A stretch of DNA of 64,000 nucleotides from Mustelus asterias (Eukaryota). The stretch lies in the NCBI RefSeq assembly GCF_964213995.1, contig NC_135805.1, positions 45,632,001 through 45,696,000 on the forward strand. Direction: 5' to 3'. A model generated the notes under the pieces. It had not been told where the DNA came from and did not search any database. It saw only the letters and a list, made by a program, of their open reading frames with translations. Each line of letters opens with the position of its first letter. Within the stretch, counting starts at the first letter, position 1. A program made the translations under genes and the position numbers. Shown one piece after another: positions 1 to 64,000 of this stretch.

Positions 1-281
1 ACTCTCTCCTGTAATACTTTAATTTGCTCTGTCTCTTTGTGTCTCTCCTCCATAGAGGCATTTACTTCCTCAATTAGTCCAGCTAACTGGGTCACTAATA
101 TTACTCCCATTACTTTTGTTTTGTCCCGTTTAACTCCGTCTACCCACTTTCTTTGATCTTCTAAAGTTTGTGATGCGTTCCACCCATTCCGTTTCATCTT
201 TGCAACAATCGCTTCTCTGGCTAACAGATACTTCAAAATGAGAGCTACTGCAGTTTCTCCCTTAACAACGTGGTCTGCCAT
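1..281 (-). CDS. Gag-like ORF of an LTR retroelement/ERV, runs off the window edge
   Basis: ATG at 281 (minus) opens MADHVVKGETAVALILKYLLAREAIVAKMKRNGWNASQTLEDQRKWVDGVKRDKTKVMGVILVTQLAGLIEEVNASMEERHKETEQIKVLQER, with no stop before base 1. It lies downstream of an LTR and PBS. Gag identity is positional inference. Confidence 0.6.
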   Translation of the reverse strand, partial: MADHVVKGETAVALILKYLLAREAIVAKMKRNGWNASQTLEDQRKWVDGVKRDKTKVMGVILVTQLAGLIEEVNASMEERHKETEQIKVLQER

Positions 282-1400
282 TTTTCTGTCTAGCAGTCCT
301 GCAACCCCCGTATGCTGGCTGCTACAGTAAAAGTGCCTCAACTCTCTCCCTTATCTCCTGTCACTGATACTGCCCCAGCACCGTCTGTATTGCTGTAGGT
401 TCTCGTAGTGAGGTTCCAGTGGGTCTCTTTCCCCTGGGCTCCCCCAACTATTCCTGACACCTCACGCTTGGACTATTTTGTGTTGTCTTATTGGGATGTG
501 TGCTGGTTGTTTAGTGGGTTTGTCCGCCCCTGTTCCCAGCCCCTCTAAGTACAACGCCTCCCGCTCGGCCACCACCCCCACTAGCAGGGTTGATCCGTTA
601 CCCCAAAACCGGGTATCCTGCTATGGGCTGTGGTGTTCCCTACAGACGAACAAGGTTATCAAACTCCGCCCGGGTCCCTAATGGATCCTCCGTCGTCGTG
701 TCTCTTGGTCAGGATGGATCGGGTCCACTTTTCCTCAACACTTACACACCTGTACTCTGTTATCAAAGCCCCTGTTATAGTTAGTAACTGTATCGACTCT
801 GAGGTTGTTCGTCCCTTCAGAGTCAGTGTTGTTACCCGATTTACACTGTCCGTGCCTTGCACCCTGAGTGCCTGTGCCTCTTAGCGCCCGCTTCAAAACC
901 CAACCTTAGCGTGGGAGATTTCTCCTCTTAACGTCCAGTTTAGGGTAGGGCACCTTGAGTCAAGCACTCCCTTGTCCTATTGCCTTGGCACAGACAGTGG
1001 TTTCATTTACAATCCTGGGTTAGTTACACCAATTAGTTCTGCATGCGGTACTTATCTTTATATTAGTCTTAATTCCTGTTATCAAATAGCCCAAAACCTG
1101 TTATCTTTACCTCTGGTCCTTTACTCCTATTAAAGTTAAAAGTTACTTACCTTCTTCCACGCGGTCGTTCTGACCTGTACCTCTTTAGTGCGCACTTCTG
1201 TTTCAATTTAAAAACTTAGGCAAGATTATACAGTTCTACAAGACAACAATACTTAAAACAGACAAACCCTAACCCTTAAAGGTACCTCACTTTGAACGGA
1301 GACCTGCACTCGCCTTTGACTGCTCTGGATTTGTATCAGATTCGTTTAAATTTGATCCCGACTTTCAAACTGTGGCCATCAGTCAGAAGTCAGATATCAA

Positions 1401-1418
1401 ATCCTGCCGACTACGCCA
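1401..1418 (-). promoter_or_regulatory. Primer-binding site complementary to the tRNA-Ser 3' end
   Basis: + strand ATCCTGCCGACTACGCCA equals the last 18 nt (including CCA) of vertebrate tRNA-Ser, 3 nt from the LTR edge. Confidence 0.85.
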
Positions 1419-2576
1419 TTTTGTTGTAGGGAAAAATCCCTTACCAGCACAGAATAGAAGCCGAGTCGCAAATCAAGGTTCAAAGCGTGTCTTTATTGTA
1501 CAATTTACTAGGATCCTAGGGAGACCCCCGTAGCCAGCTCAGAAACAGTGGCTTGGCCACGTTGATCTCCATTGGATTACATCAGCCCTGGATCTTTATA
1601 GGGCTCCAAATTTGAGCGGGAACATTTGATTATGCATCTTTTTACAATATGTATAAAGTGGTCTGTCAGGTCAGGAAGTTCTCTGGGAGGCTTGTCAATT
1701 TGCATTTGTATGGTGTGTGTTCGTGTTAATGGGATTACTTGGTCCTGCCCCGGTGTCTAAATGCGTTTCCCATTATCATCTCTATGTGTCCCCTTATTTG
1801 AATTTGATCCTATTGTCCCGTGTCTGTGTTTCCTGCTTGTGAGATTGAGTGTTAATGTTATCCTGTCTTGTTGGATGTCTGGAGTACTTCATTCTAACCT
1901 TTTATTCTTATATCTTGGTTTATCAGATTTTTATGTCTGCCTTGGCCGAATTAGTAATGTTTCAGTGATAGCTTGGTTTTGATAACCCACTCTATGGCTC
2001 GTTTCATAGGGGTCTTGATCGTCCTTGACCAGTTTAAAATGCAGCTACAGGCTGTTGCTAGGCAGATTAGGGATCTCCCGCAGTTTCTGAAATTCGTGAG
2101 TCTCTCAGCTGTACAGGGGGGGACCCGATCGAATATCCATCCGGGGGTGCCCCTCTGCATTGTTGGCCCGTTATGAGTGGTGCCAATTAGTCCAATATGT
2201 AAATATGTTTGACGATGTAAAATATGGTTTTCTGTAAGATTTTCTCCTTCATCTACCTTCAAGAAAGACAAGGGCAGGCTACGCATGGAAACACCATCAC
2301 CCTGACTTGGAAATATATTGCTGTACTGTCGCTGGGTCAAAAGCCTGGAACTCCCTCCCTAACAGCACTGTGGGTACCACAATACATGGACTGCAATGGT
2401 CCAAGAAAGCAGCTCACCACCACCTTCTCAAAGGCAATTAGGGATGGGAAATAGATGCTGGTCTACCACCCGGGACTGTTATATCCAGAGATCCAATTTC
2501 TTTACAAGTGACCTCAGAACTTTGGAAACAGGCTGGGAGGCTTTTAGAAAACCTTTAAGTCTCTTGGTTTTAAATT

Positions 2577-2876
2577 TTATTTATTAGTGTCACAAATAGG
2601 CTTACATTAACCCTGCAATGAAGTTACTGTGAAAATCTTCTAGTCGCCACCCTCAGGCAGCTGTTCAGGTACACTGAGGGAGAATTTAAAATGGCTAACG
2701 CACCTAACCAGCACGTCTTTCAGACTGTGAGAAGAAACCAGGGCACCCAGAGGAAACCCACGCAGACATGGGGAGAATGTGCAGACTCTGCACAACCAGT
2801 GACCCAAGCCGGGAATCGAACTTGGGTCCCTGGTGCTGTGAGGCAATAGTGCTAACCACTGTGCCATTGTGCCACT
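2577..2876 (-). mobile_element. V-SINE/HE1-like SINE, tail type B
   Basis: tRNA-like head, V-domain core, tail ...cattgcagggttaatgtaagcctatttgtgacactaataa. Confidence 0.8.
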
Positions 2877-2999
2877 CTGAGAGTTTTGGAAAGGTAAATA
2901 TGGTGAAGCTTTTGTCGGTGTTATTCTGAAGACTGCTCGGTCTTTGAATTCTGTCATAAAGGATTTCAGTGTCAGAGGACTGATTTCAGTTGCGTGCTT

Positions 3000-3232
3000 T
3001 TTTAAATATTTGTTCATGGGTTGTGGCTGGGCCAGCATTTATTGCCCATCCCTGAGGGCATTTAAGAGTCAACCACATTGCTGTGGCTCTGAATTCACAT
3101 GTAGGCCAGACCAGGTAAGGACGGCAGATTTCCTTCCCTAAAGGACATTGGTGAACCAAATGGGATTCGAACCTTGGTCTCCAGATCATTACTCTGGGTC
3201 TCTGGATTACTGGTCCCATGACAATCCCACAA
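3000..3232 (-). mobile_element. tRNA-derived SINE (family C, tail gggcaataaatgctggcc)
   Basis: Matches copies at 9215-9572 and 15456-16140, with an internal deletion. Confidence 0.7.
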
Positions 3233-3245
3233 CTAGTGCAAGTTT

Positions 3246-4110
3246 TGTAGTGCAAGATATCATGATGAGGAAGGAAGTTTTGAATCACAATGGTAATTTA
3301 TTGATGGAAAGTTAAAATTATATACAAACAAGCGCAGTACAGGTACAGGTCTAGTTCCACCAACTCCCGGGCCCACACTGAAAATTCCCTCCTACCAGGA
3401 CCAGCGCCCTAACAACCGATAGGCGATGGTTCACATACTCCCTCCTGATAGACCCCAAGAGGGTCATGGGAGGCCCTAGAAGGGTCATGTGACCCATAAA
3501 GAGCTGCCCCTTAAAGGGGTCACACTACCACATTCCTCCCCCCTTAAATTCCTTTACAAAAATACAACCAAAAGCTCTTCTGTACAGATATATACGGTTG
3601 CAAAGTGGGGCCATTCCGCAAAGTTTACAAAATCAGTTGTACTGAGGACTTTCGGGCTCATGTGGAGTAGCACAACTCCGTATGCAGGTTCCCCAAGCTG
3701 AGGGTATCACAGTCTACAATAGTGGTAGATGGGTCAAGAGATTGGGCCATTGAACTAGGGCCAGCGCCCTCTTCTGCTGCTTCTGTGTAAAATTCAGATT
3801 CTTTCTGGAGAACCCTAGGTTCTGCTAGCGCCGACTCAGCTGCTGACACACTGGACTCGTTACTGAGTCCTGACAACTGGCAACGGGGACTGAAGCTTTC
3901 TGTCTTCTGATGTGATCGACGTGCACCGCACTTTGCAGCCCTGCAGGTCAATGATAGAAGATACTGAGCCAGTCTATCAAATTAGCTTCCCAGGTACCCA
4001 GTCTGGCCCCCTTTCCCCACCTCCAAAATTCCAAACAAATGACCTATCTCCCCTAGCTGAATCATGATAGTCCTCCTGTGAGGCTTGCCTAGCCTCCACC
4101 CTCCCCGTCA
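3246..4110 (-). mobile_element. Gypsy-type LTR retrotransposon 3' end (decayed integrase C-terminus, PPT, 3' LTR)
   Basis: LTR 3246-3532 (tgtagtg...cactaccaca) with minus-strand AATAAA near 3297-3302. Polypurine tract on the minus strand at 3533-3545. Decayed 'WNFGGG..GPDWVPG' integrase-tail-like peptide near 3985-4045. Confidence 0.7.
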
Positions 4111-4199
4111 AATTTGGGAAAATTAAAATGTAGTGAACAGATACAGAAAATAATCAACAAAGCTAGTAGAATGCTGGACTTTATATTGAGAAGATTACA

Positions 4200-4557
4200 T
4201 TATGAGGACTCAAATTCCACCAGAGACTTGAGCACATTATTTAGACAGAGACAACAGTGCGGTGCAGTGGAGGAGCTGCACTGTTGGAGGTGCTGTCACT
4301 TGGACGAGATGTCACTCTCAAGTGGACGGAAGAGGTCACACTGCACTATTTGAAGCTGAGTAGTTCTGACCAGTATTGACCCTTCAAGTAGCATTACAGA
4401 AACTGATGATTTGGTTATTATCCCATTGCTGTTTGTGAAACCTTGCTGGACGCAAAGTGGCTGCGCGCGATAAAACGATTTAATTGGTGATAAAATCCTT
4501 CTGGCACATCCGGAGGTTGTGAAAGGTGCTATATGTAAATGCAAGTCTTTTACTTTC
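4200..4557 (+). mobile_element. Deu-domain SINE (SacSINE1/AmnSINE1-like), old
   Basis: gagctgcactgttggaggtgctgtc...gcactatttgaag core and ...aaggtgctatatgtaaatgcaagtctttt tail. Confidence 0.6.
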
Positions 4558-4865
4558 AGAAAACTTCATACTCTTTCTTCCATTGGGTGCCATATCTGTA
4601 CGAGACCGAAAATTAACATAGCGGGTTAGTCCTTCTTGTAGAGTTGAGGGATGCGACCCAAAACATTAATATTGTTATGGTCTTGTTACAGACATTTGAA
4701 GAGAAATCTATCTGAACACCTCATTTTAATCAATAGAAAAATGCCACACATAAAATAATTCAATGTATACAAAGCAAATATTATTAACTTAGCAATATGG
4801 TTTATAATTCCATACGTTATAACAGAAAAGACCACATTGTACTTACTGCACGCATATGTTATTTA

Positions 4866-5222
4866 GGGGAGATGGTGGCATAGTGGTAATGAGGCCCAAG
4901 ATTACTAGAGCTAATGGTCTGGGAATGTGGGTTCAAATCCCACCATGGCAGTTGGGGGAATTTAGTCTCAGTTAATTAAATCTGGAATTGAGCCATCGTC
5001 AGCTGGCATAAAACCCACTCATTAGTGTCATAATCTGGCCTACATGTGATTCCAGCTCATAACCTGGCCTGGCGACGTGTGATTCCAGATTGACAGCAGT
5101 ATATTTGACTCTTAACTGTCCTCTGAAATGGCTTAGATTGGCGAGCCATTGCATGGGTGATTAGGGATGGGCGGCAAATTCTGGCCTTGTCAGTGATATC
5201 CGCATCTCCTCAAAGAATATAA
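4866..5222 (+). mobile_element. tRNA-derived SINE family C, diverged
   Basis: A/B-box head (tggcatagtggtaat...ggttcaaatcc) and tagggatgggcggcaaattctggcc tail. Confidence 0.65.
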
Positions 5223-5511
5223 AGATAAAATTCAGTTTTACTTCATACTTTCCCCCAATAATTCTCTTATACCCTTATATCTTAAGAATTATCTACATCC
5301 GCCAGACTGCCCATAAGTATGACACAGTCCTCTGGAATTTACTTTAATTTTCCTCAGTTGCAGCTATTCCCCTAGGTCTGATACTCTTTGTTTAATATCT
5401 TCTGACAGTGGATGCCTTGGTCCCTTGTATTGGTTCTCAATGATTCCCAACTAATTGGACTCACTGCTTTCTTTACCACGAGGCTCTGTGAGGTCCATTG
5501 TGGGTTTTCTT

Positions 5512-5755
5512 TACCAGCTGCAAGTTACAGCAAGCTCAGTTGGCTGGATGGCTGGTTAGTGATGTGAAGTGATGCCAACAGCGCAGGTTCAATTCCCGTA
5601 CCGGCTGAGGTTATTCATGAAGGCCCCACCTTCTCAACCTTGCCCCTCGCCTGAGGTGCAGTGATCCTCAGGTTAAATCACCACCAGTCAGCTCTCACTC
5701 TCAAAATGGGGAGCTGCCTCTGGTCATCTGGGGCCATGGAGACTTTACTTTCACC
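5512..5755 (+). mobile_element. Short tRNA-derived SINE (different family)
   Basis: agctcagttgg A-box, ggttcaattcc B-box, ending in a (acttt)n tail. Confidence 0.55.
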
Positions 5756-6348
5756 TCACTGCAAGGATTGCAGATGTCATGTCTCCAGTTCTTTTAGCTA
5801 CATCCACCTTCTGTTTTATGATGCTACCTTTCAAGCTGTTAGCCTCTGAAATCAATTGAAGTGTAATGAACCCATGTGAATTGTATTTACTTCAGGATTA
5901 TTACCAGCTTCTCAAACAGATACCCCAATTTTCTACAATTATGACTTTCTAATGTTAAGAATTGAATATTACTCTAAAACACATGAACCATATATTTGCA
6001 ACAAAATAGCCTTTGAATTTGATCCCCAGGCTGCCTGTGCTTTGTCACTTGGGTAGGTATGTGCAGTCACGCCATCTCGTATTTAATCTTTCAGGAGAGC
6101 TTTCTCTGGCGAGGATGACTCTCTTACTTACCTAGAATCCTGATCTTCAATAATACAGTGCATAGTCCTGCTCATCACAGCTTTCTCGCTGTTATATACT
6201 TTTTTAATCACATGTATTCTGTTGTTGTGACGCGCTCAGTAATAATAACCACCAAATCGAGAATCTTTGGTATTTTTTCAAATTGCATAGACAACCTTTT
6301 TAATTTGATGATGTCTGTAACTTACTCAATTCCATTTACTCTGGATAG

Positions 6349-6451
6349 AATAAGAGCAGCAGTGGAGAAAGTGGAGTTACTGTGGCAACAGGCTCTTGCC
6401 AAGGCTCAGCTTTTGCAGAAGGACCTTCAGTGCAGGGAAAAGGCTCAGCAG
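6349..6451 (+). CDS. Actin-fusion gene, first exon visible in window (IRAAVEKVELLWQQALAKAQLLQKDLQCREKAQQ)
   Basis: tag| acceptor, phase-2 start, cag|gtaaag donor. Amphipathic helix with a spectrin-like W. Confidence 0.75.
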
Positions 6452-6734
6452 GTAAAGCCCAAGTACAAAGTCTTTTATTGTACAATAATATGCGTGCTTA
6501 TTCTCTAACTCACCATCAAAAGGAATGACAGATTGCAAGTGGAAATACAGATTCAATGCTTGCTTTTGTAGAGTAGAATTAATTGCATCTGAATTGCTAA
6601 TTTTAATGAGTTTTACTGAATAGATATGGTCTACAACATGTTGCAGTGTGTCTAGCTGCTGGCAAACTATTCCTCCGTTTATTTCTATGTACATAAAAGC
6701 AAAATACTGAGGTTGCTGGCCCAGTCAGCCTCCT

Positions 6735-7262
6735 TCAGAGTCGCCACACTACCAGAAGGATGTGGATGCTTTGGAGAGGGTACAGAAGAGGTTTAACAGG
6801 ACGTTCCCTGGTCTGGAGAGTATTAGCTATGAAGAGAGGTCGGATAAACTCGGTTTGTTCTCACTGTATCGACGGAGGTTGAAAGGCGACCTGATAGAGG
6901 TTTACAAAATTATGAATGGCATGGACAGAGTGGATAGTCAGATGCTCTTTCCTAGGGTAGAAAAGTCAAGTACGAGGGGACATAGGTTTAAGGTGCGTGG
7001 GGAAAAGTTTAGAGGAGATGTGCGAGGCAAGTTTTTTACACAGAGGGTGGTGAATGTCTGGAACACGCTGCCCAGGGAGGTGGTGGAAGCAGGTATGATA
7101 GCGGCATTTAAGGCGCATCTAGACGAATACATGAATAGGATGGGAATGGAAGGATACGGACTCCGTAAGTGCATAGGGTTTTAGTTTAGGCAGGCATCAT
7201 GATCGGCGCAGGCTTGGAGGGCCGAAGGGCCTGTTCCTGTGCTGTACTGTTCTTTGTTCTTT
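6735..7262 (+). mobile_element. CR1 (HER1-like) LINE 3' fragment
   Basis: ALERVQKRF...RRLKGDLIEVYKI...RGHRFK...FFTQRVV and a microsatellite-like tail (tgttctttgttcttt). Confidence 0.9.
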
Positions 7263-8060
7263 ATTTACCCTTTGTAAATGCCAGTTTGTCCAAAATTCTG
7301 TTGTCAGTATGTTATCTTGTTGCAAGCCCTGCTTGTCCACCACATCTACCATCACCTATCTACATTGTCTCTGGGTACCTCACTGTCTCAGATTTATCCT
7401 TGTATTTATGTTCCTCTAAGGCCTCACTCTTCCCTATCTTGGTAACCTCTTCCAGGGCCACAGAATCCCCCACTGAACATTTCGGTTAGGGTAAGGGTCA
7501 CAATGGATGCCTGGTCCTGTCTTCACTCAACCCTTAGAACGCACTTTGCAGAGGGGAGCTCTTGGATAAAGCTCAGGCATGGGAAGCTTGGCTGTTGTAC
7601 TTTCTTCCTTTACCTGTATTCCAGAGCTCTGAGCTGTCAGTAGTAGCAGTCTATTGCCACCCCGTTGAGATCAGTTTACTTATAAACAGAGCAGGGTTGA
7701 ATCATTGATGTTCCGGGCCTCCAAGACACATCTCTACTCCAAGCAGAGTACTTTTCAGCTAAGGCATCAGGGAAATTCTCATTTCCATTTGATACAACAT
7801 GTAAGTTTCCAAAATTCAACAGCATTCAGGTGTTTCTGTTTTGCAGAGTCATTCAAATAGAGATTGACTTACTTTAGGAATGTTCATCACTAAAGCTATC
7901 CTTGGCCTCAAGTGGAAAACGTACTGATACTATAATGGAGGACAATATGAGGTTGTCTAACTCCTTGTGATACATTGGGACTGCGCCTACCAAAGCATGC
8001 TTGCATTGTATCAGCGGTTTTGGAAGTTACTAGCAAACGAGTTTTTTTTTTGCCCTGTAG

Positions 8061-8189
8061 ATTATTGACTTGATCACTACTGAAGGAATGGGGAAGATTC
8101 ATTCATACAAATTAGAAATTGCTAATAATTTGAGCCAAGCAGAGATTCTAAAATTGGACTATGATGTTGCCATTTACAATCCTGCAATG
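8061..8189 (+). CDS. Actin-fusion gene exon (IIDLITTEG...YNPAM)
   Basis: Poly-T/ccctgtag acceptor, atg|gtgagt donor, phase 0-0, 129 nt. Confidence 0.85.
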
Positions 8190-9214
8190 GTGAGTTTCTT
8201 TTTTTATATTTTGTACTATGAAAAATCCAGTATTGTAGCATCATATAAATGTATTGCTATCTTTTATTTATAAAGAATGAAAGCCTGTTTAAACGTACTG
8301 TAAATTATTCTATCTATTGTACAGGACAAAATTGCATATTTGTGCTAAACATATAGGCAGGATTCTGTGGGGCCCACAGGGGTCTCACTCACCAACTGGA
8401 GAATCAGCAGGGAACCCCTGTTGGTTCCATCGGGAGGCTTGGTAGAATCAAGTGTCCTTCAGGTAGTTGTGGCCACTTTTGGGCTTCCCTAGAATTGCGA
8501 TGCCCAGTGGCGGAAGTCCTGCCTGCTGCAGGCAGCTCTTCATTGCTGCCAAAGGGAATGGGAGCAGCAAAGCTCCCACCAGAGGTCCAGAATCATCATG
8601 GGACCCAAGGCTAAAGGTGAGTGAAAGTGGAATGGGGATTATGGGAGTGAGGGTTGCAGGAGATGGGGAGCAGGAGGTTCGGAGGCAGGGGCCCCCCTTC
8701 CCGCCCCCCGCCCCCCCCCCCCCCCTTCTCAATGCCGGGTCCCTCAACTGCTCCCAAGAGGCCACTGACACATTTAACAGGTTTTGCTGGACAGTCCTCC
8801 AAAGGCTCGAGAAAGCTGTGTGGCCCACCTTTAATTCCTGAGCCATTACTACAGTGTGGCGGGTTCAGGAATAATAGCTGTCAATTGGCTCATTAATTAG
8901 TCTACTTGACATTCAGCAGCTGGGAATCCTGCTTTAGCCTCTTCCGCCCTCTGACTAATTGGAGAAGGTTTTGCCAGTGCTAGGAGCCTGACGCGGGGCC
9001 TGTCCTGTGATTTAAGTGGTTCTGGCCCTTATGTTTCTCACCATGACTAATTGCATTAAATCCAGTCCACAGTTTTCCCAGAGCACACCCAACTGCTGCC
9101 TCACTGCTCACAGATGCAAATAATTTGTGCAGTGAAGATGATCTTATAAGGAAGATAATTTACCTTAAAAAGCAATGTAATTTTCTGATTCATTATGGAT
9201 TTGGTGCCTTGACT

Positions 9215-9572
9215 TTTCTTTTATTCATTCGTGGGACATGAGCGCCGCTGGCTGGCCAGCATTTATTGCCTATCCCTAGTTGTCTGAGGGCAGTTGAGAG
9301 TCAACCGCATTGCTGTGGCTCTGGAGCCACGTGTAGGCCAGACCACATAAGGGCGGCAGATTTCCTTCCCTAAAGGGCATTAGTGAACCAGATGGGTTTT
9401 CCGACAATTGACAATGGTTTCATGGTCATTCATAGATTCTTAATTCCAGGTATTTTTTATTGAATTCAAATTTCACCATCTGCCGTGGTGGGATTCGATC
9501 CCGGGTCCTCAGAACATTAGCTGAGTTTCTAGATTAATAGTCGAGCTATAATACCACTAGGCCATTGCCTCC
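9215..9572 (-). mobile_element. tRNA-derived SINE family C, full length
   Basis: Head (minus) ggcctagtggtattat...gggatcgaatccc; tail matches the 3' end of the LINE at 26640. Confidence 0.8.
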
Positions 9573-9632
9573 ACAGTAACTATATCCTAACATTTTTAAA
9601 GAACTGTTTGTATTGTCCGTGCTATTTTGCAG

Positions 9633-9818
9633 AAGTTGATCGCCGAATCGAGGAGCGTGTTGCAGGTTCTTGATGAAATAACCAAAGAGAAACCTGGAGG
9701 AAAAGAGGAGGATTGTAAAGAGAAATTGAGCAGATTAAAAGATATGTTCCACATAGCTATCGAACTGCCCCGCCAAACTCTAAAAGCAGTTTATGATTTC
9801 TACTACACCTTTGAAAAA
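9633..9818 (+). CDS. Actin-fusion gene exon (KLIAESRS...YYTFEK)
   Basis: ttttgcag acceptor, aaa|gtaggt donor, phase 0-0, 186 nt, helical. Confidence 0.85.
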
Positions 9819-10055
9819 GTAGGTAACATATAACCAATCAGACCAGGATGGCTGAGCATCCAGCTGGAAACAAAGATATATTTACACGCTATAAACTATC
9901 TCTTCTATAAAAGTAAACCTCTCTTTGTAATGTTTTAAGGAATTGGCTTGACTGAAAATTTCATCTTGAGCATTGAACACGGCTTTCTCTTGCAGATGCT
10001 GACCAACTTGCTGATCCTTCTAACATTTTCTGTTGCTGGTTCTCTGTGCATATTT

Positions 10056-10401
10056 CATAGAAACCCTACAGTGCAGAAGGAGGCCATTCGGCCCATCGAG
10101 TCTGCACCGACCACAATCCCACCCAGGCCCTACCCCCACATATTTACCTGCTAATCCCTCTAACCTACGCATCCCAGGACTCTAAGGGGCAATTTTTTAA
10201 AACCTGGCCAATCAACCTAACCCGCACATCTTTGGACTGTGGGAGGAAACCGGAGCACCCGGAGGAAACCCACGCAGACACGAGGAGAATGTGCAAACTC
10301 CACACAGACAGTGACCCGAGCCGGGAATCGAACCCGGGATCCTGGAGCTGTGAAGCAGCAGTGCTAACCACTGTGCTAACCACTGTGCTACCGTGCCGCC
10401 C
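10056..10401 (-). mobile_element. HE1/V-SINE, CR1-tailed type A, full length
   Basis: tRNA head, V-domain, CR1-type tail gggccgaatggcctccttctgcactgtagggtttctatg. Confidence 0.9.
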
Positions 10402-10533
10402 TTATGTGCATATTTCATACCTCCAATATTCAGGCTATTACTCTTGTAACTAATAAGCATTTACCATTTGGTTAAATTTCATTCAGCAATGTCAAAGAGC
10501 CAATGAACCTTTGCCAATTCATCAAAGATGATG

Positions 10534-11515
10534 GGGGCTATTTTCCCCACCCGTTGAGCTGCTCTGGCAGGCCATTTCTCCACTGGGCATCCAGGCCTCC
10601 GTGCGTATCTGCGGCAAAATCGGCGTGGAGCTGATTTCAATATTTAAATCCCTATTTTCATTTCATTAGTGGGCCCAGGACTGCAGTCTCCGGGCCCACT
10701 AGCATCCTGCCCCCACCTCCCCCGGGCCAGCCCCGATGTCTGGGAGGTCTGGTGTATTGGGGGGGGGGGGCTGTCCCCTGGGTAGTGCCAGCATGGCAGT
10801 GCCAGCCTGGCCCCCTGGCATTGCCCAAGTAGCACCTTGACACTGCCCACCAGGCATTGGGTAGTGCCAAAGGAGTATGGCCTGAGAGGGTGGGACCTAT
10901 TGAGGGGGCCTATAACAGGGGGCAATCGTGGGGGTGGGGATGGTCCCACTGCCACTCTGCATTGTGATTGGTGGCGGAGGGCGGAACTGATTAGGGCTGG
11001 TCATCTGGGTGTGTGGGGGGGGGGGGGGGGGGTGGGGGGGGTAGGGGGGGGAATGGTCAGGACTGTCAGGACTGCCAGGGCAGGGGTGGGGCTTGGGGAG
11101 ATCGGGGAGTCTGGCCAGGGGTCAGGGAAATTGGGGCTGACCGTAGGGCGGGGGCGGACATCGGGGCTGGCCCGGAGAGGTCAGAGAGGTCAACATTGGG
11201 GAGTAGGAGGGGCATCGGCAAGCCAGCGATGGGGTGTCGTGGGGCTGGCCAGTGATCTGGAGGCCGGCAGTGTGGGGCTACTGCGCATGCGCCGATCTCT
11301 TTTCTGACAGATTGGCGCATCCACAGTGGCTCGGTCAGCACTATGCTGCCAGCCACTCCAGCTCACAAATTTTCAGAGGGAATCCCACTCGGGCACTCTG
11401 CAGTGCTCAGAGTGTCAGAGATTCAATCTGAAATTCCCACCAAAAAAAACAGCGAGAGTTACTTCCATTTTCATGCGAATTGGGGACTTACAATTTTTTT
11501 GGGAGAATCTTGTCC
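10534..11515. mobile_element. GC-rich non-autonomous DNA-transposon-like element (PIF/Harbinger-like ends) with poly-G tracts
   Basis: ggggctattttcccc...gggagaatcttgtcc ends; internal similarity to 17385-17895. Confidence 0.5.
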
Positions 11516-12613
11516 GACTAGTCCATCATTACTGAATAATGGAAAGTTGTATCAGCTCTGACTAGTTGGTTGAGAACCAGTTTTTCTTTATACCTAAGGC
11601 TATTTCTGATTTATGTTTCATTTAACGCAGTTAAGGCAAACTAATTGTGGCATCTCCAAAGATAAATGCAATGGTGCTTCACACATACTCAATTATCCAA
11701 AGCCTGCCCATACTGCAAGTACCACTTATCTGCTTTCAAATGGATTCTACAATTAAATACTGTTCTTTTATTTGCCTTTACAAAAGCATTGGCATACAAC
11801 GGCCAAATGTAAGGAGCTTTTTTAATGCAGATATTTCAAATCAGTCTGAAGAGAAACTTCATAATTTTGGGTAAATTTCGACATTTGACCTGGTGTTAAC
11901 CTCGAAATGGACCACATATCTTACTGCATCGTTAACCCTGACAAAGGTGTGCGGGTTAGGTTGATTGGCCATGCTAAATTGTCCCTTAGTGTCAGGGAGT
12001 TACAGGGATAGGGACCGGATGGGATTGTTGTCAGTGCAGGTTCGATAGGCCGAATGGCCTCCTTCTGCACTGTAGGGAACCTATGATTCTGTGAACAGAG
12101 CTGGGGGAATTTTGCCTACCGCTGGCATCCGGTTTCAGATAATAGGCTTCTTTTAATACACAAATGATTTGATTGCCATTTCAGGTTGGAACTGATCGGA
12201 GTGTACACAGTGAACTGTGATCACCACCCCACCACAATTTCACATCCACTCTTGTTGGCAATGGTGTGATCTTGGCCTTGATGTCCAAAGATGTGCGCGT
12301 TAGGTTTATTGGCCATGCTAAAAAATTGCCCTTAGTGTCCTGAGATGCGTAGGTTAGAGGGATTAGTGGGTAAATGTGTAGGGATATGTGGCTAGGCCCT
12401 GGGTTGGATTGTGGTCGGTGCAGACTCGATGGGCCTCTTTCTGCACTGTAGGGTTTCTATGATTTCTATGATTCTATGATTGACTCAGCTGCTGCATCAG
12501 GATATCGGTTTGACAGCGTGCAACCTCTCCAGCCAGATGCCAGCAAGATTGGGGCCAAACAATTGCGGCCATCTCCTTTCCGTGGTCACTGGTAGCCCTG
12601 GTTGGTTCCTAGA

Positions 12614-12710
12614 CTCCATCTGACGAAGGAGCAGCGCTCCGAAAGCTAATGGCATTTGCTACCAAATAAACCTGTTGGACTTTAACCTGGTGTTGTTAAA
12701 ACTCTTACTG
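12614..12710 (+). mobile_element. Penelope-like pLTR fragment with minimal hammerhead ribozyme
   Basis: 97-bp insert between 11-bp direct repeats tggttcctaga (12603-12613, 12711-12721). Contains ccat-CTGACGA-stem-GAAA-gc-TA-atgg. Confidence 0.75.
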
Positions 12711-12822
12711 TGGTTCCTAGAAGTCAGGATTGTCCCCTTTGTGTTCCTGATTAGTGTTAAATTTTGATCTGAATATTCACCCAGATTTTAAAATAGCTTT
12801 TTTGCAAAACGGTTCCATCTAG

Positions 12823-13073
12823 GTTGCCGGCTGGTATCATTTGCTGCTGCAAGAAATATTATTTAAGGAGGCGGTATGTGCTCGTGATGTCCACATGTCA
12901 GGGTTTCCTCATGAGGCAGTGATCTGCCTTAGACCAAACTGGCAGCACCAGGTTAATCGCTTCCTAAATAAAGCTCCTCTTCCAACCATGGAAGAATTGG
13001 TCCAGCTCAGGGATTTGGCTGATTACATTCCGGATGCTCTTCAGAGGAGACGGGGAAAATTTCTCTCCCATCA
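12823..13073 (+). CDS. Actin-fusion gene exon (VAGWYHLLLQE...FLSH)
   Basis: ccatctag acceptor, ca|gtaagt donor, phase 0-2. Confidence 0.85.
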
Positions 13074-13185
13074 GTAAGTATTGGCGTCGTGCTTTATTTT
13101 CAAATATATTGAGAGATTTATACACATCAGCTGTGTCTTTTTTTATATATCTTTTGGCCGAGATATTTCTTTTTCCTCCATTCAG

Positions 13186-14337
13186 GTGCTTAATTGTCAG
13201 AAAGTTATTGACCTCTCTGGGGCAGGTCTTGCTGGTCGACTTAGAACAAGCAATTCAGTGGCAAGGGATGTATTTAGAGAGACTGCAAAGTGCAATGCTT
13301 CATCGTGCTCATTCATCTGTGGATACCAGGATCAGCAGCAAGGGTGCCGCCAAGGCACGGAAAACTGCCAGTGAAGCAGGCGTTATCCAAGGACAGTTCA
13401 TTGAAAGTAAACCAAAACCAGGAAATGGTTTTGAACAGTGTACAACGTCCACAGAGAAGCGTTCTCAGGGAAGTGAGGAAATCGATCGCAGTAGGGATGA
13501 TCACGATTGTGACCATGTTGACGCGAAGCTGCAATTAAGTACTTTTCGATCCACCTATCAAACAGTCCTTGTTCAACCGGACCAAAAAGGCAGGACGTTG
13601 ACCAAAAAACCCCCATCTTTAAGTTCTTTTGACTCCGGAATCGATGGAGCTGGGAGCTGCAATTTTGAGACTGGAAGTTACGACGTAGCCAATAGGGAAC
13701 CCAAGGTAAAAGGAATCTCGGAATTATCACTTAAAAGTAAAACGACAAAATTAAGTGAAGAGGATAGAGTTAGTGAGAATGACTCTGATGAATGGCCAGG
13801 ACTTGATAAATTTGGATTTGCTGAAGCCCCGTCCGTATCAAGTGAAGTACAGCCCCTTTCAAAATGTAATGCTTTAAACTTTGAGATCAAAGTGAGGCGT
13901 TCAGCTAGCTTGCCTAAGAATCCTTGGATTAGCCTTCCTGTTGAAGATCTTGAAAAGTCCTATATCGTCACAATTACCCCCAAGAAACCTCTATTGGAGA
14001 CTGGCCTCAAACATGCAATAACTGGCAGCAGTAATATGGTGCATGAAAGTGAAGAAAGAAGTGTGGACCTGTTTACTGACACTGCTCCAAGATTGAACAG
14101 CCTGGAGGCAACACCAGGTCAGGTGAAAGGTCCAGAAAAGGAGCAAGTTTTAATTTTTGAGGAAAATGATGTGCAATCTGTTGGAAAAATTAATTGCGTA
14201 CAGTCCTGCATGGACCATAGTTTGAATTCTACGGAACAGTTTGATGAAGATCTGGAAGATAGGACTCCAGAAGTGCTGTGTGATAATTATGAACTGCGTG
14301 GTGCCGAAAAACAACTGGAACGGAATAAGAACGAAAG
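13186..14337 (+). CDS. Actin-fusion gene large exon (CLIVRKLL...RNKNE), mostly low-complexity/disordered
   Basis: ttttcctccattcag acceptor completes the CA|G codon across a 112-nt intron. 1152 nt open; ag|gtatta donor in phase 2. Confidence 0.85.
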
Positions 14338-14491
14338 GTATTACATTGCTGCATTCTTCTCTATCCCATCTTCTGCTAAAACACTCCCACATACTTTCTG
14401 AAAATTCATTTAAGAGATTAAAATTCATTTAAGAGAATTAAATTCCTTTTGATATCGGCCAAGCAATATGATCTTCATTCCCTGATGAAGT

Positions 14492-14760
14492 TTAGTTTAT
14501 AAAGTTTATTCATTAGTGTCACACGTAGGTTTACATTAACACTGCAATGAAGTTACTGTGAAAATCCCCTCGTCATCTCACTCCGGCGCTTGTTCGGGTA
14601 CACTGAGGGAGAATTTAGCATGGCCACCTAACCAGCACTTTGGACTGTGGGAGGAAACCCATGCAGACACAGGGAGAATGTGCAGATTCCGCACAGACAG
14701 TGATCCAAGCCAGGAATCGAACCCAGGTCCCTGGCACTGTGAGGCAGCAGTGCCAGCCAC
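14492..14760 (-). mobile_element. V-SINE tail type B
   Basis: Same head, core and type B tail as 2577-2876. Confidence 0.8.
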
Positions 14761-15455
14761 CTCGGATCAAATGAGAGCCAATAATTATAGTTACAGCGCA
14801 GTTGGTGGCCACAAGGATCTACCCACTCAGTCCCATTCCCCTGTCCTTTCCCCAGAGTAACTCACATTTCTCCTCTTCAGATGTTTTCCAACCCCCTTTT
14901 GAAAGTTATTATTAAATTTACTTCCATCATTCTTTTGTGCAGTGCATGTCAAATCACCTCTTGTCTTCTCACCTCTGGGTCTTTTACAGGTTAGCATTCA
15001 ATCTGTGTCCTCTGGCCGCTGACCTCTCTGCCGTTGGAAACAGCTTCTCCTTATTTACTCTAACAAAATTCTTCATGATTTTGAGCAACCTCTCCTTCAC
15101 CTTCTCTGCTCTGAGGAGAATAACCCCAGCTTCTCCAGTCTTTCTGAATTCCCTCACCCCATTATCATTTGTGTAAATGCCCCATCAGGCCATGCTAACC
15201 TTCCTGTAGTGTGGTGCTTACAACGTTTGGGAGCTGTAATGTGAGTGAGTTTGGCAAAGACACCTCAAGTGGTGACACCAAATCTTGTTTTCTTACTTTA
15301 TTTTTTTTGGTTTAATAAAGTTCCTTAAAGTTGACAGTTATCTTTTTTAAAATGGATAGAGTATTAATTGATGTGCATTAACCTACTAATAAGGCACATC
15401 ACAGAATGATAGCACGTTTTGGTCCACCATTTTCCCCATCAAGTGACCCAAGCCA

Positions 15456-16140
15456 GGGAGGTGATGGCCCAGTGGTGTTATCGCTTAGACTATTAATCCA
15501 GAAACTCAGCTGATGTCCTGAGGACCTGGAATTAGAATCCCGCCACGGCAGATGGTGGAATTTGAATTCAATAAAAAATATCTGGAATTAAGAATCTACT
15601 GATGACCATGAAACCATTGTCGATTGTTGGAAAAGCCCATCTGGTTCATTAATGTCCGTTAAGGAAGGAAATTTGCCGTCCTTACTTGATCTGACCTAGA
15701 TGTGACTCCAGAGCCACAACAATGTGGCTGACTCTCAACTGCCCTTTGAAATGGGCCTAGCAAGCTCCTCAGTTGTATCAGCATTTCATGAAGGCAGCTC
15801 ACCACCACCTTCTAAAGTTAAAGTTTATTTATTAGTCACAAATGAGGCTTACATTAACACTGCAATGAAGTTCCCATGAAATTCCCCTAGTTGCCACACT
15901 CCATCGCCCGTTCATGTCAATGCACCTAACCAGCATGTCTTTCAGACTGTGGGAGGAAACCCATGCAGACATGGGGAGAACGTGCAAACTCCACACAGAC
16001 AGTGACCCGAGCCTGGTATCGAACCCAGGTCCCTGGCGCTGTGAGGCAGCAGTGCTAACCACTGTGCCACTGGCAAAGGGCAACTGGGGATGGGCAATAA
16101 ATGCTGGCCTAGCCAGCGACGCCTATGTCCCATGAATGAA
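15456..16140 (+). mobile_element. SINE family C with a nested antisense V-SINE type B (about 15815-16070)
   Basis: Family C body stops near 15812 and its tail (gggcaactggggatgggcaataaatgctggcc) resumes after 16070. Confidence 0.75.
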
Positions 16141-16505
16141 GTCCAAAAGAGGAGATGCTGTTTGGAAGGTGAGGCAATTCTTCATAAGCAGAGAATTAAA
16201 ATCAGATGCAGTCAGCACAATGTATTCCTGTTCACCTCCGAGAGAGTAAGGAACAGATGATCAGATAAGCCCCCCTAGCCTCATGCCTAATGTGGAGAGG
16301 GAAGAAAGAAAATCAAAACTGATTCAGGAAATGCCAGAAGGACTCCACAGCTCAGGCAGTATGTGTAGAGAGAACAGCAGGCGTAACATTCCGGGTAGGG
16401 GCATTTTGCCAGAGCCAGCTTCTTCCCATTTTAATGCACAGGATGTAATACACAGGACTGTTCGCCAAAGCACAGCCATTAATTTATTCCACTTGCCACG
16501 TGTAG

Positions 16506-16617
16506 TGAACATGCTTCATTAACCGAATCAAAGCTGGATGACGGGGACATGAAGGAACAGGAAAAGCTTCAGGACGATATTGAAAAGCTTCTGCTGATGA
16601 CAGCCAAAATCTTAGAG
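16506..16617 (+). CDS. Actin-fusion gene exon (EHASLTESK...TAKILE), coiled coil
   Basis: gtgtag acceptor gives a phase-2 start matching the previous donor; gag|gtaaga donor. Confidence 0.8.
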
Positions 16618-17069
16618 GTAAGAGTGAAGTACTTCTGTTTGATTGAATCATTCCTTTATATTTGCTCATTAATGTGGTGCCTGAGCTGTGGAGTCACAAA
16701 TGAGGCAACTGAAGATGCCATTGCCACAGGTTGGGGTGCGGAAAGTGTCTGAAGATGCAAGGTAAGAGAGCTTGGGGTTGGTGGTGGTGTGTGTGTGTGT
16801 GGGGGGGGGGGGTCGGGGGTGGGGGGCAGAATTAAGGCTAAGATTCCGGAGGTGGGAAGGTAGGGGGACAGGGAGGGGTTGCTGAGGTCATGGAGGGATT
16901 TGTAGCTGATGACAAGGATTTGTAAACAAGGGTGAGGGTCAAGCTCAGTCTGTAAGGATGGGTGTGTGTGACAGGATGTGGAATTTCTGAAAGGTATGGC
17001 TTTAGAGAACGCAGTGTTATCGGAGTGAGGTTAAGGAGATTGGCAGCAGCAGAGATAAAGTAGAAATAG

Positions 17070-17260
17070 ACCCCCTTCAGGATCTTACATGTTTCAATCA
17101 AGTCGTCTCTTATTCTTTTGAACTCCAGCAAATACAAACCTCGCCTCTCCAGTCTTTCCTCATAAGACAACCCGCCCATTCCAGGAATTTGGCCAGTAAA
17201 CCTTCTCTGAAATGCTCCCAACTTACATCTTTCCTTAAATAAGGAGGCCAATATTGTACA
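17070..17260 (-). mobile_element. CR1 LINE fragment
   Basis: QRRFTGQIPGMGGLSYEERLERRGLYLLE. Confidence 0.75.
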
Positions 17261-18166
17261 TGGTAATAGGACAACATTAGATTCAGTTCACCAAGAATAC
17301 AACAACTACATCAAATGAAGCAATATAATAGTGAGAAAGAAACATTCATTTGGTATGCAGGTTTTTTCACATATTAGTGGGGAGGGTGTGGGGGGGGGGG
17401 GGGGGGGGGGGTCGCGGTTGGGACTGTTGTGGGGGGCGCAGGACTGCCGGGGGATGGGGTTTGGGGAGATCAGGGGGTCTGGCCAAGGGTCAGGGAGATT
17501 GGGGCTGGCTGCAGGGTGGAGGGGGGGACATCGGGGCTGGCCCGGAGACGTCCAGGAGGCCAGCGATTGAGGGTGGGGGGTCACATAGCCAGCAATGTGG
17601 GGTCATGGGGCTGGCCAGCGATCGGGAGGCCGGCAGTGCAGGGCTACTGCACATGTACCGATCTCCGCTATGACAGATCGGTGAATGCGCAGTGGCCCGC
17701 TCAGCACTATGCTGCCGGCCTTTCCAGCGGGAATAGGCCCTGCCCCCAGATTTTCACTGTGAATCTCCCTGAGGCACTCTGCAGTGTGCACAGTGTGTGG
17801 GAGATTCGTTTTCAAAATCCCACTTAAAAAAACAGTGGGAAAAACTCCTGTTTTTACGTGAATTCGGCACTTAGAATTTTTGGGGGAGAATCCTGGCCAA
17901 CATATCCTACAATGGACCGGCATAGCTGGAATGCACGTGGTTCCCCAGCAGGACACTTCTTATCTGGTGGAAGTAAGTGGAGTTAAAGGGAAGGGCTTGC
18001 AGCCAAAAAGCAAACCTGCCTTTTGGCTTTTGAGAAGCTGTCTGATCTGTGTGTTCCCACCAGCGTTTAAACCAGCACCTTCCAGTTCTTTGTTTAGTGC
18101 CAACAACAACATGAGTAATGACGCAGGTTTTCCTGGGTTTTAAATGATGCCATCTTTTGGATCCAG

Positions 18167-18307
18167 GAGGAAGAAGATGTGCTCAGACAAGAAAAAGAGC
18201 TGGAGTTTCTTTTACAGCTGGAAGATGGTGAATGCTATGGTGATGCTGGAGAGAACAACCCAGCAGCTGACATGCACAGAGACCAAGGCATTGGGAGCAA
18301 TGAGAAG
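18167..18307 (+). CDS. Actin-fusion gene exon (EEEDVLRQEKELEFLLQ...GSNEK)
   Basis: ttttggatccag acceptor, aag|gtagtc donor, phase 0-0; continues the coiled coil from the previous exon. Confidence 0.75.
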
Positions 18308-18982
18308 GTAGTCCTCTCAAAAGTAATTTTTCTGTGATTTTCAGTAGCCAGATGTTGGAGTCACTTGTCACTTAATTCTGATTCTGCTGCAGATGAAAAA
18401 AATATTTTAATAATTGGGTTGGACGTCTGTAAACATTGTTGATTCAAATGTTACTTTAAGTTCACGACCATTAATACCCATTTCTCGCACTGTTCTTTTT
18501 AGATTGTGACGAAAATTTACAGGAACAATCTTCTAAGTACTGACAAACATATATAGCTTTCACCCACCATGATTTTCCAACTATTAAAATTAACGGACAG
18601 AAAATTCCTGGGGATTATGTCCGCAATTTCCTGACATGCTGACACTGACGCATTTACCCGACTGGAAATATCCTGTTTTTTCCCTGAAAACATCAGGACA
18701 GATGTTTGTTGTTTTCAGTCCTCCTCCTGTTGGTACATACAAGGAGCACAGGTCAGGGAATCGGGGCACAAGTGTCAGTCACCTTCCACCATCTCGTTTG
18801 GTTTGGTTTGCCACAAGCATGGAAAACAAAAAAATTGCCCTGTTAGAGATCTTTGTAAAATGTTATCATTTGATTGAAGTTATGTTCTATGGCTAATTGT
18901 TTTTCCTCTGTTAGTCATATCTTTTGTAGGAGCTGTGACTGAAGCAAGGGTAATGTCATGGGGTAAATTTGACATGTTCTTT

Positions 18983-19285
18983 ATAGAATCATAGAATCTA
19001 CAGTGCAGAAGGAGGCCATTTAGCCCATCGAGCCTGCACCGACAACAATCCCACCCAGGTCTTATCCCCACACCCCATATGACACTAATGGACAATTTAC
19101 CATGGCCAATCAGCCTAACCCGCACATCTTTGGAGTGTGGGAGGAAACCGGAGCACCCGGAGGAAACCCACGCAGACACGGGGAAAACGTGCAGACTCCA
19201 CACACAGTGACCCGAGGCCGGAATCGAATCTGGATCCCTGGTACTGTGAGGCAGCAGTGCTAACCACTTTGCCACCATGCCACCC
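18983..19285 (-). mobile_element. HE1/V-SINE type A
   Basis: Head, core and CR1-type tail. Confidence 0.85.
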
Positions 19286-19793
19286 TTGTGCTCAGGTTGA
19301 GAAATCAGTATCCTGAGGAAATGAGCTTCAAATGCTTGTAGGTCAGGCAAAGCACAAGTTGAGTGGGTATGTGCTGCCCGGTTGAAATATTTTAATCCTC
19401 AGCCTTAGAAGAATACTTCACCAATGCCCCCCTCTCAGATTACTAGGAATCTTGATAGACTCTTCGGCCAGAGTTTTCCAATCCTTCACAGGATCTTCCA
19501 GTCCCGCTGATGTGAGCAGAGATTTCAATGGCTCACCAACCCTGCTGTGGGTTCTGACTGTATTATATGGCCTTTGGGTGAGACTGTGAGTTTGTGTCAG
19601 CATATTACGGCCCATGCCCAATATAAACCTTTTTGAGATGTCACATCCTGGATTGATTCTTGGCTCCCATCTAGCCAAGATTAGGATCAACCCATTTCTC
19701 ATGCCGAGAGGACAATGAGCAAATTCACTCGCACAACCTCCTGATCTTTAGCATTTTTAAGTAACTCATTTACTAAAGAATCTTTTGTTCCAG

Positions 19794-21662
19794 GTCATGA
19801 TGTCCCTGAGTGAGCTTTCAGAAGCCGGAGTGATTGGATTGGAGGACTACGAGTGGCCTGAAATGGAACAGCACGATTGTCATTGCGGTTTCACCCAATC
19901 ACGTTTAGCTTGTGATATGGCCAATATGCAACAGGACAGAAGCTTCAATCCTTACAGTGGCTTTTTCACAACTGAATGTAAAGCTACTGTTTCAACTCCA
20001 GGGTCATACTGGGGATTACACAATGACCCCAGATTACTGCAAGAATTGAAAGAACTAAATCAAATTGAGGACAGAATTCTGGAAGAGAACTTGAAGCTAA
20101 GAGAGTTGTGTTCCTCTGAGGACGAGCGGAATGCTCAAGTGCAAAACCCAGGCGAGTCAAACCCAAACAAAGATAGAATAAAGTTCTTGACTGAGCTGGA
20201 GAGAGAAAGGAAAGAGGTTGAGAAAATGGAGCAAAGTCTAGCTAGAGAAGAACAAATGAAATACCAGAATTTAAAGAGACTGCCACAAGTATCTTCAAAG
20301 GCGGGATGTGGTAATCAAAAGAAAAGAACTGTGAAACCATCTGCACATGTTCGAAGCTCTTATTCAAAGTCTGGTTCAAGAGCTGAAGTAAAAACCCAAT
20401 GTGGATTAGCAGATGTGAATTTAAAGTCCAGTAAACCCAGTTACTCTGCAAATGGTTTTGATTCAGACTCCAGTCAGGACCAATTTTGTGTCAAGCATAC
20501 TTCAGGCAAAACTCCTCCACCTGTAAAGGGAGTTCGTATCTCAAAAAAAAAGACCGCCAAAAAAATACATTCCAAAACAAATGAGCTGCCAGACCCAGTT
20601 CTTGGTGCGGTTATTAATCATGCTGTTCCTATGCAAGAAGAAAGTGACACAGCAGGTACAAAAGACGACCAGACATTTAATACTCATCCACGCGATGAAA
20701 TTCTTGTGCAGGTTATTCATTCAAATCAGCAGGAAACCATTGAAAATAATGAAAGTTATACAGCTGGCTGTAAAAACCAAAGTGACATAACTGTGCAAAC
20801 TAAAGAAAAGCCAACACCAGTGCTACGGACTGGCATACCTGTGAAAGTGGAAAAGTTTCCGGCTCCTGCGCGTTCTCTGCGCTCCCCTGGTGAATCCCTT
20901 GGAGACGCTGTGGTGATGGAGAATGGGAAGGAAGTCCAGCTGAGAGTCCCAGTGCCCAAGCCCAGAAAAATCATTAACCTGTGCCAAACCACAAGTTGCC
21001 CAAATCAGTGTTCAGAAAATTCCGGTGCTTCACTGAAACCTGGTGAACATTGGGAATTTTCAGAGTTTGTGGGAAACTGCGCTGTTTCAAAGGAGTCCAG
21101 AATGCCAGAGCCTGTGACCACTAGTGCGGCACCCAAACCAGATCCACAGATGGAGCGCCAAGATCAATCTGAAGAGATGAAAAAGGACCATGTGGGCGTA
21201 AATTCTTCCAACTTGATTGACAGCTCAACAAACATGCATATCGGCCCAGTAAACTGTAAGAAAGATGATCCTGTCCCTGAAGCAAGCGCTTTTGTAAACA
21301 CTGAGAAAATGCGTTTTGGGGAAAAAGACTCCAAATTAGTAATAAAGTTAGATGTATACGGTGAAACGAAATATGATGCACAACACATTCCCTTATTTAA
21401 TGAAGCAATACAGAAAACCAGCGCAAGTAACATAAGGAGCTTAGGATCAGGAAAGGATTGCAAACCTGAGATGTTGCAATTTAATGAATGCAGAAGCGAT
21501 GAGACTCAGATGGATTCTTTGCACATAATTGATGATACAAGCCACACACATGATTGTCCAAATCGAGACTTACATCCTGTATTTGAAGATGGTCTTGCAA
21601 AGTTATCTGTGGCACATAAACCACCAATCAATGCACACATTTTTCAAGTATCCGTTATGAAG
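19794..21662 (+). CDS. Actin-fusion gene 1869-nt exon (two coiled-coil segments followed by a long disordered linker)
   Basis: ttttgttccag acceptor, aag|gtaacc donor, phase 0-0; 623 open codons with no TE similarity noticed. Confidence 0.9.
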
Positions 21663-22649
21663 GTAACCAAAGATGATTTACTTTTTATTAGGATAGATAT
21701 CTATCCATTGTTGATGTTGATGTAATTTTTATGATCTCAAATATATGAGTAAAGTCTCCGAGGAGCTTGCATTTTGCTCTTGATTGGCTCTTTATTGGAA
21801 CTTAAAGGCAACATTAATGTGAAGATTAATGAAGAATGAGTTGATTTAATTTCAAAAGGTTGATTGGCCATAGTAAATTGCCCCATAGCGTAAGGGAGAA
21901 TAGCAGAATAAATACAAGGGATTAAGGGGATAGGGCCTGGGTGGGATTGTGGGCCAAATGGCCTCCTTCTGAATGTAGGGATTCTATGATTCGATGAGGT
22001 ACATTGTGCCCCACCTCCGTTACCAGTTATTTCCTTCAGAGTCATGAATCTCTCTGTGTCAGATTTTCTTCTCAATTATCTGCATCACCCCTGAGTTAAC
22101 TTATCTATCTTTTGTTTTTTTTCTTTCCTTCTGCACCTGTGGAGATAAAAAGCCCAATAGCGGGATTATCCAGCCCTTCCCGCTGGCAGGATCTTCCGGT
22201 CCAGCCAAAGTTCACCCCTGCCACAGGTTCCCCAGTGGTGAGACAGGCGATCCACGCAAAAAGCTGTAGACTGCGGTGGGCCCGCTTATTGTATTTAAAA
22301 TATATTGAAATTGACATTCAAATCATTTCCACGTCTTCCCACCGATTTCCAGCGTGGAGCAGGCACCACTGCTGGTAATCCGGCGCTGGGAGAATCTATC
22401 TCGGCGGGAACGCATGCGTGAATCCCACGCATCGCCTGCCGCAAGATTCTCCCGGCCCACTGCGCTAAAAAATTAGCAGCGGGATGGGAGAATCACCCCC
22501 AGGTGTTTGATCTTGCCCTCCTTTCGCTTCCTCTTAAACTCATGTAAGTGTCTCCTCATAGGGGAGAGTAGGAGGCTCGAAACGGACAAACTATTTCCGA
22601 TCTTTGCCCATTAGCACTTGGTCAGAATAAACTAGCTAAAATCTGAGGT

Positions 22650-22880
22650 CACGTACCAACGGACTCAAGAACAGCTTCTTCCCTGCTGCCATCAGACTTT
22701 TGAGTGGACCTACCTCACATTAAGTTGATCTTTCTCTACACCCTAGCTATGACTGTAACACTACATTCTGCACTCTCTCGTTTCCTTCTCTATGAACGGT
22801 ATGCTTTATCTGTATAGCGCGCAAGAAACAATACTTTTCACTGTATGCTAATACATGTGACAATAATAAATCAAATCAAA
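22650..22880 (+). mobile_element. Rex1/Babar-like LINE 3' end
   Basis: Near-identical to 50770-50995; tail gtgacaataataaatcaaatc. Confidence 0.75.
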
Positions 22881-23107
22881 AAGTTGGTAAACATCGTATC
22901 AATATTTTATGAAACGGATAACATTTTCCTGTATAATAGAAAGAAAGCTTGTTCAGACAAACGGTCATCCAGACTCAAAACGTTGGCTCTATTCTCTCCT
23001 CATAGATGCTGTCAGACCTGCTGAGATTTTCCAGCATTTTCTGGTTTTGTTTGTGAAAGCCTGTTATTGTCAGACTGCTGAATTTGATAACTATTTGACA
23101 AGACAAT

Positions 23108-23590
23108 CACTTGTAGAAGCAGGAGTAGGCCATTTGGCCCTTCGAGCCTGCTCCACCATTCATTTTGATCATGGCTGGTCATCAAATTTAATATCCTGAT
23201 CTCCCCTTCCCCCCATATCCCTTGATCCCTTTAGCCCCAAGAGCTATATCTACTTTCTTCTTGAAATCAGACAATGTTTTGGCCTCAACTATATTCTATG
23301 GTATTGAATTCCACACATTCACCTCCCTCTGGGTGAAGAAATTTCTCCTCATCTCAGTTCTAAAAGATTTACCCCTTACCCTCAAACTATGACCCCTTGT
23401 TCTGGGCTCCTCCACATTGGGAACATTCATTCTGAATCTACTCTGTCTAACCCTGTTAGAATTTTAGAAGTTTCAATGAGATCCCCTCTCACTCTCCCGA
23501 ATTCCAGTGAATATAATCCTAACCGACTTAGTCTCTCCTCATATGACAGACCTGCCATCCCAGGAATCAGCCTGGTAAACCTTCGCTGTA
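23108..23590 (-). mobile_element. CR1 LINE 3' fragment
   Basis: Antisense of the CR1 ORF2 C-terminus and 3' UTR (ctcgaagggccaaatggcctactcctgct). Confidence 0.75.
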
Positions 23591-24430
23591 CTTATTGTCT
23601 TATGACATTCCCAACAAAGTAATGAATCTGGCTTGCATATGTTGTAGGATACTACACTGTACACACTTAATTCTGAGTGTGCCACATTGGATCATTTAGT
23701 ATGCAGGATGATAGCGGTGAATACACTTTTAGATGAAATATAAATCTACTCTTCAAAATATACAAAATATTAATGGCAGCTTACAGACATCAATCCCCCA
23801 CCCTGGACCCTTGGCGATCATGTGAAGTCCTTAACTCTCATTCTGCACTGAGGGGATTCTGAGGTAGTTATGGAGGTGCCCTTCATTCCTGTGCCACGTT
23901 CTTCCAAGTGACCCAGCCTGCTCTGTGGACAGAGTTCTTCTTACTCTTTCCCACCTGTGTCTAATTTTTGTCCACCTAGTTCATCCTTGATCCACAATTT
24001 GAAATTGCTGCATGCCGATTCTGCTTTGAGAGCACCAAAGAGACCAGTTTTTGGAGCAATGTTTTTATCTTTACCGGAGATTCCTGCTCCCCTTTCCTCC
24101 TGCTCCCCCACGCCCCAAAATATAATTCCTGGATCTCTCTATGTCACTGGTTGTAAATTTTTGTCCAACCCAAGCGCACATGAAAGCGATGGGACTTGCC
24201 ATTTCGGGACCTCTTTATTTTGTTCCTTTTTGTTTTGCATTAATATTAGTTATTTTATCCCACACAATATTCATGTTCTTGATATATTTTACTACATTTT
24301 GTATCACGAAATGAATACATTTTTAAATGTCCGTCACTGCATCGTAGGCCAATTTAAGGCTCAGAATGTCATCAGTAAGAGTGGGAAATGAGTACAGGCT
24401 GTTAACACATGTATTTTCTGTCACTGGCAG

Positions 24431-24553
24431 GTTTGTGATTATAACATACCAATTGTATTAGACACAGGCTCTGGACTGATGAAAGCTGGCTTTGCAAATC
24501 AGGACCTACCAACCACCATATTTCCAACAGTAATTGGGCGACCCAAATATGAG
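24431..24553 (+). CDS. Actin domain exon 1 (VCDYNIPIVLDTGSGLMKAGFANQDLPTTIFPTVIGRPKYE), actin residues 1-41
   Basis: ctggcag acceptor in phase 0, gag|gtaaat donor. Phosphate-1 loop DxGSG..KAGFA. Not shown in the ORF track. Confidence 0.95.
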
Positions 24554-24838
24554 GTAAATATTGCTGACTCTCAGCTTACTCGGAAACACCCAGACTAATC
24601 ATAAATTTGAAGCAGATTTTATGATAGAAAGTCTTTTCTACAGCGTCGGGTTTTTGCAGCATATTTAATATTAACCTTCAAGGAAGCTAACTCTTATGGT
24701 GAAGAAAATTACTGTCAATCTGTTCCTTTGTTTTATAAGTCATAATTAGTCATAAAACATAATTACATTGCCAATTAACAACCTTGGTTTGTTTATAGAA
24801 TGTCATGGTATCTTGCAGATTGGATCCGCTGATTGATT

Positions 24839-25148
24839 GGGCGGCATGGTGGCACAGTAGTTAGCACTGCTACCTCGCAGCGCCAGAGACCCTGGTTCGA
24901 ATTCCGGCTTTGGTCACTGTCTGTGTTTGCACATTCTCCCCGTGTCTGCGTGGGTTTCCTCCGGGTGCTCCGGTTTCCTCCCACAGTCCAAAGATGTGTG
25001 GGTTAGGTGGATTGGCTATGCTAAATTGCCCTTTAGTGTCAGACGGACTAGCTAGGGTAAATGTATGGGCGTGAGTGAGATTGTGGTCGGTGCAGATTTG
25101 ATGGGCCGAATGGCCTCCTTCTGCACTGTAGGATTCTACGATTTTCTA
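24839..25148 (+). mobile_element. HE1/V-SINE type A
   Basis: Full head, core and tail. Confidence 0.85.
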
Positions 25149-26929
25149 GGAAGTTTGTTTTACCTAACCATTTACAAATAGTGCCATTAACAAATTTTAC
25201 TTCTTAATTCAAAATGTGTTTACTGTTAATTTAAACTGAAAATTTGCACAAAAAATGCACCCTGTGACATTGCTTAATTTGAACAAGTGATAATTTGATT
25301 TGTTTTTGAATGAAAATAACTTTGGATAAACAGGAATAGGCCGAGTGACTTGATACCCTCAGTAATTCCAACCTATATCTAATTTCACTATACCCCTTCC
25401 CTTCCAGGGTTCTTGGTCTTTTTCTCCCCTTCTCTCTCCATGCTGCATAGAAGGTGTCTTGGTTAAGTTCACAGCCATTCCTTTGACTTGGCTATCATTT
25501 GAGATCTATCAGCCCAGCTTCATGATCATCCGAGGGTCTCCCAAGTCTTTTTATCAACTCTTTCACCATGTTCATCCTCTTTTCTGCTGCTAACAACTCC
25601 ACCCTCCCTGTCTGTCCCCAAGGGGGAGGGGTGAATATCAGTTTCCATACCAGTGCCCGCCTCTCTGATTTGCACCTCGATTGCCATCGGTGTAAGCAAA
25701 TCTGCTCAATAATTTTAAATCTCCTTTGCTTCCATCTTTGATTATGTTTTATTCCGACCAGATGAAGCCCCACCACTTCCTGAGATGGTGGTTAACTCTG
25801 TGCTGTCGGGTGTCTGGGAAGAAGGCTGGAATATATGAGTCCCTCTTGGCTGCACACATTCAGATCTTTCCAGGCTGACATAAGCCTAGTTTTCCCCATC
25901 ACCAAATATTCCTATTGTTTCAACATCACTCTGGGTGGCAAAGACAGCCCTAATCCTGTCACCATGATCAAAATGCACTCCTTCCATCCACCACCTTACC
26001 TTCCCTGCAACCTGGGCTCAGATTCCAGATGTGAGCAGCTAAGGCCACCTGTTAAGCATCCTCCCACTCTCTCCTATTTCAAAGTTCGGATTCTTCTTGT
26101 ATTTTGCAGATCCTGTCTGCACGTTAAGTCTGGGAATGGAACAGTGTGCAAAATATCCTCCCATTCCTACCAGCAAGCCACCCCATCCATTTCGGGGGCC
26201 TGGGGACTGATGAGATGCATGCCCCAAATGGACATGGGGTTGCAGTTCACCATCCCTAGCCCGGTGAAGTATAGAATTTACTGATGGCCAAACTGGTCTG
26301 CCTGATGGAGTGGGAGGGAGGTGACTGCAGGGGCGGATGGGGGTGTTGGTGGTGACCTTTCTCTCCAGTCCCACACCCACCATCCCCCAGCCCCCCGTCC
26401 CCCACTCCCCAGCCTCCACCACTCTACTCTTCCCATGGCCCCTCAGCAACAGCTATAGATTTCCATCTCTGCCCTCTGAAATTCCCTTGTCAAACCTCTT
26501 TGGGGGTGAAATTTGTAGTGGGTGATCGTGTATTATGGAGGATTGTCCATCCAAAGGAAAATTGGGTGGAATGTAAAACGGACTGCTCTGCCAAGAAAAA
26601 ATTCACCCCCATGCCTGAAAGCTTCCTGGAAGATTTTTTAAAAATCCATTTACAGGATGTGGATGTTGCTGGCTAGACCAGCAGTTATTGCCCATCCCTA
26701 GTTGCTCTTGAGAAGGTGGTGATGAGCTGCCTTCTTGTTCCACTGCAGTCGCTGAGTTGCAGGTACACCCATGATGCTAATAGGGAAGGTGGTCCAGGAT
26801 TCTGACCGAACGACAGTGAAGGGGTGGTGATATATTTCCAAGACCGGATGGTGAGTGACTTGGAGGGGAGCTTCCAGGTGGTATTCCCATGTATATGCTG
26901 CTCATGTGCTTCCAGATGGTAGCAGTCAT

Positions 26930-27347
26930 ATAAGAACATAAGAACATAAGAAATAGGAGCAGGAGTAGGCCATCTGGCCCTTCGAGCCTGCCCCGCCATT
27001 CAACAAGATCATGGCTGATCTGAAGCAAATCAGTTCCACTTACCCGCCTGCTCCCCATATCCCCTAATTCCCTTATCGATCAGAAAACTATCTACCCATG
27101 ATTTAAACATATTCAACGAGGAAGCCTCCACCACTTCAATGGGCAGAGAATTCCAGAGATTCACTACCCTCTGAGAGAAGAATTTCCCCCTCAACTCTGT
27201 TCTGAACCGGCCCCCCCTTATTTTGAGGCTGTGCCCTCTAGTTCTGGTTTCCCTTCTAAGTGGAAAGAATCTCTCCACCTCTACCCTATCCAGCCCCTTC
27301 ATTATCTTATATGTCTCTATAAGATCTCCCCTCATCCTTCTAAACTC
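26930..27347 (-). mobile_element. CR1 3' fragment nested in the LINE above
   Basis: RRMRGDLIETYKIMKG...; (taagaaca)n tail. Confidence 0.85.
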
Positions 27348-28950
27348 TATTTGGAAGGTGCTGCTTAAGGGCTTTGGCGAGTTCCTGCAGTGCATTTTGT
27401 AGATGGTACACACAGCTGCAGCTGCTCATCAGCAATCAAGCCAGCTGTCTTGTCCCAGATGGTGTCGAGCTTCTTGATTGTTTTTGGAGCAGCTCCCATT
27501 CAGGAGAGTGGAGAGCTTTCCATTACACTCCTGATTTGTGCCCTGTCGGAGGTGGAGAGGTGGGGAGTCAGGAGGTGAGTAACTCACTGCAGGATTCCCA
27601 GCCTCTGACTTGCTCTTGTAGCCACGGTATTTATATGGTTAGTCCAGTTCAATTTCTGGTCAATGGTTAGATCCTCTTGTTGGAGATAGTCATTGTCTGA
27701 CACTTGTGGGATGTGAATGTTACTTGCCACTTGTCAGCCCAAGCCTGGATATTGTCCAGATCTTGCTGCATTTGAACATGGACTGCTTCAGTATCCGAGC
27801 AGACACGAATTCTGCTGAACATTGTGCAGTCTTCAGCAAACATCCCCAATTCGGAAGGAAGGTCATCATCGAAGCAGCTGAGGATGGTTGAGCATCAGGA
27901 CACTACCCTGTGGAACACCTGAAGTGATGTTCTGAAACTGAACTGATTGACCTCCAACCATCACGACCAACTTCCTTTGTGTCAGGTATGATTCTAACCC
28001 ACGGAGAGTTTTCCCCTTGATTTCCATTGAATTCAGTTTTTCTAGGGCTCTCTAATGCCATACTCAGTCAAATGCGGCCTTGATACCAAGGACAGTCACT
28101 CTCACCTCACCTCTAGCATTCAGCCCTTTTGTCCATGTTAGGAGGTCAGGAGCTAAGTGATTCTAGCAGAATTTAAACTGACCGTCATTGCGCAGGTTAT
28201 TGCTGAGTAAGTGCCGCTTGATAATGCCATTGATGACCCCTTCTATCACTTTACTGATGATCGAGAGTAGACTGATCGAGCTGTAATTGGCCAGGTTGGA
28301 TTTGTCCTGTTTCTTGTGTATAAGACATACCTGGGCAATTGTCCATATTGCCGGGTTGATGCCAGTATTGTAGCTGTATTGGAACAGCTTGGCTAGGGGA
28401 GCGGCAAGTTCTGGAACACAAATCTTCAGTACTGTTGCCAGAATATTGTCAAGGCCCATAACCTTTGCAGTATCCGGTGCCTCCAGCTATTTCTTGATGT
28501 CATGAATCAACTTGGATGAAGACTGACATCTGTGATGTTGGGGACCTTTGGAGGAGGCCGAGATAGATCATCACTCAGCACTTCTGGCTGAAGATTGCTG
28601 CGAATGCTTGAGCCTCATCTTTTGCACTGATATACTGGGCTCCTCCATCATTGAGGATGGGCATATTTGTGGCACCTCCTTCTTCAGTGAGTTGTTGAAA
28701 TGTCCACCACCATTCACGGCTGGATGTTTCAGGATTGCAGAGGTTAGATCTGATCTGTTGGTTATGGAATTGCTTAGCTCTGTCTATTACTTGCTGCTTA
28801 TGCTGTTGGCACGCAAGTTATACTGTGTTGTTTCTTCACTAAGTTGACCCCTTTATTTTAGGTATGCCTGGTGTTGCTCCTGGCATGTCCTTTTCCATTC
28901 TTGAACCAAGGTTGATTCCCTGGCATTCTGGTAATGGTGGAGTGGGGGAT

Positions 28951-30150
28951 AGAACATAGAACAGTACAGCACAGAACAGGCCCTTCAGCCCACGATGTTG
29001 TGCCGAGCTTTGTCTGAAATCAAGATCAAGCTATCCCACTCCCTATCATCCTGGTGTGCTCCATGTGCCTATCCAATAACCGCTTAAATGTTCCTAAAGT
29101 GTCTGACTCCACTATCACTGCAGGCAGTCCATTCCACACCCCAACCACTCTCTGATATCCTTCCTATATCTCCCACCATGAACCCTATAGTTATGCCCCC
29201 TTGTAATAGCTCCATCCACCCGAGGAAATAGCCTTTGAACGTTCACTCTATCTATCCCCTTCATCATTTTATAAACCTCTATTAAGTCGTCCCTCAGCCT
29301 CCTCCGCTCCAGAGAGAACAGCCCTAGCTCCCTCAACCTTTCCTCATATGACCTACCCTCCAAACCAGGCAGCATCCTGGTAAATCTCCTCTGCACTCTT
29401 TCCAGCGCTTCCACATCCTTCTTATAGTGAGGTGACCAGAACTGCACACAATATTCCAAATGTGGTCTCACCAAGGTCCTGTATGGTTGCAGCATAACCC
29501 CACGGCTCTTAAACTCCAACCCCATGTTAATAAAAGCTAACACACTATAGGCCTTCTTCACAGCTCTATCCACTTGAGTGGCAACCTTTAGAGATCTGTG
29601 GATATAGACCCCAAGATCTCTCTGTTCCTCCACAGTCTTCAGAACCCTACCTTTGACCCTGTAATCCACATTTAAATTAGTCCTACCAAAATGAATCACC
29701 TCACATTTATCAGGGTTAAACTCCATTTGCCATTTTTCAGCCCAGCTTTGCATCCTATCTATGTCTCTTTGCAGCCTACAACAGCCCTCCACCTCATCCA
29801 CTACTCCACCAATCTTGGTGTCATCAGCAAATTTACTGATCCACCCTTCAGCCCCCTCCTCTAAGTCATTAATAAAAATCACAAAGAGCAGAGGACCAAG
29901 CACTGATCCCTGTGGCACTCCGCTAGCAACCTGCCTCCAGTCCGAAAATTTTCCATCCACCACCACCCTCTGTCTTAGATCAGATAGCCAGTTACCTATC
30001 CAATCGGCCAACTTTCCCTCTATCCCACACCTCCTCACTTTCATCATAAGCCGACCATGGGGGACCTTATCAAACACCTTACTAAAATCCATGGATATGA
30101 CATCAACTGCCCTACCTTCATCAACACACTTAGTTACCTCCTCAAAAAAT
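28951..30150 (-). mobile_element. Young 5'-truncated CR1 (RT domain) nested in the LINE above
   Basis: 349-aa ORF with GVPQGSVLGP and KFADD; (atagaac)n tail. Confidence 0.92.
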
Positions 30151-31351
30151 TCATGCCAGGCCATGATGTTACAGATTGGTTGTATACAATTCTGTTACCG
30201 CTGATGGCCCACAATGCCTTATGGATACCCAGTCTTGAGTTGCCAGATCTGTTCGAAGTCAATCCCACTTAGCATAGTGACAATGCCACACAACACTATG
30301 GAGGGTATCCTTAGTGTTAAGATGGGACTTTGTCTCCACAAGGATTGTGCAGAGGTGACTTCCACCGATACTGTCATGGACAGATGCATCTGTGGCAGGC
30401 AGGTTGGCAAGGATGAGATCAAGTATGTTTTTCCCTCTTGTTGGTTCCCTCACTACCACACACCCAGTCTAGTTGCTATCTCCTTTCAGATCTGGCCAGC
30501 TTGGTGTGTGGTGTTACTATTGAGCCGTTCCTGGTGATGGACATTAAAGTTCCCCACCCAGAGGAGTTCTGTGCCCTTGCCACACTCAGTGCTTCCTCCA
30601 AGTGGCGTTCAACATGGAGGAGAACTGATTCATCAGCTGAGTGGGGACAGTATGTGGCAATCAGCAGGAGATTTCCCTGGTTATGTTTGACCTGGGACCA
30701 TGAGACTTCATGGGGTCCAGAGTTGATGTTGTGGACTCCAAGGGCAACACCCTCCCAACTGTATGCCACTGTGCTGCTGCCATCTCTGCTGGGTCAGTCC
30801 TGCGGTGAAATAGGCCAGGAATGGTGATGGTGATGTCTGGGGCATTATCTGTAAATCATGATTCCGTGAGTATGACTGTGTCAGGCTGTTGCTTGACTAC
30901 TCTGTGAGACAGCTCTCCCTATTTTGGCACTAGCCCTCAGATGTTAGTAAGGAGGGCTTTGCAGGGTGGACAGGGCTGGGTTTGCTGTTGTCGTTTCCGA
31001 TGCCTAGGTCAATGCCAGATGGTCCGTCTCGTTTCATTCCGTTGGATACAACTGAGTGGCTTGCTAGGCCATTTCAGAGAGCATTTAAAAGTAAACCACA
31101 TTGTTGTTTTGTATATCTTTTGATTTTTTATTTTCTTATCATCATCTACCTGTGTACCCCTCGTGCATTATGCTGAGGAACTTTATTCTGAGAGGGGCAT
31201 TAATAATATTGTGTCAATGAAATTTTTGAAATCCATGCTGCCCACAATTTTACAAATGGATGGATAATCCCAGCAGCGTGAATTGGAAAATGATCCCTGA
31301 GCATAACAGCCTGTCTCTAATGCCAAATAATCCTATTCATTTTGTCTCCAG

Positions 31352-31480
31352 AGTATTTGCAGTAGGAGGCATCAGCCGGATGTTTACATTGGCCATGATG
31401 CACAGCACATGCGAGGAGTTCTTTCCTTGCACTACCCACTGGAACATGGAATTGTGACCAACTGGGACGAAATAGAAAAG
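31352..31480 (+). CDS. Actin domain exon 2 ([43 protein letters not shown]), residues 42-84
   Basis: tttgtctccag acceptor, aag|gtatgt donor; 43 codons colinear with actin; His73 retained. Confidence 0.95.
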
Positions 31481-32429
31481 GTATGTTTGATAGAAATGGA
31501 CATCAATTTGAAAGCTATGTTTACTAGATATTTCTCCAAAGATTAATGGATTAGGATCCTTATCGTATAGACCTCCAGGTTTGGTTCTCCAACGTTTGGT
31601 TAGCTGATCTTGGCTAGGACAGCAGTTGGACATTATAAGTGAGCTGGGTGAGACCAGCTAGGGCTCCCATGTTCTGATTGCTACCTCTGAACCATTTGCC
31701 AACTCTTCATTGTTGCTGTGTCAGTATTCTGCAATTTCCTACCTACCTACACCTTGGGAGCATCGTCACCACAAAGACTTCAGGAGTTCAAGGAGAAGCC
31801 CACCAGCATGGGCTTGGAGAGCCAAAGGGCCAGTTCCTGTGCTGTACTTCTCTTTGTTCTTTGTTCATTGCCTACTTGGGGCAACCAGGAATGAACAATA
31901 AATGTCGCTTTGCCAATATTGCCTGTGTGCATTGCACATACATCACAGATACAGGTCTCAAAATTGGCAACATTGGGATTGATGTCCATACTGGATTTCA
32001 GGTCTTGCTGATTTTTGGGTTGGGTGGGTTGGGCCTGTAGAATGTTAGATAAGCTTTTCAAGCGAGGATAGTCAAGGGCAGTTTTGAAAAAAAGAGATTT
32101 TATGATCCCGCATTTGAACAACTTGTTGCATTTTACAGCCCTGACCCTGCCTTAACGCGGCAGGAAAAGGCTGCCCAGTACAGCAGGATAAGCCAGGGGA
32201 TTCTCTGGAGCTGCTTCAGAGTCAGTGTTACGTTGCCGGAGGAATGGCTGAAGCTCTGATTGTTCATGACTACGGTTTCCCTCTAACCTTCAGTGAAATG
32301 TTGGACTGGGAGCAACTGTATTGAATTTCCCGCCAGACAGTTCAACCAAAGGTGTCGGTGAGGAGGGAAAGTCAGGTGGTGGCACCTTAAAAAAAATGCC
32401 TGGTTTTTGGATAGCCATATTTGAAACAT

Positions 32430-32830
32430 TGTACCTATTTACAACATCCAGACAGCCCAAAGTGCCGCACAGATATTGAAAGTTTTTGTTATTTAGCCTA
32501 ATGCAGCATCTAGCTTCCACAACAAAGTAAGTTCCCACAAATATCAAGCGACCAACTGGACCAGAAAGGACCGGGTTTTGGTTGAGAGCTAAATATTGGC
32601 TAAGCGGTAGGGGGACTCCCTCACTCTTCTTTGAATAATGCCAAGAATCATTTACATGTTGAACCAGGCCTTAATTTAGTACCTCAACCAAAAGACAACA
32701 TCTGTCACAATGCAGCACTCTCTCAGTACTGCAACAAATTATCAGCTAAGAGTAAGCTTCCAAATTCATAGCAGGGATTGATGTCGAGGCATTCTGATTT
32801 TGGAGGTGAGAGTGTTGACTTGGAGCCCTT
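32430..32830 (-). mobile_element. Deu-domain SINE, old
   Basis: Antisense of agtactgagagagtgctgcattgt...ggcattattcaaagaagag. Confidence 0.5.
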
Positions 32831-32908
32831 TTGACAACTAAAGTGTATTCCACTAAATATGGTTTGATGAAAAGGATAAAGGATTAATGCCGAGTATATC
32901 TATTTCAG

Positions 32909-33104
32909 ATCTGGCATCATACATTTTATCATCAGCTCCGCATTGACCCACAGGAGCACCCAATCCTCCTGACGGAGGCAGCCATGAACCCACACCAGAA
33001 CCGAGAGCGAATGGTTGAGATCATGTTTGAAGTCTTTAATGTGCCTTTTTCTTATGTGGCAATGCAAGCTGTTTTAGCACTTTATTCTTCGGGGAGAACA
33101 ACAG
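32909..33104 (+). CDS. Actin domain exon 3 (IWHHTFY...SGRTTG), residues 85-150
   Basis: tatttcag acceptor, g|gtatgt donor in phase 1; Q137 retained. Confidence 0.95.
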
Positions 33105-36100
33105 GTATGTTGCTTTTTGCAATGCACACATTCAAGAGGAGTGATGTTAGTGCTGGAACACCGAGGGCGAGACTCTCCAGCCTCCCAGCCGCGTGTTTCC
33201 CGCCAGCGGGAGGTGGCGCATTGTTTGCCAGTGGCGGGATTCTCTGGTCCCGCCGCTGTCAATGGAAATTCCCATTGACGTCACCCCACGCTGGCAGAAA
33301 ACCCACGGGGGGGCGGGAGTGCGCTGTCGGCGGGACCGGAGAAGCCCGCTGGCGTGGACAGCCGAAGAATTCTGGCCCTAATGTCCTCATCAGCTAACTG
33401 TGGTGCTATGCTATATACTGCAAGTATTGATGTCAGCATAATGAGGAAGGCAGTTTGCTGTGTTTTTTTAAATTCATGGGATGTGGGCATCATTGGCATT
33501 TATTACCCATCCCTAATTGCTCTTGAACTGACTGGACCATTTCACAGGGCACGTGAAAGTCAACCTGGATCTGGGGTTATGCCCAGACCAAGTAAGAATG
33601 GTAGATTGTCTTCCCTAACAGACACAGATGAACCAGATGGTCATCATTAGACTTTTACTTCCATATTTTTATTGAATTCAATTCAAATTTCACCATCTGC
33701 TGTGGTGGGATTTGAACCCAGGTCCCCAGAGCATTAGCCTGGGTCTCAGGATTACTAATCCAGTAAACTATATCACTATGCCCCCCAGAATGTTTGAAGA
33801 GTTAGGAAGAACATGTGAAAACTGAAAAATTATTTTAATGGGAGACTTCTATGAACTGAATAAATTAGAATCATAGAAAGTTTATGAGATAGAAAGAGAC
33901 CACTTGGCCCATTGTGTCTGCACCAGCTGAAAAGCAAGCCAGACATCCCAGTTCCATATCCAGCCCTGCAAGTTAGGACACTTAAGGTGCATGTTCAGAT
34001 ACTACAGCCCTTTTCAGGCAGCGAGTTCCAGGTCCCTACAACCCCCCGAGGTGAAGAAGGTTTTCCTTATCTCCCCTCTAATCTTTCTACCAATCATTTT
34101 CTATCTCTGACTCCTCATCTCTGACCTCTCTGCTAAGGTAAATAGGCCTTTCCCATCCACTCTATCCATGCTCCTCACAACTTTGTACATCTGAAACTAA
34201 TCTCCCCATAGCCTCCTCTGTTCCAAGGAGAACAACCCCAGCCTATCCAGTCTTTGCTCATAGCTGCAATCTTCCAGTCTTGGCAACATTCTCATAAACC
34301 TCCTCTGTAATGTAATTACATCCTTTCTGTAATGCGTGATCAGAACGGTACATGGTACTCAAGTTGCGACCTAACTAATGATTTATACAGCTTCAGTATG
34401 ACCTTTTTCTTATATTCTATATTTTGGTTAATAAATGAAAGGATTCCATATTCATTCTTAATCACCTATCAACCTGTTCTGCTACCTTCAGGGATCTGTG
34501 AACTTTCCCATGGTCCCTCACTTCCTCTACATCTCTCAGTATCTTCCTATTTAGTGTGAAATCTTTTGCCTTGTTTGATTTTCCCGAATACATCACCTCA
34601 CATTTCTCTGGGTTGAATTCCATTTGCCACTTTTCTGCCTTCCTGGCCATCCATTGATATCTTTCTGCAGGCTACAGCTGTCCTCATTGCTATTAACCAC
34701 TCAGCCATTTTTTATGTCGTCCACAAACATCATGATCATGCCCCTTTGTTTACACCCAAATCATTTATACCACAAATAGCAGGGGACCCAGTATTGAGCC
34801 CTGTGGAACCTCCCTGGAAACAGCCTTCCAGTCGCAAAAACACCCGTCAACAATTATCCTTTGTTCCTTGCCACTGAACCAATTCTGTATCCAGTTTGCT
34901 ACATTCTCCTAGATCCCATAGGCTTTTATTTTGTTAGCCACTCTGCCATGTGAGACCTTATCAAAAGCTTTGCTAAAATCCATGTGGATCACACCAACTG
35001 CACTCATCAATCCTCCCTGTTACTCCCTCAAAAAATTCAAATTAGTCAGACCTTCCCTTAACAAATCCATGCTGACTGTCCTTGATTAATCCATGCCAGT
35101 TTATCCTGTCATCAGGATAATACATCCATTCCTATAATTTGCCCACTACCAAGGTCAGACTGGCTGGCCAGTAATTATTTGGTCTATCCCTCTTTCCCTT
35201 TTTAAGCAACATTAGCAAACCTCCAATCTTCTGGCACCCCACCAGTTTCCAGTGAGGATTGGAAAATAATGGTCAGGCCGTCCACTATTTCTTCCCTGGT
35301 TTTCCATAACTCCTTGCCATACATTTCATCAAGTCCAGGTGATTTATCTACTTTCAAGGATGCTAATTGACTTAATACTTCCTCTCTCCCTATGTTTATC
35401 ACATCCAATATTTCACATTCCTCCTCCCTAATGTCTGCATTGTTCCTTCTTTTGTGAAGATAGATGCAAAGTATTCATTACCATACCCACATCCTCTGCC
35501 TCTACACATAGGTTACCTTTTTGGTTGTTTATGGGTCCTACTCTTTCCTTAATTACTGTCTTACTGTTAATATGTTGATAATGTGGAGATGCCGGCGTTG
35601 GACTGGGGTTTGATAAAACAGCTTTGGGTTTCCTTGATGTTGCTTGCCAATTTTCCTTCATGCCCTCTCTTTGCTTTCCTAATTTCTTTCTTGATTTCAC
35701 TCCTTATCTTTCTATTCTCCTCTTGGTTTTCACTAATATTGACTTCTTGGTGTTTGACATAAGCTTTTCTTTTTTGCCTGATCTTACCCTGTAAGCTCCT
35801 TGACATCCAGGGGGCTCCAGGTTTGACTGTCCACCCTTTTTCTTTATGGGAACATGTTTACTCTGAACCCCTTGAATCTCCCCTTTGAATGTCTCCCATT
35901 GTTCTAACTCCGATTTACCTTCAAGTAACTGTTTCTGGCCCACTTCCACTAAATCAGTCCTCAGTTTGGTGAAATTGGCCTTTAACTTCTGTTTTATATT
36001 AGTCCTTTTCCGTAATTATGTTAAAACTAACTGATTTACGATCACTACCCACCGAAAATTCTCTCCCACTGTTTCACCTGCCCAGCTTCATTTCCTAAAG

Positions 36101-36480
36101 CTAAGTCCAGAACTATGCCCTCTTTTGTTGGACTTGCTACACACTGGCCAAAAATATTCTCCTGAATGCACCTTAACCATTCTGTTCCTCCATCCCTTTT
36201 GCACTAAACCTATTTCAGTTAAAATCACCTGCTATTCCTGCCATACTGTTCTTGCACTTCTCAGAGATTTGCCTACATCTTTGCTCTTCTATCTCCCTCC
36301 CACTGATTGGGGATCTACAGGACACTCCCAGTAGAGTGACTTCCATTTTTATGTTCCTAAGTTCAATCCATATGGCCTCAATTAATGATCCTTCTAACCT
36401 ATCATCCTTCCCACAGTTGTAATTGCTTCTCTAAGCAAAATTGCTACCTTTTTATCCCACTCTCTATCTTGTGTCTTTAT

Positions 36481-36815
36481 GGGCGGCACGGTGGCACAGG
36501 GGTTAGCACTACTGCCTCACAGTGTCAGGAACCTGGGTTCGATTCTGGCCTAGGGTGACTGTCTGTGTGGAGTTTGCACATTCTCCCCGTGTCTGCTTTG
36601 GTTCCCTCCAAATGCTCCAGTTTCCTCCCACACTCCAAAGGTGTGCAGGTTAGGTTGATTGGCCATGCTAAATTGCCCCTTAGTGTCAGGGGGATCAGCA
36701 GGGTAACTATGTGGGGTTACGGAGATAGGGCCTGGGTGGGATGTTGTCAGTGTTGTTGGTGCAGTCTTGAGGGGCTGAATGGCCTCCTCCTGCACTGTAA
36801 GGATTCTATGATTCT
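36481..36815 (+). mobile_element. HE1/V-SINE type A
   Basis: gggcggcacggtggcacag head through gattctatgattct tail. Confidence 0.85.
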
Positions 36816-37298
36816 TTATATGGTTGTCTGAAAACCCTGTAACCAGGAATGTTGAGTTGCCATTCTTGTCCCTCTGTAAACCATGTTTCTGTAATCACGA
36901 TGATATCATTGTGCCTTCAGCTAATCTGCATTATTTGCCACACTCCTTGCGTTCCCTTTGGGAACTTTTCTATTTTCTATCTTTTGTTTCCTTTGTCTTC
37001 CAGACTCACTCATTGATTTTCTACCTTGCATTACCATTTTTGATTTTGCTCCATCTGAGTCTACAGTCAGGTTCCTACCCCCCCGGTAAACTAGTTTAAA
37101 CCCTCCCCAACAGCACATGCAAACCTCCCAGCAAAATTATTGATCCTGCCCCATTGAGATACAAACCATCTGGCTTGTACAGGTTCCACCTCTCTCAGAA
37201 CTGGTCCCAATGTCCCAAGAATTTGAATCCTTCCCTCTTACACGATCTCGCCTGTCACACTTCCATCAACTCTAACCTCCTATGTCTATGCTCACTAG

Positions 37299-37421
37299 AT
37301 CCACTCTGTTGGAGAACAGAGACCACTCCATCTGACGAAGGAGCAGCAAGCTCCGAAAGCTTATGGTATTTGCTACCAAATAAACCTGTTAGACTTTAAC
37401 CTGGTGTTGTGAGACTTCTTA
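37299..37421 (+). mobile_element. Penelope-like pLTR fragment with minimal hammerhead
   Basis: 13-bp direct repeats ctatgctcactag (37286-37298, 37422-37434). Contains ccat-CTGACGA-stem-GAAA-gc-TT-atgg. Confidence 0.75.
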
Positions 37422-37500
37422 CTATGCTCACTAGTGCATGGCACTGGTAGTAATCTGGAAGTTACTACCTCTGAGGTTCTGCTTTTTAATGCCTTACACA

Positions 37501-37800
37501 GGTGGCATTGTGGTTAGCACTGCTGCCTCACAGCGCCAGGGACCGGGTTCAATTCCCAGCTTGGGTCACTGTGCGGAGTTTGCACGTTCTCCCCTAGTCT
37601 GCGTGGGTTTTCTCCGAGTGCTCCGGTTTCCTCCCACTGTCTGAAAGACAAGCTGGTTTGGTGCAATGGCCATGCTAAATTCTTCCTCAGTGTATTCAAA
37701 CAGGTGCCAGAGTGTGGCGACTAGGGGATTTACACAGTAACTTCATTGCAGTGTTAGTGTAAGCCTACTTGTGACACTAATAAATAAACTTTAAACTTTA
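37501..37800 (+). mobile_element. V-SINE tail type B
   Basis: Tail ...gtaagcctacttgtgacactaataaataaacttt. Confidence 0.8.
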
Positions 37801-38440
37801 CCTAAGTTCCCCAAAAGCAGCTTTCAGCATCTCATTCTTCCTTCTACCTATGTCGTTGGTATCATTGTGAACCATGACCTCTGGCTCTTCACCCTTCCTC
37901 TTAAGAATGTCCTTCAGCTGTCCTTTGACATCCTTGACCCTGGCACCAGGGAGGCAATGTACCATCCTGGAGTCACATCAGTGGCTGCAGAAATGCCCAT
38001 CTGTTCCCTTAACTATCAAATCCCCTACCGTTATTCCTCTTGCACTCTTCTCAATTCCCACCAGCCAGCTAAGCCATCCTTGGTGTCCCCAACCTGCCTG
38101 GCCCGCCTAAATTCTCTGGAGGTCACCCATTCCCTCTCTGCATGCATGCCCATAACTTTCAGCGTCACAGATGCACCACAGTGACTCAAATACCGAAACC
38201 CTGAGCTCAAGTTTCTGCAGCTAGTGACACTTCTTGAACATGTGTTTGTCTAGTTGCCATTCCATACCTTAAGACTACCATCCGACTGTTTACTATAAAC
38301 TGGAGACTAGACTTACTCACCAATCAGCTCCTTTTATGCCTATACATTAGTTATGTAAGAATTTTTCTATAATCCAGCTATTTACTTTATTTATGACCTT
38401 TGGCTTAATCCAGTTTTATTTTATAGTCAGTTTCCTCCAG

Positions 38441-38811
38441 CGGAGGAGGCTGAGGGGAGACTTAATAGAGGTTTATAAAATGATGAAGGGGATAGATAGA
38501 GTGAACGTTCCTCGGGTGGATGGAGCTATTACAAGGGGGCATAACTATAGGGTTCATGATGGGAGATATAGGAAGGATATCAGAGGTAGGTTCTTTACGC
38601 AGAGAGTGGTTGGGGTGTGGAATGGACTGCCTGCAGTGATAGTGGAGTCAGACACTTTAGGAACATTTAAGCGGTTATTGGATAGGCACATGGAGCACAC
38701 CAGGATGATAGGGAGTGGCATAGCTTGATCTTGGTTTCAGACAAAGCTCGGCACAACATCGTGGGCCGAAGGGCCTGTTCTGTGCTGTACTGTTCTATGT
38801 TCTATGTTCTA
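38441..38811 (+). mobile_element. CR1 3' fragment (same subfamily as 28951-30150)
   Basis: RRRLRGDLIEVYKMMKGIDRVNV...; (tctatgt)n tail. Confidence 0.9.
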
Positions 38812-39212
38812 CATAATTGTGTTAATTGCATTTTCAATTCATTAATAAACCCCACTACTCCCAATAAATGTTATGACTGCTACTGCAAAAACCTTACTAC
38901 AAATAACACCTTACCATTAGTAATAAATTGTATCAGTTCTTAAAAGATAAATGAGCAAAATACAAGCAAAATGGCTGAGGAAGCCATTCAGTTCAAGGCC
39001 AATTCAGGATGGACAATAAATGCTGGCCCAGCCAGAAATGCCCACATCCCATGAATAAATAAAAAATGCATCTGGTTCTCTGTGATTTTGGTTATGTTGA
39101 TTAAAGAGCTCGACAACTTGTATTTATACATTGCCTTTCATGTATACAAGTGCACCAAACATCTTAAGTAACTTTCTAATGTTCTATTTCAAGAATTGAT
39201 ACTAATCAATTT

Positions 39213-39568
39213 GTGGCACAGTGTTTAGCACTGCTGTCTCACAGTGCCAGGGACCAGGGTTTGATTCCAGCCTTGGGTGCCCATCTGTGTGGAGTTTGCA
39301 CATTCTTTCCATATGTGCATGGGTTTCCTCCGGGTGCTCCGGTTTCCTCCCACAGTCCAAAGATGTGCAGGTTAGGTGGATTGGCCATGCTAAATTGCCC
39401 TTTAGTGTCCAACGATGTGTAGGTTAGGTCGATTTAGCCATGGTAAATGTGCAGGTTTAGGGAATAGTGTACAGGGGATGGACCTGTGTAAGATGCTCTT
39501 TTGGAGAGTTGGTGCAGACTTGATGGGCTGAATGACCTTCTTCTGCACTGTAGGGATTCTATGGTTCT
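39213..39568 (+). mobile_element. HE1/V-SINE type A
   Basis: Head, core and tail. Confidence 0.85.
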
Positions 39569-39643
39569 AATCCCAACATTTTCTGTGCCCCAAATGACTA
39601 AATCTTGAACACTCCTGAATTACCTCTTTTTTTGAAATGACAG

Positions 39644-39768
39644 GTATAATCTTGGACTCTGGGGATGGAGTCACGCACACTGTACCAGTCTATGAAGGGT
39701 ACAGCATCCCTCATGCTATACAACGCTTAAATTTGGCTGGTCGAGATCTCACAGACTATCTAAGAAAG
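39644..39768 (+). CDS. Actin domain exon 4 ([41 protein letters not shown]), residues 150-191
   Basis: Poly-T...gacag acceptor in phase 1, aag|gtgtgt donor; phosphate-2 loop DSGDGVTH. Not shown in the ORF track. Confidence 0.95.
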
Positions 39769-41300
39769 GTGTGTAAAATGTTTATTTTAAAATAGATAAT
39801 ACATCTGCAAGTTGGGTGGAAGTATCATAAACTGTAAGGACTGGAACTATTCAAGGAGAAGGTCCACTCCCAGTTCAGAACAACTCAGGATGCAGCTTAG
39901 CTGATATCACCCACATCACGAGAACAAATATTTCAAAATGTTTGCTACCCACCATGTAACGGCATCTATTCACCTTGACACAAATACATTTTTTTAGACA
40001 AAGGTATTAAGAATTACAGAACAAAGACAGGTAGATGGTATTAAGATGCAAATCAGCCGTGATATAATTGAATGGTTGAACAGGCTTGATAGCCTACTCC
40101 TGTATCAGTGTTCCTTCCCATAATTCATCATCATGACTTTATTTATGACCTTTGGCCTAATCCAGTTTTATTTTATAGTCAGTTTCCTCCAGGTGCTCCT
40201 GTTTCCTCCCACATCCAAAGGTGGATTGGCCATGCTAAATTGCCCCTTAGTGTCAGGGGAACTAGCTAGGGTAAATCCATGGGGTTGTGGGGATAGGGCC
40301 TGGGTGGGATTGTGGTCGGTTCAGACTCGATGGGCCGAATGGCCTTCTTCTGCACTGCAGGACTCTATGATTCCATGATTTGCACGTGACAATCGACTTA
40401 TCCATTTGGAATGAGAAGACCAAAAGAAAAGATCATTCAACATATCTATTGTCTTATCAATCCTCAGGAGACCCCCAAAATACTTTACAACCAGTTCACG
40501 GTGTTTGAAATGCAGCCATTGCACTAATTGAATCAAGTTGTTTGAAAGTTGCGATGGCGGTTCATCTCCATCTGCTTGAGGGTAATTAGGGTGGGCACTA
40601 AATGCTGATCTTGCCACCTGTGCCCACATCCCATGAACAATTTTTTAAAAAGTGGAAAACCAGTTCCCCTCCCTGGAAATCCGGCGGTATGTGTGTGTCG
40701 AAGTATTGTGTGAAAATCCAGTGGTTGGCCTGAGTGCTGTTTAAGACCGGAAAAGCTTAAGATGGCAATGCCATTTATGTTTGCACCCAGTGACACTGCG
40801 GCCTGTGGAGGAATCCAGCAATAACCTTTCTTGAGGTAGGTTTTTGCAGCACTGGAGGCAGCAATGTTGTATCGAACAATGGCTGTTGTGTATGCGGGGT
40901 GTAGCCCCTTTAAGAGGACGGATCAGGTGACCCGGGCAAGGGGTGACCTGCCTGGGAATCTGCCCCTACAGGCAGTTGAGGACTGGAGTGTGAGAAGAAC
41001 AGTTTGTCGATAAGCCCCTATTGTTCCTGTGGACTGCCTCAGTGTAAATTCTTTGGAGCTAACGCCCCCCACCACCTTCCCCCTCCTGCCCCGCCCCTTA
41101 ACAGGTTGTACCTTATTTTGGTTTTATGTCAAGAATATGTTCATACCATTACTTTTCCACGGCGAGAGTGAATGACAATTGGACCTTGGAGATTGTCTTG
41201 CATTTAGCAAAGTTTTATTGAAAGGGGAGCAATTTCCTCGCAGTTTGGTTTTCTACTCAGTCAATAAAAGTTAATTTTAAACGCCTTTCTGGTTTTACAG

Positions 41301-41488
41301 CTGTTGAAAGAAAGGGGTTATTCATTTAACACTTCCGCAGAGCGGGAAATTGTTCGAGATATCAAAGAGAAGTACTGTTATGTTGCCGAAGACTATGAAG
41401 CAGAACTGGGCAGCTTGGAAAATGGTGAAGAGCTGAACTACACGTTGCCAGATGGACAAATAATTACAATAGGCAACGAGAAGTTCAG
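41301..41488 (+). CDS. Actin domain exon 5 (LLKERGYSF...GNEKF), about residues 192-256
   Basis: ttttacag acceptor, ag|gtaacg donor in phase 2; [12 protein letters not shown] and YTLPDGQ motifs. Confidence 0.95.
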
Positions 41489-41776
41489 GTAACGTAACGA
41501 GAATGTGAATATGCCTCTGTTAGGAAAACGGATCAGGGATTATTTGAATCCTATGCGTCTAAGATCTCTGAATGTCATATTTCTGAAAAAGCATCCATCT
41601 CATGCTGGTGTAACCAGCGGGTTCACAGTTGTAGTTCCCTAATGTGATATATTGCCATTTCATCCATAGGATTAAGAAATATGGGGAAAGAAGTCAGGAG
41701 AATTATCTGTGTTCATAAACCTTCAAGCATTCTAGAAGTGGCATCAATGGAGCAAATGGTCCATGAAAGGGGAAGA

Positions 41777-42120
41777 AATCATAGAATCATAGAAACCCTA
41801 CAATACAGAAAGAGGCCATTTGGCCCATCAAGTCTGCACCGACCACAATCCCATCCAGGCCCTACCCCCATATCCCTACATATTTACCCACTAATCCCTC
41901 CAACCTACGCATCTCAGGACACTAAGGGCAATTTTTAGCATGGCCAATCAACCTAACCCGCACATCTTTGGACTGTGGGAGGAAACCGGAGCACCCAGAG
42001 GAAACCCACGCAGACATGAGGAGAATGTGCAGACTCCACACAGACAGTGACCCAAGCCGGGAATCGAACCCAGGTCCCCGGAGCTGTGAAGCAGCAGTGC
42101 TAACCACCGTGCTACCGTGC
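41777..42120 (-). mobile_element. HE1/V-SINE type A
   Basis: Near-identical to 10056-10401. Confidence 0.85.
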
Positions 42121-44197
42121 TGGGAGTAAAGGGAGTCTCCCTGTTGCAAGCAAATGTTTCAAGTTTATTTATTAGTGTCACAGGTAGAGGACCTGTAGGG
42201 ACTGCGAGTGGGGTGTGGGGGGGATGGCCTCTGCAGAGTTGTTCCTTGTTAATAAATACCCTTTGTGATCCTGATGAAGTCTACAGCTTGCATCGTTACA
42301 CCCAGCATTCCCCTATTGTCGATTATAAATTCTCCTGTCTCCACCTGTAGTGGACCCACATTTGCCCTTGCTAATCTTTTCCTTTTCACATGCTAAAGGA
42401 AGCTTTTACAGTTTGCCTTTATATTTCTCACTAGCTTGCAATCATATTTCCTTTTCCCTTTTCTTCTCAATCTCTTGCTCCTCCTTTTCTGGATTCTTAG
42501 TTGCTCGCAATCCTCGAGCTTACCACTCCTTCTGGCAACTTTAGAAGCCTTTGATCTCATGCAATCTTTCTCTTCTTTTGCGAGCCATGGTAGACTCACC
42601 GTTCCTGTTGGGTGTTTGTGTCAGGGAGGAAAATAAATTTGTTATTTGTGTCTCCCATTCCAGGATGGTTCCGAATTTGCATTAAGGGCTGGAATTTTAC
42701 CGCCCTGCCCGCCACGGGAATCGGAGCGGGCGAGGGGCGGACAATGGAAAGGTCCGCTGACCTCGGGCAGGAATTTACAGTTTTGGGATGAGCAAGGCCT
42801 TAAATTCCTGCCCAAAATGTGTGTGTCAGCCCTTATTCACACCTGCAAAGCAAGCGCTGTGACTAATCATGTAGTACAGATTATAATGACCTGTTTCTGC
42901 CTTCCCACCTTCAAACATCCTTACGCAATAAAGCATATTAGTGTGCAGCAAACTCAATGTTGCATTTTAGATCAAAGTCAATTTGTCTCTATTTTCCATT
43001 AAATTCTTTGAAAAATGTTAGTGAAGAGAAGATGAGTTACATTTCCATTGAAGATGAAATCGACAGTTTTGTGTAATTTTGCTTGCATGTAATATTAATG
43101 AATGCTTTCACCAACTAGCTGACGATCATAGTTTTATGTCCACCTTAAAGTCTCAAAGCTTCAGCTATTCTGCTGGGATCAAAGCAGCCTTTGAAGCTGC
43201 CTCTGCCCTACTCAAAACATATGTCCTTTTCGATATCTAGTGATGTGTAATGAGGTAGCAGGAATGATGCTGTGGCTCTGTGTTACGTTGTGCATTCTAA
43301 ACTTTACAGGTTTAAATTTTTTTTTAATCTTGCATGTATTTTCTTAAAACATTGCATGTGCAGGCTCCACCAGTTGTAGCAGACAGACTGGGCTATGGGG
43401 ACCATGGTAACGAGGTCCACTTAATCACAGTACAAGCCCATGTGTCAGGCTCCTGGTGGTGGGAAAACCTCCCCCGATTAAGTTGGAAGGCGATAAGGAC
43501 TGATGTGGGATTCCCAGCCACCTCCAGCAGCTTGTAGTTAGGCTCGTGAATGAGTCAACTGACACTCATTTAGTGATAGCTCGGGGCTGAAATGGAAGCC
43601 TCAGGGGCCTCCCACGCCCTTGAGGGTGAGGGATGCCACGTTGCGATCAGGCACTTTGCAGTAATGCCCAACTGAGGGACCAGGCATTGAGCAGGCAGGT
43701 GGCCCCTGAGAACTACCACCCCCCCGCCACTAACCGCCCCCCCCCCTCCATCCCCTCACTCATCTTGCCTTCGAACCCCCTCTCCCACAATGCCAGCCCA
43801 CCTCACTCAGCATTGGCCTTGGGTCTCTCTGCAATCCGGGAGGCCTCATGTGAGTGTCGTGTCGCTGGCAGCCATCACTTTCACTGGTGGCATAAGGAGA
43901 GTAAGAAGTCTCACAACACCAGGTTAGACTTCTTACTGTGCTTACCCCAGACCAACGCCGGCATCTCCACATCATGGTATAAGGAGCCATCAGCTTCTGA
44001 TTGGCTGGCAGCTCTCAGCGGGCCCAGGACCTCAGTCACAGAGAAGAGGTCTAGGCATCACCTCGGCCTGAAGAAAGCCGCTTGCAATTAAAGTTTCCAC
44101 TTTTATCTTGAGTGTCATTAATACTTGAAATTGGCCAATTAACTTGATCCTATCGTGTCTCCCACATGGAACTGACAGTGGCTGTAACATGATGCAC

Positions 44198-44490
44198 AGT
44201 GGCACAGTGGTTAGCACTGCTGCCTCACAGCGCCATGAACCTGGGTTCGATTCCCGGCTTGGGTCACTGCCTGTGCAGAGTCTGCACGTTCTCCCTGTGT
44301 CTGCGTGGATTTCCTCCAGGTTCCCTGGTTTCCTCCATGAAAGACGTGCTGGTTAGGTGCATTGGCCGTTCTCCCTCAGTGTACCTGAACAGGTACCAGA
44401 GTGTGGTGACTAGGGGATTTTCACAGTAACTTTATTGCAGTGTTAATGTAAGCCTACTTGTGGACAATAATAAATAATACTAAAACTAAA
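44198..44490 (+). mobile_element. V-SINE tail type B
   Basis: Head, core and type B tail. Confidence 0.8.
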
Positions 44491-44829
44491 AATGGCTGGG
44501 GAGGTTCTGAGGGAAGCTGTGGTGGGGCCTCTCACACGATTAAGCGGGCCTGGCACCCAGGATTCTTGCCTCAATGGGGCTGCATTAAATCCAGCCCAAG
44601 ACTTTGGTTTGACATTTCATCCAGAAGTCAGGGCTCTTCCTCGATAATGTGCTGAAGTGTCAGCCTAGATTTTTCTGTTCAAGTTTGTGGAATGGCTTCC
44701 ACCTTGCAGATCAAATTGCAGAGCACTGCTGATGCAGTGAGAAATGTATTCTATAATCTGAGATGTTAATTGCATGGTAATGATACTATGAACATAAAAG
44801 CCAATTGTAATGTTTCTCCCCTTGTCCAG

Positions 44830-44963
44830 AGCTCCAGAGATCTTATTTAGACCAGAGGTGATTGGAAGAGACCATTATGGAATTCATGAGAGTCTTCTCC
44901 GCGCCATTATTCTCTGTGATGTAGACCTGAGAAAAGTATTTGCTGCAAACATTATTCTTTCCG
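44830..44963 (+). CDS. Actin domain exon 6 (APEILFRP...NIILS), about residues 256-301
   Basis: tctccccttgtccag acceptor in phase 2, g|gtatgt donor in phase 1. Confidence 0.95.
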
Positions 44964-46139
44964 GTATGTTGGCTGATCACCTGTTTAAAATAAACTGGAA
45001 ATTGAACTGCCTAACGTAATATGGACAGATGAAGATTTTGTTGATTTTCTTTCGCTAGCTTTGTTCATGAAAATGTGTGGCAGGAATATTTTTCTATAAG
45101 GCAGCCTTTCAGCAGCTCATGCATTTCCCAGCCTTGTTTCTATTAGTAAGCTTATGGAAAACAATGTTAAAGAGCAATACCTTGCTAGACTGTCTGAAAG
45201 TGGACTTGGCTAAACACTCTGGTTAGAGGTATAGTTGAACTGTCTGTCTGCTCCACTGAATATCATTGTCATGTTCTAAGACTTTGGGGGTGATCTTACC
45301 AAAAAGATTCTAAGTGCCAAATGAGCATGAAATTGGGAGAAATTCACGCCGTTTTTTTGGGTGACTTACTCTGTCAAAAAAATGTGGCCAAACCGGTTTC
45401 TCACCGGCAGGGGGAGTGGGCGGGGACTAGCTCACCTGACATCCGGCTGCTAGCAGCAGAGGGGGCAATTGCACATGTGTAGATCTATGAGCACAGAGAT
45501 CTGTCCACAGAGATCTGTCACTGCTTCCCCCAGCTATAGCTGGCCCTACATGGCCAATCCCCACCCTCCGCCCACTATCACGGAGCCCTGATTTCTCGGC
45601 TCTCTTGCAACCTTACCTACATGCCCGCCCATCGGTCGGCAGGGCGAAATGGTAAGATACCCCCCTCTGACTTTTTGGAGAAGTGAATTCCAGTCAGGGG
45701 TACCAAGATCTGTTAAACATGAGTTATTTTCCCCATTTACTATTATTAGCTTGTTGAGATAATCGGAAAATCCCTCTTATCCTCTGTGTTGGAAAACTCT
45801 TTTGATCTATAATTGTTTAGTTCCAGAAGCAGGGGATATGGAGAGGGTCGTGGACACTAAGAGCCTCATCTAGGGGATTCAGCAGAGACTTTGCCGGGAC
45901 AGAAAGAGTCCAAAATAAGAAGGCACTGAAAGTCAGAATTCTTTTTTAATTTATTTTTTATGGGGCAGGGGCATCGCTGGCTCAGCCAGCATTTATTGCC
46001 CACCCCTAATTGCCCTTGAGAAGGCGATTGTGAGCTACCTTCTTGAACCGCCGCAGTCACTGTGGTGTAGTGCAGGTACACCCACAGTGCTGTTAGGGAA
46101 TTTCAGGATTTTGACCCAGTGACAGTGATCAAATATTTA

Positions 46140-46460
46140 TCTATCACATTCTTGAATCCACTATTGATTCTGCATCCACTGCACTCTGGGGCAGTGAGTT
46201 CAATAGATTCACAACCCTCTGAGAAGTAGCTTCTCCTTATCTCTGTCTTGAACCTCCCCTCTCTTACTCTACAAATATGACCTCTTGTCCTAGACTGTTC
46301 TAGAAGGGGGAGCATTTGGTTAACATTTACTTTATCAATCCCGTTGAGTATTTTATATACCTCAGTCAAATCCCCCCTCATTCTTCTGTACTCCAGTGAG
46401 TACAAGCCCAAGCTACTCAACCACTCCTCATACGTCAGCCCCTTGAAACCTGGAGTCAAT
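46140..46460 (-). mobile_element. Older CR1 fragment, antisense
   Basis: GLYSLEYRRMRGDLTEVYKIL. Confidence 0.75.
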
Positions 46461-46479
46461 CTCTCTCAAACCTACTGCA

Positions 46480-49400
46480 AGCTAATAAATTTAGTATCTG
46501 GAAAAAATAGTTTACATTTGGGGGAAGGGGATCAAAATGAGGTGACTGAGAGTGAGGAAGGTAGCTCGCAAACAGAGAAGGGTTATAGGCGGTGCAAGAG
46601 GGCGGATGGACAGGGAATAGAGAAGGGGAGAGCTCAGACCAAAGGATTGAGATGTGTTTACTTTAATGCCAGGAGCATAGTGAATAAAGGGGATGAGCTC
46701 AGAGCGTGGATCGATGCCTGGAAGTATGATGTGGTGGCCATTACGGAGACTTGGATGTCTCAGGGACAGGACTGGATACTCCAGGTGCCGGGATTCAGAT
46801 GTTTCAGGAAGGACAGGAAGGGAGGCAAGAGAGGGGGTGGAGTGGCACTGCTGATCAGGGATAGTGTCACAGCTGTAGAGAAGGTGTATGCTGTGGAGGG
46901 ATTGTCCACCGAGTCTCTGTGGGTGGAAGTTCGGAGTGGGAAGGGGCCGGTCACTTTGCTGGGAGTTTTCTATAGGCCGCCCAATAGTAACAGGGAAGTG
47001 GAGGAGCAGATAGGGAAACAGATCCTGGAGAGATGCAATAATAGCAGAGTTGTTGTGATGGGAGACTTTCATTTCCCAAACATAGATTGGAATATCCCTA
47101 GGGTAAGGGGATTGGATGGGGAAGAGTTCGTTAGGTATGTTCAGGAGGATTTCCTGACACAGCATGTGGACAAGCCTACAAGAGGAGAGGCTGTACTTGA
47201 TCTGATACTGACCAATGAACCTGGACAGGTGTCAGATCTCTCAGTGGGAGAGCATCTTGGGGATAGCGATCATAACTCAATCTCCTTTATGCTTGCATTG
47301 GAAAAAGAGAGGATCAGGCAAGCTAGGAAAGTGTTTATATGGAGTAAGGGGAAATATGAAGACATTAGACAGCAAATTAGAGGAGTAAATTGGAAGGAGG
47401 TATTCTCGGGGAAATGTACTGAAGAGAGGTGGCAGTTTTTCAAGGAATGTCTGTCTAGAGTTCTACAGGACAACGTTCCGAGCAGAGAGGGAGGTGTTGG
47501 TCGGCTAAAGGAACCGTGGTGCATGAAAGCTGTGCGGGACCTAGTCGAGAAGAAAAGGAAAGCGTACAAAAGGCTCAGAGAGCTTGGCGAAGATAGGGAT
47601 TTAGAAGAGTATACGGCTTGTAGGAAGGGACTAAAGAAGGAAATTAGGAGAGCCAGAAGGGGTCACGAGAAGGCCCTGGCAGGTAGGATTAAGGAGAACC
47701 CTAAGGCGTTCTATAAATATGTGAAGAGTAAAAGGATGAGACGTGACGGAATAGGACCTATAAAAGGTGAAGGCAGGAAAGTCTGTACGGAACCAGTAGA
47801 AATGGCAGAGGTGCTCAATGAGTATTTTGCCTCGGCTTTCACAGAGGAGAAGGACCTGGGTGGATGTACTGCGGGCGTGCGGTGGACTGAAAGGATTGAG
47901 TATGTGGACTTTAAGAAAGAGGTTGTGCTGGAATCTTTGAATGGCATCAAGATAGATAAGTCGCCGGGTCCGGATGGGATGTACCCCAGGTTACTGTGGG
48001 AGGCGAGGGAAGAGATTGCAGAGCCTCTGGCGATGATCTTTGCGTCGTCGATGGAGTCGGGAGAGGTGCCGGAGGATTGGAGGATTGCAGATGTGGTTCC
48101 TATTTTCAAGAAGGGGAATAGGGATAGCCCAGGTAATTACCGACCGCTGAGTCTAACCTCAGTGGTTGGTAAACTGATGGAGAAGATCCTGAGGGACAGG
48201 ATATATGAGCATTTAGAGGGGTTTACTATGCTCAAGAATACTCAGCATGGCTTTGTCAAGGGCAGATCGTGCCTTACGAGCCTGGTGGAGTTCTTCGAAA
48301 ATGTGACTAAACACATTGATGAAGGGAAGGCAGTAGATGTGGTTTATATGGATTTTAGCAAAGCGTTCGATAAGGTCCCCCATGCAAGGCTTCTAGAAAA
48401 AGTGAGAGGGCATGGGATCCAAGGGGCTGCTGCCCAGTGGATCCAGAACTGGCTTGCCCAAAGGAGGCAGAGAGTGGGTATAGATGGGTCTTTTTCTAAA
48501 TGGAGGTCGGTCACCAGTGGTGTGCCCCAGGGATCTGTTCTGGGACCCTTGCTGTTTGTCATTTTCATAAATGACCTGGATGAGGAAGCGGAGGGATGGG
48601 TTGGTAAGTTTGCCGATGACACGAAGGTTGGTGGGGTTGTGGATAGTCTGGAGGGATGTCAGAAGTTACAGAGGGACATAGATAGGATGCAAGGCTGGCA
48701 GATGGACTTCAACCCAGATAAATGCGTCGTGGTCCATTTTGGTAGGACAAATGGGATGAAGGATTACAATATAAAGGGAAAGACTCTTAGTACTGTAGAG
48801 GATCAGAAGGACCTTGGGGTCCGGGTCCACAGGACTCTGATATCGGCCCCGCAGGTGGAGGAGGTGGTTAAGAAGGCGTATGGTGTGCTGACCTTTATCA
48901 ATCGAGGGATTGAGTTTAGGAGTCCGGGGATAATGATGCAGCTATATAAGACCCTCGTCAGACCCCACTTGGAGTACTGTGCTCAGTTCTGGTCGCCTCA
49001 CTATAGGAAGGATATGGAAAAGATTGAAAGGGTGCAGAGGAGATTTACAAGGATGTTGCCTGGATTGAGTGGCATGCCTTATGAGGATAGGCTGAGGGAG
49101 CTCGGTCTTTTCTCCTCGGAGAGACGAAGGATGAGAGGAGACCTAATAGAGGTGTATAAGATGTTGAGAGGCATAGATTGGGTGGACTCTCAGAGGCTTT
49201 TTCCCAGGGTGGAAATGTCTGCTACGAGAGGACACAGATTTAAGGTGCTGGGGGGTAGGTACAGGGGAGATGTTAGGGGTAAGTTTTTCACACAGAGGGT
49301 GGTGGGCGAGTGGATTCGGCTGCCGTCAGGGGTGGTGGGGCGAACTCAATGGGGTCTTTTAAGAGACTCCTGGATGAGTACATGGAGCTTAATAGGATGG

Positions 49401-49498
49401 AGGGTTATAGGTAGGTCTAGAAGGTAGGGATGTGTTCGGCACAACTTGTGGGCCGAAGGGCCTGTTTGTGCTGTAGTTTTTCTATGTTTCTATGTTTC
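46480..49498 (+). mobile_element. Young CR1 LINE with almost intact ORF2 (APE endonuclease plus RT)
   Basis: YFNARS, ITETW, GDF, SDH endonuclease motifs; RT PQGSVLGP and KFADD; CR1 tail; small deletion near 48695 and frameshift near 49340. Confidence 0.95.
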
Positions 49499-50354
49499 TA
49501 AAATAGTATCCATCTTTTGTCTAGGCATGAATCACTTCAAACTTCTCTGTATTAAATTACATCCACTATTACCACATCTGCCCATTCTGCTAACCTTTCT
49601 ATGTCCTGTTGCAATCCAGTTGTATCATACTCCCTGTTTACCACACATGCAACTTCAAAAACATTGGCAAACGTTGAAACGTTGCCCTATATTCCAATAT
49701 TCGTGATTATATATATATATATATATATGATTGATATATAAATGGTCCTAGCACTGAACCTTGGGAAACACCGCTGTCTGCCATCCTCCAGCCTAAAAAA
49801 AGTAACTATTTACCATTTGTTGGCGGGGTTTCCAAGGTGGCTGGTACTGTCAGAAATCTCAGACAATACAAGATTCACGAAGCCAGTGTCTCAGTTTAAA
49901 GACATAATTTTTATTAGACCAGCGGCTGCTAGGAGACCATCAAAGAGTCAGAGCGGTTCTGAGATAGAGCAGCTAGACCTCTCCGATGAAATCTGATATA
50001 TATAATTCAAAACAGATCAATTATAGGTTTTCTTATCAATTACGCCCACCTTTCATTAGCTTCCCCCCTACCCTCACAAGCATTCCTATCTCCTGTTCAA
50101 ATATTGCAAAGCTGGAGCTGAGAAGATTTGTGCTCCTGTTGTTGTCTGTAAGTAAATCTGTCAACATGTCAAGGTAACGCAGAATTCATAGCCTGATCAA
50201 TGAATAATGGTATGAATTAATCGTGGGACATGGGCATCGCTGGCTGGCCAGCATTTATTGCCCATTTCTAGGTGCCCTTGTTCAGAGAGTAGTTGAGAGT
50301 CAACCACATTGCTGTGGGTCTGGAGATACATGTGGGCCAGACCAAGTAGGGCAG

Positions 50355-50995
50355 TAGAAAGGATCAAGAGCTTCAAGTTTTTAGGTGTCCAAATCACCAA
50401 CAACCTGTCCTTGTCCCTCCACGCCGACACTATAGTTAACGAAGCCCACCAGCGCCTCTACTTTCTCAGAAGACTAAGGAAATTTGGCATGTCAGCTACG
50501 ACTCTCACCAACTTTTACAGATGCCTCATAGAAAGTATTCTTTCTGGTTGTATCACAGCTTGGTATGACTCCTGCTCTGCCCAAGACCACAAGAAACTAC
50601 AAAAGGTCGTGAATGTAGCCCAATCCATCACCCAAACCAGCCTCCCATCCATTGACTCTGTCTACACTTCCCGCTGCCTCAGCAAAGCAGCCAGCATAAT
50701 TAAGGACCCCACGCACACCGGACATTCTCTCTTCCGCCTTCTTCCTTCGTTAAAAAGATACAAAAGTCTGAGGTCACATAACAACCGACTCAAGAACAGC
50801 TTCTTCCCTGCTGCTGTCAGACTTTTGAATGGACTTACCTTGCATTAAGTTGATCTTTCTCTACACCCTTGCTATAACTGCAACACTACATTCTGCGCTC
50901 TCTCATTTCCTTCTCTATGAACGGTATGCTTTATCTGTATAGTGCGTAAGAAACAATACTTTTCACTGTATGTTAATACATGTGACAATAATACA
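50355..50995 (+). mobile_element. Rex1/Babar-like LINE 3' fragment nested in a family C SINE (50215-51203, minus)
   Basis: FKFLGVQI...AHQRLYFLRRLRKFG...IESILSGCITAWY...RLKNSFFP. Confidence 0.8.
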
Positions 50996-51560
50996 TCAGG
51001 TAAGGACAACACATTCGTGAACCAGATGGGTTTTTCCGACAAACAATGGTTTCATGGTCATCGGTAGATTCTTAATTCCAAAAATTTTTTATTCAATTCA
51101 AATCCACCATTTGCAGAGGTGGGATTTGAACCCAGGTCTCCAGAACAATAGCTGAGTTTCTGGATTAATAGTCCAGTGATAATACCACTCGGCCATTGCC
51201 TCCACCTTTTCACCATCTCATTCTGTGGAAGACTTATGACCTTCGGTGAGTGCTCAGTTATTCGGGTGTCAGTAGCAGTAGCAATTTGGTGAAACTGTCC
51301 AATTAAAAGTAGTTTTCAACGCTTTTTCCCATTGTTCTGTGAAGTGGCAATTTTCAAGTGAGTAACTGAGCCAAGTAGGCCCAGGAAGATTCCAGATTCC
51401 TCGCCCAGGTAGTCAGATCTCAGTCAAGATCGCAGTGAGTGTCTTGCAATCGAATTGTGGAAGGAGAAAATTAGTTAAGGAGAAGGAACTATTACTAAAC
51501 TAAAAATTAAGGTGCTGTTGCCATAAAAAGGCCTTTTCAGACCTGTTTACTTTCTTAAAG

Positions 51561-51793
51561 GTGGAAACACAATGTTGACTGGATTATCACTGAGAGTACA
51601 AAAAGAAATCTCCTCCATGATGCCTCTGGACCTGTCAAAATATGTACACATCACCAGCCCAGCAAATCGGGACTTCACAGTGTGGAGTGGAGGTGCAGCC
51701 CTGGCAAATTCATCTGCCATTGAGTGTGCCTGGATCAGCCGAGAAGAATATTATGAGTTTGGTCCAAAGATTGTTCATAGGAAGTGCTTTTAA
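51561..51793 (+). CDS. Actin domain terminal exon (GNTMLTGL...WISREEYYEFGPKIVHRKCF*)
   Basis: tttcttaaag acceptor in phase 1; canonical actin C-terminus HRKCF then TAA. Confidence 0.95.
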
Positions 51794-52736
51794 ATTAGAA
51801 ATCCTGTACAAAGTATTTTACGGATTTCTTTTATTGATCATAATGCAATAACGATTTAACCAGTGTTATCTGAAAGCAATATTCCAAAATAAGGTCTATA
51901 TTTCTTTATAGTAGGTGACTTTTCTTTTCAACTGTGTTTTTATTGAGCTGGAGTGCTGACTAGAATCATAATTTGCTACTTAGTTCTGCCTGTAGCTGGG
52001 GAGGCCCAGGCCTTGATGTTTCAATGCTTGAGGCTTAATGTTTCAAAGTTTGATTCTGTATGTTCTGTTCCCACCCCTGCTGTGTGTCATGGATGACAAA
52101 AGCATTTTTTCTTGCTGCATCCTACCAGAGCACTAACCTCAAGTGCTAGCGAGTGGGAGGATGCAGCTACAAATTTTGATCCCAGGGTTCATACGTTAAT
52201 TTTCTACTCTTGGGGGTGGACAATGCTGAGTTGGAGCTATTGGCATCATCTATGTCATCATCTCTACTCCAAAGATGTGTGGGTTAGGTTGATTGGCCAT
52301 GTTAAATTGCCCCTTAGTGTCCCGGGATGGGTAGGTTAGAGGATTTGTGGGGTAAATATGTGGGGCGACGAAGATTGGGCCTGGGTGGGATTGTGGTCAG
52401 TGCAGACTCGATGGGCCGAATTGGCTCCTTCTGCACTGTAGGGATTCTATGATTCTATGTTGGGGAAAGGGTGGAAAGCAGAGGAAAATGGAGCAGATTA
52501 GCTTAGCTTGGGCTGCCATCCAAAATGGAAGCTGTTGGAACATTTCGTTGTCCTCATCTGTCCTTTTGAAAGACCAAAGAAGTGGCTTGATATTGGCTGG
52601 ACTAAATAACTTGAATAATTTGGTAGAAATAATGCGCATCTAAAAAGAAAATGTATATTTTGGAGCAATCTGCATCTATATTCAAAGAAATGTTTACGAA
52701 ACGCAGCATCGCACAAGAGCTTTTGTTTACATAAAT

Positions 52737-53798
52737 CCATTGGCTAGCGGATAGGAAACAGAGGGTGGTGGTTGATAGTAAATATTCATCATGGAGTGCG
52801 GTTACAAGTGGTGTACCTCAGGGATCTGTTTTGGGGCCACTGCTGTTTGTAATATTTATTAATGATCTGGATGAGGGTATAGTTGGGTGGATTAGCAAAT
52901 TTGCTGATGACACCAAAGTCGGTGGTGTGGTAGACAGTGAGGAAGGGTGTCGTAGTTTGCAGGAAGACTTAGACAGGTTGCAAAGTTGGGCCGAGAGGTG
53001 GCGGATGGAGTTTAATGCGGAGAAGTGTGAGGTAATTCACTTTGGTAGGAATAACAGATGTGTTGAGTATAGGGCTAACGGGAGGACTTTGAATAGTGTG
53101 GAGGAGCAGAGGGATCTAGGTGTATGTGTGCATAGATCCCTGAAAGTTGGGAATCAAGTAGATAAGGTTGTTAAGAAGGCATATGGTGTCTTGGCGTTTA
53201 TTGGTAGGGGGATTGAATTTAGGAGTCGTAGCGTTATGTTGCAACTGTACACAACTCTGGTGCGGCCGCACTTGGAGTACTGTGTGCAGTTCTGGTCCCC
53301 ACATTACAGGAAGGATGTGGAGGCTTTGGAGAGGGTGCAGAGGAGGTTTACCAGGATGTTGCCTGGTATGGAGGGGAGATCCTATGAGGAGAGGCTGAGG
53401 GATTTGGGATTGTTTTCGCTGGAAAGGCGGCGGCTAAGAGGGGATCTTATTGAAACATATAAGATGATTAGAGGTTTAGATAGGGTGGATAGTGATAGCC
53501 TTTTTCCTCTGATGGAGAAATCCAGCACGAGGGGGCATGGCTTTAAATTGAGGGGGGGTAGTTATAGAACCGATGTCAGGGGTAGGTTCTTTACCCAGAG
53601 GGTGGTGAGGGATTGGAATGCCCTGCCAGCATCAGTAGTAAATGCGCCTAGTTTGGGGGCGTTTAAGAGATCCGTAGATAGGTTCATGGATGAAAAGAAA
53701 TTGGTTTAGGTTGGAGGGTCACAGTTTTTTTTTTAACTGGTCGGTGCAACATCGTGGGCCGAAGGGCCTGTTCTGCGCTGTAATGTTCTATGTTCTAT
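52737..53798 (+). mobile_element. Young 5'-truncated CR1 (RT C-terminal half)
   Basis: 314-aa open ORF with KFADD; CR1 tail. Confidence 0.93.
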
Positions 53799-56006
53799 AG
53801 AGACTCTCCTTTCCAATAAAAATTTGCCCCAGCTTCTGAATAGTATCACAAATAATTTAGACATGTTTTTTACCCTATTTATGTATCATTAAATCACTGA
53901 CTAGTTTAGGAGCACTGAGGTAGAGTGCCATGATTCTGGCTCTGTGCAAAAGAGTGGTTCTATTTTAGAGGCCAGTCTTTTCTGAATACATTTTGTAAAA
54001 AAATCAATTAAAGTAGAATGTGGATGTTTTCTTGGTGTTTAAGATCAGGGATAATATTATCACAGGGCCTTTTCTGGAAGAGTTGCTTCATGGAATGTTT
54101 TATCCAGGCTAAACTGCCCTGAAACTTTGTACTGTAATACACTTGTTACGGTGTCACCTTCATCTAATAGCTGCTTCTGAAAGAATCATGTCTTGGACAG
54201 ATTTTAGGAATGTATTTTTATGTGCCATTGATGGGGTGACATTCAAGCTCCCTTTAGAAAGAATTAGAAACTGAAATGTAAATGCTGCATTGATCATCTT
54301 TGGGGACAGCTTATTATTACAATTCTTGTTTCAGCATTTCAAATTTTTTTTTGCCTCTACATCAATATTGCCATTAAATCCTGATAAATGTGAATCAAAT
54401 TTGCCAAGAGACCTGCTTGAAATGGAACCTCTGAATTTCAGGAGCGTTTGGAACAAATGTACATTTTCTCAAACTCTAACTTGTTACCTTCAAAGAATAA
54501 GGTAACTTGAGGGAAATGCAATCATTGCGAACCAGTTATCTGCCAATCACATTCAAATGCTTATATTTTAAAATGTAATAGTTTGATGCATGACGTGAAT
54601 CACACTAAATCTGACACACAACGTAGAGGGCAAAGCCTGCACACTTTTCCAATTGCTATCCTGCTCAAAAGTCTGGCAGATAGGAAATGCGATCAGTACT
54701 AACTATGAACAAGGAACTCGGACAAATCCAACCATTTGAATCACTCCCTTTTTTCCCCCCGGGAATCAGGAACAAGGAACTGCCACAAAATGAACAGAGA
54801 TTCTTCAACTATTTTATTTCAAGCTGCCTTTAGCCATTCAATCTCTATCTCTTTCAGGTAGATATTTGTGGCTAAAGAAATTCAATGAGATGTTGAAATT
54901 GAGTAAATCATCAAAGGAACATGTGTAAGCTATGTAGAGACATTGGCCGGAACGCTACCACCTCACCCGCCACGGAAACGGAGCGGGAGAGGGTCTGATA
55001 ATGGAAATCTCTGTTGACTTCAGGGGGGAATTTCCAGTCTTGCCCAAGCGAGGCCGGAAAATCCCGCCCATTGGGCGATGTATGGGAAAAGGAGAGAAAG
55101 GCAGTCAGACAAAGGAAAAAATACTTGGGTTTTCGCAGTAACTTCTTTGCAGTGTTAATGTAAGCCTACTTTTGACGCTAATAAATAAACTTAAACTATT
55201 TGCAAGTAAAAATGTGGAAACTATACAGAAAGAACTAGACAGAAGGAAATAAGTGCAGAAAGATTTTATTTGTTTGGGAACAAAAAAAAATCAATTTTTC
55301 TAATTAATCTTGTCATGGTAAAATAGTACATTCTTTGCTATAAACAAAGTCACTGGAGACCTGCTGGTACCTAATATAAATACACACATGGATGTGATCT
55401 ACGGGAAAACTACCATCATTTGTAGAGTTAAACAGAAATGGAAAAGAATGTTTATCATAATTTCATAAATCACAGTATTGCTGATGGCTTTTTTTCTTGA
55501 GGTAATATATTTCATTATGTTAGATTATTTGCACAAAAAATGTATTAATGGCAAGCAAAACATGATGACTGGGGCCTTTTAATTTTGCCCCCCTCAAAAT
55601 TGTGAAATATTAGACTGTATAACATTCTGAAATGCTAAGGCTGAAGTATTATACAATGTACAATTTTATCTTTTGTTCAAAATAAATGTATTTTTAAAGT
55701 TAAACATCACTTTTAGTGAGACTTGTGTGGATTCCTTGTGCAATATCCCCATTTAACTTGAAAAATGTTTATATATTTTCCTTGAGACATTATTTTCCAC
55801 AGATATAAAATTCGGGGGTAGGTCAGGAACAAAAAGTTGCTGTTGCACAGGAGCCTCTTTCTTTTTTACTTGGACTTTGATAAGTCACTTAGTGCCGAAA
55901 TCACTGATATGTGCTCCATGCTGTGTAAAACCATACCCTTATATTCAACTACATCCTCCCAGATCCCAGTTTGTCCCTCCAGGTAAAACAGCTCCAGCAA
56001 AATGAA

Positions 56007-59000
56007 TAGAACAAAGAACAAAGAACAATACAGCACAGGAACAGGCCCTTCGGCCCTCCAAGCCCGCGCCGCTCCCCGGTCCAGGATTGAATCCTGAATC
56101 CAGGATCCCCACCCATTTTCCAGCCTATCTACATACCAATATCCTATCCACCGAGCTGTCCCCCACAGCTACGATGCTTTGTTCATTACAACCTATTAAC
56201 TCACCCCCACCCCCCCATTCCAGACCATGTGATCTCCAGGGAGAGGCGAAAACCCAGAGTGAATAACCCCAGGGCCAATATGGGGAAACAAAATCTGGGA
56301 AATTCCTCTCCGACCCCCTGAGGCGATCGAAACGAGTCCAGGAGATCACAATGGCCCTGATCGGAAAATGCTTCCCAACCCTAGTCATTTCCACTTCCAC
56401 GAGAAACAAGGAACAATTAGCCCGCGCCGCTCCCTGGTCCAAACTAGACCACTCTTTTGTATCCCTCCATTCCCACTCCGTTCATATAGCTGTCTAGATA
56501 AGTCTTAAACGTTCCCAGTGTGTCCGCCTCCACCACCTTGCCCGGCAACACATTCCAGGCCCCCACGACCCTCTGTGTGAAATATGTCCTTCTGATATCT
56601 GTGTTAAACCTCCCCCCCTTCACCTTGTACCGATGACCCCTCGTGAACGTCACCACCGACCCGGGGAAAAGCTTCCCACCGTTCACCCTATCTATGCCTT
56701 TCATAATTTTATACACCTCTATTAAGTCTCCCCTCACCCTCCGTCTTTCCAAGGAGAACAACCCCAGTTTCCCCAATCTCTCCTCATAACCAAGCCCCTC
56801 CATACCAGGCAACATCCTGGTAAACCTCCTCTGTACTCTCTCCAAAGCCTCCACGTCCTTCTGGTAGTGTGGCGACCAGAACTGGACGCAGTATTCCAAA
56901 TGCGGCCGAACCAACGTTCTATACATCTGCAACATCAGACCCCAACTTTTATACTCTATGCCCCGTCCTATAAAGGCAAGCATGCCATATGCCTTCTTCA
57001 CCACCTTCTCCACCTGTGACGTCACCTTCAAAGATCTGTGGACTTGCACACCCAGGTCCCTCTGCATCTCTACACCCTTTATGGTTCTTCCATTTATCGT
57101 GTAGCTCCTCCTTACATTATTCCCACCAAAATGCATCACTTCGCATTTATCAGGATTGAACTCCATCTGCCATTTCCTTGCCCAAATTTCCAGCCTATCT
57201 ATATCCTTCTGTAGCCTCTGACAATGTTCCTCACTATCTGCAAGTCCTGCCAGTTTTGTGTCGTCCGCAAACTTACTGATCACCCCAGTTACTCCTTCTT
57301 CCAGATCATTTATATAAATCACAAACAGCAGAGGTCCCAATACAGAGCCCTGCGGTACACCACTAGTCACAGGCCTCCAGCCGGAAAAAGACCCTTCCAC
57401 TACCACCCTCTGTCTTCTATGACCAAGCCAGTTCTCCACCCATCTAGCCACCTCCCCCTTTATCCCATGGGATCCAACCTTTTTCACTAGCCTACCATGA
57501 GGGACTTTGTCAAACGCTTTACTAAAGTCCATATAGACAACATCCACGGCCCTTCCTTCGTCAACCATTTTGGTCACTTCTTCAAAAAACACCACCAGGT
57601 TAGTGAGGCATGACCTCCCTCTCACAAAACCATGTTGACTATCGTTAATGAGTTTATTCCTTTCTAAATGCGCATACATCCTATCTTTAAGAATCTTCTC
57701 CAACAACTTCCCCACCACGGACGTCAAGCTCACCGGCCTATAATTACCCGGGTTATCCTTCCTACCCTTCTTAAATAACGGGACCACATTGGCTCTCCTC
57801 CAATCCTCTGGGACCTCACCTGTGTCCAGTGACGAGACAAAGATTTGCGTCAGAGGCCCAACGATTTCACCTCTCGTCTCCCTGAGCAGCCTTGGATAGA
57901 TTCCATCAGGCCCTGGGGATTTGTCAGTCTTTATATTCTCTAACAAACCTAACACTTCCTCCTTTGTAATGGAGATTTTCTCCAACGGTTCAACACTCCC
58001 CTCCGAGACACTTCCAGTCAACACATCCCTCTCCTTTGTGAATACTGACGCAAAGTATTCATTTAGGATCTCCCCTACCTCTTTGGGCTCCAAGCATAAG
58101 TCCCCACTTTTGTCCCTGAGAGGTCCGATTTTTTCCCTAACAACCCTTTTGTTCCTAACGTATGAATAAAATGCCTTGGGATTCTCCTTAATCCTGTCTG
58201 CCAAGAACATTTCGTGACCCCTTTTTGCTCTTCTAATTCCCCGTTTGAGTATTTTCCTACTTTCATTGTACTCCTCCAGAGCTCCCTCCGTTTTTAGCTG
58301 ATTGGACCTAGCATACGCCTCTCTTTTCCTTTTGACCAGTCCCTCAATTTCCCTGGTTATCCACGGTTCCCTAATCCTACCCTTCCTATCCTTCTTTTTT
58401 ACAGGCACATGCTTGTCCTGTAGCCCTAACAACCGTTCCTTAAAAGACTGCCACATACCAGATGTGGATTTACCCTCAAACAGCCTCTCCCAATCAAGAG
58501 CTGCCAATTTCTGCCTTATCCCAATAAAGTTAGCCTTCCCCCAATCCAACACCTTACCCTTGGGACACCACTCATCCTTTTCCATCACTATCCTAAAGCT
58601 AACAGAATTGTGGTCACTATTTGCCACATGTTCCCCTACCAAAACTTTGAAGACCTGACCGGGCTCATTCCCCAGTACCAGGTCCAGTATAGCCCCCTCT
58701 CTAGTTGGGCTGTCCACATATTGTTCCAACGAACCCTCCTGTACACATTTTACAAATTCCTCCCCATCCAGAGTCCCTGCCCTCAGCGATTTCCAGTCTA
58801 TACCAGGGAAATTGAAGTCTCCCACTACAACAACCCTATATTTCCTGCACCTATCCAGTATCTCCTGACATATCCATTCTTCCACTTCCCTTGGGCTGTT
58901 GGGGGGCCTGTAGTACACCCCCAACATAGTGACTGCGCCTTTCCTGTTTCTAAGCTCCACCCAGAGTGACTCGCTACACGACTCCTCCGAATTGTCCTCC

Positions 59001-59016
59001 CTCTGCACCGCTGTAA
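56007..59016 (-). mobile_element. Young CR1 LINE, truncated within the endonuclease, with an extended 3' UTR
   Basis: 862-aa open ORF 56444-59032; (gaacaaa)n tail near 56007-56030. Confidence 0.95.
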
Positions 59017-59285
59017 GATGATAAAGAAGCAAAAGATGAATGAGTATTAGGTCGAAGAAATGCAGAGAAAATCACAGAGAGAGAGAGCTAAACTCAGTCA
59101 AATTTTTAAATTGCAGACAACTGTCTGCAAATCTCACAGCTCATTCCTGTGTCTAAGTGGGACATTTCTCTGACCTATTCCAGTTGCGAGGTCTGGCGGT
59201 GGGATGGAAGGGGAAGTAGCCATCCCACCAAGTTGTTGATAAAACTTGGTGCTCTTTGATGTGGGAGCACAAGTTCAGTTTGAAC

Positions 59286-59615
59286 CATAGAATCCCTACG
59301 GTGCAGAGGGAGGTCATTCATCTCATTGAGTCAGCATCAACTCTCCAAAAGAGCACCACATCCAGGCCCATCATCCCACCCTATCCCCGTAGCTCCATAC
59401 GTTGATCTTGGCCAGTCCACCTATCCTGCACATCTCTGGGCTCGAAGGGGGCAGTTTAGCATGGCCAATTCAACTAACCCGCACATCTTTGGACTGTGGG
59501 AGGAAACCGGAAGAAACCCATACAGACACGGGGAGAATGTGCAGACTCTACACAGTCAGTCAAGACCAGAATCAAACTTGGCACTGTGAGGCAGCAGTGC
59601 CAAGCACTGTACCAT
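59286..59615 (-). mobile_element. HE1/V-SINE type A, diverged
   Basis: V-domain core and CR1-type tail. Confidence 0.75.
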
Positions 59616-60034
59616 CATGACTCCTTTTTAAAGGACGACCCGATCTCGGTGCTCAGAGAGCCCCTATCCCCCTCCTCCTCACCTCAGCATGGAAATGATG
59701 ACCTCCTGCTGACAAGGAGAGCGCTACCAACCCCTCAGGAAAGAGGGGGGCATCCTCCCCCCCCCTAACTAACAGGTCACCCCACCAACACCATGCAGGA
59801 ATGAGGGTTGCCGACTCCCCCGCCCTCAAGCCTGCCCTTCAGGCCATCCCCCTCAGCAGTCCCAATGATGCACTGCCCCCAGGCATTGATACCCTGGGCC
59901 TGCCATGTTGAACCCCGAGGGGAGTTAAGGAGGTAAGTGCAACGTGCATGTGTCCTGTGCCGCTGCAAGGCTGCAGAGGGCCTGGTATTGGGTGGACTTG
60001 GGCTGGAAGTAAGGTGTTGAATCCTCCCTGACAT

Positions 60035-60322
60035 AAAGTAAAAGTTTATTTATTAGTCACAAGTCAGGCTTACATTAACACTGCAAAGAAGTTGCTGTGA
60101 AATTCCCCTAGTCGCCACAGTCCGGCACCTGGTCGGGTCAATGCCCCCAACCAGCACGTCTTTCAGACTGTGGGAGGAAACCGGACCACCCAGAGGAAAC
60201 CCATGCAGACACGGGGAGAACATGCAAACTCCACACAGACAGTGACCCAAGCCAAGGATTGAACCCGGGTCCCTGGTGCCGTGAAGCAACAATGCTAACC
60301 ATTGTACCACTGTGCTGCCCCA
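60035..60322 (-). mobile_element. V-SINE tail type B
   Basis: Same variant as 15815-16070. Confidence 0.8.
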
Positions 60323-60902
60323 TGGGGCTTTCATGGCTGGACTGCCCCGTCTAGCTTTGGGAAGATCACTGCTGGCATGGTGAGTTCAGGCATCTCATCT
60401 CCTCCGCACCCCCTACCCCACCGCCACCAACCCTGGTAAAAACCTGACAGATGTCAAATTGATTTTGAAGCTTTACAAAATTCTATCTTTCCTGCTTGCT
60501 TTGATGGATTTTTGTGAGGGCAGATGATTTGGGTTTGCAGAATCCAACAGGTTCTGGGGAGAGGGAATTATGTTATTAAGCTATGTGCCTAATTGAATGT
60601 CAGGTGGGGTTTGAGGGTCTGAATGCACTTCTTCCCTTCCTATGTTCCTACCTTCAAGAGTGTGAATCACTATAATGTGGACCTGTTGCCCAGGTTCTAC
60701 CATCTCTTGGCCTCACTGCACACTATTATCAGGCTTTATTCCAGTCGCTAGGCTGGCTGCCTGCTGTTTTTCAGGATTAGTTCATGAAAAAAACTTAACC
60801 TTGGAGCTCTTAACAGAGCTTTGTGCCAGCAGATAGAGTGCTCATTGGGCACCCTCACAAACGCTCCATTGATTTAGAACAAGCATTAAAGGGCAGAAAA
60901 AT

Positions 60903-61325
60903 GATGAGGATAGGTTGAGGGAGCTTGGTCTCTTCTCCCTGGAGAGACGAAGGATGAGAGGTGACCTGATAGAGGTTTACAAGATGTTGAGAGGTCTGGA
61001 TAGGGTAGACTCTCAGAGGCTATTTCCAAGGGCTGAAATGGTTGCTACGAGAGGACACAGGTTTAAGGTGCTGGGGGGTAGGTACAGAGGAGATGTCAGG
61101 GGTAAGTTTTTCACTCAGAGGGTGGTGGGTGAGTGGAATCGGCTGACGTCGGTGGTGGTGGAGGCAAACTCGTTGGGGTCTTTTAAGAGACTTCTGGAGG
61201 AGTACATGGGATTTAATGGGATTGAGGGCTATAGATAGGCCTAGAGGTGGGGATGTGATCGGCGCAACTTGTGGGCCGAAGGGCCTGTTTGTGCTGTGGC
61301 TTTCTATGTTCTATGTTCTATGTTA
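60903..61325 (+). mobile_element. CR1 3' fragment (same subfamily as 46480-49498)
   Basis: RELGLFSLERRRMRGDLIEVYKML; CR1 tail. Confidence 0.9.
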
Positions 61326-62039
61326 AAAAACATCTGCTAAGATCACATAGCCCTCCTGTCTTCTTCCACAGCCAGAAAGGGGCACAGCCGGCATATGTAA
61401 CGTCTACATTATGTCAGCAACCAAAAGGCGCCCTGGTGACTCCCCCATCTGCAGCTCTTGAAGCTGCGAGCTAGGTTTTCCACATCCTTCATTCAGCCAG
61501 CTCTTGGCACACAGCTATGTTCTGAGCTCCAGGCTATCATTTTTTTTGAATTAACTAATTCTGAAAAGTTGCAGGCAGACAGTTCAAAGCACTGTAGGCC
61601 AGTTGCCTTTTTTAAAAACTGCCAGTTCGCTAACCATTGTGGACACTTTGCCATTGGCGCTCACTGGAGATCTCTTTAGCTGTGTTAATTTTTAAAAAGT
61701 TAAAAGTTACAAGGCCAATGCTTAGAATGGACTTGGTGGACCCAAATCCATGCCTTGCTTGCTCCAAAAACCAAATTCAAATTGAATCCAATTCAAGATC
61801 CCCATACGAGACACAAACACGATCCAAGCTGACAAAATCAGGCGTTTGCACCTTATCTTGGGCTTGATCTGACACTTGATCTTAGCCAAAGGTGTTAATC
61901 CCTTAGTGCACCATTCGTTACACAGCACCAGGGGAAGGGGAAAGCGAAAGGGGATAAGGATAGGGATAGAGATAGGGGAAGGGATAGGAATGGGGGAAGG
62001 GAGAGGGATAGGGGGTAGGAGAAGGCACCATATTTAAAT

Positions 62040-62243
62040 GGCATCCCTCATTGGTGAGTTGCGGTGACGTTCTGCATTAAGAACGTCGGGAGAATTGACG
62101 CGGTCCAATCAGGGTGGTCAGTCGGTGTATGTCCCCATGGTAACGGAATAGTTGCATTAAACAACAGCAGGAGTTACCGGGCCGAGAGTTGGAAACATTG
62201 TGAATTCAGGGAGTTCATTAGCCAGGGTCTGTTTATAAAGCAG
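62040..62243 (+). promoter_or_regulatory. CFAP206: Putative CFAP206 promoter and non-coding first exon (motile-cilia type)
   Basis: X-box GTCCCCATGGTAAC (62131-62144), CCAAT (62105-62109), forkhead TAAACAA (62158-62164), two TGACG half-sites; donor cag|gtagtg at 62243. Confidence 0.65.
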
Positions 62244-62340
62244 GTAGTGAAAAGTTTGATTAAGCAGACTGGTATCAACAATTAATGTGTGTCCTCCATT
62301 ACCTTAAACTTCTCTTGTGCTTTTGTTTGAAAGCTGCAGG

Positions 62341-62448
62341 ATGGCTTATAGCCAGGCTGAATGTGTGATAAAGAATATCATTCGGGAAATAGCCCAGGAG
62401 TGCGCTGATAGGGGACACTCCATCTCTGAGACACTTGTAGCATTCATG
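62341..62448 (+). CDS. CFAP206: Cilia- and flagella-associated protein 206, first coding exon
   Basis: MAYSQAECVIKNIIREIAQECADRGHSISETLVAFM matches my recall of the human CFAP206 N-terminus (MPPTQAESVIRSIIREIGQECAAHGEIVSETLIAFM). Acceptor just before the ATG; atg|gtgagt donor. Confidence 0.9.
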
Positions 62449-64000
62449 GTGAGTGCAGTGAGATCGGTTGATTCATTCGGGTGTGTTTTTTTGGACATAT
62501 TTTGATTTAGCCTTCATTGTAACAAGGTTTGTATATTGTTTGCGACAACAGCAATGAAAGTGAAGGCAGCCAGCAGCCCTCCAGGCTGTCTGCGTATAGC
62601 TTTTTAGCATTAGTCCAATTTAAAAAAAACTTAGCTCTGGAGCTCCCAACACAGTTTTGTGCCAGCAGCTGGCTCATAATGCAAGGTTGTTTGGGATAAG
62701 AATAAATAAAACTTACTTATCCAAAGAGAATATAATCCTTCTGTTTGCATACCTGGCGCAGCGTCACGCTGTAGCAGTGCAGTCAGCGGCTGCTAAAGCC
62801 TGGCATTGCATTGGGAGTGGGTGCTCCCATTCCCGGCAAAGCTCACAATCTGCCTCAGTGTGACCGCTGAGGGAAAAGGAGGCTAACAGCTTCGGTGCAT
62901 GTAGTGCTCCTTGGGCACCCTCACCAACGATCCGTTGATTTAGAACAAGCATTAAAGAGCAGATAAAACATCTGCTAAGATCACATAGCCCTCCTGCCCT
63001 CTACCACAGCCAGAAAAGGGCACAGCTGGCAATGTCTCGCCATGTAATCCTGCTGTATGAGGAGGAACACCCAGGGCTGGGTGAATTATGTACGTTGTCC
63101 TATGTGCAGAATGACTACTGCCCTAAACTTTTATTGATATAAAATGATATCAGAGGTCACGGGAGTATGACAATTAGCCACAATGCACCAAAGTGTTTGT
63201 CAAAGGCTGTGTTTGCTGCCAGTGTCCTGCATGTTCTGTTGCTCCCCCTACATCACAGCGAGCAATGGAGCTGGCTGCGGCCAGGAGCAAAAGTAGTGCC
63301 ACAGATGTGTTTTCTCCCCTTGATCCGAGTTGTTTTATTGGACACATCCGTTACTTTCACCCTACATCTTAACTTTGTATTAAGGCAACATTCACATTCA
63401 TCATTCCCTATCCATGTCAATTCATTTTTTTATAGGCACGTAAGTAAACGGTAATGCTTTGCTCAGGGACTGCATCCCCAAAAACGCATATATATATATA
63501 TATGTATCTCGGAAGCATAAAAATCAATGTACACAATCATTCTATATATTTATAGTTCACAGAGATTTATTATTTTCAATGTGCGCTACAACATAAACAC
63601 ATTACTATATCTGTTTGATACTGCAAACCACACATACCGAAAAGGTCGTGGAAGCTGAGTCTTTGAATATTTTAAGGCAGAGATGGTTAGATTCTTGGTA
63701 AGCAAGGGGGTGAAAGGTTGCTGGGGGTTGATGGGATGCAGATTTACACTTGGTCTTGTTGAGTAGTGGAGCAGGCTTGAGGAGTCAAATAGCCTAATCC
63801 TGCTGTTTGTTTGTACCTATGTTTTAAGTGTAACTGCATATCTTGGACTGTCTCGCCTGGTCTGCTCTGCCATACATAGGTTCTAGTTGACGTTTCACAA
63901 CTGTATTTCAGCACATGAATATCGGTTTCTTTAACCTCAGTTTATCATCTTTCAGTAGACTTGCTCTCATTGAGGAGTCTTTCACGCCTAAGACTAATCT

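Follow-up and report, generated by a model that had tools for sequence, protein, structure and literature searches.

A Sec14–Spectrin–Actin Fusion Gene in the Shark Mustelus asterias and Its Orthologues in Fishes and Amphioxus

Introduction

Animal actin-fold proteins are almost all stand-alone chains. POTE-actin, in which actin lies at the C-terminal end of a larger protein, has a germ-line link, and its actin part is of retrocopy origin. That protein joins ankyrin repeats to a near-identical beta-actin. The actin part groups with ACTB (PMC7870945). The ACTL7, ACTL9, and ACTRT proteins are actin-like, divergent, tied to the germ line, and in some cases extended at the N terminus. A further relevant group is the SecSR class, which comprises Kalirin, Trio, MCF2, MCF2L, MCF2L2, and SESTD1, with 35%–77% identity among the Sec14 domains of the six mammalian members (PMC9823006); its members begin with a CRAL-TRIO domain lacking CRAL_TRIO_N, followed by spectrin-like repeats.

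Here we describe a gene of the shark Mustelus asterias in which a predicted module of this latter kind precedes a 375-residue actin domain. The gene is already in databases as uncharacterised models; in the literature searched we found no study of it, and its zebrafish member appears there only as table rows. Our main reading, to which we give a probability of about 45%, is that the product is a maternal protein tethering membrane to actin in the oocyte and egg.

Structure of the Gene

An earlier note on the 64,000 nucleotides analysed here (the window) had proposed 15 exons spliced into a giant actin fusion. All 15 lie where it placed them, with AG before each and GT after all but the last, and when joined they give 1,689 stop-free codons followed by TAA at 51791-51793, whereas the alternative frames of the same join contain 141 and 96 stops. 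The gene's proposed extent (at least 1,689 residues, from 6349) held for the frame and failed for the start, as the true start lies ~73 kb upstream of the window and eight further coding exons occupy G000:C5:45559131-45619747. The whole gene thus has 23 exons and a 5,946-nt frame encoding 1,981 residues with one terminal stop, arranged from N to C terminus as a Sec14 (CRAL-TRIO) domain, three predicted spectrin-like repeats, a low-complexity linker of ~1,050 residues, and the actin domain, which 1,606 residues precede. This frame is not a chance product, because the protein can be aligned over its whole length with two RefSeq models from catshark (P0025 and P0026) at 80% identity. Support from this species rests on genome sequence, as would be so for an exon-picking artefact or a pseudogene; with the frame so conserved, ending in its single stop and present as a single copy in the M. 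asterias genome, we consider that explanation refuted and give it almost no weight.

Exons 1–8, upstream of the window, carry the ATG, the Sec14 domain (residues ~14-193), and the first repeat. Within the window all exons are on the forward (+) strand. The spectrin-like repeat region continues through exon 9 (6349..6451, residues 292-326, onto which the fold of orthologue P0079 was mapped), exon 10 (8061..8189, residues 327-369), and exon 11 (9633..9818, residues 370-431), and its third repeat lies in exon 12 (12823..13073, residues 432-515). Exon 13 (13186..14337, residues 515-899) encodes the folded module up to residue ~553 and then enters the linker, where the islands SSFDSGIDG (13622-13648) and 13877-13981 (including KNPWISLP) are conserved; one catshark model (P0001) skips it together with part of the neighbouring exons. 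An acidic helix-like island is divided between exon 14 (16506..16617) and exon 15 (18167..18307), and a look-alike of its exon 14 half occurs near the C-terminal end of actin-less invertebrate relatives. Exon 16 (19794..21662, residues 984-1606) is poorly conserved outside its islands at 19806-19829, 20034-20249 (two helix-like segments), and 20952-20969 (PKPR).

The last seven exons encode 375 residues, from V-C-D-Y to HRKCF, in agreement with the actin end proposed earlier. Exon 17 (24431..24553), which carries the P1 loop DTGSG (24461-24475), ends at the actin 41/42 intron; exon 18 (31352..31480), with the D-loop and H73, ends at the 84/85 intron; and exon 19 (32909..33104), with Q137, ends at the codon-150 intron. 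Exon 20 (39644..39768) holds the P2 loop, H161, and the W-loop and ends at the 191/192 intron, exon 21 (41301..41488) holds subdomain 4 (A204, P243-G245) and ends at the codon-256 intron, and exon 22 (44830..44963) holds a rewritten hydrophobic plug and D286-V287-D288 and ends at the codon-301 intron. The coding part of exon 23 (51561..51793) supplies HRKCF and the TAA. The first AATAAA after the stop codon is at 53815; two CPE-like TTTTAT motifs fall within the initial 220 nt of the 3′ UTR, a count reached by 60 of 1,000 shuffles, and were given no weight.

The N-Terminal Module

The upstream part had been described as helical or coiled-coil. Its helical character stands; a plain coiled coil it is not, the window opening on the end of a predicted Sec14 and spectrin-repeat module. 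CRAL_TRIO_2 (PF13716) was found at or over the cut-off in orthologues P0001, P0007, P0015, P0016, P0099, P0101, and P0107, and among the orthologues searched with Pfam there was no match to CRAL_TRIO_N, spectrin, or ankyrin families. The predicted structure of the P0079 module (pLDDT 83) has Kalirin Sec14 (7ur2) as its best structural match (Z 15.2, rmsd 2.3, 147 aligned, 20% identity). Residues 215-559 of the same model match beta2-spectrin repeats 14-16 (Z 14.4, rmsd 7.9, 307 aligned), a score to be read knowing that helical bundles reach high values by chance; Atlas neighbours of the module carry spectrin families.

The order of domains, as seen in the orthologues, is that of the SecSR class. 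We nevertheless regard the family as a separate subfamily with the same predicted architecture, since 20% identity falls below the 35%–77% among mammalian members; it also differs in its C-terminal actin and in giving no match to DH or PH families in 11 full-length orthologues. The protein forms an orthologous group of its own, which reaches cnidarians.

Distribution and Origin of the Fusion

The earlier note had supposed that orthologues might exist as uncharacterised models in other fishes, and members of the same clusters from shark, chimaera, and teleosts do carry the zebrafish si:ch211-241j12 names in RefSeq and UniRef. Models with both parts fused are present in amphioxus (P0099, P0220) as well as in sharks, rays, chimaera, and ray-finned fishes, so that the two halves, whose never being joined in another species would have told against a fusion, are joined well beyond this shark. 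Among long proteins, 20/20 matches to exon 16 carry PF00022. Of the matches to the N-terminal module, 61/66 carry actin. The zebrafish orthologue is si:ch211-241j12.3/.4 (.3 being ENSDARG00000043963, ZDB-GENE-040724-72). One Ensembl table labels the zebrafish gene ACTL7A, a label that the tree does not support.

The actin domains of the family, amphioxus included, form one clade (support 99/98), and an AU test rejects placing the amphioxus actin with conventional actins (p 0.002); both results come from 21 picked rows, and an earlier tree left out 4 of 41 family rows lacking the anchor motif. The actin domain has a single origin, and the fusion appears to go back to the chordate ancestor. Non-chordate relatives are without actin. 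In salamander models the actin is cut short or absent, in tetrapod-like models the ATP site is decayed, and the corresponding slot of the human locus is occupied by C6orf164; in human the gene is apparently gone.

Six introns interrupt the actin part. Those at 41/42, 84/85, and 150 are common to conventional actins, the second being found in this shark's smooth-muscle-type actin and the third in muscle actins. Conventional introns at 121, 204, 268, and 328 are absent, and three others (191/192, 256, 301) are present, of which 191/192 is absent from the other actins modelled. Because three actin introns match conventional ones, the domain is not a retrocopy like that of POTE, as the earlier note had implied; POTE differs further in its ankyrin repeats and near-identical beta-actin, against a Sec14–spectrin module, 59% actin identity, and chordate age here. 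An intron-bearing actin copy may have inserted downstream of an older metazoan Sec14–spectrin gene, its 5′-UTR splice acceptor being captured in frame.

The Fusion Junction

Exon 16 ends in ATG AAG, the exon 16/17 junction is in phase 0, and exon 17 opens with Val in place of the Met of conventional actins. A rival account would have two main products, a Sec14–spectrin protein and, driven by an internal promoter, a stand-alone actin-like protein of the oocyte, with the fusion as minor read-through that annotation pipelines retain. Annotation lends it something: zebrafish has two gene names (.3 and.4), the gene is split in two in some fish annotations, 5/66 of the N-terminal matches are teleost models ending before actin, RefSeq holds actin-only isoforms, and actin-only models exist in Carcharodon, Cetorhinus, Hemiscyllium, Chiloscyllium, and Scomber. 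In many teleosts the actin exon opens with Met, sharks have Met-Lys just before the junction, and intron 16 contains three AATAAA. However, the phase-0 in-frame junction is kept from amphioxus to teleosts, its splice sites resemble the other 21, rays lack Met at the junction, and in sharks, with Val first, the next Met would remove the P1 loop. The first residues of the Carcharodon and Cetorhinus "actin-only" models, moreover, come from within exon 16. Neither exon 1 nor the sequence before exon 17 shows a CpG island that stands out.

Spliced full-length contigs also carry the fused frame. Frames of 1,677–1,706 residues (six proteins in two clusters) lie on Logan contigs of 5.4–8.2 kb, judged intronless by length alone. 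We take these long contigs to be spliced because P0291, which belongs to the same cluster, has 369 residues in common with them between unrelated stretches, the pattern expected of intron read-through. A search for short junction-spanning proteins returned 22 matches, with no shark transcript piece covering both sides, and no RNA dataset was listed among sequencing runs for 19700-24700. The predicted transcript joining 21662 to 24431 is borne out in teleost-like contigs only. On balance we judge two main products quite improbable.

Expression in Zebrafish

In zebrafish the transcript is an oocyte marker with its highest level in eggs; the figures that follow are for the.3 model, possibly only the 3′ part of the gene. 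It is a marker of ovary clusters C3, C7, and C8, called oocytes. Roughly half of all ovary cells show it as well (pct.2 0.52-0.53), and it is also listed for global clusters 15 and 19 (PMC8517238). In another dataset it is found in 59% of early oocytes versus 4% of other cells (PMC9191896), and elsewhere it falls in the maternal-then-degraded cluster 3 (PMC5690287). Wild-type stage IV oocytes have 373-450 cpm, against 3,334-4,288 cpm (about 3,500) in activated and fertilised eggs and 112-271 cpm at two embryo stages (PMC7924785). The.4 name is in no supplement searched, the gene is in 0/7 supplement files (marker lists) of one testis study, and a 4-hpf proteome table matched by gene name or id has no entry.

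The Actin Domain and the Linker

The domain shares with conventional actins the fold, the ATP site, and the C-terminal RKCF, and it is 59% identical to the shark's stand-alone cytoplasmic and muscle actins, themselves 94% alike. It was scored on working lists of ATP-site, long-pitch, lateral, and D-loop positions. The shark domain keeps 16/16 ATP-site and 18/21 long-pitch filament positions, and matches actin at 7/16 lateral-contact and 0/8 D-loop positions; the hydrophobic plug and the myosin-side acidic residues are rewritten too. Across 37 family rows the means are 0.98 for the ATP site and 0.76 for long-pitch positions at an overall identity of 0.54, compared with 0.81, 0.50, and 0.52 for 11 other shark actin-like proteins. 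Q137 and H161, which serve hydrolysis, are conserved in 41/41 family rows. The earlier idea of a tethered actin protomer agrees with these scores, the ATP site and long-pitch contacts being kept as such a protomer would need. Binding of ATP with head-to-tail joining to actin is a candidate function of the tail, and the filament seed, cap, or anchor suggested in the note would be candidate roles.

Several features count against the tether. The D-loop is required for normal F-actin; here it is rewritten, and the adenine-side residues K336 and Y306 are D and L in vertebrate members (Y306L, K336D, and T303N beside the base in the window protein). The 20% identity to Kalirin Sec14 makes the predicted lipid ligand of the head uncertain. 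Nor is the long-pitch signature specific, because the intronless shark ARPs L020 and L021 also keep 17/21 positions. The intronless genes L020–L030, which we take to be the testis ARPs ACTL7A/7B, ACTL9, and ACTRT, lie outside the fused clade and have mostly lost these contacts; the fusion gene has introns and is seen in oocytes.

In another account the actin domains would self-assemble into a short, family-specific, Arp1-like filament, with long Sec14-tipped arms cross-linking egg vesicles or cortex without conventional actin. Lateral positions score 0.43 to actin and 0.90 within the family, a surface rewritten and yet held, while both long-pitch faces are kept; 59% actin identity and 15-18/21 long-pitch positions are in the range of Arp1 (53%, 15/21), and the very high egg mRNA level fits a structural protein. 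The D-loop, however, is weakly conserved even within the family (0.72, against 0.28 to actin), and its Met44 is Cys in most cartilaginous fishes. Arp1 is about as far from actin as this domain and likewise keeps its ATP site and long-pitch contacts, but it stands alone, lies outside the fused clade, and in the shark is 46% identical with no shared intron position. We consider such self-assembly unlikely.

The same D-loop divergence would be expected of a non-polymerising decoy or sensor that binds actin-binding proteins or its own linker, within a SESTD1-like Rho scaffold in oocyte maturation. Sec14–spectrin proteins have been linked to Rho control, in the case of SESTD1 with no GEF domain present (PMC9823006). 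The invertebrate relatives function without actin. In a complex prediction for catshark P0025, linker residues 905-1140 and the actin domain scored 0.38 against 0.00 for the best of three controls; runs share at least 29% of contacts, with pLDDT at least 41 for the partner and 82-83 for the actin domain. The benchmark mark was reached by 51/78 solved and 2/108 mismatched pairs, but passes at ≤0.60 comprised only 5/78 solved pairs and all four passing mismatches (of 180), on a benchmark without disordered chains, so a prediction at 0.38 is more often wrong than right and weakly supports a linker–actin contact. The invariant Q137 and H161 and long-pitch retention above the ARP background speak against a decoy, and the WH2/profilin-type partner cleft has lost the hydrophobics I341 and M355, with L349 also lost in sharks; we doubt this account about as much as self-assembly.

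Elsewhere in the linker, an Atlas search gave no usable match and Pfam gave no WH2 match. The SSFDSGIDG island, absent from tetrapod rows, resembles a beta-TrCP degron, although its spacing is non-canonical, and is at most a lead.

Proposed Role and Significance

In the tether that we prefer, the Sec14 head would hold membrane and the actin tail would join actin filaments end-on. The head would bind lipid, either at the cortex or on cortical or yolk vesicles, in the way that Kalirin Sec14 binds lysolipids, and the tail would bind ATP and contact conventional actin or its own kind head-to-tail, Arp1-like, keeping its own lateral surface with changed myosin and D-loop surfaces. Before maturation or egg activation the actin domain may be kept off by conserved linker helices folded back onto it, in line with the weak contact prediction. 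More speculatively, and in our view doubtfully, the family could be an undescribed chordate actin-related class building its own egg-specific filament, whose ~1,000-residue arms, tipped by Sec14 lipid-binding heads and switched by linker fold-back, organise cortical or yolk vesicles at maturation and activation, and which decayed in tetrapods to leave C6orf164 at the human locus.

The Sec14 domain, the spectrin-like repeats, the amphioxus age, and the oocyte and egg expression all lay outside what the earlier note saw. In this family an actin has stayed joined to a module of membrane-binding type from the chordate ancestor onward, its ATP site and head-to-tail contacts apparently under selection. 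Expression at ~3,500 cpm in the zebrafish egg would give a standard-model route to the linkage of vesicles and actin at fish-egg activation. The family is also a natural record of gene gain and loss, intact in amphioxus and fishes, decayed in tetrapod-like models, cut or absent in salamanders, and apparently gone in human, as if the need for the protein had faded toward amniotes.

Gene structure and transcription of the fusion

The 15 exons that the earlier note had joined into a single actin fusion have AG and GT at their borders throughout; together they give 1,689 open codons ending in TAA at window positions 51791–51793, with 141 and 96 stops in the other two frames. The window corresponds to G000:C5:45632001–45696000. 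Using catshark proteins as guides, we found eight further coding exons that extend the gene upstream by as much as 73 kb, including an ATG exon that reads MSWSSATG. The full gene has 23 exons, 5,946 nt and 1,981 aa, with GT-AG at all 22 introns. The fused protein is 80% identical end to end to Scyliorhinus RefSeq models, and a single strong locus in the shark genome matches its N-terminal module. Long ORFs with reverse-transcriptase-like motifs lie in the introns and downstream (minus strand, 29115–30194 and 56444–59071; plus strand, 46281–49427 and 52735–53709); two are of 875 and 1,048 aa, and we take all four to be CR1-type LINEs.

Both halves occur together in six Logan proteins, teleost-like in the tree, on contigs of 5.4–8.2 kb; five are 1,706 aa long and the sixth 1,677 aa. 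Another member of the same cluster has 369 residues in common with them and unrelated flanks on either side, as intron read-through gives; this species therefore has introns, and the long Logan contigs are spliced. The fused gene is real, and it is highly improbable that the joined frame is an artefact. A short isoform may exist beside the long fused product: RefSeq has actin-only isoforms, and in many teleosts the actin exon opens with Met, but the shark actin exon begins with Val, Met is absent at the junction in rays, and the short lamniform models begin inside exon 16. That the locus gives two products, the fusion being the minor one, is an improbable account.

Architecture and distribution

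Pfam places CRAL_TRIO_2 at the N-terminal end and actin at the C-terminal end of the orthologues. The AlphaFold2 model of one orthologue (P0079; pLDDT 83) matched the Kalirin Sec14 domain in structure (Z 15.2, rmsd 2.3), and three spectrin repeats matched its residues 215–559 (Z 14.4, rmsd 7.9). Sec14 plus spectrin repeats is the architecture termed SecSR in PMC9823006, and on this model the N-terminal module would have the same architecture as that class. The gene joins two known kinds. The linker between them (residues ~553 to 1606) is Ser/Glu/Lys-rich, with six short conserved islands. The invertebrate relative from Lingula (P0107) has an internal duplication in its spectrin-like region, about 245 residues long.

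A search with exon 16 (19794–21662), confined to long proteins, returned 20 proteins from sharks, rays, chimaera and teleosts, all 20 with an actin domain, and the N-terminal module matched 66 proteins, 61 with actin; the two halves are thus joined in other species. The five matches lacking actin are teleost models, three of them named si:ch211-241j12.4. Members of matching clusters carry the name si:ch211-241j12.3, which together with the exon 16 matches bears out the earlier suggestion of orthologous uncharacterised models in other fishes. A phmmer search of the first 300 residues against 1.84 billion representatives added amphioxus (fused) and salamanders, as well as actin-less relatives from echinoderm, hemichordate, brachiopod, annelid, mollusc, flatworm and cnidarian; no lamprey, tunicate, coelacanth or lungfish protein stood among the named matches of these searches. 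Great white and basking shark models (P0021–P0024, P0309, P0310) are short and begin inside the exon 16 equivalent, and the exon 16 search returned no long lamniform protein; lamniform sharks may have a changed linker exon, or a faulty model of it.

The Pleurodeles model retains about 86 actin residues, and all five axolotl models lack actin, possibly through gene-model error in large genomes. Three further proteins cluster with the salamanders; the two scored keep 13/16 and 12/16 ATP-site positions, and both have lost H161. In the shark, the fused gene sits between SMIM8/DUF4500 (G000:C5:45522775–45525100) and CFAP206 (G000:C5:45711137–45720741), after a coiled-coil exon (G000:C5:45550103–45550567) that is presumably C6orf163-like; these three neighbors share a strand. 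We take C6orf162 to be SMIM8, C6orf165 to be CFAP206, and C6orf164 to be now a non-coding locus. The order C6orf162, C6orf163, C6orf164, C6orf165 appears in a human deletion report (PMC4498854), and C6orf164 may be a remnant of the fused gene.

Origin and surfaces of the actin domain

In spliced models from this shark, introns fall at 41, 121, 268 and 328 in cytoplasmic actin and at 41, 150, 204, 268 and 328 in muscle actin, with additional introns at 84 and 121 in the smooth-muscle-type gene. The fused domain has introns at 41, 84, 150, 191, 256 and 301, three of them common to conventional actins and none to Arp1. These three matches indicate that the domain derives from a genomic actin copy and not from a retrocopy. 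In conventional shark actins a splice acceptor lies a few codons ahead of the ATG, the likely point of capture. The actin/ARP phylogeny proposed earlier put the fused domains, amphioxus included, on one side of a branch in a quick tree (SH-aLRT 97 for 37 rows) and again in a careful tree (99/98; 11 of 21 rows, amphioxus included). A constraint placing amphioxus with conventional actins was rejected (p 0.002). The simplest reading is a single origin before the amphioxus–vertebrate split.

Other actin-like loci of the shark include a cytoplasmic-type cluster with codons 42–375 in a single exon (L015–L019, L028 and L032, on G000:C215 and C7), a divergent actin with a changed hydrolysis Gln (L029), and an intron-bearing gene (L052–L053, G000:C26:4620900–4630600) 49% identical to actin, on a long branch that is not Arp1, with introns 121, 204 and 268 common to conventional actins. 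At least nine intronless actin-related genes (L020–L027, L030, L039) are presumably of testis-ARP type.

Identity of the fused domain is 59% to cytoplasmic as well as muscle actin and 46% to Arp1. Scored on position lists drawn from actin structures, the window protein retains 16/16 ATP-site, 18/21 long-pitch, 7/11 cleft, 7/16 lateral and 0/8 D-loop positions. The family as a whole averages 0.98, 0.76, 0.73, 0.43 and 0.28 (overall 0.54), vs 0.81, 0.50, 0.81, 0.44 and 0.10 (overall 0.52) for 11 other shark actin-like proteins, two of which (L020 and L021, ATP site intact) also keep 17/21 long-pitch positions. Within the family, conservation of the lateral positions is 0.90, suggesting a family-specific interface. 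A predicted complex of linker 905–1140 with the actin domain scored 0.38 (best control 0.00; contact agreement at least 29%, partner pLDDT at least 41), a low range that holds 5/78 solved pairs and all four passing mismatches (of 180) in a benchmark without disordered chains; it weakly hints that this segment may contact the actin domain.

Expression and proposed role

All expression data refer to the zebrafish si:ch211-241j12.3 model. The gene marks oocyte clusters C3, C7 and C8, though roughly half of the ovary cells overall show it, and among the rows listed it stands under Ovary alone (PMC8517238). It is found in 59% of early oocytes vs 4% of other cells, with a maximum of 80% in early_oo_3 (PMC9191896), and belongs to cluster 3, maternally supplied and then degraded (PMC5690287). 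PolyA+ values in PMC7924785 are 373–450 cpm in stage IV oocytes, 3,334–4,288 cpm in activated and fertilised eggs, and 112–271 cpm at two embryo stages. It was not found in seven files of a testis study (PMC8961980).

Databases already contain the sequence as uncharacterised models. Full-text searches found the gene only as a single table row (PMC6555922), and no account that brings together its architecture, its age, the surface of its actin and its expression in eggs; subscription papers and bioRxiv supplements may hold more. We favor, at a probability of roughly 0.45, a maternal membrane-to-actin tether. Two less likely readings, ranked equally, are that the fused protein builds a filament of its own and that it does not polymerise but serves as a regulator on a SESTD1-like scaffold. 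The Sec14 head would sit on the cortex or on cortical/yolk vesicles, the spectrin repeats and linker would give reach and docking sites, and the actin tail would join filaments head-to-tail; fold-back of the linker may hold the tail off until maturation.

What the first reader, a model, noticed from the sequence alone, without database searches (positions are those of the whole stretch)
24389..24553. The actin module has no start codon: the splice acceptor sits exactly at actin residue 1 (VCD instead of MCD)
Seen: the exon begins GTT TGT GAT (V-C-D), like the M-C-D start of class II actins. Reading upstream in frame hits TGA at 24389-24391 with no ATG in between. The first internal Met is residue 17, after the phosphate-1 loop. 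Known: vertebrate actin genes have an intron in the 5' UTR just before the ATG. Inference: an upstream gene's donor captured that acceptor and the Met was lost, making the fusion obligatory and removing the acidic acetylated N-terminus used by myosin.
Basis: partly seen in the sequence, partly recalled or inferred. Interest (0 to 1): 0.7.

Follow-up and report, generated by a model that had tools for sequence, protein, structure and literature searches.

The report
Ancient SEC14–spectrin–actin fusion gene junction
This shark exon has no start codon because it is the internal first actin exon of a roughly 2,000-residue fusion protein shared from amphioxus to fishes and amphibians, an uncharacterised actin-related family rather than a recently captured muscle actin.

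Summary
The literal observation holds: in-frame TGA at 24389, no ATG, exon starts V-C-D, first Met is residue 17. The exon belongs to an intact 15-exon gene, orthologous to zebrafish si:ch211-241j12.3: CRAL-TRIO, spectrin-like helices, long linker, complete actin fold. The same architecture occurs in sharks, rays, bony fishes, amphibians and amphioxus, and the fused actin domains form one clade (96/96). The fusion therefore predates vertebrates; origin from a vertebrate muscle actin is rejected (AU p=0.00034).

VCD≈MCD is off-register: V matches β-actin residue 1, not class II. Codon 1 is Met in 29 of 39 teleosts and 0 of 22 others; even Met-bearing forms lack the acidic N-terminus.

"Obligatory" is not general: actin-only gene models exist. 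Two mackerel sharks have models that start inside the upstream exon, one set acidic, hinting at secondary fission.

Best reading: a membrane-tethered, ATP-binding actin-related module and a poor myosin track (function inferred). It is database-annotated; my ten paper searches found only one table row. The scan had noted an unrelated Naegleria PH–actin fusion, not this gene. No reads were laid.

The parts
6347..6451 (+). First exon of the gene inside the window (helical, spectrin-like region); 5' boundary approximate. The CRAL-TRIO exons are absent from the window and presumably lie before its start.
   Evidence: tblastn of shark orthologues; gene model; residues 1-291 of catshark P0211 have no credible match in the window
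8061..8189 (+). Exon, helical N-terminal module
   Evidence: GT-AG
9633..9818 (+). Exon, helical N-terminal module
12823..13073 (+). Exon, helical N-terminal module
13186..14337 (+). Large exon: end of helical module and start of low-complexity region
16506..16617 (+). Exon
18167..18307 (+). Exon
19794..21662 (+). 1,869-nt linker exon ending ATG AAG|GT (Met-Lys), phase-0 donor to the actin module. It holds GT dinucleotides in phase 1 after 20655 and 21123, at the places matching the N-termini of mackerel-shark actin-only models.
21657..21659 (+). In-frame ATG two codons before the junction (MK|V); start of the 377-aa epaulette-shark model
21663..24430 (+). Junction intron (2,768 nt); repeats at 21852-22004, 22638-22873 and 23114-23591 (LINE-like 3' end); no CArG box; the only two ATG-bearing phase-0 mini-exon candidates lie in the last repeat
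24389..24391 (+). In-frame TGA in the intron, 13 codons before the acceptor
24431..24553 (+). Actin exon 1 (residues 1-41, V-C-D..., Met17 at 24479); intron at 41/42
   Evidence: Pfam Actin E 4.9e-9
31352..31480 (+). Actin exon 2 (D-loop to K84); intron at 84/85
32909..33104 (+). Actin exon 3; intron in codon 150
39644..39768 (+). Actin exon 4 (phosphate-2 loop); intron at 191/192
41301..41488 (+). Actin exon 5; intron in codon 256
44830..44963 (+). Actin exon 6; intron in codon 301
51561..51793 (+). Actin exon 7, ending IVHRKCF and stop

Best explanation
24431 is the internal splice acceptor that joins a long upstream ORF to the actin-fold domain of one ancient chordate gene (zebrafish name si:ch211-241j12.3). 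SHOWN: an intact reading frame, and the order CRAL-TRIO (SEC14-like), kalirin/SESTD1-like helical repeats, about 1,000 fast-evolving residues, then a complete 375-residue actin fold. The fusion arose once, before amphioxus and vertebrates split. INFERRED: since then the first codon of the exon has been an internal hydrophobic residue (V in early-branching jawed vertebrates, L in amphioxus, M gained later in teleosts), so no ATG was needed. Residues 1-7 were remodelled into an ordered, non-acidic segment (x-x-D-Y/F-x-x-P). INFERRED MECHANISM: the SEC14-like domain binds membrane lipid, the helical rod and disordered linker act as a leash, and the ATP-binding actin fold works as a tethered Arp-like subunit that caps, seeds or anchors filament ends or holds actin-binding proteins, rather than as a myosin track. 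The full fusion is the main product, but some lineages appear to make actin-only forms from downstream starts.
For: Gene model of 15 exons, 1,690 codons without internal stop, all 14 introns GT-AG. 84 hits of 672-2,000 aa to the 13187-14335 exon, nearly all with Pfam Actin; rays, skates and a salamander added; amphioxus, tailed frog and caecilian named. CRAL_TRIO_2 plus Actin in amphioxus P0291 and catshark P0211. N-module profile hits kalirin at E about 1e-28; atlas neighbours are SEC14/spectrin proteins at scores up to 0.85, a lead only. IQ-TREE: 11 fused domains form one clade, 96/96, amphioxus basal; gnathostome fused plus vertebrate muscle actins without amphioxus rejected, p=0.00034. Two unnamed Logan ORFs cover the whole fusion on contigs barely longer than the ORF (1,768 aa on 7,099 nt; 1,677 aa on 5,417 nt), as expected of spliced read-through mRNA. 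In 61 family proteins D11, K18, G74, Q137, G156, G182, K213, E214, G301 and G302 are invariant, as are Y169, P243-D244-G245, D288, R290, L346 and F375; D24 is Q in 57, E93 is Q in 59, M269 is never kept (the roles of these residues are recalled). The sturgeon orthologue folds as actin (344 of 442 residues at pLDDT 90 or more, linker disordered, residues 61-70 mean 87; Foldseek TM 0.94-0.97 to solved actins). Identity to catshark is 93% in the actin part against 66% in the linker.
Against: No expression data for this species. All isoforms are computed gene models. The test of all fused domains (with amphioxus) grouped with vertebrate muscle actins was not rejected (p=0.12), so an origin from an early chordate muscle-type actin stays open. 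The gene shares three intron positions (41/42, 84/85, 150) with human smooth-muscle actins, and 84/85 is listed only for them. The intron position in amphioxus was not seen. Lipid binding, ATP binding and filament contact are untested; Y306 and K336 of the adenine pocket are replaced (L in 56 of 61, D in 60 of 61). The window's own CRAL-TRIO exons were not seen.
Confidence: 0.72

Rival explanations
1. One reading: the upstream gene captured the 5'-UTR-intron acceptor of an intron-containing actin gene in an early chordate. The acceptor lay at or slid to the ATG, and ATG became GTG (Val). Compatible with the best explanation about present function.
For: The phase-0 acceptor lies exactly at the class I residue-1 register (Asp11, 375 aa). 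Codon 1 is M, V, I, L or A in 59 of 61 proteins, mostly one base from ATG. The module kept spliceosomal introns, three at known actin positions, so it came from a DNA-level duplicate, not a retrocopy. Actin 5'-UTR introns just before the ATG are recalled; two searches for a citation found none.
Against: 0 of 22 non-teleosts, including amphioxus, have Met there. Residues 1-7 do not align to actin. As recalled, the acceptor in vertebrate actin genes lies several bases before the ATG, not at it. Val is common at this gene's phase-0 exon starts (3 of 9). Four smooth-muscle introns are missing and three positions are not in the published table.
Confidence: 0.35
2. One reading: a vertebrate class II actin (MCD) was captured, its Met lost, and the fusion is obligatory.
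For: The exon reads V-C-D, with Cys2 in 10 of 12 cartilaginous fishes; introns 41/42, 84/85 and 150 match smooth-muscle actin; no credible intronic ATG exon in this window.
Against: Amphioxus orthologue; AU p=0.00034; class II register off by one or two residues; Cys absent in 49 of 49 non-chondrichthyans; actin-only models in ten species.
Confidence: 0.07
3. Two products by design: the locus also makes a stand-alone actin-related protein from a downstream start (the ATG at 21657 or other Mets in the linker exon; the exon's own Met in teleosts). In mackerel sharks this form has replaced the fusion.
For: Actin-only models: great white shark 379 aa, basking shark X1-X5, epaulette shark 377 aa starting at MK, lake trout 375 aa starting at the exon Met. 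Mackerel-shark N-termini score best inside the linker exon in 11 of 12 comparisons and join at residue 8-9 of the actin exon. The window has phase-1 GTs at both matching places. No full-length mackerel-shark fusion was among the hits. MK is kept in all 9 non-mackerel, non-batoid shark rows aligned, in coelacanth and in caecilian.
Against: Gene models can be truncated by incomplete RNA evidence or assembly gaps. The 354-359-aa models start at Met17 and lack the phosphate-1 loop, so they look like annotation fallbacks. Position -2 is F, I, V, L, R or K in other lineages, so the Met may be an ordinary residue. I could not see mackerel-shark genomic DNA, and an N-terminal half under 672 aa was outside the searched lengths.
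Confidence: 0.4
4. The fusion is an annotation artefact: two neighbouring genes joined by gene predictors, the actin gene having its own unseen first exon.
For: Split models exist (N-half only: P0035, P0053, P0082, P0392, P0437; actin only: above).
Against: The frame across the junction is kept from amphioxus to teleosts; donor position conserved in skate and cyprinid genomic ORFs; two uninterrupted full-length ORFs on short Logan contigs.
Confidence: 0.04

Closest known systems
si:ch211-241j12.3 family (zebrafish ENSDARG00000043963; RefSeq 'uncharacterized protein' LOC119967165 and others)
   Same: This gene is its orthologue: 92-93% identity in the actin part to catshark models, same exon order.
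   Different: Nothing material. The family has database names only; searches by name and locus ids found one paper, where it is a table row (PMC6555922, passage seen).
POTE-actin chimeras (POTEE/F/I/J) of primates
   Same: Actin module fused in frame at the C-terminus of an unrelated protein, with no free actin N-terminus (PMC7073761, passages).
   Different: POTE-actin arose from a beta-actin retrogene before the Old World monkey-ape split. Here the module has six introns, is 57% identical to beta-type actin (212 of 369), follows a SEC14/spectrin module and predates vertebrates.
Filactin of Dictyostelium
   Same: [quoted passage not shown]
   Different: Amoebozoan; the paper classes its actin domain as conventional actin. 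Its filamin-type N-terminal repeats are recalled. No sign of common origin was tested.
SEC14-spectrin proteins (kalirin, Trio, SESTD1, MCF2L2)
   Same: The N-terminal 430 residues match kalirin's CRAL-TRIO and spectrin region (E about 1e-28).
   Different: No RhoGEF, PH or SH3 domain found; an actin fold takes the C-terminal place.
Conventional class I and class II actins
   Same: Full fold, nucleotide cleft, C-terminal RKCF, introns at 41/42, 84/85 and 150.
   Different: About 57-60% identity; no acidic N-terminus; altered D-loop and hydrophobic plug; separate clade; introns at 191/192, 256 and 301.
Arp1 and ARP-T (ACTRT) groups
   Same: Divergent actin fold with a proline just before the first strand (P-I/V-V-L/I-D).
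   Different: They branch apart from the fused clade in the tree. The two Arp1-like rows were unnamed and labelled from recalled motifs.

Membership tests
si:ch211-241j12.3 family | Sequence orthology of the non-actin part | tested here: met
   71% over the whole query to catshark, E 5e-160
si:ch211-241j12.3 family | C-terminal complete actin domain in the family clade | tested here: met
   375 aa, nested among sharks
si:ch211-241j12.3 family | N-terminal CRAL-TRIO domain | tested here: inconclusive
   Present in orthologues; its exons are not in the window and no genome is held
Class II (muscle-type) actin | Met-Cys followed by 3-4 acidic residues (bioRxiv 10.1101/2024.03.17.585386, passages) | tested here: not met
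   V-C-D-Y-N; one acidic residue; at most 2 acidic residues at positions 2-5 in 61 of 61 proteins
Class II (muscle-type) actin | Phosphate-1 Asp at residue 12-13 from the Met | tested here: not met
   Asp11 from V; 60 of 61 MC starts have 12 or 13
Vertebrate muscle actins | Descent from within the vertebrate muscle actin clade | tested here: not met
   AU p=0.00034 without amphioxus; sister grouping with amphioxus included not rejected, p=0.12
Vertebrate muscle actins | Intron set 41/42, (84/85, 121/122), 150, 204, 268, 328/329 (PMC2753633 supplement 2) | tested here: not met
   3 of 7 shared, 4 absent, 3 other positions
Conventional actin | Intact nucleotide-binding and catalytic residues | tested here: met
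   D11, K18, Q137, G156 in 61 of 61; D154 and H161 in 58; exceptions Y306, K336, T303
Conventional actin | Polymerises into filaments and activates myosin | not testable with these tools
   Sequence only: many long-pitch contact residues kept, D-loop, plug and acidic patches changed (roles recalled)
POTE-type retrogene fusion | Intronless actin module from a retrocopy | tested here: not met
   Seven exons, six introns
Kalirin/Trio RhoGEFs | DH-PH RhoGEF domain | tested here: not met
   No RhoGEF or PH hit in the 15 family proteins scanned

The most novel reading that the evidence does not exclude
An unstudied chordate class of actin-related protein, a SEC14-spectrin-tethered actin more than 500 million years old, kept in amphioxus, fishes and amphibians and apparently lost in amniotes. 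In mackerel sharks it has split again: a shifted acceptor inside this exon joins phase-1 donors within the old linker exon, freeing a stand-alone divergent actin with a newly recruited Met and, in basking shark isoform X1, a new acidic N-terminus (M-K-E-E-S-D).
Probability: 0.35. Interest if true: 0.72.

Novelty: new variant of a known kind. Interest (0 to 1): 0.48.

Why it matters
The missing ATG is the ordinary consequence of being an internal exon. What matters is the gene. Known actin fusions are either young retrogene chimeras (POTE) or amoebal (filactin). This one is an intron-bearing, strongly conserved actin-fold fusion spanning amphioxus to amphibians, with an intact ATP cleft, and my searches found no functional study of it. 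It has a named zebrafish orthologue, so knock-out, localisation and polymerisation tests are straightforward. If the mackerel-shark models are real, the locus also records fusion followed by fission and re-evolution of an actin-like N-terminus, a natural test of what the acidic end is for.

Tried and rejected
No whole genome is held for this window, so the CRAL-TRIO exons and synteny could not be examined.

Sequencing runs: 21 listed, no RNA holder listed. No reads or contigs were laid, so expression, the 21662-24431 junction and alternative first exons are untested in this species.

Intronic first exon: 10 of 120 GT sites in 21663-24430 scored 5 or more on a matrix from the gene's own 14 donors; 2 of these 10 have an in-frame ATG (23300, 23574), both inside the LINE-like remnant, judged cryptic. 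No CArG box, one TATA-like match. This scan cannot exclude a non-coding first exon.

First fold with a 16-row alignment failed (pLDDT 35); the 105-row alignment worked. The fold is of the sturgeon orthologue P0197, not of the window's protein.

The 'shorter' search was crowded by tandem-actin models and scored only 8,000 candidates, so stand-alone forms are undercounted.

Long actin-ending proteins from an acoel (P0431), Sphaeroforma (P0317) and an unnamed record (P0345) have N-parts unlike this family and were rejected as members.

The count of proteins ending in an actin C-terminus used a crude pattern that missed true members and is not used. Gene-model scripts had off-by-one exon ends, fixed; the internal donor coordinates were also off by one and were corrected by hand.

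Paper searches with no description of the family. No citable source for the 5'-UTR intron position. PMC7870945 (passages) did not bear on the gene. Subscription papers such as Kusakabe 1997 and 1999 and Lee 2006 were seen only as reference-list entries. No complex prediction was run, because no binding is claimed.

Full report
OBSERVATION. TGA at 24389-24391 is in frame with the exon at 24431, the 13 codons between hold no ATG, the exon starts GTT TGT GAT after CAG, and the first Met is residue 17. The exon is Pfam Actin positions 3-39 (E 4.9e-9).

THE GENE. Using tblastn of orthologues I built a 15-exon model from about 6347 to 51793. All 14 introns are GT-AG and the frame is open for 1,690 codons. 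The last seven exons encode exactly 375 residues from V to HRKCF, 57% identical (212 of 369 aligned) to a coelacanth beta-type actin. The window's protein groups with sharks. The first roughly 290 residues of the catshark orthologue, including the CRAL-TRIO domain, are not in the window and presumably lie upstream.

THE FAMILY. The exon at 13187-14335 retrieved 84 proteins of 672-2,000 aa from sharks and bony fishes, several named si:ch211-241j12.3, nearly all with a Pfam Actin domain. The N-terminal region added rays, skates and a salamander, then only kalirin at weak E-values. An exhaustive search with the actin domain returned long unnamed proteins, 13 of which also carry the N-terminal module. 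Naming some of them gave amphioxus, tailed frog, caecilian, reedfish and teleosts; a coelacanth model came. Amphioxus P0291 has CRAL_TRIO_2 at 41-185 and Actin at 1442-1811 and aligns to catshark over the first 530 residues (29%, E 2e-64). No amniote, lamprey or tunicate member was named, but I named only part of the hits, so loss in amniotes is inferred. A profile of the N-module hits kalirin's SEC14 and spectrin region at E about 1e-28.

AGE AND ORIGIN. In a 30-row IQ-TREE analysis (rows chosen by hand from the 134), the 11 fused domains form one clade (96/96) with amphioxus basal, outside the conventional actins and apart from ARP-T and two Arp1-like rows. Holding the gnathostome fused domains with vertebrate muscle actins, without amphioxus, is rejected (p-AU 0.00034). 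Holding all fused domains with them is not rejected (p-AU 0.12). So the fusion predates vertebrates, while the donor actin type is unresolved; branches are long. Introns in beta-actin numbering are 41/42, 84/85, 150, 191/192, 256 and 301. Human smooth-muscle actins have 41/42, 84/85, 121/122, 150, 204, 268 and 328/329 (PMC2753633, supplement 2 read): three shared, four absent, three not in that table. The module therefore came from an intron-bearing duplicate, unlike the POTE retrogene fusion (PMC7073761, passages). The shared 84/85 intron is the best point in favour of a muscle-type link.

THE JUNCTION ACROSS ORTHOLOGUES. I tabulated 61 proteins: the window plus 60 chosen by hand from the fetched family members, about one per species, with an intact actin start. 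The residue ten before the phosphate-1 Asp is M in 29, V 17, I 6, A 4, L 3, P 2. All 29 Mets are in teleosts (29 of 39). The 22 non-teleosts have V 16, A 3, L 2, P 1. Genomic ORFs that run into the intron show the donor at the same codon in a skate (IK|VTK, like the window's MK|VTK) and in cyprinids (RQ|VQ against spliced RQ|MSD), so the teleost Met is the exon's first codon. By parsimony Val is ancestral in jawed vertebrates and Met was gained later. Cys2 is in 10 of 12 cartilaginous fishes and 0 of 49 others. Asp3 is kept in 43 and Tyr/Phe4 in 59. Class II actins are Met-Cys plus 3-4 acidic residues (bioRxiv 10.1101/2024.03.17.585386, passages); here positions 2-5 hold 0-1 acidic residues in 57 of 61 proteins and 2 in the rest, with or without Met. 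V matches residue 1 only in the class I register: 60 of 61 MC-type starts place the Asp at 12 or 13, the window at 11. Against alpha-actin it is the upstream exon's Met (21657) that falls on residue 1. VCD resembling MCD is thus most likely coincidence, although the acceptor does sit at the domain boundary and an old ATG-to-GTG change cannot be excluded.

IS THE FUSION OBLIGATORY? Read-through is supported by the conserved frame and by two unnamed Logan ORFs that span the full fusion on contigs of 7,099 and 5,417 nt (P0078, P0083), which I take to be spliced RNA (inference). In this window no credible ATG mini-exon was found: 2 of 10 well-scoring intronic donors have an in-frame ATG, both in a LINE-like remnant. 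But actin-only models were listed for ten species. Six species have forms starting at Met17 (two bamboo sharks, a skate, coelacanth, two salmon); these lack the phosphate-1 loop and look like fallbacks. Epaulette shark starts at the MK of the upstream exon (377 aa) and lake trout at the exon Met (375 aa). Great white and basking shark models begin MESKMQEPMSA-I, MQEPMSA-I or MKEESDATA-V and continue at VLDTGSG. These N-termini score best inside the linker exon in 11 of 12 comparisons with four sharks, and the window has phase-1 GT dinucleotides at both matching places (after 20655 and 21123). The simplest account is a new phase-1 acceptor about 19-22 nt into the actin exon in mackerel sharks. 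No full-length mackerel-shark fusion appeared. This is inference from protein models; I could not see their DNA.

HOW IT PROBABLY WORKS. The actin part is the best conserved region: 93% to catshark, 66% to bowfin, 53% to amphioxus, against 66%, 22% and 18% for the linker. Phosphate-loop and catalytic residues are nearly invariant, while Y306 and K336 are replaced. Residues recalled as long-pitch filament contacts (R62, Y143, G168-Y169, 243-245, D286, D288, R290, L346, F375) are kept in 57-61 of 61. The D-loop, the hydrophobic plug (M269 to R/K, C272 to Y) and acidic myosin-facing residues (D24, E93, the N-terminus) are changed. A shorter, less acidic N-terminus is expected to bind myosin more weakly (PMC11796330, passages). 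The sturgeon orthologue folds as actin with high confidence; the linker is disordered and the first exon residues are ordered. I therefore favour a membrane-tethered, ATP-binding Arp-like subunit that caps, seeds or anchors filament ends. Domain order, fold and residue conservation are shown; lipid binding, ATP binding and filament contact are inferred.

COMPARISON AND NOVELTY. It works like POTE-actin and filactin (PMC2441452, passages) in being an actin with its N-terminus buried in a fusion, but it belongs to neither, nor to class II actins. The gene is in the databases. Searches by name and locus ids found one paper, a table row in PMC6555922, and topic searches found no description; subscription journals were not searched. 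The scan's earlier notes held a Naegleria PH-actin fusion (e1-631938), which led me to filactin, and nothing on this gene.

VERDICT. The missing start codon is real but expected for an internal exon; the class II and vertebrate-capture reading fails; 'obligatory' is unproven here and probably false for the family. The interest lies in the old, unstudied actin-fusion family and the possible re-fission in mackerel sharks. Interest 0.48; new variant of a known kind.

Noticed in passing
window 62308-62502 (+): ORF beginning MAYSQAECVIKNII looks like the first coding exon of CFAP206 (recalled), about 10.5 kb after the actin stop; no Pfam hit for the 54-aa piece.
   Followed up: partly
window 46281-49424 (+) and 56447-59071 (-): Long open LINE ORF2 frames (1,048 and 875 aa) with endonuclease and reverse-transcriptase domains; the first lies in the last actin intron. 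Probably young CR1-like copies (class recalled).
   Followed up: partly
window 31352-31480: The shark D-loop has lost both methionines (C at 44 in 11 of 61, position 47 never Met), the recalled MICAL oxidation sites. His73 is kept in sharks and amphioxus but is Asn in 39 of 61, so SETD3 methylation would be impossible in most teleost members.
   Followed up: no
window 31480/31481: Intron at 84/85, listed only for smooth-muscle actins in PMC2753633 Fig. S2, occurs in this pre-vertebrate lineage: either older than assumed or gained twice at an AAG|AT site.
   Followed up: no
P0431 (Convolutriloba), P0317 (Sphaeroforma), P0345 (unnamed): Other long proteins ending in a divergent actin domain, with N-parts unrelated to this family: further independent actin fusions.
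   Followed up: partly
P0082 (Pseudorasbora parva): Named 'guanine nucleotide exchange factor DBS isoform X2' but is the N-terminal half of this family (E 1e-220 to the N-module profile, no RhoGEF domain).
   Followed up: partly
P0233, P0235, P0236 (rays and skates): Models carry one extra residue at the junction (K-Q or K-L before the first actin-exon residue), suggesting tandem NAGNAG acceptors.
   Followed up: no
P0237 (Pleurodeles waltl): The salamander model has only about 80 residues of actin domain (Pfam 1451-1529); truncated model or decaying gene.
   Followed up: no
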